Virus record (IMG/VR): IMGVR_UViG_2863283106_000001
Location: 32,001 to 96,000 of that record
Length of the DNA stretch: 64,000 bases
Direction: 5' to 3' (one strand)
From: a virus
Lineage: Duplodnaviria > Caudoviricetes
Below the pieces are notes generated by a model, which had not been told where the DNA came from, made no database searches, and saw only the letters and a list, made by a program, of their open reading frames with translations. How positions within the stretch are numbered: the first letter of the stretch is position 1; the number at the start of each line of letters is the position of its first letter. Shown here one piece after another: positions 1 to 64,000 of the stretch. A program made the position numbers and the translations under genes.

Positions 1-823
1 CGGGCGGGCCCACAGCGTCCTTCCCACGGCGCACACGGCCGTGGTTGGAACCGCAGGTCGCCGCGACGACGCGCCCGAAGCGACCGGCGAGCCGGTCCAG
101 GCCCTCGAACGTCACCCGGCGGTGCACGCGGATCATCTCCGTCAGGGTCAGGTCGTTGGTGAACGCCTGCTGCGTCGTGTTCTCGAACCCTTCCACACAG
201 TCACCGGCGTCCATCCACCACGCCGCGGTCGGCGCGCGGCCCACGGCCTTGAGGTCACGAATGTGGTCGTCGAGCCGGTCGAATCGGTCGGCGATCCGGG
301 CAATGAGCTCGGGGGTACCGCCGTCCCGGCCCACCTTCCCGGCCTGCGCATCGGCGTACACGACGACCAGGGCGCGCTCCGCAGTGTCGACGATGGGGCG
401 TGCCTTGCGGCGGCGGCGCATCGCGTCCCGGACGAGGGCATCGACGTCGCCGGCGGACATCCACGCGGGCGCAGCAGGCTCGATGACGTACCGGCAGCGC
501 CACACGGCCCGGGTGACGGCGTCCTCGCCCTCCCTGTCGCGGTGCCAGGCGGCCGGGTCGTGCTTGGCCTCCACTAGGCGGACACGGAACCCGTCGGGAA
601 TGGACAGGCCCATCTCCTCGACCCGCTGGCGCAGTTCGTCGTCCCCGTTCGGTGGCTTCTCCGCGGGCGGGGCGGTGACGACCATGGTGCCGCCCGGCTC
701 GTACCGCACACCCTCCTCCCAGCCGCGGGGTGCGGCCGGCTGCAGGCGCTGTGCCTGCGGGGGCTGGCTCTGGGAGTGGGTGGCAGGCTCGAGGAGCGCC
801 TGCAGCTCGTGGTTCAGGGTCAT
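1..823 (-). CDS. Calcineurin-like metallophosphoesterase (Mre11-like phage nuclease/phosphatase), truncated by the window edge
   Basis: Not in the ORF track. Translated from ATG 823 (ATGA overlap with the upstream gene): MTLNHELQALL...VVVYADAQAGK...WMDAGDCVEGFEN...TCGSNHGR, giving the DxQ, GD and (G)NH motifs. Confidence 0.7.
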   Translation of the reverse strand, partial: MTLNHELQALLEPATHSQSQPPQAQRLQPAAPRGWEEGVRYEPGGTMVVTAPPAEKPPNGDDELRQRVEEMGLSIPDGFRVRLVEAKHDPAAWHRDREGEDAVTRAVWRCRYVIEPAAPAWMSAGDVDALVRDAMRRRRKARPIVDTAERALVVVYADAQAGKVGRDGGTPELIARIADRFDRLDDHIRDLKAVGRAPTAAWWMDAGDCVEGFENTTQQAFTNDLTLTEMIRVHRRVTFEGLDRLAGRFGRVVAATCGSNHGRVRRGKDAVGPP

Positions 824-1095
824 CGCTCGCACCGGCATCCGTTGGGCATGCCGCGCCGTCGGTGCCGGGCGACGGTGTAGGCCGTGATGGGGTCGCCGTA
901 GCGGCTGAGCGTCTCAGCGATGGCCGTGGCCGTGACGCTGGGGGTGTCCAGCACCGTGCGGAGGGATGCGGCCACGTCGGGGTCCGCGGCTTCCAGGAGG
1001 GCGCCGACGCTGCAGCGGGGGCCCCGGTGGGTGGCGGGGGCGCCGGTGAGAGCGTCCAGCTCCTGGGCGAGGCCTACGGGTTGTTTCTCGATCAC
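820..1095 (-). CDS. Small HTH-like, Cys-containing putative DNA-binding protein
   Basis: GTG at 1095 with a GGAGGA RBS; TATAIAETLSRYG..TVARHRR..CRC; coupled to the phosphoesterase gene. Confidence 0.55.
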   Translation of the reverse strand: MIEKQPVGLAQELDALTGAPATHRGPRCSVGALLEAADPDVAASLRTVLDTPSVTATAIAETLSRYGDPITAYTVARHRRRGMPNGCRCER

Positions 1096-1180
1096 CGAGC
1101 GTCCTCCGTCAGTTGTGAGGGTGGTACGTGGGAGGGGGCGCACCCGCGGGCCCGGGTGCACCCCCTCGCGCGGGCCGGGA

Positions 1181-2473
1181 TCAGCCGGTGGTCGGCGTGG
1201 TCCAGGTACCGATGACGAACGACTCCGGGCGGGGCACCTCCAGCGCGAGACGCTCGTCCGCGCGGAACGTGATCAAGCCCTGTTCGTAGTTCGTCCCGTT
1301 CTCCGAGGAGACGGTGACGGAGACGCTCTCTCGGTCGTGGAGCTGCGCGCCAAGACCGAACGCACCGATCAGGAAGTCGGTGTCGGACATCGCGGTCGTT
1401 TCGACGACGTTCAACCGCCAGACCTTCTTCTCGGCGCCGATGGCGACGGCGATGGCGACGCGGAAGGCGCCGTTCTTGTCCTCCTCGACCTCGACGTGCT
1501 CCCACATCGTCGGGGACAGGACGATGCCGGTGGGGTCGTACTCGGCGAGCAGGGCCTTGGTGATGGCGCGCCGGATCTGGACGCTGTACTGGTCGGTGGC
1601 CAGACCGGTGTACTGCTGAACCCCCGGCGTGTTGTAGATGCCGGTGATCGACTGGCCGTCGCCGACGGAGTGGAGGAGGTCCCAGTCCTCGGCGTACTTC
1701 ACGCCTTCGACCATGCGCGAATTCACGAAAGTCTTGAGCCGAGGCTCGTCCGACAGGATGTTCTTGTGGGCGTCGAGCAGGTGCGCAACCTCGGCGACCG
1801 GGTACATCACGGGCGTCAGCGTGAGCTTGGACCGCGGGGCCCGGCCCCAGGTGTCGGTCTCGGCGCCGGTCGCTGGCGACGTGCCGTCGGCGGCGTACCG
1901 CTCCTTGACCTGGCGGGCGTTGTTCGTCCAGCCGGTCTCTCGCGCGCCGTACAGGACGGCGTTCTTGGTGGTGGACTTCGGGAACAGGTCCCGGATGTGG
2001 AACTTCCGGAACGGCCGCTCGGCGATGCCCAGGTTCTGGGCGGAGCCGAGGACCTGGTGGGTCACCGTGCCGGCGGACAGGGAGAAGATGGACTTCCCCT
2101 CGATGTCGGCGCGGATGTACGGCTTGTCACGGAACCCGGCCTGCATGGCGTGCTTGTAGGAGTCGGACTCGACGAACAGGTCACCGAGCGACTTCTCCTC
2201 CATGCCGGGGCGCTGGCCGTAGTGGCTGGCCGCGGCCGGCGGCGCCTCCGGGGCGTCGAGGTACTGCTTGACCTCGGTCAGGTTCTGCTCGGCGTCGATG
2301 AGGGCCTTGATCTCCGCGGCTTCGCCGGAGACCTTGCGGAAGGCCTTGGCCTGCTCGCTGGAGACGACGAACTGTCCGCCGTCCTCGACCTTGAACGTCT
2401 GGCTGATGCGCTCGGCTTCGGCGGACTTCGCCTGGAGTGCCTTCTGCAGCTCCTGGATACGGCTGGTGGGCAT
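1181..2473 (-). CDS. HK97-fold major capsid protein with N-terminal delta (scaffold) domain
   Basis: Start MPTSRIQELQ with RBS; coiled-coil N-terminus, EEKSLGD, EDWDLLHSVGDGQSITGI, C-terminal ITFRADERLALEVPRPESF. Confidence 0.92.
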   Translation of the reverse strand: MPTSRIQELQKALQAKSAEAERISQTFKVEDGGQFVVSSEQAKAFRKVSGEAAEIKALIDAEQNLTEVKQYLDAPEAPPAAASHYGQRPGMEEKSLGDLFVESDSYKHAMQAGFRDKPYIRADIEGKSIFSLSAGTVTHQVLGSAQNLGIAERPFRKFHIRDLFPKSTTKNAVLYGARETGWTNNARQVKERYAADGTSPATGAETDTWGRAPRSKLTLTPVMYPVAEVAHLLDAHKNILSDEPRLKTFVNSRMVEGVKYAEDWDLLHSVGDGQSITGIYNTPGVQQYTGLATDQYSVQIRRAITKALLAEYDPTGIVLSPTMWEHVEVEEDKNGAFRVAIAVAIGAEKKVWRLNVVETTAMSDTDFLIGAFGLGAQLHDRESVSVTVSSENGTNYEQGLITFRADERLALEVPRPESFVIGTWTTPTTG

Positions 2474-2585
2474 TGGGGTGCTCTCCCTGATGCTGGGGTG
2501 CGGTTGACGTGCGTCGCTCGCCCGGCCAGCACCGGGACGCCTCAACGCGAGGCGGTATGGAAGAGGGAGAGGGGTGTTAACGTCG

Positions 2586-2622
2586 CGCGCTGCCCGCTCG
2601 GGTAGTCAAGAGCGGGCAGCGC
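2586..2622 (-). terminator. Stem-loop after the protease gene
   Basis: GCGCTGCCCGCTC-N10-GAGCGGGCAGCGC inverted repeat. Confidence 0.55.
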
Positions 2623-2697
2623 ATGGAGTTTGACCTGCTGTTTTGTTGTCGGCGGCAGGGAAGGGTCGCCGGAATCGGGTGGGTTCTGGGGTGCAAC

Positions 2698-4653
2698 TCA
2701 GCTCTGCATCAGGGCGAGTGCGGCCTTCACCTCCTCCGCGTCCAGGCGGACGGTCTCGTCCTCCGGCGGGGCGGCCGCCCCCATGTCCTCGTCGTCTTCG
2801 TCGTCCCAGCTCGTGTCCTCGTCGCTCGTGTCCTCGTCGTCGCCGAAGGTGTCGTCGTCCCACAGGTCCAGTCCGACCGGGGCGGGCGCCGTCGGCCGGC
2901 GCGCGAACGTGGTGACGTCCCCCTCCTCGCTCTCGTCCTTGCCGGTGGCGACGTCCAGCCCCTTCGCGGACAGGGCCGCGATCAGCTCGCGCACCTTGTC
3001 GCGGACGCCTCCGAGCTGCTCCGGGCCGGCGGTGGTGCTGCTGACGCGGGCGGTGGCGTCAGTGAGTGCGTCGACGGTGGGCTGTACGACGCGCGCGTCG
3101 ACGTCCTCGTCTTCGGTGGCGGCACGGTGCGCGGTGGTGCCCTCCGGCACGACGATGGTGGCGAGCTCGACGGACTGCGGCTTGGACAGGGTGATGTCGC
3201 CGGCGGCCGTGACCGTGTACGGGATCGCGTAGTAGGCGCTGCGGCGTTCGTCTTCGGAGTGCACGGACACGATGACGCGGTCCGGGTAGGTGCCCTCGAT
3301 GCACGTCCACGTCTGGCCGTCTTGGTTGAGGAGCTCGCGGACCTTGTCGGAGAGCCGGGCGCGGAACTGTTCCTGAGACTCGGGCAGGGGCTTGGGGGAC
3401 ATCACGGGGGCCTCCAGGGGGGCATTCTTGGCCTCGGTGACCATGGATCGGGCGGACTTGTGCTCGATGCGCGGCAGAGCGCGGGCGGCCCGTACGGCGG
3501 CGCGCGCGGACTTCTCCTCGGTGGGGGCCACGCCGTTGCGGGTGGCCTTGAGGATGCCCTCGAGGATGTTCGGGGAGACAGGGCGGATCGGCTTCGGGGC
3601 CGGGCCCTGCGGGAGGGCCGCGCCGGCCAGGAGCTCCCACGGGGCTTCGCGGCACTCCGGCCGCAGGAGCGGCATGTCGGGCAGGGACGTGATCGGCCAC
3701 CAGGCGGTGACCTCGGTGGCGTCGCCCTTGGGGTCGTCGGGGTTGGCGACGCGGCGTTCTTCGCTGGGCTTGTTGATGGGAACGGACGCCTCGGTCGGAA
3801 CAACGGCAACATAGCCGCGGTAGATGCCGTTCGGGGCGACCCAGGTACCGACGATGCTCGCGGTGCCGGGCAGGGTCGAGCCGGTCTCCTCGCTCCACTC
3901 GCGCACTGCGGCGGCGAGGGAGTCCTCCCCGTCTTCCAGGTGTCCGCCGGGGAATTCCCAGGTGCCGGCGGCCGGGTCGTCGTCGTTGAGGGCGCGCTGG
4001 AGCATCAGCACGCGGCCGGTGTCGGCGGCTTTCACGACCAGGCCCGCAACCTTGACGCCCTTGCCTTCCGCGGGGGTGGCGACGTCGATCTCTACGTGGG
4101 AGGGCGTGGTCTTGTACTCGAGGCCCACGTGCCCGGCGGCGGACTTCACCTCAAGGCTGCGGGTCAGCGGGTGCGCGCCGTGCAGGACCGGGGAGACCTC
4201 GAACAGGTCCAGGTCGTGGATGACGCGGACGCCGTCGCCGCGGAGCGTTGCGCCTTCCGTCGGCACGCGGTAGCCGATGGAGAACGCGGCCTGCTGGTGC
4301 TCGTGCCACTGCTTGACCTGCTCGTAGGCGTCGCGGCCCTGCTGGGTGCGCAGGTTGTAGATCACGGTGGCGACGAGGGCGCCGGCCTCGGCGGGCCAGC
4401 CGGGGACGCTGGCGAATCGGGGGTCGCCGGGCCGCCACTCCTCGCACTCGATGACGACGCCGACGGGGTCCTTCCACCCGTGGTGCCAGACGGTTTTGAC
4501 GGGGCGGGAGGCCAGGGTGCGGGCGAAAGCACCGGGCACGATGAGGTCGTTTACCTCGTCGACCACGCCGGTGACGGCGTAGATAGCCCGGCTGGTGCCT
4601 CGCTGACTGGTGCTGGGGCGTGGGGATCTGATGGGTGGAGCAGCGCTCGGCAC
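2698..4653 (-). CDS. HK97-family prohead maturation protease fused to a NUDIX hydrolase and an acidic C-terminal region
   Basis: Protease motifs DLIVPGAF..WHH..PVG..FSIGY..LFEVSPV..GA, then the Nudix box GGHLEDGEDSLAAAVREWSEETG; GGAGG RBS. Confidence 0.88.
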   Translation of the reverse strand: MPSAAPPIRSPRPSTSQRGTSRAIYAVTGVVDEVNDLIVPGAFARTLASRPVKTVWHHGWKDPVGVVIECEEWRPGDPRFASVPGWPAEAGALVATVIYNLRTQQGRDAYEQVKQWHEHQQAAFSIGYRVPTEGATLRGDGVRVIHDLDLFEVSPVLHGAHPLTRSLEVKSAAGHVGLEYKTTPSHVEIDVATPAEGKGVKVAGLVVKAADTGRVLMLQRALNDDDPAAGTWEFPGGHLEDGEDSLAAAVREWSEETGSTLPGTASIVGTWVAPNGIYRGYVAVVPTEASVPINKPSEERRVANPDDPKGDATEVTAWWPITSLPDMPLLRPECREAPWELLAGAALPQGPAPKPIRPVSPNILEGILKATRNGVAPTEEKSARAAVRAARALPRIEHKSARSMVTEAKNAPLEAPVMSPKPLPESQEQFRARLSDKVRELLNQDGQTWTCIEGTYPDRVIVSVHSEDERRSAYYAIPYTVTAAGDITLSKPQSVELATIVVPEGTTAHRAATEDEDVDARVVQPTVDALTDATARVSSTTAGPEQLGGVRDKVRELIAALSAKGLDVATGKDESEEGDVTTFARRPTAPAPVGLDLWDDDTFGDDEDTSDEDTSWDDEDDEDMGAAAPPEDETVRLDAEEVKAALALMQS

Positions 4654-4712
4654 GGCGGGGAACCTCCGGCGGTCGACAGTGGGCCGCCGGGCACCGTGCC
4701 GTTCGCGTCTGC

Positions 4713-4922
4713 CTAGTGTCCTGTTCTGGGCGCCGACTGTTGCGGGTGCGCCTCAGCCTGGGAACGGGCTGCATTCCAGCCCCGGGTCCAGTAGCGGTAT
4801 CCGAACCGCTGTTCCTTGTCGCCGATGCGGTCGTACGGGCAGGCGTCGGAGGGGTCCCCCGCGGCGTATGCGGCCTTGCCCTCGTTGAATCGGACCAGGT
4901 AGGCCTGGCGGTCGAGCTGCAC
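4713..4922 (-). CDS. Rmf/CrpP-like small protein
   Basis: EGKAAYAAG..CPY..YWTRGW follows the ribosome modulation factor pattern G..A...G...CPY...W..GW; AAGGAG RBS. Confidence 0.6.
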   Translation of the reverse strand: MQLDRQAYLVRFNEGKAAYAAGDPSDACPYDRIGDKEQRFGYRYWTRGWNAARSQAEAHPQQSAPRTGH

Positions 4923-4934
4923 TCTCGGCTCTCC

Positions 4935-5558
4935 TTACTGGCCTTGGAACATCGAGTCCTGGACACCGCGGTCCCCCGGCGGTGCCGGGTCGGCCGGCGC
5001 CGCGGGGTCGGACGCAGCGTCCTCACCCTCGGGGCCGTGCGTGCGGGTCATCTGGGCGCCGTCCACGTCGGTCGCCCACGCGTCCGGGTCGGTGTACCGC
5101 CACACCTGTCCGGTCTCGTCGCGGACCCACCCGGTCAGTGTGCCGTCCGGAGCGCGGTCGAGCCAAGCCTGTTCGCCGTTGCTGCCGGTGTAGGCGCAGT
5201 ACGCGTCTTCGGGGGTGGTCTCGTCGCCCTCGTCGTACATGTCGCCGGCCCAGGGGCGGGAGTCGTCCTCGGGCGGTGCGGGGGCTGCGGCCGGGTCCTC
5301 GGCGTCGCCTGCCTCCTCCGGTGGCATGTCCGTGGCCGGGGGCGCCGCGGGATCGGCCGGTTCGGCGGTCGCGGCAGGATCCTCGGGCAGGTCCTCCGGG
5401 AGATCCTCGGAGGGCTCGCTGTCGGAAACGCCAGGCTCGGCGCCCTTGAGCGAGGCCTCTTCGGTGCCCTCGGTCTCCTCGTTCTCGTCGTCGTCTTCCT
5501 CCCCGAAAGGCTTGCCGCCCTGGGGGAGAGCCTTGATGGCGAATCCGTATCTGGTCAC
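4935..5558 (-). CDS. Acidic, Pro-rich head-associated protein
   Basis: Likely leaderless GTG at 5558 (MTRYGFAIKAL...) behind a class-A promoter; Trp-rich C-terminal domain. Confidence 0.6.
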   Translation of the reverse strand: MTRYGFAIKALPQGGKPFGEEDDDENEETEGTEEASLKGAEPGVSDSEPSEDLPEDLPEDPAATAEPADPAAPPATDMPPEEAGDAEDPAAAPAPPEDDSRPWAGDMYDEGDETTPEDAYCAYTGSNGEQAWLDRAPDGTLTGWVRDETGQVWRYTDPDAWATDVDGAQMTRTHGPEGEDAASDPAAPADPAPPGDRGVQDSMFQGQ

Positions 5559-5669
5559 AGTGCGGAGGATGACGAGCGCGACGGCTTGTGTCCCGGGCAG
5601 TGCTCCCTGCGCACCGCACCCGCCACCCCAACCAAGATCATTCTTGCCCAATTGGGCAAGTCTCCGGGA

Positions 5670-5939
5670 TCAGTTCTCCGGAACGCGGGTCCTCTTCAGC
5701 ACCTCCCCGCTCGTCTCGATGACGTTGGTGAACGTCTGCAGCACCGCAAGGACGGACGCGGTGTCATCCCCGGCCACGGTCTTGACGGGGCCGGTCGGGG
5801 ACAGGGAGACAGACTCGCCCAGGTGGAGCTCCACCAGGGCCGCAGCCCGGTACGACCCGATCACCGGGCGGGCGGCCCGCCCGGTGATCTGCACTGTGTA
5901 GGTCGCACCGTCGTCGAACGAGCCGGTGACGGTGAGCAC
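5670..5939 (-). CDS. Hypothetical protein
   Basis: GGAGGA RBS directly after the giant gene's stop codon. Confidence 0.6.
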   Translation of the reverse strand: MLTVTGSFDDGATYTVQITGRAARPVIGSYRAAALVELHLGESVSLSPTGPVKTVAGDDTASVLAVLQTFTNVIETSGEVLKRTRVPEN

Positions 5940-5950
5940 GGCCTTCCTCC

Positions 5951-8900
5951 TTACCTCGTGGCCATCAGGCCCAGGAGGAACGCCCGCAGGTCGTCGTCCT
6001 GGTACCAGTCGCCGTTGAACATCGCCTGAACGGACCGGGCGAGACTGTCACCGGTGTCCGGTTGCGTCTGCTGCCGGCGCAGGAGCCGGTCCAGGGCGCT
6101 CGACCGCATACGGCGGGCGCCCGGCCGGCCCGTGTGGGTCCGGGTGAACCAGAACGCCCGCTGCGCCGCGTCCAGGTCCCCGATGTGCCGGGCGAGGTGC
6201 TGCGCCAGACCGTGCCCAGCGGTGCTCAGCCCCTCGTCGGCCAGGTCGGCGACCGTGATGCGCTGCCCGCTCGGCTCGTAGCGGCCCTCGTCGCCGTCCA
6301 CGGCCGTCACGCCGCGCACCGCGCCGGTGGCGAGCCACGACCGGGGAAGGACGCGCTGCACGCCCCGCACGGCCCGCTCGGCGTCCGGGGTGCTGTCCGG
6401 GCCGAACACGATGCCGGCGCTGCCGTCGGGGCCGACGTCGCGGATTTCGGCCAGGGCCGCGGCCACGGCGTCGGGCACCGCGGCCGCGTACCGGGCACGC
6501 AGGTCCGCGTACTCCCGGCGGGCGGTCGACAGCTCCATGCGGGCCGCGTCGATCTCGATCTCGAGGTCGGGGTCATCCGGGATGGTCGCGCTGCTACGGG
6601 CCGCCTGCAGGTTGACCAGACGCCGCTCGCTGGTGGCGACGTAGTCGTCGGCGTGCTGCAGCGTGACGTGCGGGTCGTCCCCGAAGTCGTCCCCGAGGAC
6701 CGCGGCCAGGCGGCGGGTGACGTCCTGGTCGACGTCGCCGCCGGCCGCCCGCAGGGCCGCCATGTGGCGAAGCGCGGCCAGGCCGGGGCCGCCGTCGGCC
6801 GCCCGGTCCGGCGCCCACTGGATCCGGTCCGACATCCCCGGGAGGCGGCCCGCGGCGAGCTGCCCCCACGTCGTCGGCCGCCAGAGGGTGACCCGGCGCT
6901 GCGCCTGCCCGAACCGGCCCGGCTCCGGCATCAGACCGGCCCAGTGGGAGATCCGGCCGGCGAGCGAGCCACCGTCCGTGTCAGGCAGGTTCACCGCACG
7001 GTGCAGGCGGGCCAGTCGCCGGGACTCCGGCCACTGCCTCACCCGGCGGACCAGGCGCCCGAGGAATGCCCGCAGGCGGCGCAGACGCTCACGCGCCGAC
7101 CGGTACTTCTCGGCGATCTTCCGGGCGCCGGCCTTCACCAGCAGTGCCAGGCGCTTGGCCAGGCGGATGAGGAAGGCGACGATCCGGGCGAGGAGGCCCG
7201 GCTGCCGGGCGGCCTCCGGGGACGCTGCGGCAATCCGGCGGGCGATCCGGCGGGCGGTGGCCTGCCGGGATCCGTCGAGCTGCCGGGTGACGATACGGGC
7301 GATCCGCTCGGCGTCGCCCGGGTCGACGCCGGCGGCCTGGAGTTGCTGCAGGAGCGCGTTCATCGCGTCGTCGACGTGCCCCGTGACCGCCCGCGCGACG
7401 TCGGGGTCGGCATCCGGGTCCGTTGCCGTGCGCGCGTCGGCGACTTGGCCGGGGATGAGGCGCAGGAGGTCCCGGGCGCGGGCCGCCAGGTCCTCGTTGC
7501 TCTCGCCGGGGAGCGGCTCGAGGTCGTTGATGGTGCGCAGGGCCGCCCGCACGGTGTCCGTGTGGGCCTGTTCCCGGGTGTCACGGAGGGTCTGCTGTGC
7601 GGCGTCTCGGTCGCTGCCGGTGATGCCCGCGGCGTCGAGGGCATCGGCGCCGTCACGGCTGGTTTCGTCCCGGACGTTGCGCAGAGCCTCGGGGGTGAGG
7701 CGCTGGGCGATCTGCTCGCGCAGGGCGTGGATGTCTCCGGGCGGCTCCGTGCCCGCGACAGCTTCGCCGATGATGCGGGCGGCGAGGCTGCGGGCCTGGT
7801 CGCTGGCGATCCGGTCGGTGCTGGACTGCGGGGTCGGGTTGGGGTCGCGGAGCTCTCCGACTGGCGGGAGGGCCGGGGTGGGCCGGTTCCGGTCGTAGAC
7901 GTTCACGGCGCGGCCGGCGTGCAGGCCGAAGTCGTGGACGTTGCCGTCCTCGTCCATGCCGGTGAGCTGCATCCACCATCCGTTGCGGTGGGGTGCGCTG
8001 ATGATCGTCAGGCGACGGTGGCCGTTGAACTGGTAGCCGGCCCGGCTGACGGGGGCGTCAATGACGTCACCGGCGCGGAGGTTGCCGGGGCGGACCTGGG
8101 CGATGGGCACGGACGGCTCGTCGGGGACGGCCGCGGCCGGGGCGTTCCCGGTGTCCGGGCCGGAGGGGTCGGTGTCGTCGTCTCCGTCGGTGGTGTCGGC
8201 GTCCGGGGCGGGGGCGCCCGCCGCGGGGGCCGGGCCGGGGGCCGGGGTGCTCGGCGCCGCGGAGGCCGGGGTGCTCGGCGCCGCGGAGGCCGAAGGCTCG
8301 TCACCCATGTCCGGGGTGACCACCAGGCGATCCCGGTTCCCCACGAACCACTCCACGGCCCGCCGCGGCCGGCCAGCGACCAGCACGGTCTCGGCGAGGA
8401 GACCGCCCAACAGCTCATAGCGGACCGTGGCGGTCGGGCCGCCGGCGATCCCCACGAGCTCCACCGTCACCCATCGGCCGCTCACATCGACGGCCTCAAT
8501 ACGGCGCGTGTACCAGCCCCCGTCCGAATGGCCGTTACCCACCACCAGGTGCTGCCCCGGCTGGAGCTTCGAGGCCTGCACCGCCATGGTGCCCTCCTGG
8601 TCCAGGGCCCGGCCCGGCCCGTCCGCGGCGGGAGTCTCCACCACCTCGAAGCCTTCGCTGCTGCCTACGGTGGCGCTCATGAACCTCCCGTCATGGCCGA
8701 CGAGACGGAGCTGAACCGTCCTGCGATCCTCGCTGCGCTGCGCCTCAGCCACCAGCATCCGGCGCTGTTCGCCGTTGACGGGCACGCTCACCACTTCACC
8801 GATACTGAGGTAGCGGGCCTCAACCCTCATGCGCGGCGCGCTGTCCTCCCCCTGGCCGTCACCCTGAGCGGGCGGCTCCGGAGGTGCAGGGTGCGCTTCG

Positions 8901-11900
8901 GGAAGCTGCCACACAGGCATCGCCCCATGCACGATCCGGCGCCGCCACACCTGGTTTTCGTCCTCCAAGAGCAGGCTGCGCACGCCGCCGGGGGCGTCCT
9001 CGATGTCGATGACGCGGAAGATGCCCAACCGGTCGCCGTTGCGCTCGTCCGGCATGGCGATCAGGTCGCCCTCGCCGAGCTGCGCCACGTTCGACGGGCG
9101 GGGCCGGTCAAAGCCCGCGGGCGGGGTCCGGCCGGCGGCCTGGTCCAGGTGGTCGGCGGCGCGCAGGGCCGCGCGGCCCTCAGGGGTCGCCGGGTCGGCG
9201 GACTGGCGCAGTTGCGTAGCGAGTGCGGCGGCCTGCTCCGGGGTGACGGGGAGGTCCGCGGCGATACGGGCGGCGGCCTGCTGCGCGTCCGGGTTGTCGT
9301 CCGGGCCGCTGGCGTGGTCGTCGATGACGCCCCGGTCACCTTCGGTGAGGTCCGGGTCGATGGTGGTTCCGGTCACCGGATCCACGGGGCGGGGCGGCTC
9401 GTGCACGGTCAGGTCCTCGGGCTCGTCCGGCGCGTCGTCCGGGCCCAGCTCGGGGGCGTTGCCGTTCTCTCCCTTCGCGCGCGGCAGGATCGCCGCGGCG
9501 TCCATGTCGATCTCGCCTACCTCACCGGTGGTGGTGTCGGCGTACTCGACCGTGACCCGGTCGCCGTCCCGGCGGGTGCCGGTGACCGCCACCGTGGCGA
9601 GCGCGCCATCGCGGTCCAGGATGATGACGTCTCCTTCCTTGAGGTCGGCGGCCGCCGGGTGGTCGATGTCCGTCACGGGGGCCGTGCCGGGGGCGGTGTC
9701 GCTGACTTCGCCCGTGACACGCAGATCGCCGGCGCTACGCGTGGTGGTGCCCTGCGCGGTGCTGACGGTGACCTTGTCGCCTTCCACCTCGTCGACGGGC
9801 CCGAGGAGCGCGCCGTCGGTGTCGGTGACGACGTGCCCGGGGCGCACCTGGTGGCCGTCGGACGTCCAGCCGTCGGGGCGGGCGCTGTCGGTGACGGCGA
9901 GCGTGGTCGGGCTGATGCCGTCCTCGGTGTCGTCGTCGTCCCAGCGCACGGACACGGTGGTATCGGTGGCGCCGGTGACGGTGCCTTCCTGGGTACGGAT
10001 GCCCCGCACGCCGGTAACGGCGCTTCCCGGGAAGAGGGCACGGCCGTTGCGGTCGGACGGGACCCGCTCGGGCATGTTGCCGGTCTGCACCGCGCTCTGG
10101 GCGCCGGTGGCCGGGGAGCCGGGCGTGACGTCGTCCGGGGCTTCGGCGCGCGCCGCGGTGGCGTTGAGCGTCGTGTAGACGTTGCCGCCCGCACCGGTGC
10201 CGTCGGGGTTCTCGGTGACCCAGGTGCGCCACTCCTGGGTGGTGCGGCCGCGGCGGGTCACGTCGACGAGCTCGGGCCCCTTGTAGACGTACCCGGCGCG
10301 CTGGAGCGGCTTGCCCTTCCTGGTGGTGCCGTCCATGCGGACCATGTCGCCGGGCACCAGGTCCTCGACGCGGGCCCAGTGGGCGGGCTGTCCACCGACC
10401 GGGGCCGGCTCCCCCTCCGGCTCCGGCTTCCTCGACCCGTCGGCGGGGTCCGCGGGGCTCGGGGTGCTGCCGTCCGTGGCCGGCGTGGTCGACGACGCGT
10501 CGGTGCTACCCGGCTGGTCGTAGGTGTGCGGCCGCTCGCGGCTGCTGTCCGGGGCGAAGCCGTCAAGGAGACGACCGGCCCAGGCCGCGCGGGCGTCGAG
10601 GTCAAAGAGCGCTTCGGGCTGTCCGCCCTCTTCGCTGTCGGCCAGTACGGTGCGCAGCCACGCGAAGTCATCGCGTGCCTGCACCAGGTCGTCCCGCAGA
10701 TCTCCGCTGGGGGAGCGTCCGTCGCGGAAGGCGTCCACCATCGCGGCGAGCCGGTCGTACCGGGCGCGGGCCTCCGGGATGTCTCGGAGGGACTCCGGGA
10801 GCTCCGGCAGGGTCCGGTCCGTGCCCGCCAGGCGCAGCATGACCGAGTCCCACACGTCCTCGCCCGGGTTGGCCGGGTCCGCGGGGCCATCCTGCATTGC
10901 CTGCACGACCAGGTTGGCAACGGCCAGGTTCCGGTCCCGGGTGCGGCTGGCGCGGTCGTTGCCCAGGCCGAAGAAGGGCCGGGCGTCCCAGACCGGGTCC
11001 GTACCGGGGGCTGCGGAATGGATGGAGACGGTGCCGATCCGGCGCCCGTCCAGCCATACGGCCTGTGCGCCGCCGTCCCCGTCCGGGCGCAGCTCCGCAC
11101 GGTCGGCGAACGCGTCGGCTCGGTCAGCACTTCCGTATCGGAGCACAGCGTCGTCGATGTTCTCGGCGCGCTGGGGATCGAACGGCCGGGCGGGGGCGAC
11201 GTCGTCAGCCGTGAGGGGCTGCGGGGTGTCCGTCTCTGCGGACCCGGCGCGCTGCTCCTCCTCGTACTGGTGCCGTGCGATGCGGTCGTTCTCGCGGCGC
11301 TGCTGCTTCCACTGGTTGAAGGTGACGCGGCCGCCGTTGAGGTCGTACCACTCCACCAGTTCTTCGCTGGCGTACTCCCTCCACCGGTCACCCGCGGACA
11401 GGCTGCCGCCGGAGAACAGTTCCGTCTCGTTGGGCTTGTCCGCGCTGTACTTGTACTTCTGCTTGTAGAAGTAGCCGTTCGTGAACTCGATCGCGGCTCG
11501 GTGGCGGGCCTCGTTCCAGTCGGCGAACTCGAGGTGCAGCGCACGGTCGGCTTCCCGCTGCCGGTACTGCGAGTACGTGAGCCGGCCATTGCCCGCAGTG
11601 GTCTCGTCACCGAACAGCCAGAGGTTCAGCTCCGGCGAGGCCAGTTCCTTCGCCCGCTTGTTGCTGTACTTGCGGCCGGAGAACACCTCGCGGGGGTCGA
11701 CGCCGGCGGCCTCAGCCTCCGGCGAGAGGAACCGGCCGCCGGTGGCCTCCATCGCGGCCTGGAAACGCTCCTCATCGAGGGCGTCGAACTCCCGGCGCAG
11801 GTTCCCTGGGGTGGCCGGAGCGGGCTGGGTGACGTCCGTGTCCCCGAAGCCGAGAGCCGCGTCCATGGCCTTGCCTTCGCGCTCGGCCTCTTCGGCGTTC

Positions 11901-14900
11901 GCCGGCGGGGTGTCCCCCATGGCGGCGCGGACCTTCTCGTCGACGTAGCCGTCCCGGCGGTCCATCTCCGCCATGACGCGAAGCTCGTCCTTCGGGCCCA
12001 AGCCCCGCAGGTAGGCGGCCTCGAGCTCGGCGTCGTCCAGGGTGGTGAGGTCCTCGGGCAGGACGAACGCGCTGGCCCGCTCTCGCTCGTAGTCCTCCTG
12101 AACCGCGCGGAGTGCCTGCGGGAGGTTGCGGCCTTCCCCGTCGCGCCATGCGGCCACGGCCGCCGGGCCCCAGGGCTGATTCCAGTCGAACAGGTCGCCG
12201 TTGCGGTCGGTGAGGTCCTCGAACCGTGCGGTGAGCTCGCTGGCCTCTTCGGGGTTGTCGGAGGTCAGGGCGATGCCGGGCAGGTTGGTGCCGTTGCGGG
12301 CCTGAGCGAAGCGCCACACGGTGCTGCCGTCGTCCTGCTGCTCGGGCCACATCGCCAGGCCGCCCTCGGGCGACAGGGCGAGGCCTTCACGGTCCGCCAG
12401 TTCGGCCAGGTGGGCACGCCGCTCTGGAGTGTCCTCGGCCGGGGTGAGGCCGTCGCCGGCCTTCCACGCGCTGCGCAGGGAGTCGACGTCACGGTGCCGG
12501 GCCGGGGTCCGGCCGTCGCCCTCGTCGCCTTCACCGGAGGGCGTATCGGACTCCGGCATGTTCATGTGTGGCAGGCCAGGCCCGCCGGGGCCGCCTCCAT
12601 TGGGGCCGCCGTTGCCGCCGTCGCGGTTACGACGCCTCCGCCGACGCCGGCGCTTCCCCTCATCCTCCTCCTGGTCGTCGTTGCCGTCGTCCGGGCCGTC
12701 CTCCCCACCGTCGGCGTTGTCGGGCCCGTCGCCGTTGTCGCCGGAGTCGCCTCCGTCGCCAGGCGCGTCTGCACCGCCCCCGTCAGGCTCGCCGTCGGGG
12801 TCGGCTGCTCCTCCGTCGAGGTCGCTGTCCCGGCGTCGCTGGTTGTCCTCCTCGTTGTCCTGGTCCTGCTGCTCGTTGTCGTTGTCCTGCTCGCCCTCGT
12901 TCTCCGGGGTGTTCTGGTTCTGCTGCTCCTCGTCCTGGCTGTTCTGCTGCTCGTTGTCCTGGTCCCGCTCACCGCGAGCGGCACGGGAGGCGAGGCGGAA
13001 CCGGTCGGCGGCGTGCTCGCCCTGCGGGCCCGCGAGCTCGTACTGCTCGGCGAGCGCGTCCATGCGGTCGGCGATGTCGCGGAGCTCCGCGTCCCGGTCG
13101 TCGGCGTCGTCCGCGCGGTCCAGGCGGTCACGCAGCTCCTGCATCTCGGGGAGGGACTCGCCGCCCACGGCATTCAGGCCCTCGCCGAACAGAGCCTGCG
13201 CACGCGCCGCTCGGTCGTCGCCGTCCTGGCTTGCCGCGTCGCGCTCCCCAGGCCTCGGCCGACGGAAGGCTTCGGGGCGGTCGGCCGTGCTCCGAAAACG
13301 CAGCGACCGAATCAGTGCCCTTCCCGTCTTATCGGCTTGCTCGTCCGTAAACTCCGGGCTCTCCTCAGTCCGCACCGACCAATGCGAGTCGACCAGGAAG
13401 GGGAACATCGCGCCTTGGCCGAGCGGGTCAGGGCGCGCGGAATCCTCGAGCCGGGCGCGGTTCGTGATACCAGCGGTGCGGGGGCCCGAGTCGTAAGGGC
13501 CGGGATAGGCGTGCAGGACCGTGATTTCATCGCCGGCCTGGGTGTCCAACGGGTTCAGCGGGATCGTGTACCCGTCCGCCTCCTGCCGCGTGCGCCACTC
13601 GTCGTAGTAGTTGCTGAGCTCGCGCTTGCTGTCGAGGTACCTCCGCGCTTCCTTCTGCCAGAAGCTGTGTACCCCCTCGTCTCCGCCCTGGGAGACCATG
13701 CGCTGAGCGACCACTGTCCCCAGCGATTCACCGTCGGGGCCGCGGAACGTCAGTGCGCGTTCCGCCGCATCCGGTGCGTCCCACGGGAAGAGGTTGCCAT
13801 CGGTGTCACGGACCCCTTCCAAAATCCGCGCCTGTGCAAGGGCATCGTCACGGTTGTATGCGCGAGCGATGACCGCCATGGACCCCGGCGCCACGACCGA
13901 CCAAACGGGCCCAATGTCCTCGGAGACCTGCAAGACCGCCAGGCGGCCGCCCTCGGACAGCTCGAGCGTGTCGGTGTCGGCATCCGTTGACCGCATGCCG
14001 TGCTTGTGGGACGGCAGCACCATGTCGGCGTGAGGTGCCGGGTCCAAGTCGCCGCGCTTCCAGCGGTCCCGCACCTCGTCCACGCTCGAGAACCGGCGAG
14101 GGCCCGCGTCGGGAGCAGCGGCGGCCTGACCACCGAGGACCGGAGCGTTGCCCGGACCGTCCGTGTTCGGCTTGCCGCTCTCGGGTGCGTCGTCGTCCCT
14201 GCCGCGCGCATCGGAACCATCGGGAATGGCCACGATGTCGCTCGGGCGGAAGCTCAGCGGCTGGTTCTTGACGCGCCAGTAGCCGTCTCGCTGGGCCGGC
14301 CGCTCCACCGTGATGTTCATGTGCTCGGGGCCCGAGTTGGGGCCCGAGCCGCCGCCCCTGCGCGCGACGATCCGAAAGCGGTCGCCGGGGCGGGGCTGGA
14401 TCTGGGAGCCGTCAACGGCCTGCCAGCCCTCCGGCACACGCACCTTGGCCGCACGACGCCGACCGTGATCGGCCTCGATCCGACGTGCCAGGTCGGAGGA
14501 GTCCTCTCGTCCGGGGTTGCCCTCCGGGAGCCGCTCCACCAGGTCAGTGGCGCGGATCATCGCGAACTCGGCCCGGACGGTGTCCGTGCCGTTGAGCGTT
14601 ACATCCGCCTCAACCTCGATGCGGACCTGTCCGTTGCTGAGCACCGGTGTGACGCCGATGACGCGCCCCACCATGTGCATCGGCTCGTTGTAAGCGGGGT
14701 CTGCAGAGACGGTGTGCACCCAGTCCCCGAGCCGGATCTCGGAGGCGGGAACCATGTCGCCGTCGTAGCGCTGCCGCACCGCCGCGAACTCGTCGTCCTG
14801 CACCGGATCCGTGCTGCCCTGCTGGAAATCGGGGTGCTCGAGCGCCCGCCGCGCCTTGTTGTGCGCAGCAGAGGCCCAAGACCTGTATCTCCGCGTCTCG

Positions 14901-17900
14901 TACGGCAGATCAGGGTTGTCGAACTCCTCCTTGAGCCACGCGGTCTCGCCGACGAGGCGGCGAAGGTCGGCCTGCAGGTCCTCGCTACCGTCCTCAACGC
15001 GCTCGAGCAGGTCCTGGAGGCGCTGTATGCGGTCCTGGTCGTCGATCCCTTCGGAGTGGTTCCGCAGGGTGAGAATGTCGTCGTGGATGTCGCGCATGCG
15101 GGCGCGCAGCTCGTGGTGCCACGCCGGGGTCGGCTCCGGCCGTGTGCGGTCGCTGGCCCACGCGAACGTGTCGTCGGGACCGCGCAGGAACAGCGGGCTT
15201 CCCCACGCATACGAACCGTCGGAGTTGACGAACGACACGGTGGTCGTGCCGTCGTCCCTGCGCTCCACGCGGGTGACACGGACCGGCGCGTTCCAGCCCT
15301 CGGGATACGGGCGGCCATCTCGGTCCTTCCGCATGCGTGGCACGCGGATGATGTCGTTCTCGGCGACGTCTTCGCGGTCTCCGAGAACCCAGCCGTCGGG
15401 GGTCTCACTGCGTGCGGCGTCGTTCCGCGCGAGTTCTTCCTCCTGCTCGCGGCGGAAGTCGACCAGGTGGACGAGGCCAGCCACGGCATCGGCCTTGGAC
15501 TTGAGGAGGGGGCCGCTGCTGGTGCCGTCAACGTGCGTGTACGACCACTTGCTGCCCAGCTTCTCAACCGTGCCGATCTGCTCACCGTCAAGAGACACCG
15601 GTGAACTACCGTCGGCGGCCTTCTTGCCTACCACGGCACGAGCCAGAGCGTCGGCCTTCTCCCGGGCCTTCTGCGCGTCCTGCTCCTCCCGTATACGGAC
15701 GGCCTGACGCTGGTTCTGCGCCTCGAGTAGCGCACCGCGGCGGTTGCCGATCCTCGACACCGTGGGGGACAGATCGCTGCGGGGCACGCGCGGGCCTTCG
15801 CCGCTCGGCACGACGTGCCGCTGCCGCCACGCTTCCAGAGCCTCCAGTTCCGCCGCGATCTCGTCGTCGCTCATCGCAATCGGCGGTGTGTCGCCGATCG
15901 GCGCCAGCGGAATCTCCTCGGCGCCTGCAGAGTCGTCGGTGTTGGACTGCTCGGGGCGCTGCAGAGCGTCCCACTGCTCCGGGGTGAACTTCTCCACCAG
16001 GTCGCCCGGCGCAAGGTAGCCGTACTCGACCCGGTTGTCGCCTTCCCACTGCTGGGCTTCCTCGTTCCAGAGCATCCGCTCAAGGCGAATGGCCGTCTCG
16101 CCCGTCTCGTGGTCCTTCGGGGTGCCCATCGACAGGTCGTGGAAGATGCCGCGGTAGGTGTGGACCTGGTTCCGTGTGTCCATCGGCTCAGTGCCCTGGA
16201 AACTGATCAGGTCGCCGTCCCGCAGGTCCGACGGGTGGTAGAGCGTGCCGCCGTTGGGGCCTTCGCCCCGAGGCTGCGGGGTCCGCTCCGGGAGTGCGGA
16301 CATGGCCTGGTCGATGACGGCGTCCATGTCCTGCAGCTCTGCGCGCACGGACCGCGTCTGTTCGAGGTCCGGCAGCTCGGCCTCATACCGGTCGAGAGCC
16401 TCAGCGGTCTCTGCGATACGGACGCGGGCCCTGCGCAGGTCCTCGCGGTTGTCGCCGGTCGGCGGGTTCCCCGACAGGATGCCGTCGAGGTGGGCCGCAG
16501 CGTGCTCGTAAGGGCGGCGGATCTGCAGGAGTATTTCCCGCTTCCCCATGTGCCGGATGTGGTCGCCCGGGTCCGGGGGCAGCGGGGGCAGCGCGGGCAA
16601 CCGGTCGCGCAGGGTGCGGGCGATCGACGTCTCGTCGCCATCGTCGTCACTGGTGGCGGCGGGTTCGGAGCTGTCACCACCGTTACCGGTACTGCCAGCA
16701 TCGGTGTTGTCGCTGCTGTCGTTGTCGTCCTGCCCACCGGTCGGCTCGGGGCGGATCTGATTGAGGGTTTCCTGAACCTCCTGCCGCGGGATGCGGACCG
16801 CACCCCCCTGCTGCGGCGGGACGAATTGGCCGCTGTTCAGGGCCGCGTCCAGTTCCTCGGGGCTGGCCACGTCCAGGCGCGGCTGGTCCTGCCCGTTGCG
16901 GCGCACGACACGGCTTGCGGTGATCGGCGCGGTGCGGCCGTCCTCCGTGCGGACGCGCAGCTCCACGCCGTCGATCGCGGAGACGGTCCCCGCGAGGACG
17001 CTCTCCCCGTCCTCAGACCAGAAGGTGACGCGGTCGCCAGCCTGGAAGTCGCTGATCTTCCAGTCCCGGGTGTAGTCGCCGTCAGGCTCCTCCATGGGGT
17101 CGTCGCCCCGGGTGGCGTCCATGACCCACCCCAGGGACCCCATGTCGAGGACGTCCGTCGCGCGGGTGACCGCGACGTACGCCAGGCGCAGCTCCTCGTC
17201 TCCGGGGATGGTGTCCCAGTCGATACCTCCCTCGGGTGTCTCCTTCGGGGTGAAGAAGTCACTGGCGATGCGGACGCGCTCGGACTCCAAGCCCTTGGCC
17301 TTGTGGGCGGTCGAGACGAGGAGATCGTGCGGGGCGGCCTGGTCGACGACCTGCCCGCCGCTGCTGCTGGGCGGGGCGGTGTACCGGTCGGCGATGTACT
17401 GCTCGACCTTCTGCAGGATCCGGGCGCGCTCGTCCTCGGGGACGTAATCGCCCTTCCTCGGCGGCGGGTACCCCCACCGCTTGCTGACGCCGTCCCAGCC
17501 GAAGCCCTGGCGCTTGAGCCATTCCTTCGTGGTCTCGAAGTTGCTGTCGCCGAAAGCGAGCTTGACCCACATGTGCTCGCCGTCGTCTTCCACCAGCGGC
17601 CGCGGCATGCGCACCGCGTTCAGGAGCGCCTCGAGGTCTTCGCTGTGGCGCTCCATCAGCTTGAACATGCTGTCGAGCTGCTTGAGGTTCTTGTCGCCCG
17701 CGACCTCTTCGCGGATGTCTTCCCAGGCCATGCCGTTGAACTGGGCCAGGTCCTGGTGCTTGGTGCGCTTGCCGTCCCGGAGCGCCTCGGCTGCTTCCAG
17801 GAACTTCCGCAGGTCGTTGAGGCCTCCGGAGACGGCAACCCTCCGACCGGCCTGTAGTCCTTCCACGGCGCCGAGAACGACGCCGGCGTTGGTGCGGGCG

Positions 17901-20900
17901 ATGAGCATGGTTTCGTCGCCCGGGTTGATCTCCCCGATGTGGGAGTTCTTGCGGTCCCAGCCCTTGAGGCGCATCCGGGAGCCGACCAGCCGCAGGAACC
18001 GGTTACCGGCGTCGGCGACAGCGTCACCGAAGCGGAACGTCTGGGTGAGGGTGGCCGTGGCGTCTGCGGGGAGCCGCCCCAGGGCGTCCGTGGCGCCCCG
18101 GAAGCCGTAGATGGCCTGGTTGGAGTCACCGACCGCGACGACCTGGATGCCGGCGGCGCGGATGTTGCGGACGATGCCCTCCATGACCGGGTTCACGTCC
18201 TGCGCTTCGTCCCAGAACAGAACATCGGTGTCCGGCACCCTGCGGGACAGTGCCCACATCTTGACGGGGTGGTCGAACGACAGGGGCAGGTCGCGGTCCT
18301 TGTTCTTCGCCTTCGGGTCGGTGAGGTTGGCCCACATCTGCTCGGCGAGCGGCTTGACCGCCGCGAACACGGCCGCCCGGTTGCGGAGCTCCTCGGGCAG
18401 GTGGTGCTCGGCGAAGTCGTCGTCGTCGGACTTGACCCACGCGGAGAGCAGTTCGTTGGCGTAGTGTGCGGCCCGGCGCGGGGACAGCGAGTCGCCGCCG
18501 GCCTGGATCGGCTCGTACCAGCGCATGCGGTCGGCGAGCTGCTGATCGTTGAGGCGCGGCCACTTCAACCGCTCGAGCAGGTCCTTGTCGACCATGCTGT
18601 TCGCGTACGCGTTGGCCGTGGTCGGGGTGAGATTCTTCCCGTATTCGCCGCGCTGCTGCGACTCGATCGCCTCATCGGCCACGGACCGGTTGAACGCCAG
18701 GTACAGGATCCGCTTGTTCGGCATGCGCCGGGACAGCATCTTGAGCGTCGTGGACTTGCCGGTGCCAGCGAGCGCCATGACACGCATGTCCAGGCCGCGG
18801 CGGGCGGCGCCCTCGATGATGACCCGCTGCTCGTCGGTGGGCGGGTACGCCTCGCCGGCGGACGCCTGGGCCTCGATCCGCTCCCAGTCGGCGTCCGAGT
18901 AGCCTCCGGGCTTCGCGGGCGGCAGCTCGTCCACGCTGGAAACGGCGCCGCGGGCCTCGTCCTGGTTCAGGCCGTACCCGCCGACGCGGTCGAGGAGGAT
19001 GCTGCCGCGGGACGGCTCGACCAGCTTGCCGTCCTTGTCGTACTCCGGTTCCCGCTCCCAGCGGTCGGCTTCCTCCCGCTGCAGCGCCCACAGCCGGCGC
19101 TCAGCGCGCAGCCGGTACGCCAGTTCCAGCGGGTCGGTGGACTCCTCCAGGGCGCGGGTGACGTCCTCCAGGCCGTCGACCTCGTTCTCGATCTCCTCGG
19201 CGCTCATGTCGGCCGGTTCGCGGTCGCCGATCGGGTCGGTGCTGCCCGCCTCGCCCTCCGGCTGCGGGGCTGGCGGCTGGTTCACAGTGCCCGCGGCGGG
19301 GGTGTCGCTCTCCGGGGTCTCCGGAGCGCTGTTCTCCGGCGCCTCGGGCGCGTCCGTGGCCGGGGCGTCACCTTCGGGGGCCTCCGGCGCGTCCGTGTCC
19401 GGCACCTCGGGCGCGGCCTCGTCCGGGTACAGCACCCGCACCTCGACATCGGACGGGAGCAGGTGCTCCTTGCCGTCTTCGTCGACGACCAGGACGCGAC
19501 CGCGACCGGTGAGCACGGGCTTCCGCGCCACGGTGCGCGCGCGGCCTCCGCTGTCCAGGAACCGGTCCCCGGACTCCAGGTCCATGGGCGCGCGAAGCTG
19601 TGCCTCCCGGAGGTTGGTGGTGTCGCGTCCCTCGGCGTCCGCGAACATGTCGGGGGTGCCGAACTCGTCGGCGGCCCGGTCGTCGGGGTTGTTCAGGTCC
19701 GCGGCCCTGTTCGGCCCGGTGTTGGCCGGCTGGTCGACGTCGAACAGGCCGCCCGGCTCCTCCACGGGCTGCTTCGGCTTCGGCTTCGGTTCCTGCTTCG
19801 GCTTGCGGCCGGCGCGGCGGGCCTCCTCCGCCTCGAGGACCTGCATGCGGGTGCGGTCGGCGCCAGACAGCTCCCCGGCCATGTCCCGCTCCATCAGGGC
19901 GACGATCTCTTCGCGGATCTCCGGGTCCGTCATGGTGGACGGGGCCTTGGAGCCTTCCGGGCGTATCGCGTCGAGCTGTTCGGACACCTCGTCGGGCGAC
20001 ATGCTGACGGTGCCGTCACCATCACCGCCGTCACCACTGCCGTCGGCGTCATCGGTGCCGTCGGCGTCATCGGTGCCGTCGGCGTCATCGGTGCCGTCGG
20101 CGTCCGGCGCCTGCGTGTCCTTCTCTCTCTGCGCGCGGCGTTCCCGCAGTTCAGCCGCAGCCTGGTCAACGCGCTTGGTGTAGGTGTTGTACGCCCGAAC
20201 CTCATCCGGGTCGGACTCCAGGCCCTCGCCGCCCGCCATCGTCCACGCCCACTCGAGGAGAGCGCGGTGGACCTCGACCGGCCCGGTCACCCTGAGCGTG
20301 CCGTTGCGGCCCTTCTTGGCCTCCTTGAGGGCCTTCCGGGTGTCCGGGTCCTCCATCGCCGCGGTCTCTTCCGTGCTGAGGAAGTCGGCGAGGGCCTCCG
20401 GCATGGTCAGGGTGATGAAGTCCTCGGGCTTGTCCCACGCGTAGCGCAGTGGCTCATCCGCCGGCTCCGAGTTGTTGCGGTTGTTGTCGCTCTCGCGGCG
20501 CGCGAGTTCGGCCTCGACGTCGGTCAGGCGCTGCTTACGGATCTTGGTGATCTCGTCGGTCTCGTATGACGGGCGAGCGCTGGCGAGCTCAGCCCGCTCG
20601 GCATTGAGCTGCTCGGTGTCGAGATCGGCGACCGGCGGCCGCGCCTGCAGTTCCTGCGCGCGCTGCTGTGCCTGTGCCGCGGTCTCCTTCTTCCGCCTGG
20701 CCTCCCGGATCGCTCGGGCGTCGGCTTCGAACCGGTCGGCGTTGGCGTCGAGGCGGTCATCGAGCTGCAGCAGTGCCCGCTGCAGGTCTTGGTCGAGACT
20801 CTCGGTGTCCAGGCCCTCGAGGGCGGCAAGAGCGCCACGCATCGCGTCCGCGTTCTGCTGGTAGCCCTCGGGGCCCTTCGGGGCGTCCGTAACGTTCTGC

Positions 20901-23119
20901 ATGTGCTGGGCCAGGGCGCGGAACTCCTCCGGCGCCCCGTCCGGCCACTGCCGCTCGGCGAGCTCGTTGACCTTGCCCCAGTCGCTGATGACATCCCTGG
21001 CCGCGACCCTGGCATCACCAACGGCGGGATGCGCCTGCATACGGGCACCGCTGTCGCGCTGCACGTCTTCCAGACGCCGGCGGGACCTGGGGACGACGGA
21101 CAGCATGTCGCCGGGGCGCGCGCCGAACTGATCGATCTCCTCGCGGCCGCCGAGGCTGCGGGTGGTGAAGGTGCGGCCGCCCTCGTACCGGTCCACGCGG
21201 GTGACGACGTGCCCGAACATGCCACGTGCCACGACGTCACCAACGCGCACACGGTCGGCGCGGACTTCCTCGGGGGTGAAACCGTCGGTGTTCCCGGACA
21301 CCTGCACCTGCGTCGGCATCCGCAGAACGCGGGCGGTGTCGCCAGACACGATCACCTTGCCGTCCGGGCCCGTCAGCGTGACGTCCACCAGGGGCGCGCC
21401 GGTCGTTCCCGGGCCGGGCGAGTAGGTCGAGGCGATAGTGCCCTCGACGGTGACCGTTCCCGGCTTGGGCATGCTGCGGGTGCTGTCCGGCCACTCGATG
21501 TCACGGCCGTTGATGGTGACGGTGACGCGGTCGCCGTGCTTGAGGCTGTCGCGGCTGACCGTCTCTGGGGTGTCGCTGCTGGACGCGTCGGTGTTTCCTT
21601 CGCCGGTGCCCGCAGCCGGGTCGTTCTGCGTTCCGGGAGCGTTCTCGTTCTGGCCAGGCTGGTTCTGTGCGCGCTTGTTGGCCTGGGAAGCGTCAGCGTC
21701 TGCCTGGGCTTTGGCGATGGCCGCCTTGCCCGTGCCCTCGGTGTGGGACGTGTAGCTTCCGGGAGTGCTCCAGTCGAGCGGCTGCCCGTCATCACCGCGC
21801 ACGGCCTCGAGGTCGCGGGCCGCCGCCATGCCCGAAGGCTTTGAAGCGAAGCCGTGAGCGACCAGCAGGGACGTGCCGGTGTGGTGAAGGTCCCACACGT
21901 TTCCTCGCCGGACGAGGACGAAGTGCCCGGCGGGGGAGAGCTGGGCGCGGGGGAGCTTGCGGGCGGCGGTCTCTCCGTTCTTCGCCTGGATCCTGCGGGA
22001 GCGTTCGCTGTCGTCTCCTTCTCGAACCGGGTCGGGTCCGTTCTCCCAGTGCTTGCGGACAGCGTTGATGGTGGCGAAGCGGCGCTCACCGCCTGGAGCG
22101 TCGGTCTTCGGCTTCTTGGGTGCTGTGGTCTTCTTCGCCGTGGGCCGGGGGGTGGTGTCGAACTCTGTACGGGCCCGGGTGATGGCGGCCTGGATGTTCT
22201 CGCCCTTGGTGGAGCGCCAGGAGCCGGCGGCCCGGTCGAGGTCGGGGTTGGAGAAGTCGAACCCGCCGGGTGTCGCGGTGTCGGCGGTGGTCTGGGCGAG
22301 GTGGTCGGCGAACCGGGAGGCTTCCTGCGGGGAGTCGAAGTCGCCGGCGGCGTCCATGCGCTGACCGGTGCCGGTGGCCGTCAGGTACCAGCGGCCGCTG
22401 GAGTCGTCGCGGAGGATTGCCAGGCCGCCGGTGCGGTTGGTCACCAGGTCGTCGTCTTCGGCGACGGACCGCAGGAACCGGTCCATGTCCGGCCCTGTGT
22501 CGGGTCGTGCGGCGAGCTGGTGGAAGTGCTGGCGGACGGCTGCGACGTCCTTGAATCGGGAGCCTTTCTCGTGCCGCTTGTTCGGCAGGGCGTCGGTGTT
22601 GAGGGGGTGTCGGCCGTCGGCCGGCTCGTCCTCGTCGTCATCGTCGTCCGGGCCGTCGCCGTCATCGTCGCCGATGGGGCGGCCCTGGTCGTCGACGTCG
22701 TGCGGGTCGTTCGGGGTGTCCGGGTCGCCGTCGTCGTCCCGGGCCAGGCCGTTGCCGCGGCGCGGGTCCTTGCGGCGCTTCTCGTCCTCCGCCGCGACCT
22801 TGTCCTGGTCCTCGGTGGGCGCGGTGCCGTCGGGGCGGGTGACCATTGACACCCACTTGGCGCTGGTGGTGTGTCGGCGGCCGCGGAATTCGTTCGGGCC
22901 GCTCTGGTCCTGGACGAGGATGCGGTCATGCGGGAGTGCTCGGACGACGCGCGCGAGCTTGCCGCCCCACAGGCGGACAGTGCCGCCGGTCTCGATGAAC
23001 CTGCCCTTGCTGTCGCGCGGGTGCAGGGCGGGGTTCCACTTACGGCGGGCGGCCTTGACCTCGAGGGCGTCACTCAGGGCCTGCAACTCAGCGTGCGCAG
23101 CAGCGGGGCGATTCAGCAT
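5951..23119 (-). CDS. Giant (~5,720 aa) polyvalent protein with SF1 UvrD-like helicase, repeated domains and a degenerate zincin-like C-terminus
   Basis: 17-kb ORF. Helicase motifs PTDEQ, ALAGTGKST, WDEAQD, VGDSNQAIYGFRGA, TFRFG, STAHKAKGLE, LAYVAVTRA at about 17150-18850. N-terminal WNPALHPRDSKGRF. Start placed at 23119 from the promoter spacing; the ORF extends to 23131. Confidence 0.85.
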   Translation of the reverse strand: MLNRPAAAHAELQALSDALEVKAARRKWNPALHPRDSKGRFIETGGTVRLWGGKLARVVRALPHDRILVQDQSGPNEFRGRRHTTSAKWVSMVTRPDGTAPTEDQDKVAAEDEKRRKDPRRGNGLARDDDGDPDTPNDPHDVDDQGRPIGDDDGDGPDDDDDEDEPADGRHPLNTDALPNKRHEKGSRFKDVAAVRQHFHQLAARPDTGPDMDRFLRSVAEDDDLVTNRTGGLAILRDDSSGRWYLTATGTGQRMDAAGDFDSPQEASRFADHLAQTTADTATPGGFDFSNPDLDRAAGSWRSTKGENIQAAITRARTEFDTTPRPTAKKTTAPKKPKTDAPGGERRFATINAVRKHWENGPDPVREGDDSERSRRIQAKNGETAARKLPRAQLSPAGHFVLVRRGNVWDLHHTGTSLLVAHGFASKPSGMAAARDLEAVRGDDGQPLDWSTPGSYTSHTEGTGKAAIAKAQADADASQANKRAQNQPGQNENAPGTQNDPAAGTGEGNTDASSSDTPETVSRDSLKHGDRVTVTINGRDIEWPDSTRSMPKPGTVTVEGTIASTYSPGPGTTGAPLVDVTLTGPDGKVIVSGDTARVLRMPTQVQVSGNTDGFTPEEVRADRVRVGDVVARGMFGHVVTRVDRYEGGRTFTTRSLGGREEIDQFGARPGDMLSVVPRSRRRLEDVQRDSGARMQAHPAVGDARVAARDVISDWGKVNELAERQWPDGAPEEFRALAQHMQNVTDAPKGPEGYQQNADAMRGALAALEGLDTESLDQDLQRALLQLDDRLDANADRFEADARAIREARRKKETAAQAQQRAQELQARPPVADLDTEQLNAERAELASARPSYETDEITKIRKQRLTDVEAELARRESDNNRNNSEPADEPLRYAWDKPEDFITLTMPEALADFLSTEETAAMEDPDTRKALKEAKKGRNGTLRVTGPVEVHRALLEWAWTMAGGEGLESDPDEVRAYNTYTKRVDQAAAELRERRAQREKDTQAPDADGTDDADGTDDADGTDDADGSGDGGDGDGTVSMSPDEVSEQLDAIRPEGSKAPSTMTDPEIREEIVALMERDMAGELSGADRTRMQVLEAEEARRAGRKPKQEPKPKPKQPVEEPGGLFDVDQPANTGPNRAADLNNPDDRAADEFGTPDMFADAEGRDTTNLREAQLRAPMDLESGDRFLDSGGRARTVARKPVLTGRGRVLVVDEDGKEHLLPSDVEVRVLYPDEAAPEVPDTDAPEAPEGDAPATDAPEAPENSAPETPESDTPAAGTVNQPPAPQPEGEAGSTDPIGDREPADMSAEEIENEVDGLEDVTRALEESTDPLELAYRLRAERRLWALQREEADRWEREPEYDKDGKLVEPSRGSILLDRVGGYGLNQDEARGAVSSVDELPPAKPGGYSDADWERIEAQASAGEAYPPTDEQRVIIEGAARRGLDMRVMALAGTGKSTTLKMLSRRMPNKRILYLAFNRSVADEAIESQQRGEYGKNLTPTTANAYANSMVDKDLLERLKWPRLNDQQLADRMRWYEPIQAGGDSLSPRRAAHYANELLSAWVKSDDDDFAEHHLPEELRNRAAVFAAVKPLAEQMWANLTDPKAKNKDRDLPLSFDHPVKMWALSRRVPDTDVLFWDEAQDVNPVMEGIVRNIRAAGIQVVAVGDSNQAIYGFRGATDALGRLPADATATLTQTFRFGDAVADAGNRFLRLVGSRMRLKGWDRKNSHIGEINPGDETMLIARTNAGVVLGAVEGLQAGRRVAVSGGLNDLRKFLEAAEALRDGKRTKHQDLAQFNGMAWEDIREEVAGDKNLKQLDSMFKLMERHSEDLEALLNAVRMPRPLVEDDGEHMWVKLAFGDSNFETTKEWLKRQGFGWDGVSKRWGYPPPRKGDYVPEDERARILQKVEQYIADRYTAPPSSSGGQVVDQAAPHDLLVSTAHKAKGLESERVRIASDFFTPKETPEGGIDWDTIPGDEELRLAYVAVTRATDVLDMGSLGWVMDATRGDDPMEEPDGDYTRDWKISDFQAGDRVTFWSEDGESVLAGTVSAIDGVELRVRTEDGRTAPITASRVVRRNGQDQPRLDVASPEELDAALNSGQFVPPQQGGAVRIPRQEVQETLNQIRPEPTGGQDDNDSSDNTDAGSTGNGGDSSEPAATSDDDGDETSIARTLRDRLPALPPLPPDPGDHIRHMGKREILLQIRRPYEHAAAHLDGILSGNPPTGDNREDLRRARVRIAETAEALDRYEAELPDLEQTRSVRAELQDMDAVIDQAMSALPERTPQPRGEGPNGGTLYHPSDLRDGDLISFQGTEPMDTRNQVHTYRGIFHDLSMGTPKDHETGETAIRLERMLWNEEAQQWEGDNRVEYGYLAPGDLVEKFTPEQWDALQRPEQSNTDDSAGAEEIPLAPIGDTPPIAMSDDEIAAELEALEAWRQRHVVPSGEGPRVPRSDLSPTVSRIGNRRGALLEAQNQRQAVRIREEQDAQKAREKADALARAVVGKKAADGSSPVSLDGEQIGTVEKLGSKWSYTHVDGTSSGPLLKSKADAVAGLVHLVDFRREQEEELARNDAARSETPDGWVLGDREDVAENDIIRVPRMRKDRDGRPYPEGWNAPVRVTRVERRDDGTTTVSFVNSDGSYAWGSPLFLRGPDDTFAWASDRTRPEPTPAWHHELRARMRDIHDDILTLRNHSEGIDDQDRIQRLQDLLERVEDGSEDLQADLRRLVGETAWLKEEFDNPDLPYETRRYRSWASAAHNKARRALEHPDFQQGSTDPVQDDEFAAVRQRYDGDMVPASEIRLGDWVHTVSADPAYNEPMHMVGRVIGVTPVLSNGQVRIEVEADVTLNGTDTVRAEFAMIRATDLVERLPEGNPGREDSSDLARRIEADHGRRRAAKVRVPEGWQAVDGSQIQPRPGDRFRIVARRGGGSGPNSGPEHMNITVERPAQRDGYWRVKNQPLSFRPSDIVAIPDGSDARGRDDDAPESGKPNTDGPGNAPVLGGQAAAAPDAGPRRFSSVDEVRDRWKRGDLDPAPHADMVLPSHKHGMRSTDADTDTLELSEGGRLAVLQVSEDIGPVWSVVAPGSMAVIARAYNRDDALAQARILEGVRDTDGNLFPWDAPDAAERALTFRGPDGESLGTVVAQRMVSQGGDEGVHSFWQKEARRYLDSKRELSNYYDEWRTRQEADGYTIPLNPLDTQAGDEITVLHAYPGPYDSGPRTAGITNRARLEDSARPDPLGQGAMFPFLVDSHWSVRTEESPEFTDEQADKTGRALIRSLRFRSTADRPEAFRRPRPGERDAASQDGDDRAARAQALFGEGLNAVGGESLPEMQELRDRLDRADDADDRDAELRDIADRMDALAEQYELAGPQGEHAADRFRLASRAARGERDQDNEQQNSQDEEQQNQNTPENEGEQDNDNEQQDQDNEEDNQRRRDSDLDGGAADPDGEPDGGGADAPGDGGDSGDNGDGPDNADGGEDGPDDGNDDQEEDEGKRRRRRRRRNRDGGNGGPNGGGPGGPGLPHMNMPESDTPSGEGDEGDGRTPARHRDVDSLRSAWKAGDGLTPAEDTPERRAHLAELADREGLALSPEGGLAMWPEQQDDGSTVWRFAQARNGTNLPGIALTSDNPEEASELTARFEDLTDRNGDLFDWNQPWGPAAVAAWRDGEGRNLPQALRAVQEDYERERASAFVLPEDLTTLDDAELEAAYLRGLGPKDELRVMAEMDRRDGYVDEKVRAAMGDTPPANAEEAEREGKAMDAALGFGDTDVTQPAPATPGNLRREFDALDEERFQAAMEATGGRFLSPEAEAAGVDPREVFSGRKYSNKRAKELASPELNLWLFGDETTAGNGRLTYSQYRQREADRALHLEFADWNEARHRAAIEFTNGYFYKQKYKYSADKPNETELFSGGSLSAGDRWREYASEELVEWYDLNGGRVTFNQWKQQRRENDRIARHQYEEEQRAGSAETDTPQPLTADDVAPARPFDPQRAENIDDAVLRYGSADRADAFADRAELRPDGDGGAQAVWLDGRRIGTVSIHSAAPGTDPVWDARPFFGLGNDRASRTRDRNLAVANLVVQAMQDGPADPANPGEDVWDSVMLRLAGTDRTLPELPESLRDIPEARARYDRLAAMVDAFRDGRSPSGDLRDDLVQARDDFAWLRTVLADSEEGGQPEALFDLDARAAWAGRLLDGFAPDSSRERPHTYDQPGSTDASSTTPATDGSTPSPADPADGSRKPEPEGEPAPVGGQPAHWARVEDLVPGDMVRMDGTTRKGKPLQRAGYVYKGPELVDVTRRGRTTQEWRTWVTENPDGTGAGGNVYTTLNATAARAEAPDDVTPGSPATGAQSAVQTGNMPERVPSDRNGRALFPGSAVTGVRGIRTQEGTVTGATDTTVSVRWDDDDTEDGISPTTLAVTDSARPDGWTSDGHQVRPGHVVTDTDGALLGPVDEVEGDKVTVSTAQGTTTRSAGDLRVTGEVSDTAPGTAPVTDIDHPAAADLKEGDVIILDRDGALATVAVTGTRRDGDRVTVEYADTTTGEVGEIDMDAAAILPRAKGENGNAPELGPDDAPDEPEDLTVHEPPRPVDPVTGTTIDPDLTEGDRGVIDDHASGPDDNPDAQQAAARIAADLPVTPEQAAALATQLRQSADPATPEGRAALRAADHLDQAAGRTPPAGFDRPRPSNVAQLGEGDLIAMPDERNGDRLGIFRVIDIEDAPGGVRSLLLEDENQVWRRRIVHGAMPVWQLPEAHPAPPEPPAQGDGQGEDSAPRMRVEARYLSIGEVVSVPVNGEQRRMLVAEAQRSEDRRTVQLRLVGHDGRFMSATVGSSEGFEVVETPAADGPGRALDQEGTMAVQASKLQPGQHLVVGNGHSDGGWYTRRIEAVDVSGRWVTVELVGIAGGPTATVRYELLGGLLAETVLVAGRPRRAVEWFVGNRDRLVVTPDMGDEPSASAAPSTPASAAPSTPAPGPAPAAGAPAPDADTTDGDDDTDPSGPDTGNAPAAAVPDEPSVPIAQVRPGNLRAGDVIDAPVSRAGYQFNGHRRLTIISAPHRNGWWMQLTGMDEDGNVHDFGLHAGRAVNVYDRNRPTPALPPVGELRDPNPTPQSSTDRIASDQARSLAARIIGEAVAGTEPPGDIHALREQIAQRLTPEALRNVRDETSRDGADALDAAGITGSDRDAAQQTLRDTREQAHTDTVRAALRTINDLEPLPGESNEDLAARARDLLRLIPGQVADARTATDPDADPDVARAVTGHVDDAMNALLQQLQAAGVDPGDAERIARIVTRQLDGSRQATARRIARRIAAASPEAARQPGLLARIVAFLIRLAKRLALLVKAGARKIAEKYRSARERLRRLRAFLGRLVRRVRQWPESRRLARLHRAVNLPDTDGGSLAGRISHWAGLMPEPGRFGQAQRRVTLWRPTTWGQLAAGRLPGMSDRIQWAPDRAADGGPGLAALRHMAALRAAGGDVDQDVTRRLAAVLGDDFGDDPHVTLQHADDYVATSERRLVNLQAARSSATIPDDPDLEIEIDAARMELSTARREYADLRARYAAAVPDAVAAALAEIRDVGPDGSAGIVFGPDSTPDAERAVRGVQRVLPRSWLATGAVRGVTAVDGDEGRYEPSGQRITVADLADEGLSTAGHGLAQHLARHIGDLDAAQRAFWFTRTHTGRPGARRMRSSALDRLLRRQQTQPDTGDSLARSVQAMFNGDWYQDDDLRAFLLGLMATR
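20039..20105 (-). repeat. 18-bp tandem repeat encoding (ADGTDD)n, plus a 24-bp duplication (ASAAPSTP x2) near 8240-8290
   Basis: GCCGTCGGCGTCATCGGT occurs three times plus a partial copy. Confidence 0.8.
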
Positions 23120-23157
23120 GCCGCGGACCATGCACAGTGCAGGTGGTTAGCGTCGCG
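23120..23157 (-). promoter_or_regulatory. Class-A promoter (representative of about 14 copies)
   Basis: CGCGACGCTAA-N14-CATGGT-N7-ATG; near-identical geometry at 26623-26660. Confidence 0.7.
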
Positions 23158-23191
23158 CCCTGGCGTGCGGGCGCGACACCACGGCGGCGGC

Positions 23192-23437
23192 CTACATCGT
23201 TTCGGTCAGGATGTGGAAGAGGAACCAGACGGCGCCGCCGGCGACAGTCACCGTGAACAGGGCCCTTCCGGTTTTCGAGGTGCGGGTGCGGAAGGCTCTG
23301 CGGGTGGTCTCGCTGAGGGTGTCGTCGTCCTGCTTGTTCACCAGAGTGACCGTCTCGTAGATCACGAAGAACGCGGCCCACGTTCCCCAGAGGATGCGGC
23401 TGGTGTGGCGGCGGAGGAATTGCACGGCAGTCTTCAC
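23192..23437 (-). CDS. Small two-TM membrane protein
   Basis: GTGA overlap with the nuclease gene, AAGGAG RBS, two hydrophobic helices. Confidence 0.6.
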   Translation of the reverse strand: MKTAVQFLRRHTSRILWGTWAAFFVIYETVTLVNKQDDDTLSETTRRAFRTRTSKTGRALFTVTVAGGAVWFLFHILTETM

Positions 23438-23793
23438 GGGGACTCCTTGGCGGCGGGGACGGGGCGGGGACCGGTGCCGTCGTAGGGAGCGGCGTGACCG
23501 GCGTCGAGGAGGGCGCTGTTCAGGGATGCGCCGTCGGCGGCCGTGATCGTGGCGAGCCAGCGGCCGTATTTCTCTTTGTGGTGGGTCCGCACCACCAGGC
23601 CCGGGGCGTGCTGGGTGAACCAGTCGGCGGCCCACGCCTTGGCGGCCTTGCCCTCGGGGGTGTTCTTCTCCGGCGTGTTCAGCCCGAGGAGGCGGACGCG
23701 CTGGCGGGTGCTGATCCCGAAGCCGAGGTCGATGTTCAGGTCGTAGGTGTCGGCGTCGACCAGGTGCTGGAGCGTGGCGGGGTAGATGTTCAC
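23434..23793 (-). CDS. Thermonuclease (SNase-like), no signal peptide
   Basis: VDADT, RVRLLGLNTPE, KYGRWLA, LNSALLDAGHA. Confidence 0.88.
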   Translation of the reverse strand: MNIYPATLQHLVDADTYDLNIDLGFGISTRQRVRLLGLNTPEKNTPEGKAAKAWAADWFTQHAPGLVVRTHHKEKYGRWLATITAADGASLNSALLDAGHAAPYDGTGPRPVPAAKESP

Positions 23794-23794
23794 G

Positions 23795-26278
23795 TCAGCT
23801 CACCTCTTCGTCCGTGGCGTAGTGGAGGCGGCATCGGCAGTTGATCGTCAGCGCGAGCGGCGCGAAGGGGTCGCCGGGATACCGGAGCTGGGCGCCGTCG
23901 ATCTGGTAGGGGGTGCCGGCGGGCAGGGTCTTGCCGTGCAGTGCCTTGTGCGCGGGCCGGACGCGGTCGTCCCGGCGGGTGACCCAGGTGCGGACGACGT
24001 CGGGGCCAGCGCTCTCCGCCGCGGCGTCCGCGGCCCCGTTGATGGTGGCGACGGCACACGTCTCGGCAGTCCGGGCCACCAGGGCGGGCACGGCCGCGTT
24101 GTAGTAGCCGCCCACTGTGTGCACGAGGGTGTCGAGGTCAAGGTCTGAGTCGTTGTCCTGCGTCTCCCGCAGCACTTCGGCGAGCTCGCCGAGGAAGGCG
24201 GTGATGGCTTCGCCGGCGTACATCGCGGTGACGAGCGCGGCCGCGGCCACGGCCGGGGGCACCGTGTCCGTACCGGTGAGGGCCTGGCTCAGCTTGCGGG
24301 CGGTGGCGGTGGCGGCGCGCTGCAGGATCGGGGCGAGGGTGTTGGTGGTCTCCTCTGCCCAGCGGGCGGCGGACACGACACGGTCCTCGTCGATGTTCGC
24401 GTCGCCGCCGCGGGTGTCGTGTTCGTTTTCCGGCTCCCAGAACCGGGTGTACTTGCGGGTCTTCGGGGCGCGGAGCCGGGCGACGATGACGCCCTCCTGC
24501 CGTGCCAGAAGCGCGGTGAGGGCCGCCTGCACGGCCATGGCCAGGGCGTCGAAATCGGCGTCGGTGACCTCGAACCCGTCCCGCGGGAGTGCCTTAGTCT
24601 CGATCGGGGCGCGCGCGTTCTCGACGTCCTCGGCCGCGGGCCCGGAGTCGGGCTGCATGCGGGTGGCGCGGGCGCGCGCGACGTCGTCGGCCGCATCTCC
24701 GGGGAGTGCGTCGGTGCTCTCGGCGCGGGCCGCCGCGACGTCGTCCGCGGCGGTCGCCGCCGGTCCGGCCGGCAGCTCGAGGGGCGCCTGCCCGCGGGCT
24801 GCGGCGACGTCGTCCGCTGCGGTCGGGGACGTCTCGAGTGCGCGGGCTGTGGCGACGTCCGCGGCGGCGGGCCCGTCTCCGGGGGCCGGGGGCAGCGCCG
24901 CGGCGGGGTCGGCCCCAAGGCCACCGTCAAGGGCGGGGTCGCCACCGAGGCCGGGGTCAGGGGCGAGTCCGAGGGCGGCCGCGTCCTGGTCGTTGGCCGG
25001 TACGGGCGCCTTCTGCGGGCTGATCCACAGCGCGCGGGACTGGGGGGTGTTGAACGGCCGGCGCTTGGCGATCTCCCGGTACTCGTCGATGGTGATCAGC
25101 CCGGCCTCGAACTCCTTGCGGGCTTCCTCGCGGGCCTGGCGGCGGGGGAACTCCAGGGCCTGGACCTGGGAGGTGTCGAACCGGATCACCCAGTCGTCGG
25201 ACAGGTCTGGGTCGAACGCCGAGGCGATCAGGTTGAGGTGGGGCAGCTCGGTGTGTGCCCAGAAGTTCCACTCTTCGCGGTCGGCGTTGTTGAACGTCCG
25301 CTCGCTGGCGTTGCCGATGACGGACTCGTACACGCCGAACGCGGAGAGGATCTCGTTCTTGGCGGTGCTGGCCAGCGTCTCGTATGCCATCTCCCGCGGG
25401 CGGGCGGAGGTGTCCACGTAGGTGACGCCGCCGGGGCCGGTGCCGACGAGGGTGAGCTGGCCGGCGTTGTGTGCGCCTGGGGCGAGGCGCCGTTGGATCC
25501 GTTCGACTTCGGCGGAGTCGACGCCGTCCAGGTCGATACCGACAATGCCGCCCGGTCTGCCGTCATTGTCGATAAATGAGATGTTGTAGGTGCGGGCCTT
25601 GACGTCCAGGTCGACGGACAGGCCGGCGGCCTCGAGCGGGGTCACGCCGCAGAACGGATCGGTGGGGTGCGGGTCGCGCAGCCAGATCACTTTCTCCGGC
25701 TTGAGCTCCCGGATGTGTCCGGCGTAGTCCGTGAACTCGAAATGCTTGATGTAGTCGGCGTTCCGGTCGTCCGGGATGATCTGGACGCGGTCCGGTGGCA
25801 GCAGGTCAAGCCTGACCAGGACTCCGCCGCGGCTGTACGTCTTCTCGATGAACACACCCTTCTTGCTGAGCAGCAACTGGGCGCTGAGTCGCTTTTTGAA
25901 GACGTCGCCGGTCTCGAGGGGGTTGGCCCGCTTGTTCAGCAGCCGCAGCAGCGGGTGGTCCTCGAGGGTCTCCTCGAACTCCCGCTCGTCGCCGCCGCGG
26001 CCGATCTGTATGGGCAGGGTAGAGGCGTGCTTGCTGATCGCCTCGACGCTCTTGAAGGTCCAGATGCTGCGCTCGTAGCCCTCGATGACGACGCGCTCGA
26101 GGTCCCAGCCGTCCGCGCGGCCGGGGGTGCCCCAGACGTTGGTGACGCCGGCGTACGACATCGATGTGTAGACGCCGCCCCCGGCGAGGAGGTCCTTCGT
26201 CTCCACGGGTGGGGGTGGCGGCTCGACCGTTCGGGGGGCGAGGAGGCCGCGGAGCGTGGGGAGGAACTGGCGGGGCAT
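23795..26278 (-). CDS. Phage portal protein fused to a MuF (gpF-like) minor head domain
   Basis: Portal motifs HPLLRLL..ANP, LLPPDRV, GVTPLEAA, EILSAFGV, GLITIDEYR; Ala/Asp-rich repeat linker (AADDVAAAR); C-terminal WVTRRDDRVRPAH..YPGDP..INCRC. Confidence 0.9.
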   Translation of the reverse strand: MPRQFLPTLRGLLAPRTVEPPPPPVETKDLLAGGGVYTSMSYAGVTNVWGTPGRADGWDLERVVIEGYERSIWTFKSVEAISKHASTLPIQIGRGGDEREFEETLEDHPLLRLLNKRANPLETGDVFKKRLSAQLLLSKKGVFIEKTYSRGGVLVRLDLLPPDRVQIIPDDRNADYIKHFEFTDYAGHIRELKPEKVIWLRDPHPTDPFCGVTPLEAAGLSVDLDVKARTYNISFIDNDGRPGGIVGIDLDGVDSAEVERIQRRLAPGAHNAGQLTLVGTGPGGVTYVDTSARPREMAYETLASTAKNEILSAFGVYESVIGNASERTFNNADREEWNFWAHTELPHLNLIASAFDPDLSDDWVIRFDTSQVQALEFPRRQAREEARKEFEAGLITIDEYREIAKRRPFNTPQSRALWISPQKAPVPANDQDAAALGLAPDPGLGGDPALDGGLGADPAAALPPAPGDGPAAADVATARALETSPTAADDVAAARGQAPLELPAGPAATAADDVAAARAESTDALPGDAADDVARARATRMQPDSGPAAEDVENARAPIETKALPRDGFEVTDADFDALAMAVQAALTALLARQEGVIVARLRAPKTRKYTRFWEPENEHDTRGGDANIDEDRVVSAARWAEETTNTLAPILQRAATATARKLSQALTGTDTVPPAVAAAALVTAMYAGEAITAFLGELAEVLRETQDNDSDLDLDTLVHTVGGYYNAAVPALVARTAETCAVATINGAADAAAESAGPDVVRTWVTRRDDRVRPAHKALHGKTLPAGTPYQIDGAQLRYPGDPFAPLALTINCRCRLHYATDEEVS

Positions 26279-26622
26279 CAGGCCCCCTCAGACTCGTGGG
26301 TGGCGAGCCAGAGGCCGGCCGCGGTGACGGCGAGGGCGATGTAGAGCCAGCCCGCGGGCGCGTACAGCACGAACGCGCACGCGGTGACGCCGCTGTACCC
26401 GACTCCGCAGACTGCCCAGCGCAGGACGTGCACGCGGCGTGGGGCGTCGGGCTTGGGGGTGATCAGCCAGCCCGCGACGATGAGCCCGATCATGACGGCG
26501 TTCAGGGCCGCAGCCCAGTGGAGTGCGCCCAGCGCCACGAGGACACCGAGCACGCCGAGAGCGGTGAGGCACAGGCCGGCGGCTTCGCGGGCGAGCGCCC
26601 TGGGGGTTCGCTGAGTAGTCAC
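26278..26622 (-). CDS. Membrane protein (about 4 TM), first gene of the portal operon
   Basis: Hydrophobic; likely leaderless GTG at 26622 after a class-A promoter; TGATG overlap with the portal gene. Confidence 0.6.
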   Translation of the reverse strand: MTTQRTPRALAREAAGLCLTALGVLGVLVALGALHWAAALNAVMIGLIVAGWLITPKPDAPRRVHVLRWAVCGVGYSGVTACAFVLYAPAGWLYIALAVTAAGLWLATHESEGA

Positions 26623-26663
26623 GCCGCGCACCATGAACAGCGTGCGGCGTTAGTGTCGCGTGC

Positions 26664-27197
26664 TCAGCGCTTGGGGCGGGACACCCCCGACACGTACGCG
26701 CCGATGCCGCGCCGGTTGATCCTGCCGCCGGGGATGATCCTGGCGTTCGCGGGCGGGACAGGGATCTTCCGCTTCGCTCGCTTGGACTGGTCCCCGCCGA
26801 TCAGGTGCGTGTTGTCGATCTTCGCGGCGCAGTCGTCGCCTCGAACCTCGTCGTACGGGCGGCGGCAACCCTTGCAATACACCTCGAGTGCGTCGACGCG
26901 CTGCCCTTCGGTGGTCTTGAAGCTGCCCCGGAAGTCAGCGACGCGCGCGATCTTCGGAGTCACCTCGATCTCGGCGGCCACGACCCACACGTGGGAGAGG
27001 TCCGGTTTCTGCTCCGGCGCGGGCGGAGCCGGGGGTACTTCGGGGGCGGGCTCCTCGAGCGTCTTCGTTTCAGCCGCGGGCGCGGGCGGCTCCGGGGCCG
27101 GGCTGGGGGCCGGCTCGGGGGCGAGCCAGGCGAACAGGCTCTCCTGCAGATGGGAGCGGCCGGTCTCGGGCGAGAGGGGGGCTGTCGCTGTCGTCAC
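26664..27197 (-). CDS. Hypothetical protein with a CxxC...C...H putative Zn site
   Basis: GGAGGA RBS; preceded by a TGTAAC-N16-CGTT promoter. Confidence 0.6.
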   Translation of the reverse strand: MTTATAPLSPETGRSHLQESLFAWLAPEPAPSPAPEPPAPAAETKTLEEPAPEVPPAPPAPEQKPDLSHVWVVAAEIEVTPKIARVADFRGSFKTTEGQRVDALEVYCKGCRRPYDEVRGDDCAAKIDNTHLIGGDQSKRAKRKIPVPPANARIIPGGRINRRGIGAYVSGVSRPKR

Positions 27198-27250
27198 CGT
27201 TCCTCCGGATCACTGCGGGGTTGACATAAAGCGCAACCCCCTTCACTCCC

Positions 27251-27278
27251 GGAACGTCAACGGCCGTGTTCTGTTACA
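27251..27278 (-). promoter_or_regulatory. ECF-type promoter TGTAAC-N16-CGTT (also at 47608-47635, 48373-48400, 57088-57116)
   Basis: Four copies with a conserved 16-17-nt spacer, all pointing into downstream genes. Confidence 0.6.
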
Positions 27279-27355
27279 CCCCAACGGCTGCGCCCCCGGG
27301 CCGGGGAGGGCTCGGGGGCGGGAGATCGAACAGGTTCAGGCGTCTGGATGAACCG

Positions 27356-27712
27356 TCAACTCAAGATGCCGGTGATCTCCTTTCCTGTGAGGGCCTGCGC
27401 AATCTGCCAGCGCATGCCCCCGCGAGAACCCTTGATCAGGACGATGTCGCCGGGCTGCAGGAGCGCATCGAGTAACGCGGTGGCGGTCTCGTTGTCCCGA
27501 ACGATGGCGGCCTCTACACCGGCATCGGCCGCGCCCAGGGCAAGCTGCTTGGCCATGTCATCGCCGACCGCGATCACCATGTCGATGTTGTACTCGCCTG
27601 CCATCCGGCCCACGTCCCAGTGTGCCCTGGCGGCTTCGTTGCCCAGCTCCAGCATCTCGCCCAGGACGGCGATCCGCCGCCCTCCAGTCTGCTCGCTTGC
27701 TTCCTTAGCCAC
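27356..27712 (-). CDS. Stand-alone MurF-like C-terminal (Mur ligase peptide-binding) domain; contains a TTA codon
   Basis: RRIAVLGEMLELG..H..VG..VIAVG..PGDIVLIKGSRG; the ATPase domains are absent. Confidence 0.8.
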   Translation of the reverse strand: MAKEASEQTGGRRIAVLGEMLELGNEAARAHWDVGRMAGEYNIDMVIAVGDDMAKQLALGAADAGVEAAIVRDNETATALLDALLQPGDIVLIKGSRGGMRWQIAQALTGKEITGILS

Positions 27713-28325
27713 CCAGGATCACCCCCCTGCCCGCATAGAAGCTCTCCAGCCGGGCCCACGAGACTGGCGCGGCCTCCTGGGACACCCCAGGCAGCCCAGA
27801 GGGGTTGTGCAGCATCACGTTCTCCTCGCTGACGCCGACGGCGAGCACCAGGTGCCCGCCCTTGCTCGGCGGCTTTTCCTCGGTCGTGCGGATCGTCTTG
27901 TGTACCGACAGCAGCGCCAGGCGGCCGCCGGTGATGATGCCGGGCAGATGCGCGGCAGACAGCTCGGGGACGGCTTCAGCTTCCAGCCCCCAGCGGGCCC
28001 GTACGTGCTCGGCGAACGGCTGGTAGATCAGGCCCTTTACCTGGTTCCCGTCCCGGACGTAGGCGCCGGCCTCGCACAGCTCCCTCGCCAGGGGAACGGA
28101 CGGCGGAACCGAATGCCCCCAGAAGTCCAGCGCCATCCGCAGGCACGCAACGCCGCACATGCGCGGCGCCCAGAACGCGTACTCCTGCGGGCTGTCAGCG
28201 CCGGACTTCTGCCACAGCGGATCATCTGCCGCGTCCCTGGTGCCAGTGATGAACTCCGGCACCAGGGACGCGGACTCCCACTGCGAGTAGTAGGGCACGG
28301 GGTGGAGGATCGTCGGGACGCTCAT
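27705..28325 (-). CDS. C39-like (papain-fold) cysteine peptidase
   Basis: VPYYSQW..MCGVACLRM..GGHLVL..HNPSG. Confidence 0.78.
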   Translation of the reverse strand: MSVPTILHPVPYYSQWESASLVPEFITGTRDAADDPLWQKSGADSPQEYAFWAPRMCGVACLRMALDFWGHSVPPSVPLARELCEAGAYVRDGNQVKGLIYQPFAEHVRARWGLEAEAVPELSAAHLPGIITGGRLALLSVHKTIRTTEEKPPSKGGHLVLAVGVSEENVMLHNPSGLPGVSQEAAPVSWARLESFYAGRGVILGG

Positions 28326-28340
28326 GCGCCCCAGTCTTTC

Positions 28341-29312
28341 CTACGGCAGGTACGCGGGCTTGGTGAACGCCGTCCTGACGATGTGCTGGATCAGCGCGGG
28401 GTAGGAGATCCCCGACGCCTTCGCCATCGTGGCGAGGTTTCCTCGTGCGGACAGGCCTGGCAGCGTGTTGCACTCCAGGATGGTGACGCGGCCGTTGGCG
28501 CCCGCCATGAAGTCGACGCGCAGCACGCCGTGCGCGCCGATCATCCGCCACACCCGCCGGGCCATGTACTTCATGGAGTCCGTCATGTGCTGCGGCAATA
28601 TGGACGGGCAGTGCTCGGTGCGCAGAGTCGGGTCGTGCTTGGCCTCGTAGTCGTAGAACTCGCGGGTCGTCTCGACGTCGAGGACAGGCAGCGTCATGAC
28701 GCGGCCGTCGATCTCGATGAGGCCCACGGTGCACGGCAGGCCCTGGATGTACTCCTCGACCATGTACTCGGCGTACGGCTCCGCGTGCGCGGCTTCGATC
28801 ATGCGACTGAGCTGGGTCTCGTCGTGTGCGATGCCGGCTGCAAGGCTTCCGCCGCCGCTGGACGGCTTGACGAACACGGGGAACCCGATGGAGTGCCTGA
28901 CGACGGACAGCGTGTGCGTCACCGACACCTGCGGGTCAATCATCACCCACCGGGGGGTGTCCAGGTGTTCCTTGAGGGCCAGGTTCTTGAAGGTGGGTTT
29001 GTGCATGCCGATCGCGGAAGCGAGCACCCCGGAACCGGTGTAGGGAATCCGGGCGGTTTCGAGGGCGCCCTGAATCTTGCCGTCCTCGCCCCCAAGCCCG
29101 TGCAGGCCGAGGAGTGCCACGTCGATACGCCCCTGCAGGGCAGAGAGCGGGATGTCCGCCACGTCGATCAGGTCGGTGCTGATCCCGGCATCGGTGAGAG
29201 CCTTGGACGCGTGCTCGCCGGAGGCGATTGAACCGGGCCGTTCGGGGGAGGCGCCTCCGCAGAGGACACCAATCCGTAAGGTCTGGATGTCCGGCACCAT
29301 TGCTGCTGTCAC
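28341..29312 (-). CDS. ddl: D-Ala-D-Ala ligase family ATP-grasp enzyme
   Basis: GVLCGGASPER..S..SG, LHGLGGEDGKIQG, PVFVKP..GGGS, FYDYEAK, RVDF, LECNTLPGL; GTG at 29312 with AAGGAG RBS. Confidence 0.9.
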   Translation of the reverse strand: MTAAMVPDIQTLRIGVLCGGASPERPGSIASGEHASKALTDAGISTDLIDVADIPLSALQGRIDVALLGLHGLGGEDGKIQGALETARIPYTGSGVLASAIGMHKPTFKNLALKEHLDTPRWVMIDPQVSVTHTLSVVRHSIGFPVFVKPSSGGGSLAAGIAHDETQLSRMIEAAHAEPYAEYMVEEYIQGLPCTVGLIEIDGRVMTLPVLDVETTREFYDYEAKHDPTLRTEHCPSILPQHMTDSMKYMARRVWRMIGAHGVLRVDFMAGANGRVTILECNTLPGLSARGNLATMAKASGISYPALIQHIVRTAFTKPAYLP

Positions 29313-29547
29313 GCGATTCTCCTTCGCGTTGTGACATGGGTGGTGTCCTCGGCGCGGCGGCTGATCCTGGCAGGGGTGACCGTCGCGCCGAGCTGTATAC
29401 CGCTCCTTCGTGGGGAGCGGAGAGAAGCCCGACGCGGGGCGATGACCTTGCCGTGGGGGAACACGAGTCGGGCAGTTCGTCCCCGCGCCGGGAGTTGTGC
29501 CTGCCTGGCGGCCCGGCCGGGGGACATTCGGGCCGCCAGGCAGGGGT

Positions 29548-30249
29548 CTATGCGGCGCGCTCCAGTTCCCAGAGCAGTTGGTCCAGGCCCATGAGGCGGA
29601 AGGTGCTGAGGCGGCGCACCATCTGGGAGGCGAGGACGGTCGGCAGGAGCGGGTGGCCGTACGGGATCGGTCCCTCCGGCCGCTGTACGACCAGTACGCC
29701 GTCGGCGCTGGCGCCGTAGCCGACACCGTTCACGCCGTACAGGGGTGCGCTCTGCGCCAGGAGCACCACCGGGTCGCGGGTGAGGTGCGGGCACAGCTCG
29801 GCGGCGGGGCGTGCGTGCCGGGCGCACACCGGCGGCTGGTTCGTCAGGACCATCGAGTCGTCGGGGTCCACCGTGTCCGGGCCGGCGAGGAAGATGTACC
29901 CGAGCGGGGTCCGCGCGCGTTCGGCGCAGACCTGGCAGCGCATCGCCTGCATCGTGCCCCGCTGCCGCAGGGGGTGCATCATCCGCCACTGTGGCCTGCC
30001 CGTCGGCTGGCCGAGGTCGTCGACGGGGCCGAAGGAGCAGCGGGCCCACAGCACGCCGCGCAGGTCACGGTCCCGGGGGTCCTCGTCGGCGTAGCACAGC
30101 CGGTAGCGGCCTTTCCCGAGCGGGGCCAGTCGCAGGTTGTCGGGGGCGGCTTCCTCCCCCTCACGCTGGATGACGAACGGGATCAGGGGCGGCTCGGTGC
30201 GCACAGTCTTCTCTTCCAGGGATCGTGGCGGCGGGGGGAGAGTGGTCAC
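29548..30249 (-). CDS. Hypothetical protein (CxxC, PPVC..C..H)
   Basis: GTGA coupling and AAGGAGG RBS. Confidence 0.6.
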   Translation of the reverse strand: MTTLPPPPRSLEEKTVRTEPPLIPFVIQREGEEAAPDNLRLAPLGKGRYRLCYADEDPRDRDLRGVLWARCSFGPVDDLGQPTGRPQWRMMHPLRQRGTMQAMRCQVCAERARTPLGYIFLAGPDTVDPDDSMVLTNQPPVCARHARPAAELCPHLTRDPVVLLAQSAPLYGVNGVGYGASADGVLVVQRPEGPIPYGHPLLPTVLASQMVRRLSTFRLMGLDQLLWELERAA

Positions 30250-30653
30250 GCCGCCTCCTTGAGGCATCCAATGGCGGCCAGGCGCTCGAGGAGCTCGTTC
30301 GCGGCCCAGGCCATCCGTCGCAGGTGGCCGACGGCGCTTTGGTGGTCGGCCGGTGTGCGCTCGGCGTGCAGGGCGCGGGCGCGTTGGGCCAGTCGGCCGG
30401 CTTCGTGGTCTTCGTGGGCGGCCTCGGTGGCGATCGCTATGTCCACGAGACGTGTCAGGTGTTCGTGGAGCCGTTGGGCGAGTCCCTCCAGGCCGGCTCC
30501 GCTTGGGGCGACGTCGTCCAGCGCGGTGGCGATGTCGTCGAGTAAGGCGCCGCCGTCGAACGGGGTCCACTGGCGGACCTTCTCCAAGACGCCGGTCAGG
30601 GCCTGTGCGTCCAGGGGTGGCGTCCACCGTAAGGCGGGGACCGGGGCGGTCAT
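30246..30653 (-). CDS. DUF6415-like protein with two TTA codons
   Basis: Helical protein ending HLRRMAWAANELLERL; typical neighbour of the ATPase/HTH/DUF397 cluster. Confidence 0.55.
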   Translation of the reverse strand: MTAPVPALRWTPPLDAQALTGVLEKVRQWTPFDGGALLDDIATALDDVAPSGAGLEGLAQRLHEHLTRLVDIAIATEAAHEDHEAGRLAQRARALHAERTPADHQSAVGHLRRMAWAANELLERLAAIGCLKEAA

Positions 30654-31168
30654 GATGCCGCTCCGGCCGGGATGGTGAGGCTGCACCAGGTCTCGGCGCC
30701 GTTGTCGCTGGTTCCCCAGGTGCCGCCGCTTTCCTTCACGAGGGCCTGGACGAGCTGCAGGCCGCGCCCGCTCTCGTCTTTGTGGCCCGGGGTCTTCGGG
30801 GTGGCGTTGCCCGGCATCCCGTCACGGACCGCGATACGGAGGCTCTTGTCCTCCGCGGTGATGGACAGGCTGATCTCCGTGGTGCCGCTGTGCAGCAACG
30901 CGTTGGTCAGCAGCTCAGAGACGATCAGCATCACGTCGCCCTTCAACACCTCGAGGCCGCAGTACCTGAGCCGGGCGGCGGCGATACGGCGCATGGTGCC
31001 GATCCGGGCCGCGTCCCCGGCCGGCGGGTGGGTGCCGCAGGGGCGGGGAGCGACCGCGAAGCACGCGGTCATCACGTCCCCGCTGCGGGGGAGGGCCGTG
31101 CGCGACGTCCGTACGACCGGAGTCTTCCAGGGGTTTTCCTGCTGCGCAGCAGACGCAGGTGATGCCAT
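30650..31168 (-). CDS. HATPase_c/RsbW-like ATP-binding protein
   Basis: LIVSELLTNALLH, VRD, ESGRGLQLV, WG. Confidence 0.88.
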   Translation of the reverse strand: MASPASAAQQENPWKTPVVRTSRTALPRSGDVMTACFAVAPRPCGTHPPAGDAARIGTMRRIAAARLRYCGLEVLKGDVMLIVSELLTNALLHSGTTEISLSITAEDKSLRIAVRDGMPGNATPKTPGHKDESGRGLQLVQALVKESGGTWGTSDNGAETWCSLTIPAGAAS

Positions 31169-31449
31169 GCCGGGGCCTCCAGACGCCCAATGCGTGACGG
31201 TGCGGCAGGGCGAAGCGGAATCGCACGGGGGTGCGACTTTCCCAGCTTGCCTGTCACGGTTTGCGTTGGCTCAACTACCGTGGCGGTAGGACGCATTGGT
31301 AAGCAACTGGATCGCCACTGAAAATTCAGTGGCGTCGCAAATGGACTATGCCAGAACCTGCACAGGGGGCTGCGGTGGGCGCACAGCGGGTGTCACACTC
31401 TGCGCAGGGTCGTACTCAACCAGCGCAGACGCATGGGGGTGGTGCACAG

Positions 31450-32337
31450 GTGGCGGCGAAGCGAGGGGCGACCGGGCGGCGTTTGGATCTTGGGATCCAG
31501 CTACGGCAGTTGCGCGAGAACTGCCCGCCCGTCGAGGACGGCAGAGCGCGCGGCATGACCCGGAAAGCCGCCGTGCGCGGGCTCAGGCAACTGTCGGAGG
31601 CGTCCCTCGCGCGGATCGAGCACGGCGAGCTCAATTTCCGGCGCAACGTCGGGGACCTGCGCACGCTGTTGAAGCGATACGCCGTCGAGGATGACGAGCT
31701 GATCGAGTACCTGGTCGAGCTGAACCGCGAGGCCGCGAACGACGACTGGCTGACCACGTTCCGCGCCTTCATGCCGACGGGGATGCCGCACTACGTCGGT
31801 CTGGAAGCGGAGGCTACCGAGATCCTGGCCTACCACCCGACCGTCGTGTGCGGCCTCCTGCAGACGGAGGACTACGCGCGGGCCCTGTTCGAGGTCCAGC
31901 GGCCCGTCGAGGACACCACCAGCGAGTTCATACAGCGCAACGTGGACCTACGGATGGAGCGAAAGCGCAGGGTCCTCGAGCGCGGCGACGTCCGTCTCCG
32001 CGTCATACTCGGCGAGGCTGCCCTGCGCATCCCCGTCGGGGACGACGAGACGATGCTCGAGCAGTACCGCGAGATCATCAAACTGGCCCGGCAGGACCAC
32101 ATCCAGGTCCAGGTGCTGCCGTTCAGGCGCGGCTACCGAGCAACCAACGATTTCGCCATCCTCGACCTCGGAGAGCTGCCGTCGCGGGTTCAGACTGACA
32201 ATGCGTGGGGGGCCGTGTCCACGAGCGACAAGCCCCGTGAAGTCGACCGGTTCACACGCCGGTTCAACGCGATGGTCGGGGCCGCTCTCGGCCTCGAGGA
32301 GACCATCGAATTCCTGGAATCACTCACTGGAAAGTAG
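31450..32337 (+). CDS. XRE HTH + DUF5753 regulator (WhiJ/Scr1-like)
   Basis: LG.QLRQLRE..LARIEHG; LEAEA..GLLQTEDYARAL; ILGEAAL. Confidence 0.88.
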   Translation: MAAKRGATGRRLDLGIQLRQLRENCPPVEDGRARGMTRKAAVRGLRQLSEASLARIEHGELNFRRNVGDLRTLLKRYAVEDDELIEYLVELNREAANDDWLTTFRAFMPTGMPHYVGLEAEATEILAYHPTVVCGLLQTEDYARALFEVQRPVEDTTSEFIQRNVDLRMERKRRVLERGDVRLRVILGEAALRIPVGDDETMLEQYREIIKLARQDHIQVQVLPFRRGYRATNDFAILDLGELPSRVQTDNAWGAVSTSDKPREVDRFTRRFNAMVGAALGLEETIEFLESLTGK

Positions 32338-32359
32338 CGGAGCCATCAACACTCACCTC

Positions 32360-32575
32360 ATGCCCCAGACCTCTACCGAGATCGCCCCGGAAGGCGCCTG
32401 GTTCAAGTCCTCGTACAGCAGCGACGGCACCGGCAACTGCGTGGAGGCCGCCAACCTCCCGGCCGCGGTCGCTGTCCGTGACTCCAAGGACAAGAAGGGG
32501 CCCGCGCTGGTCTTCCCGCGCAGCTCCTGGGCCACCTTCATCACCAGCGTGAGCCAGGGCGAGACCACCGCCTGA
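32360..32575 (+). CDS. DUF397 protein (Scr2/BldB-like)
   Basis: WFKSSYS...NCVE...VAVRDSK...W..F. Confidence 0.92.
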   Translation: MPQTSTEIAPEGAWFKSSYSSDGTGNCVEAANLPAAVAVRDSKDKKGPALVFPRSSWATFITSVSQGETTA

Positions 32576-32606
32576 CGCACGCCCGACCTGGGCACTGCCC
32601 AACAGC

Positions 32607-32643
32607 ATGGGGCCCCCCTCAGAGACGTTGAGGGGGGCCGCCA
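32607..32643. terminator. Bidirectional stem-loop between convergent genes
   Basis: GGCCCCCCTCA-N7-TGAGGGGGGCC. Confidence 0.65.
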
Positions 32644-32708
32644 TCGTTCTACGCCGACGGTACCGGTGCCAGGCCCCGCACGGTACGGAACCGGCCCAAC
32701 GGGCGCGG

Positions 32709-33863
32709 TCAGGCCGGTGCCGTCGGGTCGTGTACGGGAACCTTGTCGAACGGGTTCTTCTTCGCGTCCTGGGCGGGGCGGACGTAGACCTTGCGGGGGA
32801 TGGATGAGCCCTTGGCCCACCGGCCGGCCCGCTCGAGGTCCTCGTCCGTGGCGTCGTTCGCGGCAAGGTCGGTGGCGGCGCCCGCGCGTAGGCCGTGGGA
32901 GGTGATTGGCCGGCCGTCGCCCACCAGGCCGGCCTTGGCGAACCAGTGCTTCACGCGCTCATTGACGACGTGCCCCCGCAGGTGAAGGCCCCGCTTGGTG
33001 GCCGTTTTCGCGCGGGTCTCCTCCGTGGCCGGCATGCCGTTCTTGAGGAGGTGCCGGAAGACGGGGCCGGTCGTGACGCCCATGCTGGCGAGGTAGTCCA
33101 GCCAGCGGCGCATCCGGCGGACGAGCTGGACGTCCTCCGGCCGGTCCTTGAGGGGGATCGTCTGCTCCTCGTCCTTGTGGGTCTTGTCCTCGGCGAGCCA
33201 GACAAGGACGCGGTCGTCCAGGACCTTCACGTCCTCGATCTCCAGGTTGACGTCCTCGATGCTGCGCCCGAGGAACATGTACCCGAAGGCGAACATGGCC
33301 GCGTCGCGGATGCCGATCGGCCGGCCGTCGGCTTCGGCCTTCTCCATCATCGGCACGACGTACGACAGGGTGAGCGGGAAGGCCTGCCGCGTGCGCACCG
33401 CGCGCTTGTTCTTCTTCCGGTAGTCGGCCAGGAGCCGCAGGTACAGGCTGTTATCCGGCTTCTTCCCCGCGGGCATCGCCGTACGGATCCGCGACATGTA
33501 GTTCTTGATCGTGGCGACCTTGAGGCCCCGCTGCATCAGGTGCCGACTGTACTCGGTGAACGTCGCCGTGGTGCACGGCACCGCCACACGGCCCTGCTCC
33601 GCACACCACGCCTTGAAGGCCTTCATCGGGCCGGAGTCGCCCGGGTCGGACTCGTCCAGGATGCGCGCGGTCTCTTCGCTGACGTACAGGTCCCGCTCGG
33701 TGTACGTCGTGCCCGGATCGTCGCTGGTCGGGATGGACTCCCCGGGCCGCAACACCGTGTGCTCGTCGACGAGCGGGCGGGGCGCCGGCGCAGCGCGCAC
33801 CAGCTCCCCGTCCTCGACGAATTCGGCGTCGACGACCTCGTCGTCCTCGGCGCGCACCGTCAT
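32709..33863 (-). CDS. Cre-like tyrosine recombinase
   Basis: R (LGRSIE), K (DKT), HGLRAG, GRW, Y (RKVYVR). Confidence 0.85.
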   Translation of the reverse strand: MTVRAEDDEVVDAEFVEDGELVRAAPAPRPLVDEHTVLRPGESIPTSDDPGTTYTERDLYVSEETARILDESDPGDSGPMKAFKAWCAEQGRVAVPCTTATFTEYSRHLMQRGLKVATIKNYMSRIRTAMPAGKKPDNSLYLRLLADYRKKNKRAVRTRQAFPLTLSYVVPMMEKAEADGRPIGIRDAAMFAFGYMFLGRSIEDVNLEIEDVKVLDDRVLVWLAEDKTHKDEEQTIPLKDRPEDVQLVRRMRRWLDYLASMGVTTGPVFRHLLKNGMPATEETRAKTATKRGLHLRGHVVNERVKHWFAKAGLVGDGRPITSHGLRAGAATDLAANDATDEDLERAGRWAKGSSIPRKVYVRPAQDAKKNPFDKVPVHDPTAPA

Positions 33864-34165
33864 GCCGCGGGCCTGGCCTCTGCGTCAGCGGGGACCGGGT
33901 CGATGTGGTGGAGGGCGATGCCGCCGGACTCGCCCTTCACCTGGACGACCGGAGTGCCGTCCCCCAACGCCCACGCGGGGGACCGTGTGACGGTGTCCAG
34001 CGTCCGGCACGGGTCACTCCCCCACGCGGGCGGCAGGGTGCCGGTGGCGGCCCGTTCCCGGTAGGCCACGGCCACCGGGTCCTCGGGTCGCACGAAGGGG
34101 TACGCCACCACCCGCGTGCCGACCGGGTACCGCGCGTTCCACTCGTCCGCGTTGAGGCTGCTCAC
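33860..34165 (-). CDS. Phage-like hypothetical protein
   Basis: Translationally coupled to both neighbours; WNARYPVGT..TRSPAW..G. Confidence 0.6.
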   Translation of the reverse strand: MSSLNADEWNARYPVGTRVVAYPFVRPEDPVAVAYRERAATGTLPPAWGSDPCRTLDTVTRSPAWALGDGTPVVQVKGESGGIALHHIDPVPADAEARPAA

Positions 34166-34587
34166 TGCCCTTCCTTCACCTTCCGCTCTGCGGCCTGCAG
34201 CACCTTCCGGTGGCCATCGAGCGTGATCTTCAAAGTCCCGACCAATGCATTCGTGTTGTCGCTGTACTCCTGCGTAGCCAGCTCGTGCACCAGGCGCAGA
34301 AGGAACCCGACGTTGAACTGGTCCCGGTTGTAGAGCAGCACACGGCAGTTGCCGTCCGTCGGCAGCCGATCGGGCAGGTGACCGATGTTGTGCTCAGCCA
34401 GCCGCTCGGTGATGCGCTCCATGATTCGGGCGCCGGCCCGCTGTGCCCCGTCGAAGCGGACCAGTGCCTCCACGTACCACATGTCGTAGCCGCCGATGGC
34501 GGCGAGGTAGTCGGGCAGCTTGGCCCACGCTTCCTCGACATTGGTCGCCCCGGGCATCTGCGGTACCACCACGCTCGCGCTCGCCAC
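34162..34587 (-). CDS. Hypothetical protein
   Basis: GAGGAGG RBS; divergent from the plus-strand operon. Confidence 0.55.
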   Translation of the reverse strand: MASASVVVPQMPGATNVEEAWAKLPDYLAAIGGYDMWYVEALVRFDGAQRAGARIMERITERLAEHNIGHLPDRLPTDGNCRVLLYNRDQFNVGFLLRLVHELATQEYSDNTNALVGTLKITLDGHRKVLQAAERKVKEGQ

Positions 34588-34751
34588 CTGTCCATCCCCC
34601 TCCTCGTTGGCCCGGCAGATGCCGGATCTGATGTGGCGCCAACTTTACCGACAACAATTGGAGTTATTGTCGGCTACCCACGAGTAACCCCGTATCGTGT
34701 CTTCCGAGGGCGGAGAGCACCGCCCGAACCACGAACCGAAGGAGCACCCCC

Positions 34752-35015
34752 GTGCGGAAGCTGCCCGGCAAGTTGAAGCTCGTCGCGTACGCCCTCGTTC
34801 TCCTGGCCCTCGCGCACCCGGGCGCCGTTCCGCCCGTGCTCGGTATCGCGCTCGCCATGGCGGGCGCCGTCATCGGCTGGGCCCTGGCGCACCTGTCGCT
34901 CGCCCTCACGCTTGCCGCCGGCGTTTTGCTGTTCCGGGCCTTCCCCGGCATCCCGCGCTGGTTCAGCCGCTCCTGGGACGCCTCGGTCGACTCCGTGCTC
35001 CCCGTCAAGGCGTAA
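34752..35015 (+). CDS. Small hydrophobic membrane protein (possibly Spd-type)
   Basis: Hairpin leader plus AAGGAG RBS; about 3 TM segments. Confidence 0.65.
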   Translation: MRKLPGKLKLVAYALVLLALAHPGAVPPVLGIALAMAGAVIGWALAHLSLALTLAAGVLLFRAFPGIPRWFSRSWDASVDSVLPVKA

Positions 35016-35150
35016 CAACGGCTCTGTTCGAGCCGTTCGATTCTTCGCCCAGAACGATTCTCCGCTCACCCCCTCATGACCCCACGGACGCCCGTTGTGG
35101 CGCCGACCGGTGGAGAGCAACCGCCGGAAGTCCAAACGAAGGAGCCCTCT

Positions 35151-35531
35151 GTGGCCACCGTTGAAATCGTCAGCTTCGGCTACTTGCACGGTCAGGCCCC
35201 GGAAGCCGATGTGACCCTCGACCTGCGGCGGGCCTTCCGAGACCCGCACGTCGACCCGCGCATGCGAGAGCTGACCGGCTACGACCGACTCGTACGCCGG
35301 AAGGTCCTGAACACCGCTGGAGTCCGTCAGCTCTTGAAGGCCACAACCAGGCAGGTGCAGGCGTACGCGGCGGGTCCGAACGTCGAGCACATCGTCATCG
35401 GTTCGGGATGTGCGGGCGGACGTCACAGGTCGGTGGTTGTTGCCGAGAAGCTGGCCCGTCGGCTCCGGCGCCGCGGTCACACCGTCACCGTCACCCACCG
35501 AGACATCCGCCGGGCAGTCGTCCAGCGCTGA
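35151..35531 (+). CDS. Stand-alone RapZ C-terminal-like domain
   Basis: IVSFGYLHG..DLR..DP..ELTG.D..GCAGGRHRSV..AE.L..HRD. Confidence 0.85.
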   Translation: MATVEIVSFGYLHGQAPEADVTLDLRRAFRDPHVDPRMRELTGYDRLVRRKVLNTAGVRQLLKATTRQVQAYAAGPNVEHIVIGSGCAGGRHRSVVVAEKLARRLRRRGHTVTVTHRDIRRAVVQR

Positions 35532-35585
35532 CCAGCACCCACCGGCGGAGAGCAACCGCCTGCACCCGAAGAGAGGAACACCCCG

Positions 35586-36497
35586 ATGCGACGACGCGTC
35601 GTCACCACCCTGATCCCTCAGCCCGACCCCGAGCCGGCGTACCCCGAGTACGAAGACGTCCGACGCGAGGCCCGCCGCCGCAAAGGGCCGTTCGTCAACC
35701 TGGCCGACACCGACCGCTGGACGGAGGTTGCCCGCCGCCGGGGCGGCGACTGGTGCGCCGCGGTGCTGGGCAAGGGCTTCCCCGGCGCCTACGCCCTATC
35801 CACCGTGGACGGCTGGATGCTGATCGTCGCTGACGAGCGCGGCCTGAACCCGCCGCTGCCGGCCCGCATCGTCGAGGACCGCAGGCACGCGCAGGAGGCG
35901 AAGGAGCTGCGCGAGAAGCAGGTCAGGGAGCGCCAGGAGCGGGAGATGCGCCGCTGGCAGGCGGCCCTGGCCGCGGCCGGCGTCGAGATGACCGTCCGGG
36001 AGAACACCCGGCACACCGGTGTGGGCGGATCGCTGCGGCACGCGGTACCGAAGGAGGAGCTGGTCTCTGGCCAGTCCCGCAAGCACCTCGCCGACCGCGG
36101 CCTGTGCGAGACGCCCGACCGGGCGAACCCGCTGCACCTGGGCGAGCCGGTCAACGCCCCGGCCAACTGCCGCCGCTGCCTCGCCTACATGGAGAAGGTC
36201 CGCACCCTCGACGCCCCCGCCCCGCCCACCGCGGCAGAACGGAAGCTGCTGCAGGTCATCGCCTCCGGCGTCGTCTTCACCATGACGCACGCCCGTTGCG
36301 CCCCGACGATCCGCGTCACCACCGAACCGAGCCGAGGGCGCGCCGGCGCGCTGGGCCGGAGCGTCGATGCCGCGGTGAAGAGGCTGCAGGCGAAGGGCTG
36401 GACGGCCAAGGACGCGGAGCGCAGCGCGACGCAAACGGGTCACTCCGGCCACCGTTGGCGGCTCACCGAAGCCGGTACCGCCGCACTGGAGGGCTGA
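35586..36497 (+). CDS. Hypothetical protein (Zn-binding H..C..CxxC; wHTH-like C-terminus)
   Basis: Hairpin leader plus RBS. Confidence 0.6.
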   Translation: MRRRVVTTLIPQPDPEPAYPEYEDVRREARRRKGPFVNLADTDRWTEVARRRGGDWCAAVLGKGFPGAYALSTVDGWMLIVADERGLNPPLPARIVEDRRHAQEAKELREKQVRERQEREMRRWQAALAAAGVEMTVRENTRHTGVGGSLRHAVPKEELVSGQSRKHLADRGLCETPDRANPLHLGEPVNAPANCRRCLAYMEKVRTLDAPAPPTAAERKLLQVIASGVVFTMTHARCAPTIRVTTEPSRGRAGALGRSVDAAVKRLQAKGWTAKDAERSATQTGHSGHRWRLTEAGTAALEG

Positions 36498-36501
36498 CCC
36501 T

Positions 36502-37131
36502 GTGGTCCGCATGACCGCCCAGCAGTACAAGGAGCTCATGGCGCGCCGCCGCGGTCCCCAGCCCGCGGCGGCCGCCGCCGTGGCGCAGCGGAGACCGGCC
36601 GCGCACCCGGGCCTTCCGTCCGTTCCGGAACCGCCCGCGCTCGAGCCGTTGCTCGCCGGCCTGTCCGGCGTCGGTCGCACCTGGTCACTGCTCATGCCGT
36701 ACGCCGAGAAGATGCTGACCAGCAACCAGCGGCTCCACTGGCGGCGAGAGCACGAGATCCGGAAACAGCTTCGCGCGGACGCCACCAGCCTGATCGCAGC
36801 GCACCGTCTGCCCCGCCTGCAGCGCGCGGCGATCTTCTACGTGCTGCACCCCCGGCCGCTCAAGCGGTCCCGGGACCCGGGGAACTGGTCGCCGACCGCG
36901 AAGGCGTACGTCGACGGACTGGTCACCCCAACCCCCGAACGGCCGTCGGAGCGCCACCTGTTGCCAGATGACGACCACGAGCACCTCCTGGGCCCGAACC
37001 CCGTCATGGGTGCGCCCGTCACCACCGGGTACGCCCGCATGACCCTCGTCATCGTGGAACTCGTCGAGCCGGTGACCAGCGGAAACGCCGAAACCGTAAC
37101 AGGAACCAGTGATCCGACGTACAGAAGCTGA
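36502..37131 (+). CDS. RusA-like Holliday junction resolvase
   Basis: NQRLHW..RDPGNW.PT.KA.VDGL..LPDDD. Confidence 0.65.
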   Translation: MVRMTAQQYKELMARRRGPQPAAAAAVAQRRPAAHPGLPSVPEPPALEPLLAGLSGVGRTWSLLMPYAEKMLTSNQRLHWRREHEIRKQLRADATSLIAAHRLPRLQRAAIFYVLHPRPLKRSRDPGNWSPTAKAYVDGLVTPTPERPSERHLLPDDDHEHLLGPNPVMGAPVTTGYARMTLVIVELVEPVTSGNAETVTGTSDPTYRS

Positions 37132-37172
37132 GGGCTGGCCCGCCCTCGCCACCACCAAGGAGATGCCCCTCC

Positions 37173-37799
37173 ATGAGCACCACTTCCACGCCACCGACTG
37201 TGAGCGGTGAGCCCATACTCGACCTGGTCCGCGGCGCGTATGCACGCAGTGGCACGTTGCTCGACCGCGACGTCGTGGACCTCCACCTCCTCGAGGCCGC
37301 CGACAAGGCGGCGTGTTCCCTGCTGCGGGACCAGTGGACGGACGGTTTCCCCGTCGCCGCATACTCGGAACTCCTGTCGACGATCGCCGCACTGCGGAGC
37401 ATCCTCGGTTACTCCCCGACGCCGACAGCCCGCGACGCCAACACCTGGGCGCGCCGTGTGGGCCACGCGTCCAAGGAAGCGGCGGGCGACGACGCGGACT
37501 TCTACGAAGTGCAGATCATCGATGGCCCACACAAGGGGATCATCCTGCCCCTGTGGGGGCCGAAGATGCCCCAGACGCCCGACGCGTTGGCCGGCCCGCC
37601 CCTCACGCTGGAGCTGCCGATAGAACGCGGGGACAGCACGGACATGGAGTACGGCAGCGCCTACTACCGCCGGTGCACGAAGCCCCGCCCGACCACCATG
37701 CAGTGGGACTACCAGATCGACCGCGAACGCCCGTTCCCCGCCGAGGGGTCCCGCCCGAGCATGCTCCCCGCCGCGGGCGGTCAGGAGGGCCGCGCGTGA
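37173..37799 (+). CDS. Hypothetical protein
   Basis: AAGGAG RBS; first gene of a coupled operon. Confidence 0.6.
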   Translation: MSTTSTPPTVSGEPILDLVRGAYARSGTLLDRDVVDLHLLEAADKAACSLLRDQWTDGFPVAAYSELLSTIAALRSILGYSPTPTARDANTWARRVGHASKEAAGDDADFYEVQIIDGPHKGIILPLWGPKMPQTPDALAGPPLTLELPIERGDSTDMEYGSAYYRRCTKPRPTTMQWDYQIDRERPFPAEGSRPSMLPAAGGQEGRA

Positions 37800-38038
37800 T
37801 GCCTCTCCTGTCCGCCGTCATCCCGTCCCCGGCCGCAGACGCCGCGCACGACGCTGCGCACGAGACCGCAGCCCGGTTCCAGCACGGCGCCTACTCGGTG
37901 CCCTGCCCGGAGTGCCACGTCCCGGCCGGTGTGCTCTGCCTCGCCCGCCGCAACGTCCACGCCGCCCGCCGGAACGCCTACCGGCAGAACCCGAAGCCCA
38001 CCGGCCTGGTGCCGCTCCTCGTGGGACGTGTCCGATGA
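37799..38038 (+). CDS. Small zinc-finger protein
   Basis: CPECHVPAGVLC..H..R; TGATG overlap. Confidence 0.6.
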   Translation: MPLLSAVIPSPAADAAHDAAHETAARFQHGAYSVPCPECHVPAGVLCLARRNVHAARRNAYRQNPKPTGLVPLLVGRVR

Positions 38039-38292
38039 GCGCCACGGCGGCCGAAGCCGCGCATCACGCCGCGGTCTGGGCCGGGCGCGCCGAGAGCGCC
38101 CACAAGGCGGTGCAGACCCGTCGGGAGCAGGCCCACAAGATGGCTGACCAGCGCTACAGCGCTGCCGCCCGCGACTGGCACGAGCGTGCCGACGCGGCGA
38201 AGGAAGAACGCGGCACGGCGGTGACCATGGCGAACATGTGGGCCAGCGTCGCCGGCGTTCTCCACCTGGTCGAGGCTGGTGAGTCGTCGTGA
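38035..38292 (+). CDS. Hypothetical helical protein
   Basis: ATGA/GTGA overlaps. Confidence 0.55.
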   Translation: MSATAAEAAHHAAVWAGRAESAHKAVQTRREQAHKMADQRYSAAARDWHERADAAKEERGTAVTMANMWASVAGVLHLVEAGESS

Positions 38293-38921
38293 GCGCGCTC
38301 GCCGTCGAGACGACGGCCGCGCCCGAGTGGGCTGGCCGCCTGGTCGTGCGCGCCGCGGGTCACTCGCACCTGCACGTCGCCGTGGAGGGCGCCGTGGCCC
38401 CGCGGGTGCCGGTGTTCACCGTGCCGCTGGAGTGCGCGCCGGACGCCGAGCAGGCGCCCGGGGTGCGGCCGTGGGACGGGCCGGTCACCGCGTCGGACAT
38501 TTGCCCGGCCTGCCTGCGCGCCCTGCGCGGGGAGCCGGAGCCCGAGCGGCCGCGCCCCGTTCCCTCCGGCGTCGCCGAGGAGCTGCCGGAGCCGGACCGC
38601 CGCGGACGCCACCTGTGGGCCGTCCCGGAACCGGTGACGTACGCCCCGGCTCCCCTGCCCTCCGAGCACGCCGGCCGGCCGATCACCTGGTCGGCCTGGA
38701 CGAAGTCGCCGGTCCTCTCCCACTACGACCCGTCGTGTGAGTGGTGCGGGGACCCGGGTCCCGGCGAGATGGCCGGCGGCCGCCAGACCAACCCCCTGCG
38801 CCGGTATGTCGCTTACAGGTGCACCGCCTGCCAGGAGATGACCGCGTACGAGCAGGTCGGGAGCGAGCTCCAGACCATCGTTCACCACAAGTCCCGCGCC
38901 CCGAAGGACTGCAACCGATGA
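38289..38921 (+). CDS. Zn-ribbon protein
   Basis: CPAC, CEWC, CTAC; coupled. Confidence 0.6.
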   Translation: MSALAVETTAAPEWAGRLVVRAAGHSHLHVAVEGAVAPRVPVFTVPLECAPDAEQAPGVRPWDGPVTASDICPACLRALRGEPEPERPRPVPSGVAEELPEPDRRGRHLWAVPEPVTYAPAPLPSEHAGRPITWSAWTKSPVLSHYDPSCEWCGDPGPGEMAGGRQTNPLRRYVAYRCTACQEMTAYEQVGSELQTIVHHKSRAPKDCNR

Positions 38922-39181
38922 CCACTGCCGTTGAAGCACCCGACACCGCCGACCTCGAGCAGCTCATCGCCCTGATCGCGTGCGGCCGCACCCGCCCCGG
39001 CAAGACGAAGGCCTGCGACCGCTGCGCGAAGAGGGGTCGCGCCCTGTTGGAGTTCGCCGCGCTGGGCACCATCGACGCCCTCGCCGCAGCGATATGCCGC
39101 TCCGAGGTCCGCCGGTCCTGCGCCCCGTGCGTGGAGAAGGCCCTCGAGATCATCAGCGTCTACAACGAGGGGGCCCAGTGA
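38918..39181 (+). CDS. Cys-rich small protein
   Basis: Internal repeat C..CxxC x2; coupled. Confidence 0.55.
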   Translation: MTTAVEAPDTADLEQLIALIACGRTRPGKTKACDRCAKRGRALLEFAALGTIDALAAAICRSEVRRSCAPCVEKALEIISVYNEGAQ

Positions 39182-39642
39182 CCACCGCAATCGCTCCGAT
39201 CGCTCCGCCGCGTGCAGCGGTCGCTTTCGACCTCGAGGGCGGCCTTGCCAACGTGACGCGCATCCACCGTCTGGCCGGCGACTCCTCCAGGTTCTACCGG
39301 GCGATCCTCAAGTGCCCCGCGAACCGGGACGTCGTGCGGGCCGCCAAGGAGGCGCACCAGAGCGGGAAGACCGTCATCATCATGACCGGCGGGGACCAGC
39401 GCAACGCGCCCCTCGTGGCCCAGTGGCTGGCCCGCCACAGGGTGCCCTCGACCCTGGTCCTGATGCGCGGCCGCGGCGACTACCGGCCCAGCGCCGTGGT
39501 GAAGCGGGAGCGGCTGCGGGCCGCGCACCGCCAGTTCCCCAACCTCACCGTGTGGAGCGCTGACCCGAGCGTGGCCCGCCTGTCCGAGCAGGAGGGCATC
39601 ACCGTCACGGAGCTGCCCGGGTACTGGGGGGATGCCCTGTGA
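39178..39642 (+). CDS. HAD-fold protein resembling the T4 PNK (PseT) 3'-phosphatase domain, with a degenerate motif I
   Basis: VAFDLEGGLA (canonical DxDGT), IIMTG, LMRGRGDYRP..VK. Confidence 0.6.
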   Translation: MTTAIAPIAPPRAAVAFDLEGGLANVTRIHRLAGDSSRFYRAILKCPANRDVVRAAKEAHQSGKTVIIMTGGDQRNAPLVAQWLARHRVPSTLVLMRGRGDYRPSAVVKRERLRAAHRQFPNLTVWSADPSVARLSEQEGITVTELPGYWGDAL

Positions 39643-39812
39643 CCGGCGAAGTTGGCCACGCCTCCGTGTTCATCGCCCCCGTCGGGACTCCGCCCGACGC
39701 GGCCGGCGCCTGGACGCACATCGGTTACACCGAGGGACCCGCATTCGAGGCCGCCGACGAGGCGGAAACTGCCGGGCCTCCCCCGGCACAGGCCATCGAG
39801 GGACCGCGGTGA
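39639..39812 (+). CDS. 57-aa ORF resembling the N-terminus of actinophage major tail proteins
   Basis: Not in the ORF track; MTGEVGHASVFIAPVGTPPDAAGAWTHIGYTEG...; GTGA overlaps at both ends. Confidence 0.5.
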   Translation: MTGEVGHASVFIAPVGTPPDAAGAWTHIGYTEGPAFEAADEAETAGPPPAQAIEGPR

Positions 39813-40186
39813 ACAAGCCCGGCAACCACGAGCTCGCCCCCGAGGAGTTGCCCACGCTCCTCGGGGGCGAGTTGCCTCCCGTCCTGCCTCTCGAAGGATG
39901 GCGACCGGTGACGCTGCACTGCCAGGTCGACGCGATCGGCCCGTCCGACCGACACCCCGACCTGGTCAAGCTCGAGGTCTCGTTCCCGCCCGTGCAGGCC
40001 CCGCCCGTGCAGGCCCCGCCTGTCATGCGGGCGCCGCTCATCGGGCAGCCCATCCAGGAGATCCGGCTTGTCTGCGGAACGTGCGGTCTGGTGCCCGTGG
40101 AGGAGCATCCCCGCATCCTTGACGTCCTGCGGTGCGTGAACTGCAAGGAGCACCTGGGCGTCGGCCGGTTCGAGGGATCGACGTGA
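39809..40186 (+). CDS. Zn-ribbon hypothetical protein
   Basis: CGTC...CVNC; coupled. Confidence 0.55.
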   Translation: MNKPGNHELAPEELPTLLGGELPPVLPLEGWRPVTLHCQVDAIGPSDRHPDLVKLEVSFPPVQAPPVQAPPVMRAPLIGQPIQEIRLVCGTCGLVPVEEHPRILDVLRCVNCKEHLGVGRFEGST

Positions 40187-40464
40187 AAGGCATCTATCAC
40201 CTGGCCGAGTCCTCCCGGCTCTACGGCGGCCTCGCGCAGTGGATGGAGGCTGAGCAGCGGCGCGCGGCTGAGGCGGCCCGGTGCTGGGCGTGGCGGTGCG
40301 TGCAGGCGCGGCAGATCGTCGCGCCGACGCCCATCCCCTCGCAGTTGGCTCGGGAGTGGTTCGGGGTGGAGCCGGCGGACCCGCCCCAGCCGCCCCCCGT
40401 TCCGGAGAGCGTGCGGCTGCTGCTGAGCGTCGCCGCCCCCCTACTCGATTCTCGGTGGGATTGA
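40183..40464 (+). CDS. Hypothetical protein
   Basis: GTGA overlap. Confidence 0.45.
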   Translation: MKGIYHLAESSRLYGGLAQWMEAEQRRAAEAARCWAWRCVQARQIVAPTPIPSQLAREWFGVEPADPPQPPPVPESVRLLLSVAAPLLDSRWD

Positions 40465-40543
40465 TGAATTTCGGCGAAATCTTCCAATCTCGTCGAAAGA
40501 TCGTGCACAATGAGGGCTGTTGCTGATCTAGAGGGGGGAACCG

Positions 40544-40798
40544 GTGGCCGACACCGAATCGCCGCGCGTCCTACGGCTCACGTTCGAGTTCCATGTGCCG
40601 GTCGGGCTGCCCACCAACATTCATGGCTCGCGTGTGACCAAGGCCGCAGAGGCGTTCACCAGCGCGGTGCAGGCCCTCGCCAGCCAGGTCTTCCCCTGGG
40701 CGGACCGCATCGAGGTCCGACGCGAGTGGTGCTACGCCTGGCAGGACAAGTCCGAAACGGTCCACTTGCCAGCCACGGACAAGAACACCCCGAAGTAG
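40544..40798 (+). CDS. Hypothetical protein
   Basis: Purine-rich RBS and an AT-rich upstream region. Confidence 0.5.
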   Translation: MADTESPRVLRLTFEFHVPVGLPTNIHGSRVTKAAEAFTSAVQALASQVFPWADRIEVRREWCYAWQDKSETVHLPATDKNTPK

Positions 40799-40962
40799 CC
40801 ACAGAACTCAGCACCACAGCGCGATAACCGAACACTGGCGTCATGGCCAACCCCCGGCGGAGAGCAACCGTCGGAACCACGAAGTGAAGGAACACCCCGA
40901 TGCCCTCGCGTACCGCAGCCCTTGTCCGTCCGTCCGCGTCTCTTCTGTCGAGGTGACGTGAC

Positions 40963-43002
40963 GTGTCCACACCTCGAGTTACGCCGGATCACGTCACCTC
41001 GGCTACGGAAGCCGCTTACGAGGCCTTCACCGTTACCAGGCCCTCCCGCAGCTCCCGCATGCTGCGCATCGCGTGCACCGTCGTGCAGCGCCGCGCCCCC
41101 TACTTCGCCCCTCCCGTCGTCGCCGGAACGTGGGGGAGCTGGATCTACGCCTCCGCGTGGATTGGTGACCCGGGGCTGGAATGGCCGATCGCCTACGGCA
41201 CGGCGGGCGCTGTGCTGGGCGCGGCCACGGTCGGGGCCACTGTCCTGGGTATCCGGCACCCGATCGCGCTGCCCGCCCTGTACGGCGGCGCCGTGGCGTC
41301 GGGCACGCTGCTGTGGTCGGCGTGGCAGACCGCGTTCCCGTCTGCACCTGGCGCGGCCGTCGGCCTGGTGGGTGCCATCGCGGCCGGTGTCCCGTACTGG
41401 CTATGGCTGGCCAAGCACCGCCTGAACCGCGCCAAGATCGACAGCAAGACCGTGAAGCAGGCTGCGGCCGTGCCTGTCGAAGTGGTCCTGGCGCCCGACG
41501 ACGTCGCCGGCGCGCTGGCCGCCACGGGGACGCCCGGCGCGACCCTCGAGCAGATGCTCCGCCACCCTGATGGCGCGTGGACCGCCATCCTCTCTCTGCC
41601 GGTCGGTGTCTCCCCCCGGGACATCGCCGGCAGTGCGCAGCGTGTCGCGCGTCTGCAGGCCGCTTTGCGTCTGGCGCCCGGCTGGACGCTCGAGGTCGGG
41701 GACGGCGGTGCCTCGCACCACCTGATCGTCACCGCCCGGCCGCCCGCCCCGCAGAACACGGTCACCATTCCCTCCCGGCACCCCATCCTCGACGAGCTGG
41801 AGGAGTGGGACCCCTGGCAGCCGGTCCTCGTTGCGATCGACCTGGACACCGGCGAGGGCGTCCACCTGCACCTGCTGGCCCGCGCCGGCATCCTCATCGC
41901 CGGTCTGCAGCGCATGGGTAAGTCCGTGCTGCTGTCGGTGGTCGTGGCGCACCTGGCGCTCGCCGGGGCGCGGCTGATCCTCGCGGACGCCAAGCTGGTT
42001 GAGCTGTCCCTGTGGGCGCCGCTGTGCCAGCACGAAGACGACTTCATCGGCCGCGACCCCGCCGCGTTCCTGGCGAAGCTGCTGGAGCTGCAGCGGGAAA
42101 TCGACGTCCGCTACGCCCGCCTGGTGCGGGAGGGCCGCACGAAGGCGGAGCCGGGCGACGGGTGGACCACGATCGCGCTCATCGTCGACGAGCTGGCGGC
42201 GTTCATCGACATCCCGGACCGCAAGCTCCGTGGGCAGATCGTGTCCGTGCTGCGGGACATCCTCTCCCGTGGCCCGGCCTGCCTCGTCCCAGTCGTCCTT
42301 GCCACGCAGAAGCCGGAGGACAAGGTCGTCCCCTCTCAGATCCGCGACGTCTGCGGGCAGAAGGTCGCGCTGGCGACGACCACGCCGGAGATGACGGACA
42401 CCATCCTCGGGCGTGGTTGGGCCGCCAAGGGCGCGGCCGCGCACCTGATCGGCGAGTCGGAGAAGGGCAAGGCGTACCTCCTCGAGGACGGCTCCCGGCC
42501 GCGGAAGGTGCAGACGTTCCCGTTCGAGCCGCCGGAGCGCCACGAGGTCATCACCGTTGTCCGTGAGCTGTGGCCCGACCGCCCCGGTGCCCGGGTGCCG
42601 CTGCCCGGCGCCGAGGACCAGGATCCGGACCCTGTGCCGCCGACTCCCCCGCCGGGCGGCGGTGGCGGTGGTGGTCCGCGTGGCGGCCGGCCGCACCTGC
42701 GGCCGGTGCTGACGTACCCGGACGGTTCCCGCATCGAGGAGAACCGAAAGCCGTTGTGGGAGGCGCTGCAGCAGGCCGGCCCGGAAGGGCTGACCAAGCC
42801 GGAGGCGGTCAAGCGCGGCATCTGTAACCACCACACGACCATCAACCCGTGGCTGGCCCAGTGGGTCCGCGCGGGCTGGGTCGAGGAGTCCGGTAAGCGC
42901 GACCGGGCTGTCGTCTACGTCCTCACCGCAGCTCAGCACACCCCCACCCCCGAAGCGTCCGCCACCAGCGAGGAGAGCACCGCATGCCGCACGAGCCTGT
43001 GA
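40963..43002 (+). CDS. traB: TraB-like FtsK/SpoIIIE conjugative DNA translocase
   Basis: N-terminal TMs; Walker A GLQRMGKS, DAK.VEL, Walker B LIVDELA, ATQKP; Pro/Gly linker and C-terminal winged helix. Confidence 0.85.
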   Translation: MSTPRVTPDHVTSATEAAYEAFTVTRPSRSSRMLRIACTVVQRRAPYFAPPVVAGTWGSWIYASAWIGDPGLEWPIAYGTAGAVLGAATVGATVLGIRHPIALPALYGGAVASGTLLWSAWQTAFPSAPGAAVGLVGAIAAGVPYWLWLAKHRLNRAKIDSKTVKQAAAVPVEVVLAPDDVAGALAATGTPGATLEQMLRHPDGAWTAILSLPVGVSPRDIAGSAQRVARLQAALRLAPGWTLEVGDGGASHHLIVTARPPAPQNTVTIPSRHPILDELEEWDPWQPVLVAIDLDTGEGVHLHLLARAGILIAGLQRMGKSVLLSVVVAHLALAGARLILADAKLVELSLWAPLCQHEDDFIGRDPAAFLAKLLELQREIDVRYARLVREGRTKAEPGDGWTTIALIVDELAAFIDIPDRKLRGQIVSVLRDILSRGPACLVPVVLATQKPEDKVVPSQIRDVCGQKVALATTTPEMTDTILGRGWAAKGAAAHLIGESEKGKAYLLEDGSRPRKVQTFPFEPPERHEVITVVRELWPDRPGARVPLPGAEDQDPDPVPPTPPPGGGGGGGPRGGRPHLRPVLTYPDGSRIEENRKPLWEALQQAGPEGLTKPEAVKRGICNHHTTINPWLAQWVRAGWVEESGKRDRAVVYVLTAAQHTPTPEASATSEESTACRTSL

Positions 43003-43313
43003 TCCCGTCGAACGTCTACCCGGGCAACATGGCGCCGCACATGCCCATCGAGCAGTACCGGGCGGCGCACGGCTGCACCTGCGGGCACGCGCACGGCCAC
43101 GGCCAGGTGCCCGCGCAGCAGATCATCATCAAGCAGTCCGACCCGTGGGTGAAGTACCTGGCCATGGGCTTCGCCGGGGCCGGTATCGGCCTCATGGTGT
43201 TCGCCAGTGTCGTGGCGATGCTCATCGCGGCCGGGGTGTGCGCGCTGTGCGTCGCGGTGGCCTCCTGGGCGCTGCGCGGTCTCCTCAACGGTGGCAGGGG
43301 CGCCAAGAAGTAA
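42984..43313 (+). CDS. SpdD-like membrane spread protein
   Basis: Pro-rich N-terminus, two TMs, directly after traB. Confidence 0.55.
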   Translation: MPHEPVIPSNVYPGNMAPHMPIEQYRAAHGCTCGHAHGHGQVPAQQIIIKQSDPWVKYLAMGFAGAGIGLMVFASVVAMLIAAGVCALCVAVASWALRGLLNGGRGAKK

Positions 43314-43404
43314 GAGCGCGCGACAGTTTCGGGGGAGGGCCCTGGCCGGCTGGTCGGGGCCTTTGCCGTGTCCGTGTCGGCGGTTCGTGCGATGATCCCC
43401 CGCC

Positions 43405-43866
43405 ATGGGGAGACATCGCATGTGGGGGAAGGCGGCCGGCGCTCTGGTCCTGGCCGCGGTCGTGAGCGGCTGCAGCGACTCAAGCGACTCAGCCGACAAG
43501 GGCGCCACGAAGCCGGCCGCGAAGGCGGTGACCGTGGGGGAGGCGACCGCCACGTTCCAGGCCGCGGTGACGAAGTTCGACACTGACGGCGGGTGCCTCG
43601 AGCAGGAGCCGGGCACGTGCTGGGAGCAGATGCAGGCGCTCATGAAACCCGCGCGTGACCTGCGGAAGGCGGCGAACGCCGACAAGAGCACCGGCCCGGA
43701 GTTCTGGTCAGAGGCATACGCGCTGATCGACACGATGGAGGACGGCATCGCAGTGGGCGAAGACAAGGGTTTCCCGGCCGGCGGTGACGCCCTGACGAAC
43801 CGGGACGAGGTCCTCGGATCCGCTCATGACCTGTCGGACTGGTTGGCCGCGCACCCCGTCCAGTAG
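43405..43866 (+). CDS. Lipoprotein
   Basis: Signal peptide with lipobox VSGC. Confidence 0.7.
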   Translation: MGRHRMWGKAAGALVLAAVVSGCSDSSDSADKGATKPAAKAVTVGEATATFQAAVTKFDTDGGCLEQEPGTCWEQMQALMKPARDLRKAANADKSTGPEFWSEAYALIDTMEDGIAVGEDKGFPAGGDALTNRDEVLGSAHDLSDWLAAHPVQ

Positions 43867-43886
43867 TGGAGGCCCTGAACGGTTGA

Positions 43887-43930
43887 AGGCCGCGTCAGCC
43901 CGGAGGGGGGGCGTCCGGCTGACGCGGCCT
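43887..43930. terminator. Stem-loop between convergent units
   Basis: AGGCCGCGTCAGCC...GGCTGACGCGGCCT. Confidence 0.6.
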
Positions 43931-44047
43931 TGCCACGCCGCGGCGGGGGGAGACCGCTGGAGTGGCAACTGTTGTGCGTGTGCCCGCGATGTTGAGGGTT
44001 ACACCATCCGAAGATCAGGAAAGTTCGCGCCAGCGCGGCCGGGGCCG

Positions 44048-44272
44048 TCAGTGGGCGTAGTCGTGCTGGACCTGCTCGGCGCGGCCGCGCGCGGCGATGG
44101 TCTCGGCAGCCTGCTCGAGGGCGACGCGGAACGGGTCGTGCGCGGCCTCGAGGACCGCGGTTCGCATGAACTCCTCCACGGTCTGCCCGACGGCGGCCGC
44201 GGCGTGCTGCACCCGTTCCCGCTCGGAGGCCGTCAGAGCGACCGTGAGGGCCTGGGCGCGCGCGGTATCCAT
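44048..44272 (-). CDS. RHH/DUF1778-like small DNA-binding protein
   Basis: LT..ER..V..AAA..GQTV.EF.R.A.L.AA. Confidence 0.6.
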   Translation of the reverse strand: MDTARAQALTVALTASERERVQHAAAAVGQTVEEFMRTAVLEAAHDPFRVALEQAAETIAARGRAEQVQHDYAH

Positions 44273-44320
44273 GCGGGGACGGTATCAGCGTCCTGGGGCC
44301 GTCAGAGGCCGCCGTGGGGC

Positions 44321-45334
44321 CTATGCGGTACTCTCCCCGGCCTGTTGCCGCGCGAGGAGGGTGCGGCGCATCGTCTCCCACCTGGTCGGCACCAGGTCCT
44401 CCTCCGGCACGCCGGCGGCGTCCTGCTTGATCTGCACGGCGTCGGCGAGCTTCTTGTACCACTTGCTGATGCCGCGGCGGCGGATCGGGACGCCGGCGTC
44501 GGGGTTGGGCGGGGTGGACAGCCACAGGTGCCGGGGGACTCCGCCCTGCAGGCGGTCGATCAGCCGGGTACGGCGGTCGAGCCAGTCCTCGAGGCGGCGG
44601 CCGGTGTCCGGGCTCAGGGGGATCGTCTCGGGCTCGGGCATCTTCCCGCGTAGGCCGCCCTGCGGCTGGCGCAGCAGGGTGAGGGTGCGGGTGTCGGCGG
44701 TGAGGACCAGGTCGTCGACGCGCATGGACTCCAGCTCGCCCAGGCGCGGCAGGACGTCGCGCATCACTGCCCACATGGCCAGGCCGCGCACGATGATGTC
44801 GGGCCGGTCGGTCTCGGGCCACTGGGCGGCCTCGTCCTCCAGGTGCTGGGTGATGAGGTCGGCCATCAGGGGGGAGACGGTGGGCCGTAGTCCCCACGGC
44901 GGTAGGTCGGGCATCTCGAACGGGATCTGCGCCTGGCGGGCGAGGGCCTCGAGGCAGAAGATCCGGATCCGCTCGGTGGTGTCGTAGCTGGTGGGGTCGG
45001 TGGACACCGTGGGCGCGGTGCGCAGGTATCCGCCGCGGCCGTAGAGCAGGTATGCGTGGACGGCGTCCGGGGCGAGGAGCTCGGCGAGGGAGTCGCCGGC
45101 TGTCTCGGTCAGGCCCAAGGGGAGCGCCAGGGCGAGCTCGCTGGCGACCCACTCGAGTTGCTGCAGGCGGGCGTCCGAGACGACGTCCTTGGCGGTGCCG
45201 TTGACCGTGCGGAACACGTCCAGGACCCGCTCGAGCTCCCGCAGGGCGGGCGGGGTCGAGGGGACAGCGGTCAGCGCGGCCGCCGGTGCGCGGCCGCGGC
45301 TGTCGTCGTCGAGGGGGCGGGCGGGCGAACTCAT
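44321..45334 (-). CDS. Degenerate tyrosine-recombinase-fold protein
   Basis: RGLAMWAV..PRLGEL..M.VDD..IPLS..L..WL..R; ends at WETMRRT without the catalytic H or Y. Confidence 0.6.
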   Translation of the reverse strand: MSSPARPLDDDSRGRAPAAALTAVPSTPPALRELERVLDVFRTVNGTAKDVVSDARLQQLEWVASELALALPLGLTETAGDSLAELLAPDAVHAYLLYGRGGYLRTAPTVSTDPTSYDTTERIRIFCLEALARQAQIPFEMPDLPPWGLRPTVSPLMADLITQHLEDEAAQWPETDRPDIIVRGLAMWAVMRDVLPRLGELESMRVDDLVLTADTRTLTLLRQPQGGLRGKMPEPETIPLSPDTGRRLEDWLDRRTRLIDRLQGGVPRHLWLSTPPNPDAGVPIRRRGISKWYKKLADAVQIKQDAAGVPEEDLVPTRWETMRRTLLARQQAGESTA

Positions 45335-45382
45335 GGCATAAGAGTGTGCACGCTCGCGGCCCCGTCGGGTGCACGCGGTGGG

Positions 45383-45451
45383 CTAGTTCAGCAGACTGCG
45401 GCGGGTGCCGTTGAAATACAGGGAGGCTCTCAGTGGTGTGGCACACTGCAT
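45383..45451 (-). CDS. Putative 22-aa peptide ending like the TerL C-terminus
   Basis: GAGGT RBS-like site; MQCATPLRASLYFNGTRRSLLN versus TerL ...RRRGLLN. Confidence 0.3.
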   Translation of the reverse strand: MQCATPLRASLYFNGTRRSLLN

Positions 45452-45536
45452 TTACCTCAAATGAGGGTTCAGCCCGCCCCGTCGACGCCGGGAAGCGTTT
45501 CTAACCCGACGGGGCGGGCCCTTTTGCATGATCAGC

Positions 45537-47333
45537 TCAGTTCAGCAGACCGCGGCGGCGGGGCGGGTTGATCGGCTCCGGTTCGTAGGGGGCCAGGAGG
45601 ATCGCCTCGGCCCGGTCGGGGGATTTCATGCCGCGGCCCTTCATCTGCTTCTTCGACTCGACGACGGAGTACCCGCCGGCGTTCGACAGGAGCTTCGGCG
45701 TGGAGAGCTGCGCCGCAGACTTCTTGTCGATGCGGTAGCGCAGCCGGCCGCGGCCGGTGGACGGGTCCGGCTGCAGGAGGCTGCGGGTGGCGAGCCACAT
45801 CTCGTCACGCTTGCGGTAGGGCCGCATGACGGCGCCCGGGTCGTCCTGGGAGGGGTTCTCGGACACCATCACGCCGACGATCTGCGCCTGGTGCTCGCCG
45901 TTCTGCCCCCAGGTCTCGAGCATGGACACCACGCCGTGGCCGATGCCGTTCTTGTCGACCTTGACGCGGACGGGGTGCGGGGACTTGAGGGCGTCGGCCA
46001 GGCGCTGCGCGGCGTGGATCTCCTCGAGGACCTTCTTGGCGACCTTGACCTGGTTGTCGTTGGCGGCGCCAGCGGAGGCGTGCCGGTTCTCGATGACGTC
46101 GCCGATGGAGCGGGCGATGGCGAACTCGTCGCCGCCGTCGGCTGCGACGTCGACGCCGAGGCGGACCCAGGCGCCTTCGCGGACGGTGTGGGTGGCGGTC
46201 TCGTCCTCGAGTCCGAGGTCGCATAGGCGGTGCCAGCCGGGCCCGGTGGGGTCTTCGGTGTTGAGGGCGTCCTCGATCCAGGTGGGCGGGATGACGAGCC
46301 CTCCGCCGCCCTTGGGGAAGCGCGCGTACACCTTGGCGATGACGTACGGGTGATCGGGGCCGTAGGCGCGGATGGTGCGGTCCACCCAGTCCTGGTCCGG
46401 CATGTGCCGGGCGAGGGTGTGCAGGTCGTTCGGGTTGGGCGGGCAGTCCGTGCAGTACGGCACCCGCTCCCCCGTGATCGCGGGGGAGGTGAGGGAGGAG
46501 ATCGGGATGGTGACGGTGGTCGGCTCCTCCGGGTCCTCCCCTTCCAGGCACAGCTCCTCGAACCAGGACGCGGGGTCGTCCATGGCGGGGTTGCCGATGG
46601 CGAGCATCGCGGCGTGTCCGCCGGTCAGGAGGTTGTTCGTGCCGTGGCCGATCGCCGGGGCGATACCGCCGGCCTCGTCGACGATGAGCAGGATGTGGGC
46701 CATGTGGATGCCCTGCATGGCGGCCTCGTCGTTCGCGGGGGCCGAGAAGCCGTACGCGGCGACGAAGTCGTGCCCCTGCGGGGTGGGCATCTTGTACTGG
46801 ACGGTGTCGCAGTAGCCGGGCAGTCCGGCCCGGGGCACCACCTTGCGGATGTGGGGCCAGAGCTGCCGCTGCACCTGCCGGAAGCGGGTCGCGGTGGTGA
46901 TGCACAGCGCGGTGCCGACCGGGTAGACGTTGACGAACCAGACGGCGGCGCGCGCGGCGAGGTGGGTCTTGCCGACGCCGAAGCCGGCCGGGACGGCGAC
47001 GCGTTTGTGGGTGACGATCGCGTCCAGGACGTCGCGCTGCAGGCTCCAGATGGACTCTCCGAGGACGTCCTCGACGAACCCGCTCGGGGTGTCGCGCCAT
47101 AGGCCGTAGAGGGAGCCGGTGACGCGTTCGACCTCGCGCATGACGTACGGCCGCTCTCGGGCGGTGATGTCGTGCTTGAAGGCGTGGCGACGGGCGGTGA
47201 CGGGGGCGCGGAGCAGGATGTCGGCGACGTTGGCGGCGTCGCGGGATTTGACGCCGGGCCGGCGGGCGCGCTGCAGCTCCTGGCGTGAGGGGGCCACGCG
47301 GAGATGTGAGGTCGGGGGCTGCGTGCGGGGCAT
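45537..47333 (-). CDS. terL: Terminase large subunit
   Basis: Walker A GFGVGKT, Walker B LLIVDEA, motif C IGNP, nuclease LGVDVAADGGD, KSPDRAEA; leaderless start behind a class-A promoter. Confidence 0.9.
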   Translation of the reverse strand: MPRTQPPTSHLRVAPSRQELQRARRPGVKSRDAANVADILLRAPVTARRHAFKHDITARERPYVMREVERVTGSLYGLWRDTPSGFVEDVLGESIWSLQRDVLDAIVTHKRVAVPAGFGVGKTHLAARAAVWFVNVYPVGTALCITTATRFRQVQRQLWPHIRKVVPRAGLPGYCDTVQYKMPTPQGHDFVAAYGFSAPANDEAAMQGIHMAHILLIVDEAGGIAPAIGHGTNNLLTGGHAAMLAIGNPAMDDPASWFEELCLEGEDPEEPTTVTIPISSLTSPAITGERVPYCTDCPPNPNDLHTLARHMPDQDWVDRTIRAYGPDHPYVIAKVYARFPKGGGGLVIPPTWIEDALNTEDPTGPGWHRLCDLGLEDETATHTVREGAWVRLGVDVAADGGDEFAIARSIGDVIENRHASAGAANDNQVKVAKKVLEEIHAAQRLADALKSPHPVRVKVDKNGIGHGVVSMLETWGQNGEHQAQIVGVMVSENPSQDDPGAVMRPYRKRDEMWLATRSLLQPDPSTGRGRLRYRIDKKSAAQLSTPKLLSNAGGYSVVESKKQMKGRGMKSPDRAEAILLAPYEPEPINPPRRRGLLN

Positions 47334-47630
47334 GGGCCGGAAGGTGCAGCGCGGGCGGCGCTTGTGTCGCGGCCTGGCCGGGGCCCATGCCCAGGCCGCC
47401 GGCCAGACCGCGCGGTTCCGGCACTGCCATGACGAACTGCCTGCCCTGTCTGTCAGGAAAGGCGTCTGTGCCGGAAGTCGGTGCCGGGGTGAGGCCTCTC
47501 CCGGGGGGGTGGAGCAGGACCGTCACCCCGGCTCTTGGGGGGGGGTGCGTGGCTGGCGCGTCCTTCCCCGGGGGGATGTCGGGGCGGGAGAGCCAGCCGC
47601 ACCCTGTAGTACGTCAGGGGCCGGATTCTG

Positions 47631-48365
47631 TTACACCCCCGGCGAGAAGGGCGGCCGCAGCCGGTCCCCGCGGAAGTACCGGAGCGCCTGCCGCTCGTAT
47701 CGGCGCTGCGCCGGGCCGTCGTCCGGGTCGGCGGAGGCGAGCCAGGCCGGGGTGATGTCGAGCGTCCAGACGGCGGGCGCGGCCGGGCCCGGAACGACCT
47801 TGAGGGGCTTGCCCGCGGCCACCCACTCATCGAGTGCGTTCTTGGCGACCTGGCGCAGCCGCTCGGTTTCCCCGGCCGTGGGCGTACGGCCGGGCCCCGC
47901 GGTGGTCACCTCGCTGATGTTGAACGGGAAGTCGTTCAGGTCCGTCGCCGGCAGCCCTAGGGAGACCTCCAGCTTCTTGCCCATCTGCTCGAGGAGGGTG
48001 ACGACCGCGGCGACGGCGCTGCAGCCGGGGCAGGGGCAGTCCTCCGGGGCTTCCTCAGCGGCCGTGGCCTCCGGCACGTCCTGGGTGTGCTCCGGCGCGT
48101 CCTCGGCGGCCGTGGCGACCGGTGCCGTGCCGGTGGTGGCGTCGAGGCTGGCGAGGAGGTCCTGCTCCTCCTCAGCCCGCCGTATCGCCTCCCGGAAGAG
48201 GGTCATCTCCGACTCGACGACGGCGCGCTCCAGCGCGGTGAGCGCGAACCATGGGGTGGACTCCTCGCCGGTGGCCTGCCGGAGGAAGGCCCGGCGGGTC
48301 TCGTAGAAGTGGCGGGTCAGGTGGGGCGGGAGCGTGGTCCGCGGGGGCGTGGTTCGCGTCGTCAT
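47631..48365 (-). CDS. Hypothetical protein (CPCPGC)
   Basis: Leaderless ATG at 48365 after TGTCAC-N16-CGTT. Confidence 0.6.
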   Translation of the reverse strand: MTTRTTPPRTTLPPHLTRHFYETRRAFLRQATGEESTPWFALTALERAVVESEMTLFREAIRRAEEEQDLLASLDATTGTAPVATAAEDAPEHTQDVPEATAAEEAPEDCPCPGCSAVAAVVTLLEQMGKKLEVSLGLPATDLNDFPFNISEVTTAGPGRTPTAGETERLRQVAKNALDEWVAAGKPLKVVPGPAAPAVWTLDITPAWLASADPDDGPAQRRYERQALRYFRGDRLRPPFSPGV

Positions 48366-48458
48366 GCTGGGGGGAACGCGGGCGGCCGGATTCTGTGACA
48401 CCCCTGCCCCGGCTGCTGCTGCGCCTGGTGCTGCTCGATCCCTAGCGAACCCCACCAC

Positions 48459-48630
48459 GCGCCGATGCCTGAGCGAAGCGAAGGCATCGGAACTTACTTG
48501 ATGGTGGTGCTTGATCTTATTACTAAAGGGGACCAGTCTTCCGGAACCCGGTTATCCGGCGACCGATCTACCGGCGACCGAAAACCGGTCCCCGGTGACC
48601 GGGGACCAAAAACCGGTCTCCGGTGCGACC
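48459..48630. repeat. Non-coding CCGG-anchored 14-15-bp direct-repeat array with AT-rich patch and hairpin (candidate clt or iteron site)
   Basis: ccggaacccggttat / ccggcgaccgatcta / ccggcgaccgaaaa / ccggtccccggtga / ccggggaccaaaaa / ccggtctccggtg; hairpin CCGATGCCT-N11-AGGCATCGG. Confidence 0.6.
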
Positions 48631-48694
48631 TGGGGCGGGGCAAGAAGAAACCGGCCCCGACGATGCCGGGGCCGGTGCGGTGCGGGGTGTTGCT

Positions 48695-49321
48695 CTACAG
48701 GCCGTACCTCTTACGGGCGGCCGCCCGGTGCTGGTACGCCAGAGTCCGGCTGACGCCGGCGTGCTCGGCGATCTGCTCCGGGCTCCACTCGTAGGGCGGC
48801 TGCGACAGGGCGAGCACGGCCGCCTGCATGACGCGTACGGCAACTTCACGGCGGGCCCGTGCCGCGTGCACGATCGGGGCCGCCTCGAGGAGCTTGGTCT
48901 CGGCGTCCTGGACGCGCTCGACGCCTGCCTCTTCCGCGAACCGGATGAGGTCCTCGTTCGTCTCGGCGTCCGGCAGCGGGTGCGTCTTGTCGCCGAATAC
49001 GGTCGCGGCGAGGTTCCGCCGGTACCCGATCGGGGACAGACCGACAGTTTTGGCCAGTCCGAGACGCTGCTCGTAGAACCACAGGTGTGCCAGCGCGCGG
49101 TCCCGCTCCCCCTGATAGAGGGCGATCTCGGCGTCAGCCTGACGGACGGCTTCCGCGGCCTTCACGACCAGGTCGTCCGGACGGGCGCTGACGATCAGGT
49201 CCTCGGGCCGCTCGGGGCGAAGACCAAGAGCCGTGAGGGCCACGGTCTCGGCGTCCTTGGCGATCTGCTCGTAGTCCGGGCCCTTGATGCGCGGCCCGTA
49301 CTTGACTCCAGCCTTGGGCAT
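48695..49321 (-). CDS. HTH DNA-binding protein
   Basis: C-terminal WSPEQIAEHAGVSRTLAYQH; GGAG RBS; followed by a hairpin with a U-tract at about 48643-48677. Confidence 0.65.
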   Translation of the reverse strand: MPKAGVKYGPRIKGPDYEQIAKDAETVALTALGLRPERPEDLIVSARPDDLVVKAAEAVRQADAEIALYQGERDRALAHLWFYEQRLGLAKTVGLSPIGYRRNLAATVFGDKTHPLPDAETNEDLIRFAEEAGVERVQDAETKLLEAAPIVHAARARREVAVRVMQAAVLALSQPPYEWSPEQIAEHAGVSRTLAYQHRAAARKRYGL

Positions 49322-49430
49322 AACGGCTGTTCTCCATCTCGCTGTGGCGCGGTTGTGCGCCGTAGCGGCGACTGGGGCAACCCCATGCCGCCGCATCAGC
49401 GGGAATGGTACACCCGAGTAAATCCCGGTG

Positions 49431-49691
49431 TCAGGTGTGCCGGGCCGGGAGGGGCACTGACCTGATGCGGAGCACCGCGAACGCGACGCCGGCGACCACC
49501 ACCACTTTCCCGTGGGCATCCCGTACGACGCTCTGTCCGGGAGCTGGGTTGCCGGGCGTGTCAGTGGTGGCGATCCGGCCTGCCCCAAGAGTCGGCCCGC
49601 CCGGGATCCGCAGGACCCACAGCAGGAACGGACCCAGGCGCAGCCCTCGAGGGCGCCGGAGGCGGCGCTGCAGCGTGACACGGGGGCTCAC
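49431..49691 (-). CDS. Hypothetical protein
   Basis: GTGA overlap. Confidence 0.45.
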   Translation of the reverse strand: MSPRVTLQRRLRRPRGLRLGPFLLWVLRIPGGPTLGAGRIATTDTPGNPAPGQSVVRDAHGKVVVVAGVAFAVLRIRSVPLPARHT

Positions 49692-50272
49692 CGGCGGTGC
49701 CCCTTCTGTGCGGCGCGGAGTGCGGCCCGTTCCCTCTTGCTGGCGGCCCACTCCTTCCGCGGGGCGAGCGCGTGCGCCCCCACGGATACGCGGCCCAGAA
49801 CGACCTCGAGACCGGCCCTCTTCGCGTTCCGTCCCTGCCCGTGCCACAACCAGGAGATGGCGAAGATCGCGGGTGGCACGTTGGGGCTCGCCGGCCACAC
49901 GCCGACGGTGAACCGGCCGAAGTCGACGAAGTGCGACCGCTGCGCGGACAGCAGCACCTGCACGACGAGGTACACGAGGGCAGAGCCCAGCGATACCCAC
50001 TGCCACAGCAGGAACGCGATCAGGGCGTTCGCGGTCCACTCGCCCAGGAACCAGGCCGCCTTCCCCACGCGGGACGGGTCCGGCCGGGGGAACCGCACCG
50101 TGCCGGGCAGGTGCTCGAGAGTGCGCGGGTCCTCGTCGGTCCATGCCCAGTGCCGCTCATGCCGCTCGCTCCCAGAGGCGGCGTGCGCGCCCTCGTGCCC
50201 GGCGAGCCGCTGGCACTGCAGGTTGAGGGAGAAGCAGGACCAGACAGGACACTGGCGTTGACGACGGCGCAT
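49688..50272 (-). CDS. Membrane protein
   Basis: GGAGG RBS; C...C..GH.G.H motif, then TM segments. Confidence 0.5.
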   Translation of the reverse strand: MRRRQRQCPVWSCFSLNLQCQRLAGHEGAHAASGSERHERHWAWTDEDPRTLEHLPGTVRFPRPDPSRVGKAAWFLGEWTANALIAFLLWQWVSLGSALVYLVVQVLLSAQRSHFVDFGRFTVGVWPASPNVPPAIFAISWLWHGQGRNAKRAGLEVVLGRVSVGAHALAPRKEWAASKRERAALRAAQKGHRR

Positions 50273-50448
50273 CACGGCCTCCACGAGGTGAGGAAGTCGA
50301 GGAGCCCGTCGACCAGGCCCTCGAAGAGATCGGCGATCCGCCCGGCCCTGGACCGCTGCGGTGTCCCGGCGCAGGCGCGGCGGGCGCGCTTGCCGGGCCT
50401 GCGCCGGGACGTACGCCTCTCGGCCCCGGGCGGCCCACAACCGGCGCC

Positions 50449-50805
50449 TCATCGGGCGGCCGCCGCGGTCACGGCCCGCACCCCGTCGGGGGTGAGCAGG
50501 TACAGGCGGCCGTCGGGGTAGCGCACCTCGACCTCGCTGGGGAGCTGCGGCCGGCGAACCTTCCACCCGGCCTCGTACGACTCCCGCGGGTGGTCCTCGA
50601 ACCAGCCGTTACACGTCGTGCAGACCAGCAGCAGGTTGTGCGCCTGGTTGATCCACGGCTCCCGTGCCCCGCCCATGCCGCGGTTCACCCGGTGGTGGAT
50701 GGTCAGGTCCTGCCGGGTCTCGCAGCGCACGCAGGCGCCCCCGTCACGCGCGTATACGAGGGCCTTCACCACGTCGGTGGGACCGGTCCGTCGTCGTGCC
50801 TTCAC
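50449..50805 (-). CDS. HNH endonuclease (packaging-associated type)
   Basis: RDGGACVRC..HHRVNRGMGG..NLLLVCTTCN. Confidence 0.8.
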   Translation of the reverse strand: MKARRRTGPTDVVKALVYARDGGACVRCETRQDLTIHHRVNRGMGGAREPWINQAHNLLLVCTTCNGWFEDHPRESYEAGWKVRRPQLPSEVEVRYPDGRLYLLTPDGVRAVTAAAAR

Positions 50806-50993
50806 AGCACTGGTCTCCTACCTGCCCCGGGCGCCGGACCGCGTCGTTCACGGTCCTGGTGGGCGCGCCCGGGGCGAGGCGGGGAGAGTGGACGGCGGCC
50901 GCGCCTTACGTCGCGCCGAAATGGCCCGGCGCCTCAAGGGGGCTTGGGATACTTCTGTCTGTCCTGCTGCTGACGACTGAGGAGCGCCCCTCG

Positions 50994-51209
50994 ATGTCTG
51001 ACGAGAACGCGTTCGTGATCTTCACCGTGATTGGAGTCGCGCATCTGGCCGGGGCGTATCTCACCTGGTCGCGCCGCTCCCGGTGGGAAGCGGACACTCA
51101 GCGGTGGAGGGGCGTGATGCGTTGGTTCAGCGGCCAGCGTCAGCTCAACGCCGAGTTGGCCCTCGGCGTCCTCTTCCTGGGCCTGGGCCTGGCCATCGGT
51201 CTCGCGTAG
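50994..51209 (+). CDS. Small two-TM membrane protein
   Basis: GAGGAG RBS. Confidence 0.5.
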   Translation: MSDENAFVIFTVIGVAHLAGAYLTWSRRSRWEADTQRWRGVMRWFSGQRQLNAELALGVLFLGLGLAIGLA

Positions 51210-51551
51210 CTACCACGGCCCGTCAAGTCTCGCGTGGAGCTGCGCCCAGGTGGTGACGCCGAGGACGTCCGCGGCGAACCCGGCCAGGGTGTCGGCCCAC
51301 AGGGCGTACGGCGTGCCGTGGCGCAGGTACGACAGCACCAGGAGGTCACACAGGACGTCGTCGGCGAGGATCGCGATCGTGGCGCGCCGGTCGGCGGCGG
51401 GGGCCGCGGTCAGATGCTCGAGCTGGTCCAGGCGGGCGAGCCAGTCGGGAACGGCCGAGGTGCGGGTGCACAGGCCTGAGTCGACGACGTTCCGGGCGCG
51501 GGCCGCGAGGCCGGCGATCCGGGTGCGGGGCGGTGCGGCGGTCGGGAACAT
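51210..51551 (-). CDS. Hypothetical protein
   Basis: Near-leaderless ATG behind a class-A promoter; contains a YALWADT.AGFA.DVLG motif like the TerL N-terminus. Confidence 0.6.
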   Translation of the reverse strand: MFPTAAPPRTRIAGLAARARNVVDSGLCTRTSAVPDWLARLDQLEHLTAAPAADRRATIAILADDVLCDLLVLSYLRHGTPYALWADTLAGFAADVLGVTTWAQLHARLDGPW

Positions 51552-51630
51552 GCCCGCGGACCGTAGGCACGGCCACGGCTTGCGTCGCGCAGCGAGGACG
51601 CGACGTTAAGAGGCCCTGCAGCCGATGGTG
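51552..51630. promoter_or_regulatory. Back-to-back pair of class-A promoters
   Basis: CGCGACGCAA-N14-TACGGT on minus; CGCGACGTTAA-N14-GATGGT on plus. Confidence 0.65.
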
Positions 51631-51677
51631 CGCGGCCCTGGGACGCAACAGGCGTCCCTGCGCCCCTTGGAGCTCCC

Positions 51678-52199
51678 GTGTCCCGCCTGTTCGGCAGCCT
51701 CGCGGCCCTTCTCTACATCGGCACCATCGTCTCTGCGAACTGGGCCACTGCCCACTTCGGTTTCCTGTCGGTCGGCTTCGGCCTGTCCGCGACGGCGGGG
51801 ACGTTCCTCGCCGGCGGCGCGCTGCTCGCCCGCAACCTCGTCCAGGACGCGTACGGGCGCACCACTGCCCTGGTGCTGATGACGGTCGGTACCTGCCTGT
51901 CGGCGTTCACCGCTCCGGCCGCCCTCGTGGTGGCCTCCGCCGCGGCGTTCGCGTTCTCCGAGCTCGCCGACATGGCCGTCTACACGCCGCTGCGCCGTTC
52001 CTACTGGGCCCGCGCGATCCTGCCCGCGTGCCTGGTCGGCGCGCTCGTCGACACCGTGCTGTTCCTCGCCATCGCCGGGTTCCCGATCTGGTCGGCGGTG
52101 CCGGGCCAGATGGTCGGCAAGGCCTGGGCGGTGTTCCTGCCGGTCGCCGCGGTGACCGCCTTCCGGGCGGCCCGGAAGGTACGGACGGCGCGGCTGTGA
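51678..52199 (+). CDS. VUT/YhhQ-family 7-deazaguanine (preQ0/preQ1) transporter
   Basis: ANW..AGT..G..L..RN.VQ..G; AS.AAF..SEL.D..VYT.LR; VD..LFL.IA..GQ..GK. Confidence 0.8.
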   Translation: MSRLFGSLAALLYIGTIVSANWATAHFGFLSVGFGLSATAGTFLAGGALLARNLVQDAYGRTTALVLMTVGTCLSAFTAPAALVVASAAAFAFSELADMAVYTPLRRSYWARAILPACLVGALVDTVLFLAIAGFPIWSAVPGQMVGKAWAVFLPVAAVTAFRAARKVRTARL

Positions 52200-52834
52200 T
52201 CTACCTGACCACGCCCTCCGGGGACAAGGTCCGGGCGGCGATGGCCGCGGGCCACGGGATCGCGTGGATGAGTACGCCCGCCTGCGGCCACGTCCTGCCC
52301 GCAGGGCAGATATGGGCAGCGGACAACGGCCGGTTCGGGAAGGGCTGGCCGGGCTACGAACGGTGGTGGCGGTACCTGGAGAGCCACGCCGACCGGGCCG
52401 GGGACTGCCTGTTCGCGGTCGCTCCGGACATCCCCATGGACGCGGCCGCAACGCTCGAGGAGTCCCGGCCGTGGCTGCCGAAGATCCGCGCCCTGGGCTA
52501 CCGGGCGGCGTTCGCCGCGCAGGACGGCGCCGAGGACCTGCCGGTGCCGTGGGACGACCTGGACGTGCTGTTCCTCGCCGGCTCCACCGAGTGGAAGCTC
52601 GGGCCGGGCGCGCGCGTGCTGGCGCTCGAGGCGAAGCGGCGCGGCAAGCGCGTGCACATGGGGCGGGTGAACTCCCTCAAGCGGTTGCGGTACGCGCACT
52701 CGATCGGCTGCGACAGTGCCGACGGCACGTTCGTCGCGTTCGGGCCGGACAAGAACCTGCCGAAGTGCCTGGCGTGGGTGGCAGAGCTCAACGGCCAGGA
52801 GGAGCTGTTCCCGCTCAAGGCGCCCGCCGCTTAG
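52196..52834 (+). CDS. DpdA/TGT-like guanine transglycosylase
   Basis: WAADNG.F..F.V.PD..DA..TL..QDG..LF.AGS..WK..HMGRVNS..DS.DGT; GTGA-coupled to the VUT gene. Confidence 0.65.
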   Translation: MIYLTTPSGDKVRAAMAAGHGIAWMSTPACGHVLPAGQIWAADNGRFGKGWPGYERWWRYLESHADRAGDCLFAVAPDIPMDAAATLEESRPWLPKIRALGYRAAFAAQDGAEDLPVPWDDLDVLFLAGSTEWKLGPGARVLALEAKRRGKRVHMGRVNSLKRLRYAHSIGCDSADGTFVAFGPDKNLPKCLAWVAELNGQEELFPLKAPAA

Positions 52835-52878
52835 GTGAGGTGACGCGGTTCTGCAGCTCCCGCCGCGTCACCTCACCT
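52833..52878. terminator. Bidirectional terminator
   Basis: AGGTGAGGTGACGCGG...CCGCGTCACCTCACCT. Confidence 0.7.
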
Positions 52879-52884
52879 CACGGG

Positions 52885-53358
52885 TCAGGCCGCGCGCTGG
52901 ATGGCGAGCGCCCGCTCGAGCTCGTCGAGCATCGCCACGATGTCGTCGACCTTCACGTAGGAGATCCCGAACGTGACCGTGCCGTCGTCGTGGACGTCGA
53001 ACTCGTACTCCGCGTAACTCTGCTCGTCCTCGTAGAAGTACCGGCCCGGCTCCGCTTCGGCGAACCCGCCGGGCCCCTCGTCGAACCAGCCAGCGCCCCA
53101 TATCTCCGCCATGGCTTGGCCAACGGCCGCTTTGGGGACATGCTCGAACTCGATGGTGGCGCGCCCGTGGTCATCGAGGCATGCCTTCCCCAGGCCTTCC
53201 CCGGATGTCTCCCAGCGCAGGGTGGGGCCGAAGCACTGGCACCTGTCGGCGTGGGTCAGGGCGGGGAACGCCGCGATGAACGCGGCTTGCGCGGTCCGCT
53301 GGTGCTCGCTCCATGCGTCGGTCCAGTCCTCGAGCGCTTCCTTGACGTGCGGTTGCAC
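52885..53358 (-). CDS. Hypothetical protein
   Basis: AAGGGAG RBS; class-A promoter at 53452-53461. Confidence 0.6.
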   Translation of the reverse strand: MQPHVKEALEDWTDAWSEHQRTAQAAFIAAFPALTHADRCQCFGPTLRWETSGEGLGKACLDDHGRATIEFEHVPKAAVGQAMAEIWGAGWFDEGPGGFAEAEPGRYFYEDEQSYAEYEFDVHDDGTVTFGISYVKVDDIVAMLDELERALAIQRAA

Positions 53359-53480
53359 GTTGCTCCCTTCCGCCCACGGGGCGGGGCCGCGGGGTTGCGG
53401 CCGCGGGACGCGCCGCGGGCAAGGAGGGGCACCCTGCACACCGCGGAATGCTTGCGTCCGCTCCTGGGGTGCGGGGTCAG

Positions 53481-54302
53481 TCAGCCGACTGCAGGCTTCG
53501 CCACCAGGTCGCACGACTCGAACAGCTCGAACCACTCCTCCGGCTCGCCGTCCTCGTCCGCCAGGGCGACCAGACGGGAACCGCCGTACACGGACTCGGC
53601 AAGGAAGTTCATCGTGGCGCGCATGTCGGGGTCGGCGATCCGGTCCGCGCCGACGGCGACCGCGACGTACTGGTCCAGCCCGGCCATGGCGTCAGGGTTG
53701 GTGTTCCACACGGCGAACGCCATGACGCGCTGCGGGTCCTCACCCCACCAGGCACGCCGCCCCAGGTCGAGCCGGCCGGGCAGCAACGCCTGATCGACGA
53801 ACCGGGCCAGGATCCGCCAGACACTGTCCGAGTGGTGCCGGTACTGGGCGAACGACACGGCCACCCGCGGAACGTCCCCGTACGGGCGGGGACAAGACAC
53901 CAGGGCTGTCCACACCAGGAGCACGGCCGCTGCTGTGTCGTGGTCTGGGCGCGGGATGCGGGCGGCGATCCGGCGGGCGTACGGGTCCGCCACGGCGCCC
54001 AGGACGGCGCGCTGCTCGCTGGTGAGGGCCAGGCCGAGAACGTCCTGGGCGAACCTGGCGGGGGTGTCGTGCCACAGCTCGTAGGCGCTGCCGGTGTGCA
54101 GGTCCAGGGCGATCATCACGTCCAGGACCGCGGCGTCCTCGAGGGCGGAGACGTGCGTGAGCCGCTCGTCGACCGGCATGTTCAGCAGTCGGTGCGCGAG
54201 CTCCACGGACTGCGGGACCGGCTGGACGATCCGGTGCGGGTGGTTTCGGCGCCAGGCCGTGGCGGCGAGCGTGGCGTACCGGGTGGGCGGGATGTACGTC
54301 AT
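53481..54302 (-). CDS. Degenerate paralogue of the TerL N-terminal ATPase domain
   Basis: TGSAYELWHDTPARFAQDVLG..EQRAVL aligns with TerL TGSLYGLWRDTPSGFVEDVLG..LQRDVL; no Walker A/B and no nuclease domain. Confidence 0.7.
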   Translation of the reverse strand: MTYIPPTRYATLAATAWRRNHPHRIVQPVPQSVELAHRLLNMPVDERLTHVSALEDAAVLDVMIALDLHTGSAYELWHDTPARFAQDVLGLALTSEQRAVLGAVADPYARRIAARIPRPDHDTAAAVLLVWTALVSCPRPYGDVPRVAVSFAQYRHHSDSVWRILARFVDQALLPGRLDLGRRAWWGEDPQRVMAFAVWNTNPDAMAGLDQYVAVAVGADRIADPDMRATMNFLAESVYGGSRLVALADEDGEPEEWFELFESCDLVAKPAVG

Positions 54303-54422
54303 GGGCGCGGACCGTAGGGTCCCCGAGCGCTTGCGTCGCGCGCCTTGCGCCGGGGCCTGGGGGTACGGCTGCGCCCCGGCCGGGGAGTCGTCCGGCCGGG
54401 GCGCAGGAGCGGGCGGAGGGAG

Positions 54423-54791
54423 TTACCCTCCGGTGCTGCCGCCGGTGGAGCCGGGGCACTCCGGATCGAAGATGTTGCACGGGGTGCCGACGGACGGTGT
54501 CGGCGTCGGGTCCGGGGCGGTCGGCTTCGCGGTGGGCTGCGTGCTCGGCGACGGGGTAGCGGGCGCGGTCGGCGCCGGGGTGGTCGGTGCCGGGGTGGTC
54601 GGTGCGGGGCCCGGGTCGCGGGTGTAGCCGGGGCCCTTCACGAGGATCAGCGCCATGGCGGCCGCGGCGAGAACACCGACGACCAGCCACACGGCCGCGG
54701 CGGTCCAGAGCACGGCGCCGGCCCATCGGGGGAGGCGGGGCTTGCAGTCGCCGTTCTTGCAGGCGGCAGTGCAGGTGAGCGGGGCAGACAC
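54423..54791 (-). CDS. Single-TM protein with Pro/Thr-rich tail
   Basis: AAGGA RBS; PAPTT repeats; class-A promoter. Confidence 0.6.
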   Translation of the reverse strand: MSAPLTCTAACKNGDCKPRLPRWAGAVLWTAAAVWLVVGVLAAAAMALILVKGPGYTRDPGPAPTTPAPTTPAPTAPATPSPSTQPTAKPTAPDPTPTPSVGTPCNIFDPECPGSTGGSTGG

Positions 54792-54862
54792 AGGGGGTCC
54801 TTCCGTACGGGGTACTGGAAGGGCGGACCGTGCCCGGCCCGGACGGCTTACGTCGCGTCGTG

Positions 54863-55210
54863 TCACTTCGCTGAGCGGACCGGGGGCGCCTTCACCGCGG
54901 GCGCGGCCGGAACCTTCGGCGCGGCCGGGGCTGGCGCCTTCGGCTGCGTCCGGGCAGGCTTGCGCGCGCTGCTGTCGGGATTGCTGCCGCCGGGGACCAC
55001 TCCGGGCCCGTACGGCTTGCACGTCACCGGGTCCACGGTGCCCGCGAGGGCCGGAGCGCACCGGCCGGGGCTGCTGTCCTTGCTGGGGGCGCGGGTGGCG
55101 TCGGCGGCCAGGAAGGCGACGCACAGCACCAGGGCGAGCACGACACAGCCGATGCTGAACGAGATGAACAGACGGAACTGGCGGTCGTCCCGGGGGAGGT
55201 TGGTCTTCAC
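54863..55210 (-). CDS. Single-TM protein with Pro/Lys-rich tail
   Basis: One TM segment; class-A promoter. Confidence 0.55.
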   Translation of the reverse strand: MKTNLPRDDRQFRLFISFSIGCVVLALVLCVAFLAADATRAPSKDSSPGRCAPALAGTVDPVTCKPYGPGVVPGGSNPDSSARKPARTQPKAPAPAAPKVPAAPAVKAPPVRSAK

Positions 55211-55367
55211 TGCGTGGCCTTCCAGGCGGAGGGATGAGGCCACGCAGGCTCGAGGGGCGGACGGTCTTACGTCGCGCGCTGCCGCTCAGGATCGCTCAGG
55301 GCGGGCGACGGGCGACCGGGGCAGGGGGAATGGGCCCCGCCGGGCGTAGGCGGGGCCACAGGGCCGC

Positions 55368-55805
55368 TCAGGCGGCCTGCTGGACGTCTCCCGGCTCGAG
55401 GGTGGCGCTCTTCCCCGCCGGGGCGTCGGGGACGGCGCCGGGGGCGTGCTTGAGTGCCATACGGGCGGCGACCAGATCGGCGCCCGTGGTCCCCTCCTTC
55501 TTGCAGCGCTCCCACCACCCATGGCACTGCACGGTGGCGGTCGCCTTGCGCAGCTCCTCGAGGAGTTTGTCGAACTCGGCGGCGTCGTCCTCCGGCCAGC
55601 CGTCCGTGGCGGGGCGGCCGGGGTGCTGCCGTCCCCGTTCCGTCTCCTCCGGCCATCCGTCGTGGGGCTCACGGGACCAGGGGAGTCGGGCCTGCAGCGC
55701 GTGCAGCTTGGCGTACAGCTCGGCGGCCGTGCGCTGGGCGGCGACCAGGTCGTTGGGGAAGGCGTGCGGGTTGAACGGGGCCGGGGCCGGGTCGGGGGTG
55801 GTCAT
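55368..55805 (-). CDS. Hypothetical protein
   Basis: Leaderless: TAGGCT-N7-ATG. Confidence 0.6.
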   Translation of the reverse strand: MTTPDPAPAPFNPHAFPNDLVAAQRTAAELYAKLHALQARLPWSREPHDGWPEETERGRQHPGRPATDGWPEDDAAEFDKLLEELRKATATVQCHGWWERCKKEGTTGADLVAARMALKHAPGAVPDAPAGKSATLEPGDVQQAA

Positions 55806-55815
55806 GCTTTCGAGC

Positions 55816-57030
55816 CTAGTTCGAGCCGGCGGCCGCGCCCTGCTCCACGCGGGGTGAGGTTCGACGCTCGCCAGTCCGCCCGGCGTGCTCGGCGTCCTGG
55901 TCCACACGCACCGCGAGCCGCGGGCCGTCCTCCGACCGCTCGGCGTCCTCGAGGACCTCCGCCCACCAGGCGTAGCGATCGGGCCGGATCGGGTGCTCCG
56001 TCGCCTGGTAGAACGCCACGGCGCCGTTGATCCGGACGGGCCGCAGCAGCCCGAGCACATCCCCCAGCGCGGCAACGGCCCGCTCGGCGCGATGCCGGGC
56101 GACGTCTTCGCCGGCTTCGGCTTCACCGCAGCGGGCCGCGTACCGGTCGCGCTCGCGCTTCGCGTCGGCCCACTGCCGGTTGCGGAGGCGGAGCTGGGCC
56201 CACAGGTTCTGTACCTGTGTCGGGTCCCCTCCCAGGGCGCGCACCGCGGTTCGCAGGGTGCGCAGCTCCCCCTCAGCGAGCTTCGCCCGGAGCTGCCACC
56301 CGTCGCGCTGCCGGGTGAGCTGGGCGCAGTCCACCAGGATGCCGACGCTCGGCGCGCCTGCGCCACGGATGACGCGGAGCGCTTCGGCGGCGTGGTCGCG
56401 GCCGCACATCGCGCAGTCCTCCCGCTCGCTCGGGTCGGTCGCCTCGCGGTGCTCCTCGGCTTCCTGCAGCACCTGGCACACGCGGGCGGTGACCGTCTGG
56501 AACTCGACGAGGGCGGACCCGTGCTCGCACTCCGGGCCGGTCGCGCGTTCCTGGCGTTCGGCGGCCGCGCGGGTCGCCCACTGGTGCGCCTCTCGGGCGT
56601 GGTCGATCAGCGTGGGCCACGGGGTGTCAGGGTGGACGTCCAGGGCTTCGGCCAGGGCCCGGCGGCGCATGGTGTCGGCCCCCTCCTCCTGGAGGGCCTT
56701 CTGCTGCCACGTGGTGGCGGCGCCCACGGCGATACGGACCGCGTCGGTGCTGCCCTTGGGGGCGGGCCTGGCGTTGGCGCGCTGTTCGGCCTCGCGTATG
56801 GCGGCGTCCGCGGCCTCACGGTGCCGGGCAAGGCGCCGGTTCGTCTTGGCCAAGCTCTTGCCGGTCTTCACCCCCAGACGGACCTCCTCGCGGACGTGGG
56901 CGGCCAGGACGGCGGCCTGCTCCGGGGTGAGGGTCCCGGCCTCGAGGCGGGGCAGCAGGTCGTCGAACGCGGCGCGCCGTGCCTCGCGTTCGTGGCGCTG
57001 CGGTGTGGTGCGGGAGTGGCGGCGGGGCAT
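55816..57030 (-). CDS. Coiled-coil hypothetical protein
   Basis: GAGGAG RBS; TGTAAC-N17-CGTT promoter. Confidence 0.6.
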   Translation of the reverse strand: MPRRHSRTTPQRHEREARRAAFDDLLPRLEAGTLTPEQAAVLAAHVREEVRLGVKTGKSLAKTNRRLARHREAADAAIREAEQRANARPAPKGSTDAVRIAVGAATTWQQKALQEEGADTMRRRALAEALDVHPDTPWPTLIDHAREAHQWATRAAAERQERATGPECEHGSALVEFQTVTARVCQVLQEAEEHREATDPSEREDCAMCGRDHAAEALRVIRGAGAPSVGILVDCAQLTRQRDGWQLRAKLAEGELRTLRTAVRALGGDPTQVQNLWAQLRLRNRQWADAKRERDRYAARCGEAEAGEDVARHRAERAVAALGDVLGLLRPVRINGAVAFYQATEHPIRPDRYAWWAEVLEDAERSEDGPRLAVRVDQDAEHAGRTGERRTSPRVEQGAAAGSN

Positions 57031-57183
57031 GTGCTCGGCTCCTCGTGCACGGGCGGCGGGGCCCGGCGGGAAGTCCGGGCACGGCAAGGAACGGGCGCGG
57101 CGGCCGATCTGTTACAGCGGCCGCGGGAACGACGGAGCGCCCGGCCTCCGCGGGGTGCGGGGCCGGGCGCTCCAGGGGGCCGG

Positions 57184-58506
57184 TCAGGCGGCCGGGGTGT
57201 AGTCGTCGGTGCTGTGGACCAGTTCATTCATGCGGTAGAGCTGGCAGAGGTAGTCAGTGGCCAGCGTCTCTCCGTCGACGTTGAAGAACTGGGCGAGCAG
57301 CCGCGCTGCCATGAGCGGGGGGACGACGTCGGCGAGCTGCTGGAACACGCTCGTGCGGGAGCCTTGCGAGGGGTAGGAGGCGCGGAAGCCGACGAGGAGT
57401 GCGGCTTCGTTCTGGGTGAGGCGCAGGCCGTCAGAGACTCGCTTCCAGGTGCGGGCCTTGCCGGTGAGGCAGTTGGAGGGGCGATCGGCGGAGAACTCGT
57501 TGCCGCCCTTGGGGCGGCCGGTCTTCGGGTCGATGCCGCGCACGCCACGGGTGTTGATCTTCTCGCCCTCCTTCCAGCCAAGGGCCTGCGCCATCGTGGT
57601 CTGGGGGACGTTCTCGGTGGGCGTGGGCAGGTACGACAGGCGGCGGGAGGCGAGGAAGAACACCCGCTCGCGGCGAGAGGCGAGCCCGAACTGGGAGGCT
57701 TCGAGGATGCCGTGGGTGGTCCAGTACCACTCTCCCTCTTCCTGGCCGCCGCGCAGCTCTAGGCGGATGTCGTCGAGGATCTGCTGCGGCAGTCGGCTGG
57801 ACTGCTCCATTGCGATGAACTCCAGCGGCGCGCCCGCTGCCTGCATGCCGAACGCCCAGAACAGGAGTTCCGCCATGAGGCCGATGCGGGGGTCGGTGAG
57901 CGGGGCGAGTTGGGCGCGCAGTTCGTCCCAGGTGACGCCGGAGCGCGGGGCGTAGCCGTCGTGGTAGCCGAGTTCGTCGCAGGTGTCGCAGCCTTCGCAC
58001 CAGTCATCCAGCTCGTTACCGGGAAGGAATCCGCCCGCCTCGGAGGTCTGGGCGAGCACGCGGCACAGGGTGTTGATGTTGGCCTGGTCCTGCCCGGAGT
58101 GCTTCCCGGCAGGGGAGAAGGAGGGGCACGGCGGGGAGACGATCAGGCCGCGGACGTGGCGCAGGGCGTAGTGCTCGGGGTCCAGGGTGGTGATGTCGGC
58201 GCAGATGCGGAAGTGCCCGGCGGCGCGGGCGGTGGCGCACGCGTCCTTGGAGATGTCGATGCCGACGGCGTCCACGGCGACGCCGAGAACCTTCGCGATG
58301 CCCTCGGACCAGCCCCCCGGGCCGGCGAACAGCTCCACCACGCGGATCGGGTCGCCGGGCAGCGGGTCGAGCAGCCAGCGGCCGGGGAAGGGGTCGGCGG
58401 CCGCGTCCAGGACGGCGAGGACCTTCGGGGGGATGGGCAGACCGGCCTTGCGGGCGAGGGTGGCGACGTGGACGGCGGTTGCGACCGCGGGGGGCAGGGT
58501 CCGCAT
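57184..58506 (-). CDS. Orphan DNA (cytosine-5) methyltransferase
   Basis: ELFAGPGG, SPPCPSFS, MEQ (ENV variant), RRERVFF, QQLADVV. Confidence 0.88.
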   Translation of the reverse strand: MRTLPPAVATAVHVATLARKAGLPIPPKVLAVLDAAADPFPGRWLLDPLPGDPIRVVELFAGPGGWSEGIAKVLGVAVDAVGIDISKDACATARAAGHFRICADITTLDPEHYALRHVRGLIVSPPCPSFSPAGKHSGQDQANINTLCRVLAQTSEAGGFLPGNELDDWCEGCDTCDELGYHDGYAPRSGVTWDELRAQLAPLTDPRIGLMAELLFWAFGMQAAGAPLEFIAMEQSSRLPQQILDDIRLELRGGQEEGEWYWTTHGILEASQFGLASRRERVFFLASRRLSYLPTPTENVPQTTMAQALGWKEGEKINTRGVRGIDPKTGRPKGGNEFSADRPSNCLTGKARTWKRVSDGLRLTQNEAALLVGFRASYPSQGSRTSVFQQLADVVPPLMAARLLAQFFNVDGETLATDYLCQLYRMNELVHSTDDYTPAA

Positions 58507-58575
58507 CTGGTGTTCCTCTCTTCGTGGTCCGCGCCGGTGGTGCTCTCCACCGACACCACGAATAGTACACCCAGG
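58507..58575 (-). promoter_or_regulatory. TACTAT -10 promoter with AGAGCA-loop leader hairpin (repeated at 62652-62716)
   Basis: GGGTGTACTATTCGTGGTGTYGGTGGAGAGCACC is shared by both loci. Confidence 0.7.
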
Positions 58576-58657
58576 TAAATCTCCTGTCCCTGGAACAGCG
58601 GAAACGCGCACTCCGATCGCCTAGGGTGCGCGTTTCTGCTGGTGGTTCGGCTGACAG

Positions 58658-59047
58658 TCAGCCGATCGCCGCGGCGTGCGCCTGACCCTCGAGGACCGCG
58701 GCCGCGGCCTCGACGTCGGCCCGCAGGTCCACCCCGCGGCGCTTGAGGTCCTCGAGCAGCTCCCCCGGCTCCGGGTCATCGCCCTGGTCCGCGGCGGCGA
58801 CATGCTCGGCGAGCGCGGCCCGCAGGGTGAGCACCTCGGACTCGGCGGCCAGCAGCCGGCGCAGCAGCGACGGCAACGCGACACGGCAGTACCGGCCGAA
58901 CGCCTCGGTGGTGTGGCCGCCGCGGAGGGTCTCCGCGTGGACTTCCGCAGCGTCAACGGCTCCAGCGAGCGACGACAGGGGGGCAGTGCCGGGGCGCAGC
59001 AGCGCGTCCAGTTCGGCGAGTAGCTCGGGCGTGGCAGGGGTCAGCAC
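58658..59047 (-). CDS. Hypothetical protein
   Basis: GGAG RBS. Confidence 0.55.
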   Translation of the reverse strand: MLTPATPELLAELDALLRPGTAPLSSLAGAVDAAEVHAETLRGGHTTEAFGRYCRVALPSLLRRLLAAESEVLTLRAALAEHVAAADQGDDPEPGELLEDLKRRGVDLRADVEAAAAVLEGQAHAAAIG

Positions 59048-59114
59048 AGGAGGCTCCAGAGACGGGCAGGAAGGGCGCCCGGGGCCGATACGGGCCCCGG
59101 GCGCAGGGATGGGG

Positions 59115-59267
59115 TCAGACCACTTCGTTGCCGACGGTGGGCGGCTCGGCGTGGTCCTCCGGCTCGCAGTGCGTGCCATGCTCGGGGCAGCCGGCCGGCC
59201 GCTCGAAGCACGGGATCCGGCAGCTTCCGCAGGGGCAGGAACCGACGGTGCGCGGGACAGGGGCCAT
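59115..59267 (-). CDS. 50-aa Cys/His-rich peptide
   Basis: Not in the ORF track; AGGAAGGA RBS; MAPVPRTVGSCPCGSCRIPCFERPAGCPEHGTHC... Confidence 0.5.
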   Translation of the reverse strand: MAPVPRTVGSCPCGSCRIPCFERPAGCPEHGTHCEPEDHAEPPTVGNEVV

Positions 59268-59295
59268 GGGTGTCCGGGTCCTTCCTGGGCGACGG

Positions 59296-60150
59296 TCAGC
59301 GGGCGAGCTGCGGGGCGAGGGAGACCAGGAGGTCCACGCCGACCCCGTGGACGTCGGCGGAGGCCGGGCTGGTGTCCCTCACCCGGGCGTACGGGTCAAG
59401 CGGCGGCGCGACGTACCCGTACGGGCCGCTGCCGGATCCGAACGCGACCCCGCCCTGCTCCGTCTGCTCGACGTCGACGCGCTGCGCCAGGAACGCGGCC
59501 ACGCGGCGCTGCAGCCGGCCCCGCACGGCCTTCATCGGCCACGTCTTCGGGTCGGTCGGACGGGCGGGCAGGAAGTGCGCGACGGCCCGTTCCACGGCGC
59601 GCACGGGCCCCTCGATCTGCACATCGGCGACGGGGTTGGAGCCGTTCAGGGTGGCCGAGTAGCGGCAGCCGCTCGAGGACCAGGTGACGGTGGACGTGTT
59701 CCGCAGCAGTCCCCCACGCTCATAGGTGGCGGCACCCTGGGCGCGCATCGCGGCGCCGATCTCGTACAGCAGCGCCAGACGCGCGCGGGCCGGGTCGTCG
59801 TCCTCGTGGGCGCGGGCGGCGGCCTCGTCGTCGATGACGGGCAGCACCAGGCGCAGCACCTCGCGGGCGACCTTCGCGGGGGCGAGGGCGTGCAGCGTGA
59901 AGTCCGGCCGGTACGGCTCACGGCCGGGGAGCTGCCATCCGACCTCGGTTTCCCACGGGCGGGTCACCAGGATCACGGCGCGCTCCCCCTGCACGATGCG
60001 GGCGGCGGGGTGCCGGGCGGTCCACCACGGGGCGTAGGGCTCCACGGTCCAGGGCACGCCGGCGCGGGCGGGCAGCAGCGCGGCGACGTGCTCGGCGAGC
60101 GTCACGGCGGGGGAGTCGGGGCGGGCCGGGGCGGCGGTGGGCGGGGTCAT
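59296..60150 (-). CDS. Hypothetical protein, paralogue of 60222-61049
   Basis: Shared AALLPAR.G..W, VLP..EAAAR, GPV and G.DLL motifs. Confidence 0.65.
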   Translation of the reverse strand: MTPPTAAPARPDSPAVTLAEHVAALLPARAGVPWTVEPYAPWWTARHPAARIVQGERAVILVTRPWETEVGWQLPGREPYRPDFTLHALAPAKVAREVLRLVLPVIDDEAAARAHEDDDPARARLALLYEIGAAMRAQGAATYERGGLLRNTSTVTWSSSGCRYSATLNGSNPVADVQIEGPVRAVERAVAHFLPARPTDPKTWPMKAVRGRLQRRVAAFLAQRVDVEQTEQGGVAFGSGSGPYGYVAPPLDPYARVRDTSPASADVHGVGVDLLVSLAPQLAR

Positions 60151-60221
60151 GGCGTGCGGCCTTTCGAGCAAGGGCCGCACCCCCGGGCAGGGGCAGGAGG
60201 TGCGGCCGGGCGGGCGAGGGG

Positions 60222-61049
60222 TCAGACCAGGAGCGCGGCGACGGACAGCAGCAGGTCGGTGCCGATGGCGGAGAACTCGGCGACGACTCGGGTGGTGTCG
60301 TCCGCGGTCGCGTCCGGCGTGGGCTTTTCCGGGCGGGCGATGTACCCGGGGACGTCCCCGAGGCGGCCGAACTCGAGCTCGTCGACTCCCAGGGGCCGAA
60401 GCTGCGGGAACCGGGCCGTCAGATGCCGCGTGAGCGTGCCTTCGGCGTCCTGGGGGGCGTGCCCGTCGGCGGGGGGCAGCAGGACCGGCAGAACGGCGTA
60501 CAGGCCGTGCACGGGCCCGTCGTAGGTGAGGGTGAGCTGACCGGCCAGGCCGTACACGGACAGGCCCCACTTCCCGCCGGCGGTGCCCTCCCACTCCAGG
60601 GCGGGCCCGGTCAGCGTGTCCTCGACGGCCGGGTGCGCGCCGTGGTCGATCAGCTCGAACCCGACTTCCGACAGGTCCGCGGCCTTCGCGGTGACGACTC
60701 CCTGCCACCCGTTCTCGTGGTGGACGCGGGCCGCGGCCTCCCTCTCCAGGCGGGGCAGCACGGTACGCAGGATCCGTCCGGCGAGCGTGGCGACGGGGTG
60801 CGGGGCGTCCTGGGCGACGACGACGTCCGGGGTCACGGGGAACATGTCGGCGTCGTCGACGAACACCTCGATGCGGCCGCCGCTTTCGGCGATGATCAGC
60901 GCGCGGTGCCCGTTGGTGAGCCGGGACGTCGCGGCGTGGGGCCGGACGCAGTACGGGGCGGGGGTGACCTTCCACGCTTCACCGCGGCGGGCGGGCAGGA
61001 GAGCGGCGAGCGGCGCCGCGGTGGCGGCGTGGGCGATGGCAGTGATCAC
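60222..61049 (-). CDS. Hypothetical protein, paralogue of 59296-60150
   Basis: Same shared motifs; hairpin leader. Confidence 0.65.
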   Translation of the reverse strand: MITAIAHAATAAPLAALLPARRGEAWKVTPAPYCVRPHAATSRLTNGHRALIIAESGGRIEVFVDDADMFPVTPDVVVAQDAPHPVATLAGRILRTVLPRLEREAAARVHHENGWQGVVTAKAADLSEVGFELIDHGAHPAVEDTLTGPALEWEGTAGGKWGLSVYGLAGQLTLTYDGPVHGLYAVLPVLLPPADGHAPQDAEGTLTRHLTARFPQLRPLGVDELEFGRLGDVPGYIARPEKPTPDATADDTTRVVAEFSAIGTDLLLSVAALLV

Positions 61050-61206
61050 AGGGGGCGGTCCTTCGGTTCGTGGTCGGTCCGGCGCGGTGCTCTCCGGCCG
61101 GGCAAGGTGGCCATGCGGGTAGTGCTTGCGTCACGCCCCGGGGCGGCTCGAGGTCGTCCAGGCCCCGGGGCGCGACAGCCGAAAGCCGGCTCTCTCACCG
61201 GGTAGT

Positions 61207-61246
61207 ACGCCGAACAGGCGCGCCTTGTGACGCGCCTGTTCGGCGT
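61207..61246 (-). terminator. Stem-loop terminator
   Basis: ACGCCGAACAGGCGCG-N8-CGCGCCTGTTCGGCGT. Confidence 0.7.
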
Positions 61247-61252
61247 GGGGCC

Positions 61253-62134
61253 CTACCGGCGGCAGTCGAACAGCGCGGTGCAGCCGTCGGGGCAGGAGTG
61301 GACGTGTGTGGCGGCGAGGAGCAAGCGCACGTTGCTGGCGCCCTGGGCGCGGCGGGGGGTGCCGTTGTTGCCCTGGACCACCTCGGCGCGCAGCACCTTG
61401 CCGGAGCGCTTGCCGATCTGGATGGTGCCGAACGTGCCGTGCTTGCCGCCCGCGTTGAGGTGGATACGGCGCACACCGCGGTAGGTGCCCCCGTCGGTGA
61501 GGCGGAACCCCTCCTTCTCGGCGAGCTGGAGGGTGCTGACGGTGTATGGGGTGAGGCCGGTGAGGTCGAGCGGCGCCGGAGCGGCCGGGGCCGGGGCGAC
61601 GCGGGCGGGGGCGGCGGGGGCGGCGGGGGCGGTCATGATGCGGTCGTAGGCGTCGTGCAGGTTCAGCGCGGTCTGCAGGCAGGCGGTCACGGCCTCCGTG
61701 CCGCGCGCGGCGTGCAGGGCGTCGTGCGCCTCGGCGAGCTGGGCGAGCACGGCCGCGGCGCGGGTCCGTCGGCCCACCCCGGCGGCGGTGAACGCCTTCA
61801 CGGGCGGGGTCGGCATGGCGCGGCGGCTGAACGGCTCGAGCACGTACGCGGTGAAGTCGGCGGGCAAGCCCGTGCCCGGGGTCTCCTCCACCAGCCAACG
61901 GGCCTCCACTAGGGGCATGCTTGCCTCGAACGGCAGCACGTTGGTGAGGGTGATGCCGTCGACGACGTCCGGCTCCTCAGCCTCGAACGCGGTGGCGGAG
62001 GCGTCCAGGAAGCCGGCGATCTGCAGCAGGACCGCGGCGACGTCGGGGCGCTCGGTGGCGCGGGTGCGGACGACGTCGGCGATGGCGCGGGTACGGACGG
62101 CGCGCACGAGGTTGGGGTTGGTGGTCACGGCCAT
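61253..62134 (-). CDS. Hypothetical protein
   Basis: GGAG RBS; GC3-biased frame. Confidence 0.6.
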   Translation of the reverse strand: MAVTTNPNLVRAVRTRAIADVVRTRATERPDVAAVLLQIAGFLDASATAFEAEEPDVVDGITLTNVLPFEASMPLVEARWLVEETPGTGLPADFTAYVLEPFSRRAMPTPPVKAFTAAGVGRRTRAAAVLAQLAEAHDALHAARGTEAVTACLQTALNLHDAYDRIMTAPAAPAAPARVAPAPAAPAPLDLTGLTPYTVSTLQLAEKEGFRLTDGGTYRGVRRIHLNAGGKHGTFGTIQIGKRSGKVLRAEVVQGNNGTPRRAQGASNVRLLLAATHVHSCPDGCTALFDCRR

Positions 62135-62204
62135 GGTGGGTGTCTCCGATCGGCGGGGAGGGGGCCGCGCCCCGGGGTCGGGGCGCGGCGGGGGTTGCGT
62201 CCGG

Positions 62205-62651
62205 TCAGGCGGCGGCGCGGGCGGGGGCCGGGCGGCCGAGGGCGAGCGCGGCGAGGAACGCGGCCACCTCGTCGTTCTTCGGCCGGTACCCGGTCAGGGC
62301 GACGGCGCGGATGTCCTCGCGGGTCCACAGGGCGGCGGGGACGACGCGGTGCCGCTTCTTGCGGGCGAGGTCGCCGGTGCGGGCGACGGTCAGGCCCTTC
62401 TTGCCCTTGCGCTTCTTCGTGGTGGTGCCCGCGCCCGGGATGCGGTCGGCGGCCTTCGCCTTCTTCGTGATGGTGGCCGCGTAGTTGTGGGCGACCAGCG
62501 GGGTGACGCCACCGGCGATGAGGTGGGCGGAGGTGGCCGCGGGGCCGGCGTTCACGGCCTTCACGGCGGCGCGGATCTCGCGGGCGGTACGGGCGCGGTC
62601 GCGGAGTGCGGCGCGGCGGGGGTCGACCTTGTGGGTACGGGCAGAAGCCAT
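62205..62651 (-). CDS. Highly basic small protein (possible nucleic-acid binder)
   Basis: Lys/Arg-rich; hairpin leader and TACTAT promoter. Confidence 0.65.
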   Translation of the reverse strand: MASARTHKVDPRRAALRDRARTAREIRAAVKAVNAGPAATSAHLIAGGVTPLVAHNYAATITKKAKAADRIPGAGTTTKKRKGKKGLTVARTGDLARKKRHRVVPAALWTREDIRAVALTGYRPKNDEVAAFLAALALGRPAPARAAA

Positions 62652-62828
62652 GGGGTGCTCCTCGGTTCGTGGTCGTTGGCGGTGCTCTCCACCAACACCA
62701 CGAATAGTACACCCTCACGAATCTAGGGGGAAGCGGAACGGCAGAACCGGCCAGCGTTTCCGCAGATGGACACGCGCCCGACTCCGTCCGGGAGGGGCGG
62801 GTGCGTTCCCTTGGGGTCGCCGTTCCGG

Positions 62829-63065
62829 TCAGAACAGGGTGTCGGCGTCCGCGGCCGGGGGCGGGGCGGACCGGCTGGTGCGCGGCGCCCGGCGGCCGGT
62901 GGGCTCGTCCCCGAACAGGGCGTCGGTGCCGTAGGCGTCCGGCACGGCCAGCACGGGCCGCTTCACCTCGTCGGTGTCCACCAGGGCGAGCGGCGCGCCC
63001 TCGTCGAAGTCGGCGCGGCGCATGGCGGACCAGTCGCGGCCCTGGGGGCTGGTGGCAGTGCTCAT
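62829..63065 (-). CDS. Small hypothetical protein
   Basis: AGGAG RBS. Confidence 0.5.
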   Translation of the reverse strand: MSTATSPQGRDWSAMRRADFDEGAPLALVDTDEVKRPVLAVPDAYGTDALFGDEPTGRRAPRTSRSAPPPAADADTLF

Positions 63066-63139
63066 GGGTCTCTCCTGTCTGGGGGCGGTGCGGGCGGCCG
63101 GGGCGCCGTGCGGGGCGCCCCGGTAGGGGTGGGGAGCTG

Positions 63140-63577
63140 TCAGGCGCGGGGGCGGGTGTCGGGGAGCTTGCCGACGGCGGCGGCCAGGCCGAGGCGGAAC
63201 CACTCGGCGCGCGGGGAGTCCCACTCGGCGCGGACGAACTCCGGCAGCTCGAACCCGAGGTGTGTACGGGGCGCGCCCGGGTGCGGGTCGACCGGCTCGG
63301 GCTCCGGCTCGGCGACGGGCGCGGTGATGGCCTCCACGCACTCGCTGGTGAAGCGGCCGGGCCCCCACTCGTAATCGGCCCCCGGGCCCGTCAGCGCCCA
63401 CACGGCCTGTCCGCCCGTCTGGAAGGCGTAGGCCAGTTCCCACGTGCGGCCGAGGTGCGTCACCTCGAACGTCCGGGCCTTGCCGGGCTTGAGGGTGGCG
63501 GTGAAGGGCACGCCGGCGTTCTCCAGGGCGGTGCGGAGCTGCTCGATGTGCTTCGCGGGGATGCGGGGCTTGGACAC
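63140..63577 (-). CDS. Hypothetical protein
   Basis: GAGG RBS. Confidence 0.55.
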   Translation of the reverse strand: MSKPRIPAKHIEQLRTALENAGVPFTATLKPGKARTFEVTHLGRTWELAYAFQTGGQAVWALTGPGADYEWGPGRFTSECVEAITAPVAEPEPEPVDPHPGAPRTHLGFELPEFVRAEWDSPRAEWFRLGLAAAVGKLPDTRPRA

Positions 63578-63659
63578 GGGGGCCTCTCTGCAGTACGGGG
63601 GGAGGGGCCGGGGCGCGGCAGGGGCGCCCCGGCGGGTGGTCAGTGGTGGGCGGGCCGGC

Positions 63660-64000
63660 TCACGGCTCGTTGCGCTGGACCCACTGGGTGTCAAGCTCGA
63701 ACAGGGCTGCGGCGAACGCGTCCGTGCCCGGGGTGGCGTCCAGGCGGGCGAGCTGCTCGCGGCCGCTGGGGACGGCGTGGGTGACTCCATCGGTGTCGGT
63801 GTAGGCGTACGCCTCGCGGGCCGCTACGGTCGCGCACAGCTCGGCGTACTCGATCTCTCCGCGGCACTCGTCCGGCACGCCGAGCGCGTCCGCCTGTCCG
63901 TCGACCCATCCGTCATGCCACGCGACCGTGCCCGGGTCGCTGCCGTCGCCGACGGCGTTCGAGTAGGTGGGGACCTTGCTGTCACCCAGGGCGGCCACGC
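63660..64000 (-). CDS. Hypothetical protein, 5' end probably outside the window
   Basis: Acidic ORF running to the window edge. Confidence 0.5.
   Translation of the reverse strand, partial: VAALGDSKVPTYSNAVGDGSDPGTVAWHDGWVDGQADALGVPDECRGEIEYAELCATVAAREAYAYTDTDGVTHAVPSGREQLARLDATPGTDAFAAALFELDTQWVQRNEP

Follow-up and report, generated by a model that had tools for sequence, protein, structure and literature searches.

The stretch of DNA analysed here (the window) comprises 64,000 nucleotides, positions 32,001 to 96,000 of the IMG/VR record IMGVR_UViG_2863283106_000001, and belongs to a contig of 112.5 kb. Its main feature is a giant open reading frame on the minus strand (5951..23131), which encodes in one uninterrupted frame a protein of 5,726 residues with a mass of 624 kDa, a pI of 4.8, a net charge of approximately -325 and no cysteine. 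The GC content at the three codon positions (0.74/0.51/0.90) is of the coding type, and the third-position value stays between 0.85 and 0.94 in every 500-codon block. These values fit the minus frame and, therefore, the 2,642-aa ORF on the plus strand (6062..13990) is regarded as an antisense shadow of the giant gene. A previous sequence-only reading of the locus gave the same limit at 5951, and placed the other at 23119. This is the second methionine; the start lies at 23131, and the N-terminus of the relatives (MVRGMLNRP) begins four codons upstream of that methionine.

The giant gene is located between the portal and protease genes, as that reading had indicated, and the genes around it all lie on the minus strand. 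A portal protein with a MuF domain fused to its C-terminus (23795..26278, 827 aa) is followed by an SNase-like nuclease gene (23434..23793, 119 aa), a small ORF (23192..23437, 81 aa), the giant gene, a 238-aa ORF without a family match (4935..5651), a prohead serine protease (S78) fused to a NUDIX hydrolase (2698..4653, 651 aa) and the HK97-type major capsid protein (1181..2545, 454 aa), in which a leader of about 200 residues precedes the HK97 domain. The MuF domain of the portal has an E-value of 1.6e-6 and a score of 29.2 bits, against a Pfam gathering cut-off of 29.6, and it is also matched by phrog_859 and phrog_2468. A second MuF domain is present on the contig, in a 179-aa minor capsid protein; Pfam finds no Phage_Mu_F domain in the giant protein. 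The 81-aa ORF contains two hydrophobic stretches by eye and corresponds in place and size to gp47 of Streptomyces phage Gilgamesh, annotated as a membrane protein. No separate scaffold gene is recognised by Pfam or PHROG between the portal and capsid genes.

Just outside the window, the same contig has genes for a tail tube, for a tape measure of 1,352 residues, for Dit-like and minor tail proteins and for a fibre of 1,314 residues; both terminase subunits and an endolysin are encoded on it too. Given this complete siphovirus tail, the suggestion that the giant protein might deliver DNA in place of a tail is wrong. Replication-type genes (a DnaC-like loader, ParB-like, Gam-like and RusA) are found elsewhere on the contig. 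The giant gene is part of a Gilgamesh-like temperate Streptomyces siphovirus. The isolated virus Gilgamesh shows the same gene order around its own giant gene, and 46 out of 46 Gilgamesh-like IMG/VR loci have a portal-MuF homologue upstream of their tag-bearing gene. Relatives of this phage frequently occur as plasmids some 125-130 kb in size. The literature search found no paper on Gilgamesh and, among the matches listed, no title or abstract describing these elements.

Several unrelated domains are contained in the one chain: a helicase, four copies of an orphan domain (domain X), SH3-like barrels, FSG repeats and the relic of a zincin. The N-terminal piece (22802..23131, minus strand, aa 1-110) is basic, with a pI of 11, and comprises a start tag with a small conserved stretch (aa 51-110) behind it. 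The body is very acidic and is built from small domains separated by acidic linkers, with enzyme modules inserted or exchanged among them. One such linker (12506..12964, minus strand, aa 3390-3542) is of low complexity, includes an arginine run and carries a net charge of -34. Apart from the helicase, no part of the chain has a match in Pfam or PHROG. This applies to MuF, LPD domains and the internal proteins known from virions, to the hub domains of the polyvalent class (zincin-like MPTase, MuF and LPD; Pfam, E <= 0.1), to N6_Mtase, SNF2 and Helicase_C (Pfam, five overlapping segments) and to the DarB-like PHROG family. A phmmer search against the PDB returned nothing for aa 1-1366 or aa 2101-5000.

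The helicase module (17132..18844, minus strand, aa ~1430-2000) matches UvrD-helicase (PF00580, 2.8e-13), UvrD_C (PF13361, 1.1e-6) and phrog_1967 (8e-69), and contains the full set of motif strings: GTGKS at 1456, DEAQD at 1641, VGDSNQ at 1667, TFRFG at 1698 and VAVTRA at 1986. The Walker A, DExx, motif III and motif VI elements, together with the N- and C-terminal UvrD domains, place it in the SF1 UvrD/Rep/PcrA type, and the intact SF1 helicase noticed earlier is thereby corroborated. The closest solved structure is FBH1 (1.7e-23), with UvrD at 1.5e-5. It is the only domain of the giant protein that is recognisable as an active enzyme.

Domain X occurs at 22127..22564 (aa 190-335), 21692..22087 (aa 349-480), 13682..14101 (aa 3011-3150) and 12062..12505 (aa 3543-3690), all on the minus strand. 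The four copies had been recognised by the sequence-only reading; they are related by self-BLAST (E 1.8e-7 to 1.5e-4), and an HMM places their starts at aa 192, 351, 3013 and 3545 and retrieves 44 further copies in related loci. The fourth copy is the most conserved one, and its predicted model is confident (pLDDT 90). No match was obtained with Foldseek against the PDB (best E 0.14), VIA-align against 48,161 chains (best Z 3.9), BFVD (best E 0.015) or PDB sequence profiles (best E 0.33). The model thus agrees with the description of an undescribed repeat domain, and domain X is an orphan domain with a confidently predicted fold. Among 1.84 billion proteins it forms only 128 representative clusters, and 29 out of 30 mid-size proteins that bear it have no Pfam family at 1e-5. 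It is also present in a 10,826-aa ORF of another Streptomyces genome.

The smaller repeats anticipated from the letters are only in part recovered. Two tandem FSG repeats are present as expected (11264..11800, minus strand, aa 3778-3956), with motifs at aa 3817 and 3906 and a self-BLAST E-value of 1.3e-5 between 3778-3869 and 3865-3956. The 'L..GD.I/V' pattern, for which more than ten barrel-like units had been proposed, is indeed enriched; the strict form is seen 7 times (0.33 expected, reached in 0 of 2000 shuffles) and the relaxed form 9 times (1.6 expected, reached in 1 of 2000), which is below the proposed count. An iterated HMM joins two units only, at 8912..9106 (aa 4676-4740) and 7904..8098 (aa 5012-5076), both on the minus strand, and a relaxed search gives E-values of 0.06-0.75 at four other sites. 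The model of the second unit is SH3-like, of the eIF5A/EF-P domain I type: residues 8-82 superpose on that domain with Z 7.3-8.4 and an rmsd of 1.7-2.1 Å over 56-62 residues, and Foldseek returns a probability of 1.0 at E 0.06-0.3. Five helical units had also been counted, of which a regular expression recovers three, at 1067, 1309 and 2420.

The C-terminal module (5954..7861, minus strand, aa 5091-5726) is conserved, basic (pI 9.3) and mostly helical, and includes a long Arg/Lys-rich amphipathic stretch. In the relatives this module of about 630 residues is always at the extreme C-terminus; it is present in 103 of 108 relatives and in 17 of the 122 further proteins that carry domain X. In a zincin, the HExxH motif sits on a helix behind a sheet of three strands, and the next helix supplies another acidic ligand. 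The giant protein reads HGLAQ in the HExxH column (6200..6214, minus strand, aa 5640-5644), and this column reads HE[LM]GH in the short relatives P0153, P0134, P0209 and P0155. The alternative register HLARH is ruled out by the alignment with these short relatives, in which HExxH falls on HGLAQ. The HExxH motif is kept in 3 of 120 aligned relatives, plus P0155; six have HxxxH, with the glutamate missing, and 111 have lost both the glutamate and the second histidine. The decayed zincin proposed at TAGHGLAQH (aa 5637-5645) is consequently supported by the family comparison and receives no support from fold and profile searches. The predicted model of the module is poor (pLDDT 58, pTM 0.27), and its zincin region shows a helix, three strands and two helices at pLDDT 57-70. 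PDB profiles return only designed helical repeats (E >= 0.025), Foldseek nothing at E <= 1e-3, and VIA generic three-helix bundles with Z of about 10, below the stated helical noise level; a VIA match to an ejectosome has an rmsd of 19.5 Å and is meaningless. Pfam finds no peptidase family in all 21 members at E <= 10, and ESM Atlas scores do not exceed 0.85 and provide leads only (Phage_min_cap2 14%, Peptidase_M90 20%). For the short relatives that keep HExxH, Pfam gives just Zn_peptidase_2 at E 0.2, and PDB profiles give no match. The comparison supports a C-terminal end that is probably a zincin-like peptidase, with an intact motif in a few short relatives and inactivated here. The decay from HExxH through HxxxH to HGLAQ shows, at the level of aligned sequences, that this putative peptidase was lost as the proteins grew.

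The giant protein has 108 relatives of 3.2-7.2 thousand residues. The blocks conserved among them cover aa 1-330, 1050-1250, 3550-3950, 4250-4750 and 5000-5726. The end-pieces are common, whereas the middle is swapped and holds UvrD, SNF2 with a methylase, both, or nothing recognisable. A manual count of the precomputed Pfam annotations (n = 108) gives UvrD only in 11, the SNF2/PF28553-5 set only in 40, both in 12 and nothing in 45. The relative P0057, for example, contains N6_Mtase, SNF2 and Helicase_C, and one DnaG-type primase module (DnaG_N) is seen among the relatives. The helicase block is covered in 23 of the 108 and absent from 85. Gilgamesh gp48 (MN234216, 4,624 aa, annotated as 'hypothetical protein') is the orthologue and has the same neighbours; identity amounts to 70% in the N-terminal part and to 81% across the C-terminal 726 residues. 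The helicase module, the second X copy and the region of the third are missing from gp48, which has about 500 other residues in the helicase's place. The helicase, judged from these sequences, is an optional insert in the family, and the earlier label of a helicase gene, correct as to the domain, overstates its role.

The start tag, W-N-P-x-L-H-P-R-D-x-K-G-R-F-I-E-T-G-G (22982..23038, minus strand, aa 32-50), includes the HPRDSKGRF motif that had been pointed out at the N-terminus and that is confirmed at aa 37-45. An alignment of 28 sequences shows no variation at L36, H37, P38, R39, D40, K42, G43, R44 and G50, and a six-frame search of the contig with HP[RK]...G[RK][FWY] retrieves HPRDSKGRF alone. 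The tag is present in 94 of the 108 relatives, always within the first 60 residues, and in 30 of the 122 further domain-X proteins, always at aa 21-52. In unrelated IMG/VR lineages, ORFs of 1,690 aa or more that lie downstream of portal or MuF-like genes carry it at aa 6-30, and Gordonia phage Phendrix has it at aa 28-36 of gp66, whose gene directly follows the portal gene. It also heads proteins with an ADP-ribosyltransferase, a PI3/PI4-kinase-like or a Rho_N domain, and in P0258 it is placed 57 residues after a MuF domain. A tblastn search of aa 1-120 against the phages collection retrieves Gilgamesh only, plus weak matches in Phendrix and GodonK. A word-based search among shorter proteins gives fragments of close relatives only, and no relevant paper with the tag strings was found in the literature search. 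The tag is not always N-terminal: it lies at aa 1712 of 1,956 in P0264, at aa 222 in P0261 and at aa 103 in P0259; P0258 and P0256 have two or three copies of it. For this reason it may be a general linear motif rather than an address.

Cysteine is almost excluded from the family. The 108 relatives contain 26 cysteines in 546,545 residues, 90 of them have none, and the near-exclusion extends to their embedded helicases and methylases. The other ORFs of the contig contain 0.92% cysteine. In this phage, three virion proteins contain none (tape measure 0/1,352, tail tube 0/277, capsid 0/454), whereas the non-virion enzymes reach 1-3.8%. Cysteine exclusion could serve as a sequence-only marker of virion-borne or ejected proteins.

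Taken together, the giant protein is probably a polyvalent cargo protein that is packaged in the capsid and ejected, with a probability of about 0.6. The comparison among relatives favours this part of the sequence-only reading through the position after portal-MuF in 46/46 loci, the swaps with SNF2 and N6-methylase modules and the cysteine-free composition. The head slot and its conserved order in Gilgamesh and in these loci are the context found for the polyvalent class. Support for a physical transfer with the DNA is indirect and comes from the gene context and the lack of cysteine. The giant protein would be made late, together with the head proteins, and its N-terminal tag would steer it into the procapsid near the portal-MuF vertex, serving either as a peptide for docking or, in the manner of the T4 capsid-targeting sequence, as a leader for the prohead protease to cut. 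It would then be held in the head alongside the DNA and, at infection, exit unfolded via the portal and the tail. The absence of cysteine would prevent cross-linking by disulfides while the virion is extracellular. Once in the new host, the DNA enzymes could protect the incoming genome from restriction or nucleases, unwind it or repair it.

Some observations count against the cargo reading. The 624-kDa chain would need to unfold completely to pass a siphovirus tail, the lack of cysteine also fits a surface-exposed virion protein, and the tag is not always N-terminal. Only one recognisable active enzyme domain is present, nothing outside it matches Pfam or PHROG, and the model of the C-terminal module has low confidence. 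A head component of structural or surface type (a decoration, an adhesin fibre or an internal scaffold or core) that stays with the particle and is not an injected effector would account for the many small barrel-type units, the long linkers and a cysteine content expected of an extracellular protein, and it fits the 45 relatives and Gilgamesh gp48 that have no recognisable enzyme. Such a component is nevertheless unlikely, since helicase, SNF2 ATPase, DNA methylase and DnaG-type primase modules lack a substrate on a capsid surface or scaffold. The lack of a recognised scaffold gene between portal and capsid also speaks for this component. In HK97, however, the leader of the capsid protein can serve as scaffold and, by analogy, the leader of about 200 residues could do so here.

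An intracellular replication or repair factor, never packaged and present in the head gene block by chance, is quite unlikely. The intact SF1 helicase is the sole confidently assigned active domain and the element also lives as a plasmid that needs maintenance functions, but it is the end-pieces that are kept in the 85 relatives and in Gilgamesh gp48 that lack the helicase. The slot between portal-MuF and protease is kept in 46/46 loci, the replication-type genes sit elsewhere on the contig, and in its lack of cysteine the giant protein resembles the virion proteins rather than the cytoplasmic enzymes of the phage. In favour of such a factor, the UvrD-bearing giants of actinomycetes are placed in conjugation-like, not virion, contexts by Iyer, Burroughs, Anand, de Souza and Aravind (2017; PMC5512222), whereas the giant gene here belongs to a phage head module.

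The C-terminal helices and the peptidase-derived end might, on the other hand, build or open a channel through the Gram-positive wall and membrane, with the enzymes as passengers. In siphoviruses this conduit role is usually taken by the tape measure, and this phage has one of 1,352 residues. The C-terminal module is the most conserved part of the protein and always terminal, its basic, helical and amphipathic character would suit such a function, and the HExxH motif is intact in short relatives. The motif is, however, destroyed in 111 of 120 members and Pfam detects no membrane or lytic domain, which makes the conduit very unlikely. A conduit is compatible with the cargo reading, as a sub-function of it. 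The authors of a preprint on the Stx phage phi24B propose such a role for its polyvalent protein gp47 (bioRxiv 10.64898/2026.04.10.717836).

The giant protein family is a variant of the known polyvalent-protein kind, whose phage members the 2017 study considers likely to be packaged (PMC5512222). The likeness includes the multi-domain organisation, the gene beside the portal-terminase head genes, the swaps of effectors among relatives (methylase-SNF2 dyad, UvrD) and the recurrence of a zincin-type peptidase. The differences are that no MuF, LPD or MPTase Pfam family is detected in the giant protein, that its anchor would be a short N-terminal tag, with MuF on the portal, and that its probable zincin is inactivated. 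The prototype of the actinomycete giants with UvrD and SNF2 in that text is OJH72069.1, with 12,242 residues, from a Streptomyces viridifaciens plasmid (PMC5512222). According to the phi24B report, gp47 is a polyvalent protein of 2,811 residues that proteomics finds in the virions although it is invisible in the reconstructions (10.64898/2026.04.10.717836). It resembles the giant protein in being very large and multi-domain with a metallopeptidase-type domain, which is a probable one in the giant protein. It belongs to an E. coli podovirus, contains LPD1/5/38 and MuF-C, which are absent here, and no sequence relation to the giant protein was seen in this analysis.

P1 DarB is an antirestriction protein of about 2,255 residues that combines a methyltransferase and a helicase, is thought to travel in the head and to protect the incoming DNA. 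The giant protein is likewise a large DNA-enzyme protein, more than twice the size of DarB, and its relatives carry the same dyad of N6-methylase and SF2 helicase; unlike DarB, it has neither of these and contains an SF1 UvrD-type helicase. Further precedents, also cited in the 2017 study, are the T4 internal proteins and Alt, whose N-terminal capsid-targeting sequence brings the cargo into the prohead and is cut by the prohead protease, and the injected N4 virion RNA polymerase, a chain of 3,500 residues that sets a precedent for the passage of several thousand residues through a tail (PMC5512222). The T4 sequence is the model, by analogy, for the role proposed for the tag. The T4 and N4 proteins have no sequence similarity to the giant protein, and here the tag is also internal in some proteins.

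The tag is common to several phage lineages, and its ten residues may be a loading or processing signal. The broader proposal, that W-x-P-x-L-H-P-R-D-x-K-G-R-F is a general address of actinobacterial phages for head loading or head-protease processing and domain X a new fold dedicated to cargo, is possible but tentative. A head-loading address would explain the tag on unrelated giants (helicase, methylase, ADP-ribosyltransferase and kinase-like cargo) in several lineages with differing portal families, as well as the avoidance of cysteine across the whole family. Any tag-bearing protein would then enter the procapsid beside the portal/MuF vertex and be ejected later. The tag would be comparable to the T4 capsid-targeting sequence or to encapsulin cargo peptides, and it would be portable for the loading of chosen proteins into phage heads.

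As a class, polyvalent proteins delivered by phages are recognised but almost untested. New here are the swapped middles of the relatives, the recurrence of the tag on large portal-adjacent proteins of other actinophage lineages and the family-wide exclusion of cysteine. With over 100 orthologues in which the end-pieces are fixed and the enzyme cargo is exchangeable, the family amounts to a clean natural experiment, and Gilgamesh can be propagated on a Streptomyces laboratory strain. The tag, the confidently folding domain X and the near-total exclusion of cysteine are testable features, and the decay series of the peptidase bears on whether such giants are cut after delivery.

The giant gene runs from 23131 to 5951 of the window (5951..23131, minus strand) as a single unbroken frame of 5,726 codons. 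Its codon-position GC is 0.74/0.51/0.90 and its GC3 stays at 0.85-0.94 across all 500-codon blocks, the pattern of true genes in 70% GC sequence. An antisense open reading frame (ORF) at 6062..13990 (+), of 2,642 aa, was rejected as a gene and is a shadow of the high-GC coding strand, because its codon-position GC (0.90/0.53/0.77) peaks in position 1. The upper coordinate given by the sequence-only reading, 23119, corresponds to a second methionine, and the relatives start four codons upstream of it. No clear Shine-Dalgarno sequence was seen ahead of either methionine. A 9-bp G+C-rich inverted repeat (stem GTCGCGCCC / GGGCGCGAC, loop of 8 bases) lies at about 23150-23180 (-), 20-50 bases upstream of the gene start. 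The product is a protein of 624 kDa with a pI of 4.8 and a net charge of about -325.

The gene is placed among head genes. The record is one virus contig of 112,518 bp (window = 32001-96000). Along the window's minus strand come, in order, a tyrosine integrase (32709..33863), a portal protein with a C-terminal MuF domain (23795..26278), an SNase-like nuclease (23434..23793; phrog_452, 4e-28), an 81-aa ORF with two hydrophobic stretches as judged by eye (23192..23437), the giant gene, a 238-aa ORF, a 651-aa fusion (2698..4653) of an S78 prohead protease (Peptidase_S78) with a NUDIX hydrolase and an HK97-type capsid protein (1181..2545). The contig gene calls place the large terminase at window 45537..47333. 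Just beyond the window, the same strand carries the head-to-tail region and then a full siphovirus tail; encoded there are a second small MuF-like protein, the tail tube protein (PF25681, 2.4e-36), a 1,352-aa tape measure, Dit-like and minor tail proteins and a 1,314-aa fibre. The other contig genes include those for an HNH endonuclease, small terminase, endolysin, ParB-like, Gam-like, DnaC-like, RusA and FtsK-like proteins. The contig encodes a complete tailed phage, with full siphovirus tail, terminases and endolysin, and the proposal that the giant protein acts in place of a tail is therefore refuted.

Among isolated viruses, Streptomyces phage Gilgamesh (129 kb, host S. lividans) is the closest; its gene 48 is the orthologue, of 4,624 aa, annotated as 'hypothetical protein' and flanked by the same genes. 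The literature search found no papers on this phage. In the phage collection, the C-terminal module of the giant protein (aa 5091-5726) matched no further record besides Gilgamesh. In the plasmid database PLSDB, the module is present in eight Streptomyces plasmids of 114-133 kb, each from a complete Streptomyces genome, with a weak match in one Thermobispora plasmid. The 108 relatives from the protein database lie mostly on contigs of 124-132 kb, and some are chromosomal. Many draft genomes have Gilgamesh-like contigs of about 125-130 kb. Given these plasmid, contig and chromosomal occurrences, the Gilgamesh-like elements look like phage-plasmids that are also able to integrate; among the literature matches listed for Streptomyces phage-plasmids, no title or abstract describes them. 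The 112.5-kb contig is probably incomplete, since its relatives reach 125-130 kb. Its start (L001:1-110, outside the window) falls within a direct repeat of about 50 bases in which CCCGAGCAGTCGCAGGCCCC-type units abound.

Judged by architecture and context, the giant protein is a member of the polyvalent class. The helicase, at aa about 1430-2000, comprises UvrD N- and C-terminal domains (phrog_1967 at 8e-69) and retains all motif strings, which bears out the earlier claim of an intact SF1 helicase; among solved structures FBH1 is its best relative (1.7e-23), with UvrD scoring 1.5e-5. Coverage by the 108 relatives defines conserved blocks at aa 1-330, 1050-1250, 3550-3950, 4250-4750 and 5000-5726, separated by variable stretches, and the helicase block is covered in just 23 relatives. 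Counted from precomputed Pfam annotation, 11 of the 108 carry UvrD only, 40 carry SNF2 with PF28553-5 only, 12 carry both sets and 45 have no annotated domain. Relative P0057 contains N6_Mtase, SNF2 and Helicase_C, a DarB-type dyad, and the Gilgamesh orthologue gp48 is without the helicase, the second copy of domain X (X2) and the region of the third (X3). On this comparison, the family is best described as a fixed frame with exchangeable cargo. The giant protein itself is not a DarB, because it has neither the methylase nor the SF2 helicase, and its classification as a MuF protein was also rejected. Iyer et al. (PMC5512222) describe giant actinomycete proteins with UvrD and SNF2 and place them in conjugation-like contexts.

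The frame begins with a basic N-terminal piece (aa 1-110, pI 11) that holds the tag, W32-N-P-A-L-H-P-R-D-S-K-G-R-F-I-E-T-G-G50. The tag occurs in 94/108 relatives, always inside the first 60 residues, and in 30 of 122 further proteins with domain X (the orphan four-copy domain), always at aa 21-52. In a 28-sequence alignment L-H-P-R-D-x-K-G-R is invariant, as is a glycine six residues past that arginine. A scan of IMG/VR recovered 54 tag loci: 46 Gilgamesh-like, every one with a portal-MuF homologue upstream, and 8 distant. Five of the distant loci (L085, L086, L088, L089 and L091) have ORFs that extend past the end of the locus, with the tag 6-29 residues away from the first start codon; within the locus these ORFs measure 949 aa in L091 and 1,690-1,725 aa in the remaining four. 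The scan of upstream genes covered L085, L088 and L089, and in these the tagged ORF comes after a portal from a different family (phrog_776), either immediately or with MuF-like and protease-like genes in between. The tblastn match in L090 runs across a stop codon; by its resemblance to L089, the tag probably heads the next ORF (5043..7487). In L084 the tag lies 263 aa past the first possible start of an ORF directly after the portal, and in L087 it begins a 149-aa ORF with portal and capsid genes on either side. Gordonia phage Phendrix gp66 (1,479 aa), encoded directly after the portal gene, has it at aa 28-36. Further tag bearers contain ADP-ribosyltransferase exoenzyme, PI3/PI4-kinase-like, Rho_N or 2H phosphoesterase domains. 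In P0258 the tag is 57 aa downstream of a MuF domain, which makes the order in this phage, portal-MuF followed by tag-cargo, look like a split form of MuF-tag-cargo. Internal tags (P0259, P0261, P0264) and repeated ones (P0256, P0258) weigh against the tag being an N-terminal address alone; a site cut by a protease would fit as well as a docking peptide. No papers holding the tag strings were found in the literature search.

Self-BLAST (E 1.8e-7 to 1.5e-4) and alignment place domain X at aa 190-335, 349-480, 3011-3150 and 3543-3690, in agreement with the four copies of an unassigned domain proposed from sequence, and the four-copy HMM found 44 further copies among related loci. The AlphaFold model from a 47-copy alignment (pLDDT 90.3, pTM 0.81) has two helices, a three-stranded sheet and three more helices. 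Nothing alike was found by Foldseek against the PDB (best E 0.14), by VIA-align against 48,161 chains (best Z 3.9), in BFVD (best E 0.015) or by PDB sequence profile (best E 0.33). Among 1.84 billion representative proteins, just 128 matched the profile at E <= 1e-3 and 89 at <= 1e-10, mostly of 2-7.9 kaa with several copies each. Of 30 mid-size domain X proteins, 29 had no Pfam family at 1e-5 and one had a DnaG-type primase domain. The conserved positions (R11, P27, A37, G48, A88, A92, G125) do not look catalytic, so that a binding or packing domain is suggested. In another Streptomyces genome (G005:C52; loci L035, L036), a 10,826-aa open frame has domain X copies (E 1.9e-9 and 2e-8) and is probably one of the plasmid-type giants of Iyer et al. 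As for the other repeats, the L..GD.[IV] signature has 7 occurrences where 0.33 would be expected, and 0/2000 shuffles reach 7. One modelled barrel unit superposes on domain I of eIF5A and EF-P (Z 7.3-8.4, rmsd 1.7-2.1 A over 56-62 residues), and profile methods link just two barrel units. There are two FSG repeats and several acidic low-complexity linkers.

Of all parts of the protein the C-terminal module, which is basic (pI 9.3), is the best conserved; it is present in 103/108 relatives and 17/122 further domain X proteins, always at the extreme C-terminus. Its model scores low as a whole (pLDDT 58) and includes a three-helix bundle that is predicted with confidence; near the end it has a helix, three strands and two helices (pLDDT 57-70), and TAGHGLAQH is carried by the second of these three helices. 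The short distant members P0153, P0134, P0209 and P0155 show HELGH or HEMGH in the HExxH column, three of the four with a glutamate on the next helix. Across 120 aligned members this column holds HExxH in 3, HxxxH without the glutamate in 6 and neither in 111; the giant protein has HGLAQ and was rejected as an active zincin. The suggestion of a zincin that has lost HExxH is thus supported by motif and family history, and fold and profile searches of the module and of the short relatives did not confirm a zincin fold. Since the smallest complete members, of ~1.5 kaa, keep the tag, one X domain, the C-terminal module and an intact HExxH, the giants look as if they had grown from a tagged peptidase protein of some 1,500 aa, and peptidase decay appears to have accompanied cargo growth.

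The giant protein contains no cysteine. Among its 108 relatives, 90 likewise have none and the total is 26 in 546,545 residues; the mean over the remaining ORFs called on the contig is 0.92%. Equally free of cysteine in the same phage are the tape measure (0/1,352), tail tube (0/277) and capsid protein (0/454), whereas values of 1-3.8% are seen in enzymes such as the terminase, methyltransferase and ligase. The embedded helicase consequently has the make-up of a virion protein, unlike the cytoplasmic enzymes of this phage. Such a composition is in keeping with an extracellular particle under oxidising conditions and with transit as an unfolded chain, and does not distinguish a position inside the particle from one outside. 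In this phage group, virion proteins may be distinguishable from the rest by their cysteine content.

As the most likely route we infer one in which the giant protein would be synthesized late, loaded by its tag into the procapsid near the portal-MuF vertex and stored alongside the DNA. It would then exit via the tail as small domains strung on linkers, and its enzyme cargo would work on the entering genome. Packaged P1 DarB and N4 virion RNA polymerase are precedents cited in PMC5512222, and a preprint (10.64898/2026.04.10.717836) reports the 2,811-aa polyvalent gp47 detected by proteomics in phi24B virions. One rival reading is an unpackaged replication protein, and another is a structural or surface protein bound to the particle. 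A third, a conduit-forming ejection protein, would be compatible with the head-loaded cargo. The cross-lineage tag, the orphan fold of domain X, the cysteine exclusion and the peptidase decay series are new.

Several neighbouring genes deserve mention. The Gilgamesh orthologue of the prohead protease-NUDIX protein (2698-4653) is annotated merely as 'hydrolase'; the NUDIX part may also be head-borne, since prohead proteases act within the procapsid. The stop codon of the SNase-like gene overlaps the start codon of the small membrane ORF (GTGA), and Gilgamesh has no annotated gene at the position of the SNase-like gene. The integrase-to-head interval (window 27705-31168, minus strand) encodes a D-Ala-D-Ala ligase (PF07478, 7.7e-36), a C39-like peptidase and a histidine-kinase-like ATPase of anti-sigma type, which are unusual phage cargo. 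Adjoining the large terminase are an FtsK/SpoIIIE-like ATPase (phrog_1358, 6e-28; window 40963-43002, plus strand) and a second, weak integrase-like gene (window 44321-45334, minus strand), which together recall actinomycete conjugative elements.

Follow-up and report, generated by a model that had tools for sequence, protein, structure and literature searches.

Lambda-type nut sites, in early phage transcripts, have a boxA located 5' of boxB and are read by N; each early operon has a single site, which lies 3' of the promoter and is not tied to a ribosome-binding site. Leaders regulated by CsrA/RsmA carry GGA in a hairpin apex and GGA at the Shine-Dalgarno sequence (SD), and 5'-terminal stabilising stem-loops, such as that of the ompA leader, need no conserved apex. 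In the portion of the study drawn on here, the start-associated sequence (SAS) of cluster K mycobacteriophages is a short asymmetric repeat with 11-19 copies per genome, nearly always in one orientation, that lies immediately 5' of start codons, has an AGGAG core, is found at non-structural genes only and is essentially absent from the host (PMC3203893). Its 13-nt consensus, GGGATAGGAGCCC, precedes the start codon by 3-7 nt, and it has been proposed to act in translation initiation (PMC3203893). The ESAS consists of 17-bp inverted repeats with conserved arms, for which the authors favour DNA-binding sites over RNA pairing (PMC3203893).

We analysed a 64,000-nt stretch of DNA (the window) from a 112.5-kb record that encodes capsid, portal, terminase, integrase and TraB; the source element is a large Streptomyces phage-plasmid (phage-like plasmid). 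GGAGAGCA occurs ten times in the window compared to 2.78 expected, and none of 100 shuffles reached ten. Seven of these sites (34712, 35112, 35547 and 40859 on the plus strand; 58541, 61088 and 62683 on the minus strand) are the hairpins described in an earlier note on this DNA. The remaining three form no hairpin: 2479 (-) and 42972 (+) are ordinary ribosome-binding sites, and 18443 (+) falls inside a coding stretch. All seven hairpins were present at the places claimed, with the stem sequences that the note gave, and all were matched at E values of 5e-18 to 2.4e-7 by R1, the covariance model of the motif, which we used on the full record, on relatives and on Streptomyces genomes (Table 1). 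As also claimed, ACCACGAA lies 3' of five of the seven copies and TTCGTGGT lies 5' of two, and the downstream open reading frames match the methyltransferase, RapZ-C, TraB and basic-protein genes named. The copy number of seven is right for the window but low for the element, since seven further strong copies outside the window bring the full record to 14 (E <= 2.4e-7).

Table 1. Motif copies, the starts behind them and promoter-like boxes in the window; each start is listed below its copy, and scores of copies are from R1.
Feature	Position	Strand	Elements	Score or match
Motif copy	34700..34762	+	stem GGGCGG/CCGCCC; loop AGAGCA; box ACCACGAA; AGGAG	58.7 bits, E 9e-15
GTG start, 87-aa ORF	34752 (34752-35015)	+		
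Motif copy	35100..35162	+	stem CCGGTGG/CCGCCGG; loop AGAGCAA; degenerate box AAGTCCAAACGAA	32.6 bits, E 2.4e-7
Start, RapZ-C-domain protein, 126 aa	35151	+		PF22740 5.4e-30
Motif copy	35535..35596	+	5-bp stem; loop AGAGCAA; short box CACCCGAA	36.5 bits, E 1.8e-8
Start, 303-aa protein	35586	+		
Motif copy	40847..40910	+	stem CCGGCGG/CCGTCGG, one G-U pair; loop AGAGCAA; box ACCACGAA	57.7 bits
ATG, 18-aa uORF, then TraB	40900 (40900-40956), then 40963-43002	+		
Motif copy, promoter-proximal	58495..58560	-	stem GTCGGTGG/CCACCGGC; loop AGAGCA; box ACCACGAA	63.9 bits
Start, C5 DNA methyltransferase, 440 aa	58506	-		PF00145 3e-20
Promoter-like box, abuts hairpin	58560..58572	-	GGGTGTACTATTC; -10-like TACTAT	
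Motif copy	61038..61107	-	bulged stem CCGGCCGG / CCGCGCCGG; loop AGAGCA; box ACCACGAA	45.4 bits
GTG start, 275-aa protein	61049	-		
Motif copy, top-scoring, promoter-proximal	62640..62702	-	stem TGTTGGTGG/CCGCCAACG; loop AGAGCA; box ACCACGAA	70.1 bits, E 5e-18
Start, Arg-rich basic protein, 148 aa	62651 (62205-62651)	-		
Promoter-like box, abuts hairpin	62702..62714	-	GGGTGTACTATTC	

The motif is always built in one order: a G+C-rich hairpin of 5-11 bp with the apex (A/C)GAGC(A)N, 1-6 nt, the box ACC(A)CGAA, AGGA, a CACCC spacer and the start codon, the consensus of the 3' part being ACC(A)CGAA-N2-5-AGGA(A/G)CACCC-start. Among 66 distinct copies, 97.5% of stem cells were paired compared to 63.1% in shuffles, double-change cells numbered 131 compared to 44, and compensatory changes were found in six of the seven pairs. 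Slid registers gave 27-54% pairing. An independent distant lineage of 37 copies (G130, G140, G065 and others), which was left out of model building, showed 92.6% pairing versus 63.6%, and 65 double-change cells versus 20. G-U pairs outnumbered A-C pairs in the stems (25 to 4 and 16 to 9) and all 14 copies are co-oriented with the downstream gene, indicating that the motif is an RNA of the sense strand. While the stems are free to vary, 92 of 103 distinct copies have AGAGCA or AGAGCAA as their apex, suggesting selection on the apex sequence itself.

The varying arms also bear on whether the repeat might act as DNA, be it as a protein operator, a cruciform or a single-stranded DNA site, or might simply be what is left of a duplicated promoter fragment and do nothing as RNA. 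Single-stranded DNA likewise tolerates G-T wobble, and several copies abut a conserved promoter-like box. However, operators conserve arm sequence, whereas here the arms vary and the pairing stays; orientation and spacing track the start codon; the hairpin is kept in copies that have no promoter box; and Streptomyces TraB transfers double-stranded DNA. We therefore regard a DNA-level role as scarcely credible.

In centroid folds of the seven window leaders, the hairpin was retained in all seven, including the bulged hairpin of the 61038..61107 copy, and the box and SD were unpaired in five. The folding energies of these leaders were unremarkable (z -2.84 to +0.66). The earlier note had added a pairing between TTCGTGGT and ACCACGAA, which is missing from the orthologous leaders of relatives; this predicted pairing is peculiar to the present element and lies outside the conserved structure. 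Rfam 15 gave no match at gathering score over the whole window, two unrelated matches elsewhere and none at the motif in 34000-64000 at E <= 5, and nothing relevant on the aspS leaders discussed below. With strong covariation, sense-strand character and no Rfam family match, the proposal of a new covarying leader RNA just 5' of the ribosome-binding site stands.

The motif is tied to start codons. The distance from GGAGAGC to the start codon was 38-46 nt in all 12 copies measured, and in an annotated relative, NZ_CP107934.1, 14 of 16 R1 matches end 10-14 nt inside a coding sequence called by PGAP. None of the capsid, protease, portal and terminase genes identified in the element is tagged. The tagged genes, about fourteen in number, belong to the non-virion class only and comprise the methyltransferase, TraB and many unknowns; the earlier label of establishment and transfer genes was roughly right. 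Virion genes rely instead on a different promoter box, CGCGACRYWA, with 11 occurrences 5' of them compared to 1.23 expected. In the window, GGGTGTACTATTC had three matches with up to two mismatches (0.25 expected), and in the full record eight, six of which abut strong motif copies. About half of the motif copies lie directly 3' of this promoter-like box and about half are internal to operons. A scan of 56000-64000 with the sigma-70 consensus gave no promoters, and no canonical -35 accompanies the TACTAT box, making GGGTGTACTATTC a putative promoter.

This arrangement argues against antitermination, which the earlier note had put forward. A nut-like processive antitermination site would combine a boxB-like hairpin with a boxA-like box read by an N-like arginine-rich protein. 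The layout of hairpin plus linear box resembles such a site, the GAGCA pentaloop of the 7-nt apex could take a GNRA-like fold as in lambda boxB, and a small Arg-rich protein is encoded early. However, there are 14-18 copies per element, three of them in a row before successive genes ~400 bp apart in one operon, all at a fixed distance from the start codon, and the linear box follows the hairpin on its 3' side instead of preceding it. The hairpins lead into ACC(A)CGAA and not into the T-run of an intrinsic terminator; the four terminator-like sites in 56000-64000 do not coincide with motif copies, and no T-run terminator-like hairpin there does so. Solitary aspS copies also exist where the element does not. 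Collectively, these observations make a nut-like role very unlikely.

The operon-internal copies could alternatively be processing or decay signals, at which a host or element endoribonuclease would cut the box or the GGAG-containing apex, separating cistrons or shutting off an early class. T4 RegB cuts GGAG in early mRNAs. Copies do lie between cistrons of one operon (34700, 35100 and 35535), as does the host der copy described below, and a stable hairpin followed by an A-rich unpaired stretch would suit cleavage. RNase III nevertheless needs longer stems than these of 5-11 bp, the analysis turned up no nuclease candidate, and about half of the copies sit right behind a promoter-like box, where there is no cistron to separate. 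Processing is accordingly a doubtful explanation.

Four related Streptomyces elements of ~125 kb carry 16-18 R1 copies each, and one relative is a circular plasmid. These phage-plasmids with TraB range in size from 112 to 128 kb. The TraB of the window has a weak FtsK_SpoIIIE Pfam match, and PGAP calls the relative's gene FtsK/SpoIIIE. PHROGs gave names to element proteins only for head, packaging and integrase functions, and Pfam detected no RNA-binding domain in two sets of 10 proteins, one of conserved unknowns and one of tagged or basic proteins. Several candidate readers of the motif were rejected. The RapZ-C protein, suggested earlier, was found in none of the four relatives, so that a RapZ-type adaptor does not co-occur with the motif. 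CsrA (PF02599) had no match in the 112.5-kb record, whereas 3 of 14 control genomes were matched. An antisense RNA was dismissed because G000, G001 and G002 have no conserved non-coding anti-box locus; the anti-box (TTCGTGGT, or TTCGTTGG in G001) is found almost only on the opposite strand of motif copies or within coding sequences. In one Streptomyces 16S rRNA, there was no perfect complement to the box or apex, the best site pairing at 9/10 with one mismatch.

The basic protein deserves separate consideration, as the element may encode an RNA-binding regulator that uses the tag as its operator and switches the whole non-virion regulon by repressing or activating translation, in the manner of T4 RegA or the MS2 coat protein. 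An invariant apex and box with a variable stem is the signature of sequence-specific recognition, and the motif is limited to the element, aspS aside. The basic protein (125-148 aa) is the best candidate. All 10 elements examined encode it, each time behind a promoter-proximal copy, which in the window is the top-scoring one, and its predicted structure has a long Arg-rich N-terminal helix (residues 11-35; pLDDT 74.3). Its 25 database homologues are all from Streptomyces, on ~124-131-kb contigs or chromosomes. In lineage G001, 10 of 16 copies have a one-base insertion in the box, which could reflect co-evolution with a reader. However, gene conversion among copies can also give such a concerted change, many other genes are equally core and make the co-occurrence unspecific, and the protein is only a putative RNA binder: it belongs to no Pfam family, none of the 22 PDB fold matches listed reached E <= 0.001, and the ESM Atlas offers no named neighbour at 0.9 or higher. 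The retention of pairing in solitary host copies is also hard to reconcile with an element-encoded regulator, which we consider possible, if on balance unlikely.

These host copies were found in five Streptomyces genomes, each with exactly one R1 match, located in the aspS leader. The element's terminase was absent from all five (positive control 5/5), and the stems differ by compensatory changes (GAGG/CCTC, AGGG/CCCT and GGGG/CTCC). Solitary aspS copies in element-free Streptomyces are a new observation here. In addition, the host der leader has a hairpin (in single-sequence folds), then CACCACGA or ACCACGAA, then an SD in 21 of 30 genomes, in an intercistronic position; the likeness of the der box extends over only 7-8 nt and could be due to chance. 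The aspS copies, for their part, could have come from the element and simply be tolerated. Together, the solitary aspS copies and the der box point to a translation-initiation and mRNA-stability module that is either host-read or self-sufficient, which we favour over an element-specific switch, and no element-specific reader seems to be needed.

One form of such a host link is that the hairpin, ACC(A)CGAA box and SD constitute a leader signal read by the Streptomyces host, either an unrecognised translational enhancer or a regulator-binding site. It would be native to translation-related housekeeping genes (the der leader in most species and, with the full AGAGCA apex, the aspS leader in one clade), and the phage-plasmid would have copied and multiplied it before its whole non-virion set to capture a host factor. 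We rate this origin as rather improbable. Of the 151 Streptomyces genomes sampled, 138 gave no R1 match at E <= 1e-4 (35 candidates scored per genome); a general host signal might be expected to be commoner, which tells against the cassette reading given below. Where a genome had several R1 matches, they were clustered on the element. In a sequence-only control at 120 genome loci, an uninterrupted stem of at least 5 bp accompanied 27 of 40 loop-box-AGGA matches in Streptomyces records, 24 of them also with a start codon, compared to 2 of 87 and 0 of 87 in other taxa.

The reading that we tentatively prefer is that the repeat is a transcribed, sense-strand 5'-leader module that provides a uniform, portable cassette for translation initiation and stability. 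What the data show is how the motif is built, its strand, its position, its number of copies, the class of genes behind it and its distribution, and each functional step given here is inferred. The hairpin would fold first, with only the pairing ability of the stem under selection. As a cap at the 5' end or between cistrons, it may shield the initiation region from the GC-rich RNA around it and slow decay that depends on the 5' end. The G-poor box, SD and spacer would remain unpaired as a ribosome landing site, and the invariant apex and box may contact a trans factor, more probably a host component than an element-encoded one. The cassette would set apart the leadered, non-virion genes of the element as a class. 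Insulation or stabilisation alone would need no conserved apex, so that a specific reader must exist, which counts against this reading.

The motif is a well-supported structured RNA absent from Rfam that marks one of two expression classes in a widespread family of ~125 kb Streptomyces phage-plasmids. Should the cassette need no element factors, as the aspS copies suggest, it would offer a portable translation-initiation part for high-GC actinomycetes and a handle on a host RNA-binding activity. If an element factor is needed, it would represent a new phage post-transcriptional regulon, bearing on the role of actinobacteriophage start-associated sequences. Our literature search, with supplements and most subscription journals beyond its scope, found no description of the motif. 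Among the papers listed, titles and abstracts on phage-plasmids and Streptomyces did not mention this element, those on GGAGAGCA and Streptomyces did not mention a leader motif, and the portion of PMC13659240 covered was irrelevant to the motif.

Compared to the systems described above, the motif resembles the SAS, as far as the portion of that study drawn on goes, in its many copies, single orientation, location just 5' of start codons, restriction to non-structural genes and near-absence from the host genomes sampled. In contrast, GGGATAGGAGCCC is unrelated to the motif consensus, with the AGGA core alone in common, and the SAS belongs to phages of Mycobacterium whereas the motif belongs to a 112-128-kb Streptomyces phage-plasmid with TraB. 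Unlike the ESAS as presented there, the stem covaries as RNA, and the apex rather than the arms is conserved. Lambda nut shares the small hairpin with a sequence-specific apex, the conserved linear box and a small Arg-rich protein encoded nearby, but here the order of box and hairpin is reversed, many copies per operon are tied to ribosome-binding sites, and host-gene copies occur without the element. The GGA at the stem-loop junction and the AGGA at the SD ~20 nt 3' recall CsrA/RsmA leaders, but the GG of GGAGAGCA forms part of the paired stem, and no CsrA homologue was found in the element. Finally, the stable hairpin at or near the 5' end with an unpaired ribosome-binding region after it is similar to ompA-type stabilisers, from which the motif is distinguished by its conserved apex and by the operon-internal location of about half of its copies.

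The window derives from bases 32001-96000 of a 112,518-bp IMG/VR record labelled as a provirus, with a G+C content of ~71%. GGAGAGCA occurs ten times in the window against 2.78 expected, and seven of the ten sites are the leader hairpins claimed by the earlier note, all of which were present. Their stems are G+C-rich and 5-10 bp long, and the apex is AGAGCA or AGAGCAA on a G-C closing pair. The box ACCACGAA, which had been reported after five hairpins, was indeed seen in five of the seven copies, the remaining two having AAGTCCAAACGAA and CACCCGAA; an AGGA-type Shine-Dalgarno (SD) sequence and a start codon follow 3' of the box. A covariance model of this motif, R1, was built from 41 copies, the seed being chosen for pairing. 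Searching the whole record with R1 gave 14 strong copies (E <= 2.4e-7), seven of them inside the window, and two additional weak matches. All 14 strong copies are on the same strand as the next gene downstream, and the distance from GGAGAGC to the start codon was 38-46 nt in 12 of the 12 copies measured across the record. Among 103 distinct copies, 92 have the apex AGAGCA or AGAGCAA; the others have CGAGCAT (4), AGAGCG (3), AGAGCAG (2), AGAGCTA (1) and AAAGCA (1).

Standard pairs made up 97.5% of cells in the R1 alignment (71 model matches, 66 distinct rows, fitted to the model) compared to 63.1% in column shuffles, and none of 500 shuffles reached the observed value. Double-changed cells numbered 131 compared to 44.4 in the shuffles, compensatory changes were found at six of the seven pairs, and pairing fell to 27-54% when the 3' partner was shifted by 1-3 columns. 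Because the alignment was fitted to the model and the seed had been picked for pairing, two less circular tests were added. In the first, a sequence pattern alone (apex, box and AGGA), with no demand for pairing, was matched at 120 loci from a species-representative genome collection. Among the matches listed, 27 of 40 from Streptomyces had a stem of 5 bp or more without interruption, and in 24 of 40 such a stem came with a start codon, compared to 2/87 and 0/87 from other taxa; the remaining Streptomyces matches listed were mostly bulged stems. The second used 37 matches from a distant lineage outside the R1 training set (elements in the genomes G130, G140 and G065, plus singles), where 92.6% of cells paired compared to 63.6%, with 65 double-change cells compared to 20. 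This lineage retains the apex, has GACCCGAA as its box and shows a weaker SD. G-U pairs outnumber A-C pairs (25 vs 4 and 16 vs 9), and the fold is therefore that of the sense strand. Roles at the DNA level fit less well than the reading favoured below and are hardly credible. In single-sequence folds the centroid structure retained the hairpin in all seven window leaders, with ordinary folding energies (z -2.84 to +0.66). The structural evidence is covariation, not stability. The Rfam comparison that the earlier note had proposed was run, and no family matched the window motif. Nor did the motif qualify as a SAS, an ESAS, a nut site, a CsrA leader or a terminator, or as a member of any Rfam family. 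Nut-like antitermination fits less well too, and we regard it as very improbable.

The element encodes an HK97-type major head protein, a Nudix-fused head protease, a portal, a large terminase and an integrase (PHROGs). By Pfam it also has a C5 methyltransferase, a protein with a RapZ-C domain and TraB, the last on a weak FtsK/SpoIIIE match. Four related elements have 16-18 R1 copies each; one is the circular S. zaomyceticus plasmid NZ_CP107934.1 (125,380 bp), and three are IMG/VR records (126, 128 and 126 kb). On NZ_CP107934.1, 14 of 16 R1 matches end 10-14 nt within a PGAP-called CDS; for the remaining two, one of them at TraB, the annotated start comes 49 and 61 nt further downstream. Besides the circular plasmid, relatives are found as ~125-kb contigs in many Streptomyces assemblies and, in G017, as a chromosomal integrant (3.97-4.07 Mb). 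In a survey of 151 sampled Streptomyces genomes (35 candidates scored per genome), 13 had an R1 match at E <= 1e-4 and 138 had none. Where a genome had several, they were clustered on one contig or region, as in G004, with 16 of 17 on the 125.6-kb contig C18. An 18-aa uORF was seen between the motif start codon and the TraB start, the same 49-nt gap precedes TraB in NZ_CP107934.1, and a uORF of 12 aa occupies the corresponding place in the distant lineage; the uORF may be a leader peptide or serve translational coupling. In the G001 lineage (loci L150-L156, 16 copies), 10 of 16 copies have a one-base box insertion, ACCAACGAA or ACCAGCGAA, upstream of unrelated genes, which is a concerted change through gene conversion or reader co-evolution.

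The tag (hairpin and box ahead of the SD) was absent from every head or packaging gene that PHROGs identified in the element. A different sequence, CGCGACRYWA (11 vs 1.23 expected), lies upstream of virion-side genes, among them the capsid, giant-protein and terminase genes, and is the marker of a second expression class without a hairpin leader. The promoter-like box GGGTGTACTATTC (-10-like TACTAT, no canonical -35) occurs eight times in the record. It, or a close variant, directly adjoins 6 of the 14 strong motif copies, the rest being operon-internal or behind other -10-like sequences. One GGGTGTACTATTC box in the window has no AGAGCA hairpin behind it. At another locus, ~110 nt separate a promoter-like box and an AGAGCAA hairpin from a box-like stretch with an SD and the start codon of a 210-aa gene; given this separation, the hairpin and box/SD can be uncoupled. 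Just 5' of some operon-internal motif copies is a small conserved GC hairpin, GGGCG-CAC-CGCCC within GGGCGCAGGGCGCACCGCCC, which may be terminator-like or a second protein-binding element. We are confident of a new structured RNA motif in this phage-plasmid family, one that belongs to sense-strand leaders and is tied to the points where translation of non-virion genes starts.

Coordinates of the motif and associated features (L, fetched loci; G, Streptomyces genomes; C, contig; L004 and L002 carry parts of the record outside the window)
Feature	Sequence	Position	Strand	Further loci
Strong R1 copies outside window	L004	200, 1251	-	
Strong R1 copies outside window	L004	1485, 4153, 5349, 9902	+	
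Strong R1 copy outside window	L002	8638	+	
GC hairpin within GGGCGCAGGGCGCACCGCCC	L004	about 270-295	-	relatives L011:460-488, L016:7920-7949
CGCGACRYWA	window	2578, 23148, 26651, 47362, 50906, 51580, 54331, 54848, 55267	-	
CGCGACRYWA	window	36425, 51599	+	
Promoter-like box GGGTGTACTATTC	window	58560-58572, 62702-62714	-	further ones in L004, L002
Promoter-like box GGGTGTACTATTC, no AGAGCA hairpin	window	49403-49415	-	
Uncoupled hairpin and box/SD	L002	3667-3845		
Region with 18-aa uORF	window	40900-40962		12-aa uORF at L166:12128, L167:6878
TraB start (GTG)	window	40963		
Basic protein	window	62205-62651	-	
aspS-leader motif	L174	1445-1508 (G043:C2:74765-74828)		L060, L068, L099, L113, L031, L131
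der leader	L206	(G028:C1:1561043-1561110)	-	L209-L238

The motif also occurs at one host gene, and another has a similar hairpin and box. In at least seven species records of Streptomyces, pattern scan and R1 placed the full motif, with apex AGAGCA, box ACCACGAA and SD, in the leader of the host gene for aspartyl-tRNA synthetase (aspS, 587 aa). The aspS stems vary by compensatory changes around the constant apex. Five aspS-tag genomes searched whole had exactly one R1 match each, the aspS leader (39.7-54.6 bits), and the element terminase (E <= 1e-10) was found in none of the five compared to five of five element carriers. A genus-wide sample of 30 aspS leaders included 28 without the tag, and these have CCGCGAAGAC, one base off the box, at the aligned position. 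In host chromosomes the box, SD and ATG pattern was commoner than the same pattern reversed as a control, which gave 3 matches over all 41 genomes. The recurrent case is the leader of der (engA GTPase), where 21 of 30 Streptomyces genomes have the box. Here a predicted hairpin with outer stem GUGGA/UCCAC and a variable inner stem follows the stop codon of the upstream gene, and 2-3 nt on comes GAUCACCACGA(A), then the SD. Pairing of the der SD with ACUUC, directly 5' of the AUG, is predicted. We tentatively favour a portable initiation and stability cassette, in which the hairpin would act as insulator and cap, the G-poor box and SD would stay open, and a factor would recognise the constant apex and box. 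Such a factor need not be element-encoded, because strains free of the element have solitary, evidently maintained copies at an essential host gene. A role of the motif in processing fits less well than this cassette and seems improbable.

The main rival, unlikely but the strongest of the alternatives, is a regulator encoded by the element itself, for example the basic protein. Members of this family (125-148 aa) have an arginine-rich N-terminal helix, and one subtype has a Lys-rich disordered loop. The protein was found in 10 of 10 elements examined, always behind the best-scoring, promoter-proximal motif copy. All 25 of its homologues come from Streptomyces and are annotated as 'hypothetical proteins'; it has an AlphaFold model with pLDDT 74.3, no Pfam family and no match in a PDB fold search at E <= 0.001. 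By composition and conservation only, it stands out as a candidate reader. The RapZ-C protein had been offered for this role, but the window's protein was found in none of four related tag-bearing elements, which rules it out as a common reader; searching the S. glaucus genome for RapZ-C gave matches on other contigs only. No RNA-binding Pfam domain was found among 20 conserved or tagged proteins, and searches found no CsrA homologue in the record, no conserved non-coding anti-box RNA locus in G000, G001 or G002, and no perfect complement to box or apex in one Streptomyces 16S sequence. The pairing of box and upstream arm suggested earlier holds in part: TTCGTGGT precedes two of the seven window copies and can pair with the box, but the arm is missing from the relatives' orthologous leaders.

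The closest described phenomenon is the SAS/ESAS (start-associated sequences and extended SAS) of cluster K mycobacteriophages (PMC3203893). SAS/ESAS resemble our motif in copy number and orientation; they too lie at starts, are confined to non-structural genes and have no known reader. The sequences differ, and the ESAS repeats were judged by their authors not to be RNA hairpins.

Follow-up and report, generated by a model that had tools for sequence, protein, structure and literature searches.

Non-catalytic paralogues are retained beside the active enzyme in several ring and filament ATPases, and those of the clamp loader (delta and delta-prime), F1 (alpha) and the Rad51 group are obligatory subunits. 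The ATPase domain of functional phage large terminases (TerL), as in T4 gp17, P74-26, HK97 and Sf6 gp2, has a P-loop with the Walker A lysine, a DE pair and an IGNP motif, and is accompanied by a lid, a linker and a nuclease domain. Proteins that resemble this domain but are not terminases, and whose function is unknown, also occur in phages. These are T4 vs.8, Ksap1 and Ksap2, which from their descriptions are lineage-restricted accessory proteins, TerL-ATPase-like (vs.8 being homologous) and without a nuclease domain (PMC13601566, PMC11564622). As described in the first of these sources, all three have newly surfaced as immune triggers (PMC13601566). Here we describe a TerL paralogue, ORF273, that offers a cleaner case: its relationship to TerL is clear, all catalytic motifs are lost, and codon comparisons indicate purifying selection. 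TerL, ORF273 and a further paralogue consisting of the N-terminal domain only, ORF113, are found in one locus, apparently behind a single type of promoter-like element. At stake is whether terminase pseudo-enzymes act as packaging regulators or belong to an arms race over TerL sensing; our literature search turned up no account of a dead TerL paralogue of this kind.

The stretch analysed, hereafter the window, is 64,000 nucleotides long and spans bases 32001-96000 of the provirus record G000 (112.5 kb, 87% complete), with a G+C content of about 70%; coordinates are those of the window unless marked as belonging to G000. The window is syntenic, in reverse orientation, with the Streptomyces phage Gilgamesh (MN234216, 129 kb), an isolated phage whose recorded host is Streptomyces lividans. 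Head and packaging genes in the window include those for the major head protein (1181-2545), a protease-Nudix protein (2698-4653) and a portal-MuF protein (23795-26278). TerL (598 aa; 45537-47333, minus strand) hits phrog_2, whose annotation is 'terminase large subunit' (E=3.7e-20), and is the same gene as Gilgamesh gp1, which carries that annotation too; a Pfam search with TerL gave no matches. Its C-terminal half is intact, as are the IGNP motif and both Walker motifs, A (GFGVGKT) and B (IVDEAGG). ORF273 lies at 53481-54302, also on the minus strand, and encodes 273 aa from an ATG start; in Gilgamesh it corresponds to gp146, there annotated 'hypothetical protein'. An earlier sequence-only reading had called this ORF intact, which is borne out at exactly these coordinates by a strong coding composition, with a G+C fraction of 0.75, 0.52 and 0.91 at the three codon positions (GC3 = 0.91). 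An antisense ORF (53448-54317, plus strand) lacks such a composition and was rejected as a gene. Family searches with ORF273 found nothing in Pfam, NCBIfam or PADLOC, and in PHROGs only phrog_14127 (function unknown) at E=0.07.

The same reading had claimed similarity to the front part of TerL, and this is confirmed by BLASTP, by profile-profile comparison and by a terminase-like predicted fold; all of the motif pairs quoted in its support (LAHRLLNMPV/VADILLRAPV, WHDTP/WRDTP and RLVALAD..EEWFE/AMLAIGN..ASWFE) were found. BLASTP aligns residues 62-264 of ORF273 with residues 64-262 of TerL (60/210 identities, 29%, E=3e-9). With hhalign, a 23-member alignment of ORF273 and its homologues (family A) matches a 12-member TerL alignment over 223 columns, spanning residues 28-262 of family A and 29-259 of TerL, with a probability of 99.7 and E=1.3e-26. 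The structure prediction called for in that reading was carried out with AlphaFold2 (pLDDT 87.9, pTM 0.89) and gives a predicted RecA-like ATPase fold of the terminase type. In a Foldseek search of the PDB the best match to the model is the T4 gp17 ATPase (2o0j, E=4.4e-5), with the P74-26, HK97 and Sf6 TerL proteins also matched and generic RecA-like proteins (Rad51, DEAD-box) further down; in BFVD, large terminases come top, with a best E of 3e-9. Neither TerL nor the family-A profile gave a match when used to query the PDB by sequence.

The motifs of the active site are absent from this fold. Walker A of TerL, GFGVGKT, is replaced by RPDHDT in ORF273 (family-A consensus P.PDNH), and Walker B, IVDEAGG, by AVGADR (family-A consensus V[AV]DADR). 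Fifteen family-A members were aligned with 8 proteins of a second paralogue family (family B) and 11 TerLs; GK[ST] is present in 11/11 TerLs and in 0/15 family-A members. The DE pair is present in every TerL aligned and missing from 15/15 family-A members, and the IGNP-type motif (C-motif), found in every TerL, gives way to LGGT-like residues in every family-A protein. The last residue of ORF273, 273, aligns near residue ~259-262 of the 598 in TerL; the protein thus stops close to the boundary of the TerL ATPase core, with no lid, linker or nuclease domain to follow. The loss of both Walker motifs and of the nuclease domain, as earlier proposed, thus applies to all 15 family-A members aligned. 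Judged by alignment and predicted structure, ORF273 is a TerL paralogue that comprises the N-terminal helical domain and the RecA-like ATPase core and is catalytically dead. In its first 300 aa TerL has 46 (near-)invariant columns, of which family A keeps 17, partly keeps 9 and changes 20. The changed columns, which include G121, K122, D219, E220, N248 and P249 (TerL numbering), are those that handle nucleotide, and the kept ones look structural; W79, P83, F86, L91, G92, R100, W132, W159, P172 and D176 are kept in the structural core. P.PDNH and ADADRIADP.MRA rank among the best-conserved stretches of family A, in which mean conservation peaks at residues 211-262 (0.82). Since the stretches that replace the motifs are so highly conserved, the former active-site face appears to have been remodelled, not eroded. 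The window copy has Gly in the former Walker B stretch at a position where 13/15 family-A members carry Asp.

ORF273 is therefore like the functional TerL ATPase domains in its sequence homology to the TerL of its own phage, its fold and its structural-core residues, and unlike them in having none of the motifs and additional domains listed above, in its length of 273 aa and in being optional. It differs too from vs.8, which is reported to keep both Walker A and Walker B (PMC13601566), and from vs.8 and the Ksap proteins alike in possessing an extra N-terminal helical domain common to its TerL. No sequence relation to vs.8 was detected, although the comparison is indirect: tblastn with ORF273 against 50,697 phage records matched two Gilgamesh records only, and vs.8 was compared by description.

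A second TerL-derived paralogue, ORF113 (113 aa; 51210-51551, minus strand; Gilgamesh gp149), comprises the N-terminal helical domain only and matches residues 34-101 of ORF273 (E=1e-8). Its model is all-helical (pLDDT 87.9), and a fold search with it against the PDB returned nothing below E=2. As ORF113 keeps this domain alone and has an ML omega of 0.17, the domain looks like a functional module in itself. ORF113 aligns over the ~111 first residues, at 58% identity, with P0036, a member of family B. This family consists of TerL N-half paralogues of 288-359 aa from other Streptomyces elements, of ~122-135 kb (P0030, P0033, P0035, P0036, P0037, P0043, P0051 and P0052); the six with a long contig on record, P0030, P0033, P0035, P0036, P0051 and P0052, are on 64-135-kb contigs, 5/6 of them named Streptomyces records. 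Downstream of ORF113 a remnant of the remaining P0036-type sequence was looked for and none was found, and in the window family B survives as the 113-aa ORF113 only. In IMG/VR a scan for full-length family-B genes yielded 16 TerL loci and the ORF113 of locus L007, and none of the genes sought. The two families are alike in being TerL N-half paralogues with a common N-terminal domain, whose contigs fall in one size class, but family-B proteins are longer, retain the lid and linker up to a VHAxFP motif and form a separate group in the tree. They have lost the catalytic Glu in 8/8 cases and kept the Walker A lysine in 5/8. In a tree of the shared region, built by a quick search and carrying long-branch warnings, family A groups as a single clade (SH-aLRT 100), which has a long stem. 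Families A and B both branch outside the Gilgamesh-type TerL clade, so that the duplications appear to be old; this tree rules out an origin by recent duplication of the TerL of the same phage.

Immediately upstream of ORF273 is a promoter-like element (54311-54339, minus strand) made up of a -35-like GCGACGCAAGC, a 12-nt spacer, a -10-like TACGGT and a further 8 nt before the ATG, which is conserved at 9/9 orthologue loci. The same arrangement, GCGACGCAAGC-N12-TACGGT-N8-ATG, precedes ORF113 (51560-51588, minus strand), so that the composite motif is present twice in the window against an expectation of 0.01. A homologous element, GCGACACAAGC ... CACCTT-N7-ATG, precedes TerL (47334-47370, minus strand), and the -35-like box and the ATG are 37 nt apart for TerL, ORF273 and ORF113 alike. 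Across the 112.5-kb genome there are 13 sites for the composite motif compared with 1.5 in shuffles, 12 of them on the structural-gene strand. TerL, the giant gene and the protease gene each have a site in front of them, as do the gene that comes before the portal gene and several genes of the right arm; PHROG look-ups for other genes behind the motif gave no named functions. Gilgamesh retains orthologous motif sites. The earlier description of the ORF273 promoter as intact is thus upheld in so far as a promoter-like element is conserved, but not in terms of the sigma-70 consensus, for which a scan of 50000-57500 found 0 promoter-like sites. Leaderless transcripts are common in actinobacteria. 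A -10-like hexamer placed 7-8 nt before the start codon has the geometry expected of such a transcript, and we infer from this that the element probably acts as a promoter. A homologue of the phage sigma factor of Gilgamesh, gp92, was not found in G000, the record being 87% complete. Between the stop codon of the upstream gene and the promoter-like element lies a terminator-like hairpin (54369-54406, minus strand) with a 15-bp G+C stem and an 8-nt loop. Its predicted stability is -40.7 kcal/mol (z=-4.9), 0/200 shuffles were as stable, and in the locus alignment it is also visible at L006, L007 and L011. Given the position of this hairpin, ORF273 looks like its own transcription unit, and it probably belongs to a regulon common to TerL and the head genes.

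At 16 TerL loci the conserved backbone reads orf233, [ORF273], orf178, [ORF113], HNH, orf208, orf275, TerL, integrase. These IMG/VR loci were ascertained through TerL (the TerLs being 67-75% identical); 12 are assessable and 4 have too little flank. ORF273 is absent within the available flank (<=10 kb) at 11 of the 12, and the sole assessable locus that bears it (L032) is on the same contig as L006. One absence, at L023, is clean and falls between the two genes that flank ORF273 elsewhere. A first-look search of 401 Streptomyces genomes, in which 6 candidates were scored per genome, found this type of TerL in 14, with family A in 4/14 and without it in 10/14. Loci L006-L013 were ascertained via ORF273 itself and are uninformative on frequency. 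One of these, L013, has a broken copy of the gene, its 5' half replaced and the remainder frameshifted, beside a TerL that is 93% identical. ORF273 is accessory, and is dispensable for this terminase type. That relatives with the same TerL type mostly lack it, and that one copy is broken, argues against an obligatory subunit of the motor; the absence of the lid, linker and nuclease expected of a ring subunit counts against such a role as well. As a pseudo-ATPase paralogue retained beside an active enzyme ORF273 resembles clamp-loader delta and delta-prime, F1 alpha and the Rad51 paralogues, but unlike those obligatory subunits it is optional and has no domains with which to dock as a TerL subunit would. 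It is an accessory factor rather than a core part of the motor.

We tentatively propose that ORF273 may be a non-catalytic TerL mimic that titrates a partner of TerL and in this way tunes or gates assembly of the packaging complex. It would descend from an old duplication of the front half of TerL and have kept the N-terminal helical domain and RecA-like core; with no ATP binding or hydrolysis, lid, linker or nuclease, it would neither pump nor cut DNA. A separate transcript, from a leaderless promoter class common to TerL and the head genes, would make ORF273 present when the terminase is. There it could occupy, by mimicry, the partner of the TerL N-terminal domain or of the ATPase surface, the likeliest candidates being the small terminase or TerL itself, and this occupancy would set or limit how packaging complexes form. 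The separately conserved ORF113, with its N-terminal domain only, suggests that the activity in question is the binding of a partner of the TerL N-terminal region.

Much of the same evidence would suit an anti-defence protein, although we regard this as unlikely. ORF273 would then bind putative host TerL sensors (Avs1-3, Upx-like) without activating them, or soak them up, and so protect TerL. A patchy accessory distribution is typical of anti-defence genes, the promoter class is common to TerL and ORF273, and the fold has been retained, the losses falling precisely on the catalytic and ATP-binding features of a face that appears remodelled and conserved. Avs2 is reported to bind the TerL ATPase domain, and for T4 vs.8, Ksap1 and Ksap2 the same Avs2 pocket is the predicted site, the authors suggesting that these are possible anti-defence proteins (PMC13601566). 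As the same source describes, however, these three activate Avs2 when co-expressed with it, an outcome harmful to the phage (PMC13601566). EcAvs2 is described there as reaching TerL-bound ATP and Mg by way of a bridging ATP, and SeAvs3 reportedly recognises active-site residues together with bound ATP (PMC13601566), yet ORF273 has neither a P-loop nor a Walker B motif and, lacking the P-loop, should carry no such ATP. A decoy of the ATPase core would also leave the N-domain-only ORF113 hard to explain, and ORF273 has no PADLOC or other family match. More doubtful still is a version in which ORF273 is a nucleotide-free mimic of the TerL ATPase whose conserved acid-rich face (P.PDNH, ADADRIADP) occupies host TerL sensors without triggering them, and ORF113 is a second mimic, for another TerL-binding factor. 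If true, ORF273 would be the first case of a phage-encoded decoy for a pattern-recognition sensor of core proteins.

Another use for a dead ATPase-domain paralogue that retains its partner-binding N-domain would be as a putative dominant-negative TerL fragment aimed at related phages or satellites, co-infecting or resident: it would poison their terminase or keep the small terminase from them. The accessory distribution is compatible with this, and a prophage-encoded defence that blocks virion assembly by invading phages has been described (PMC10884400). ORF273, however, shares its promoter class with the head and packaging genes of the phage that encodes it, so that the TerL of that phage would be met first, and we consider such a weapon decidedly improbable.

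Database searches identified 27 relatives of ORF273, 23 of them full length and 4 partial (P0024-P0027). The 23 full-length homologues have 272-295 aa and 48-81% identity, with length and start preserved, and family-A homologues are mostly found on ~113-155-kb Streptomyces contigs. We estimated dN/dS from codon alignments of 9 genes (36 pairs), which have extreme GC3. The median ML F3x4 omega is 0.12 for the ORF273 family against 0.04 for TerL, and the corresponding NG86 values are 0.53 and 0.22. When the same family-A alignment was read out of frame, NG86 omega rose to 1.16 and 1.43, compared with 0.53 in frame, and the constraint is even along the protein (N-domain 0.58, core 0.49). These codon comparisons indicate that ORF273 is under purifying selection and is not decaying. 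Neutral decay across homologues, which had been named as grounds for refuting a function, mostly fails as a description of the family in view of its full-length homologues, ML omega and frame-specific constraint. That ORF273 is a functionless TerL duplicate drifting towards loss is very improbable. The decayed copy at L013, the 4 partial proteins, the many relatives without the gene and the Gly in the former Walker B stretch of the window copy could all be read in this way, but the preserved length and start of the 23 homologues, the omega values, a GC3 of 0.91 and the upstream element conserved at 9/9 loci speak against it, as does the long stem of family A in the tree, which implies long survival.

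Two ORFs near TerL, ORF208 (48695-49318) and ORF275 (47631-48458), were considered as the small terminase and rejected, family searches being negative with weak HTH leads only. A small terminase candidate was found outside the window, at G000:C1:2101-2739, where it matches phrog_4102 (E=5.6e-25). The statement in the sequence-only reading that a small terminase was not identified is consequently true of the window but not of the whole record. That ORF273 stands in for the small terminase in DNA recognition or TerL recruitment, in a phage lacking that subunit, is hardly credible: the tested window ORFs near TerL do give zero small-terminase family matches, as it would predict, but the ORF273 model is RecA-like and not of a small-terminase fold, its only PHROG match is the weak one to phrog_14127 (E=0.07), relatives that share its TerL type do without it, and the candidate in G000 is 87% identical to its homologue Gilgamesh gp85, which is annotated 'terminase small subunit'.

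A decayed copy of ORF273, the catalytically dead TerL paralogue, is present on a Streptomyces lanatus contig (L013:10001-10380), where a frameshifted remnant retains only residues ~148-271. Approximately 4.4 kb of unrelated DNA separates this remnant from the methylase gene, in the place occupied by orf423 and orf233 in the window. The L013 neighbours orf178, ORF113, HNH, orf208, orf275 and TerL can each be aligned across most or all of their length. ORF113, the paralogue comprising only the N-terminal domain, also varies between relatives. Its orthologues at L009:12121-12495 and L010:12117-12491 diverge past residue ~97 and reach a stop codon 11 codons later than the others; the family-B gene seems to have been truncated at slightly different points by different lineages. 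A further variant, the TerL relative P0041 (997 aa), carries several hundred residues inserted between AAMQGIHG and LLLVVDEAGG, immediately before Walker B, and this insertion looks like a putative intein.

The promoter-like elements upstream of ORF273, ORF113 and TerL belong to a phage promoter-like class, GAC[AG]C.A[AG]-N13-17-[CTG]A...T, which occurs 13 times in the whole 112.5-kb record compared with 1.5 times in shuffled sequence. Sites in the window lie at 61132, 54337, 53458, 51586, 47368, 36428 (+), 26657, 23154, 5592 and 4720, and at several sites a start codon follows 6-8 nt downstream, a leaderless geometry. Gilgamesh, the syntenic Streptomyces phage, encodes an ECF-type sigma factor, gp92, which might read this class; no gp92 homologue was found in our record, which is incomplete. 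The annotated TerL start of Gilgamesh is a GTG at base 1 of its record (L002:1-30). The conserved ATG of its relatives, together with the promoter-like element, is found ~32 codons upstream of that start, in the last ~40 bases on the right-hand side of the record (L001, Gilgamesh 110798-129136). The true gene thus probably runs across the record's two ends, which would be an arbitrary break in a permuted assembly.

Between TerL and portal lie an FtsK/SpoIIIE-like translocase (40963-43002, + strand) and two tyrosine-integrase-like genes (44321-45334 and 32709-33863, both - strand). This module recalls Streptomyces conjugative elements, but is here inside a tailed phage. Directly downstream of the portal-MuF gene is a giant ORF of ~5,720 aa (5951-23131, - strand); a PHROG search with two ~1,000-aa pieces of it gave no match, and its Gilgamesh counterpart, gp48, is annotated as hypothetical.

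Finally, a two-gene cassette (51678-52834, +) lies on the opposite strand between orf178 and ORF113; in Gilgamesh this position holds gp148, which shares the strand of the flanking genes. One gene codes for a queuosine-precursor transporter resembling YhhQ (E=2.2e-9 to Pfam Vut_1; its TIGR00697 match falls below the cut-off), and the other for a protein of 209 aa that belongs to phrog_15826 (E=1.4e-81), a family of unknown function. The cassette may be linked to 7-deazaguanine handling.
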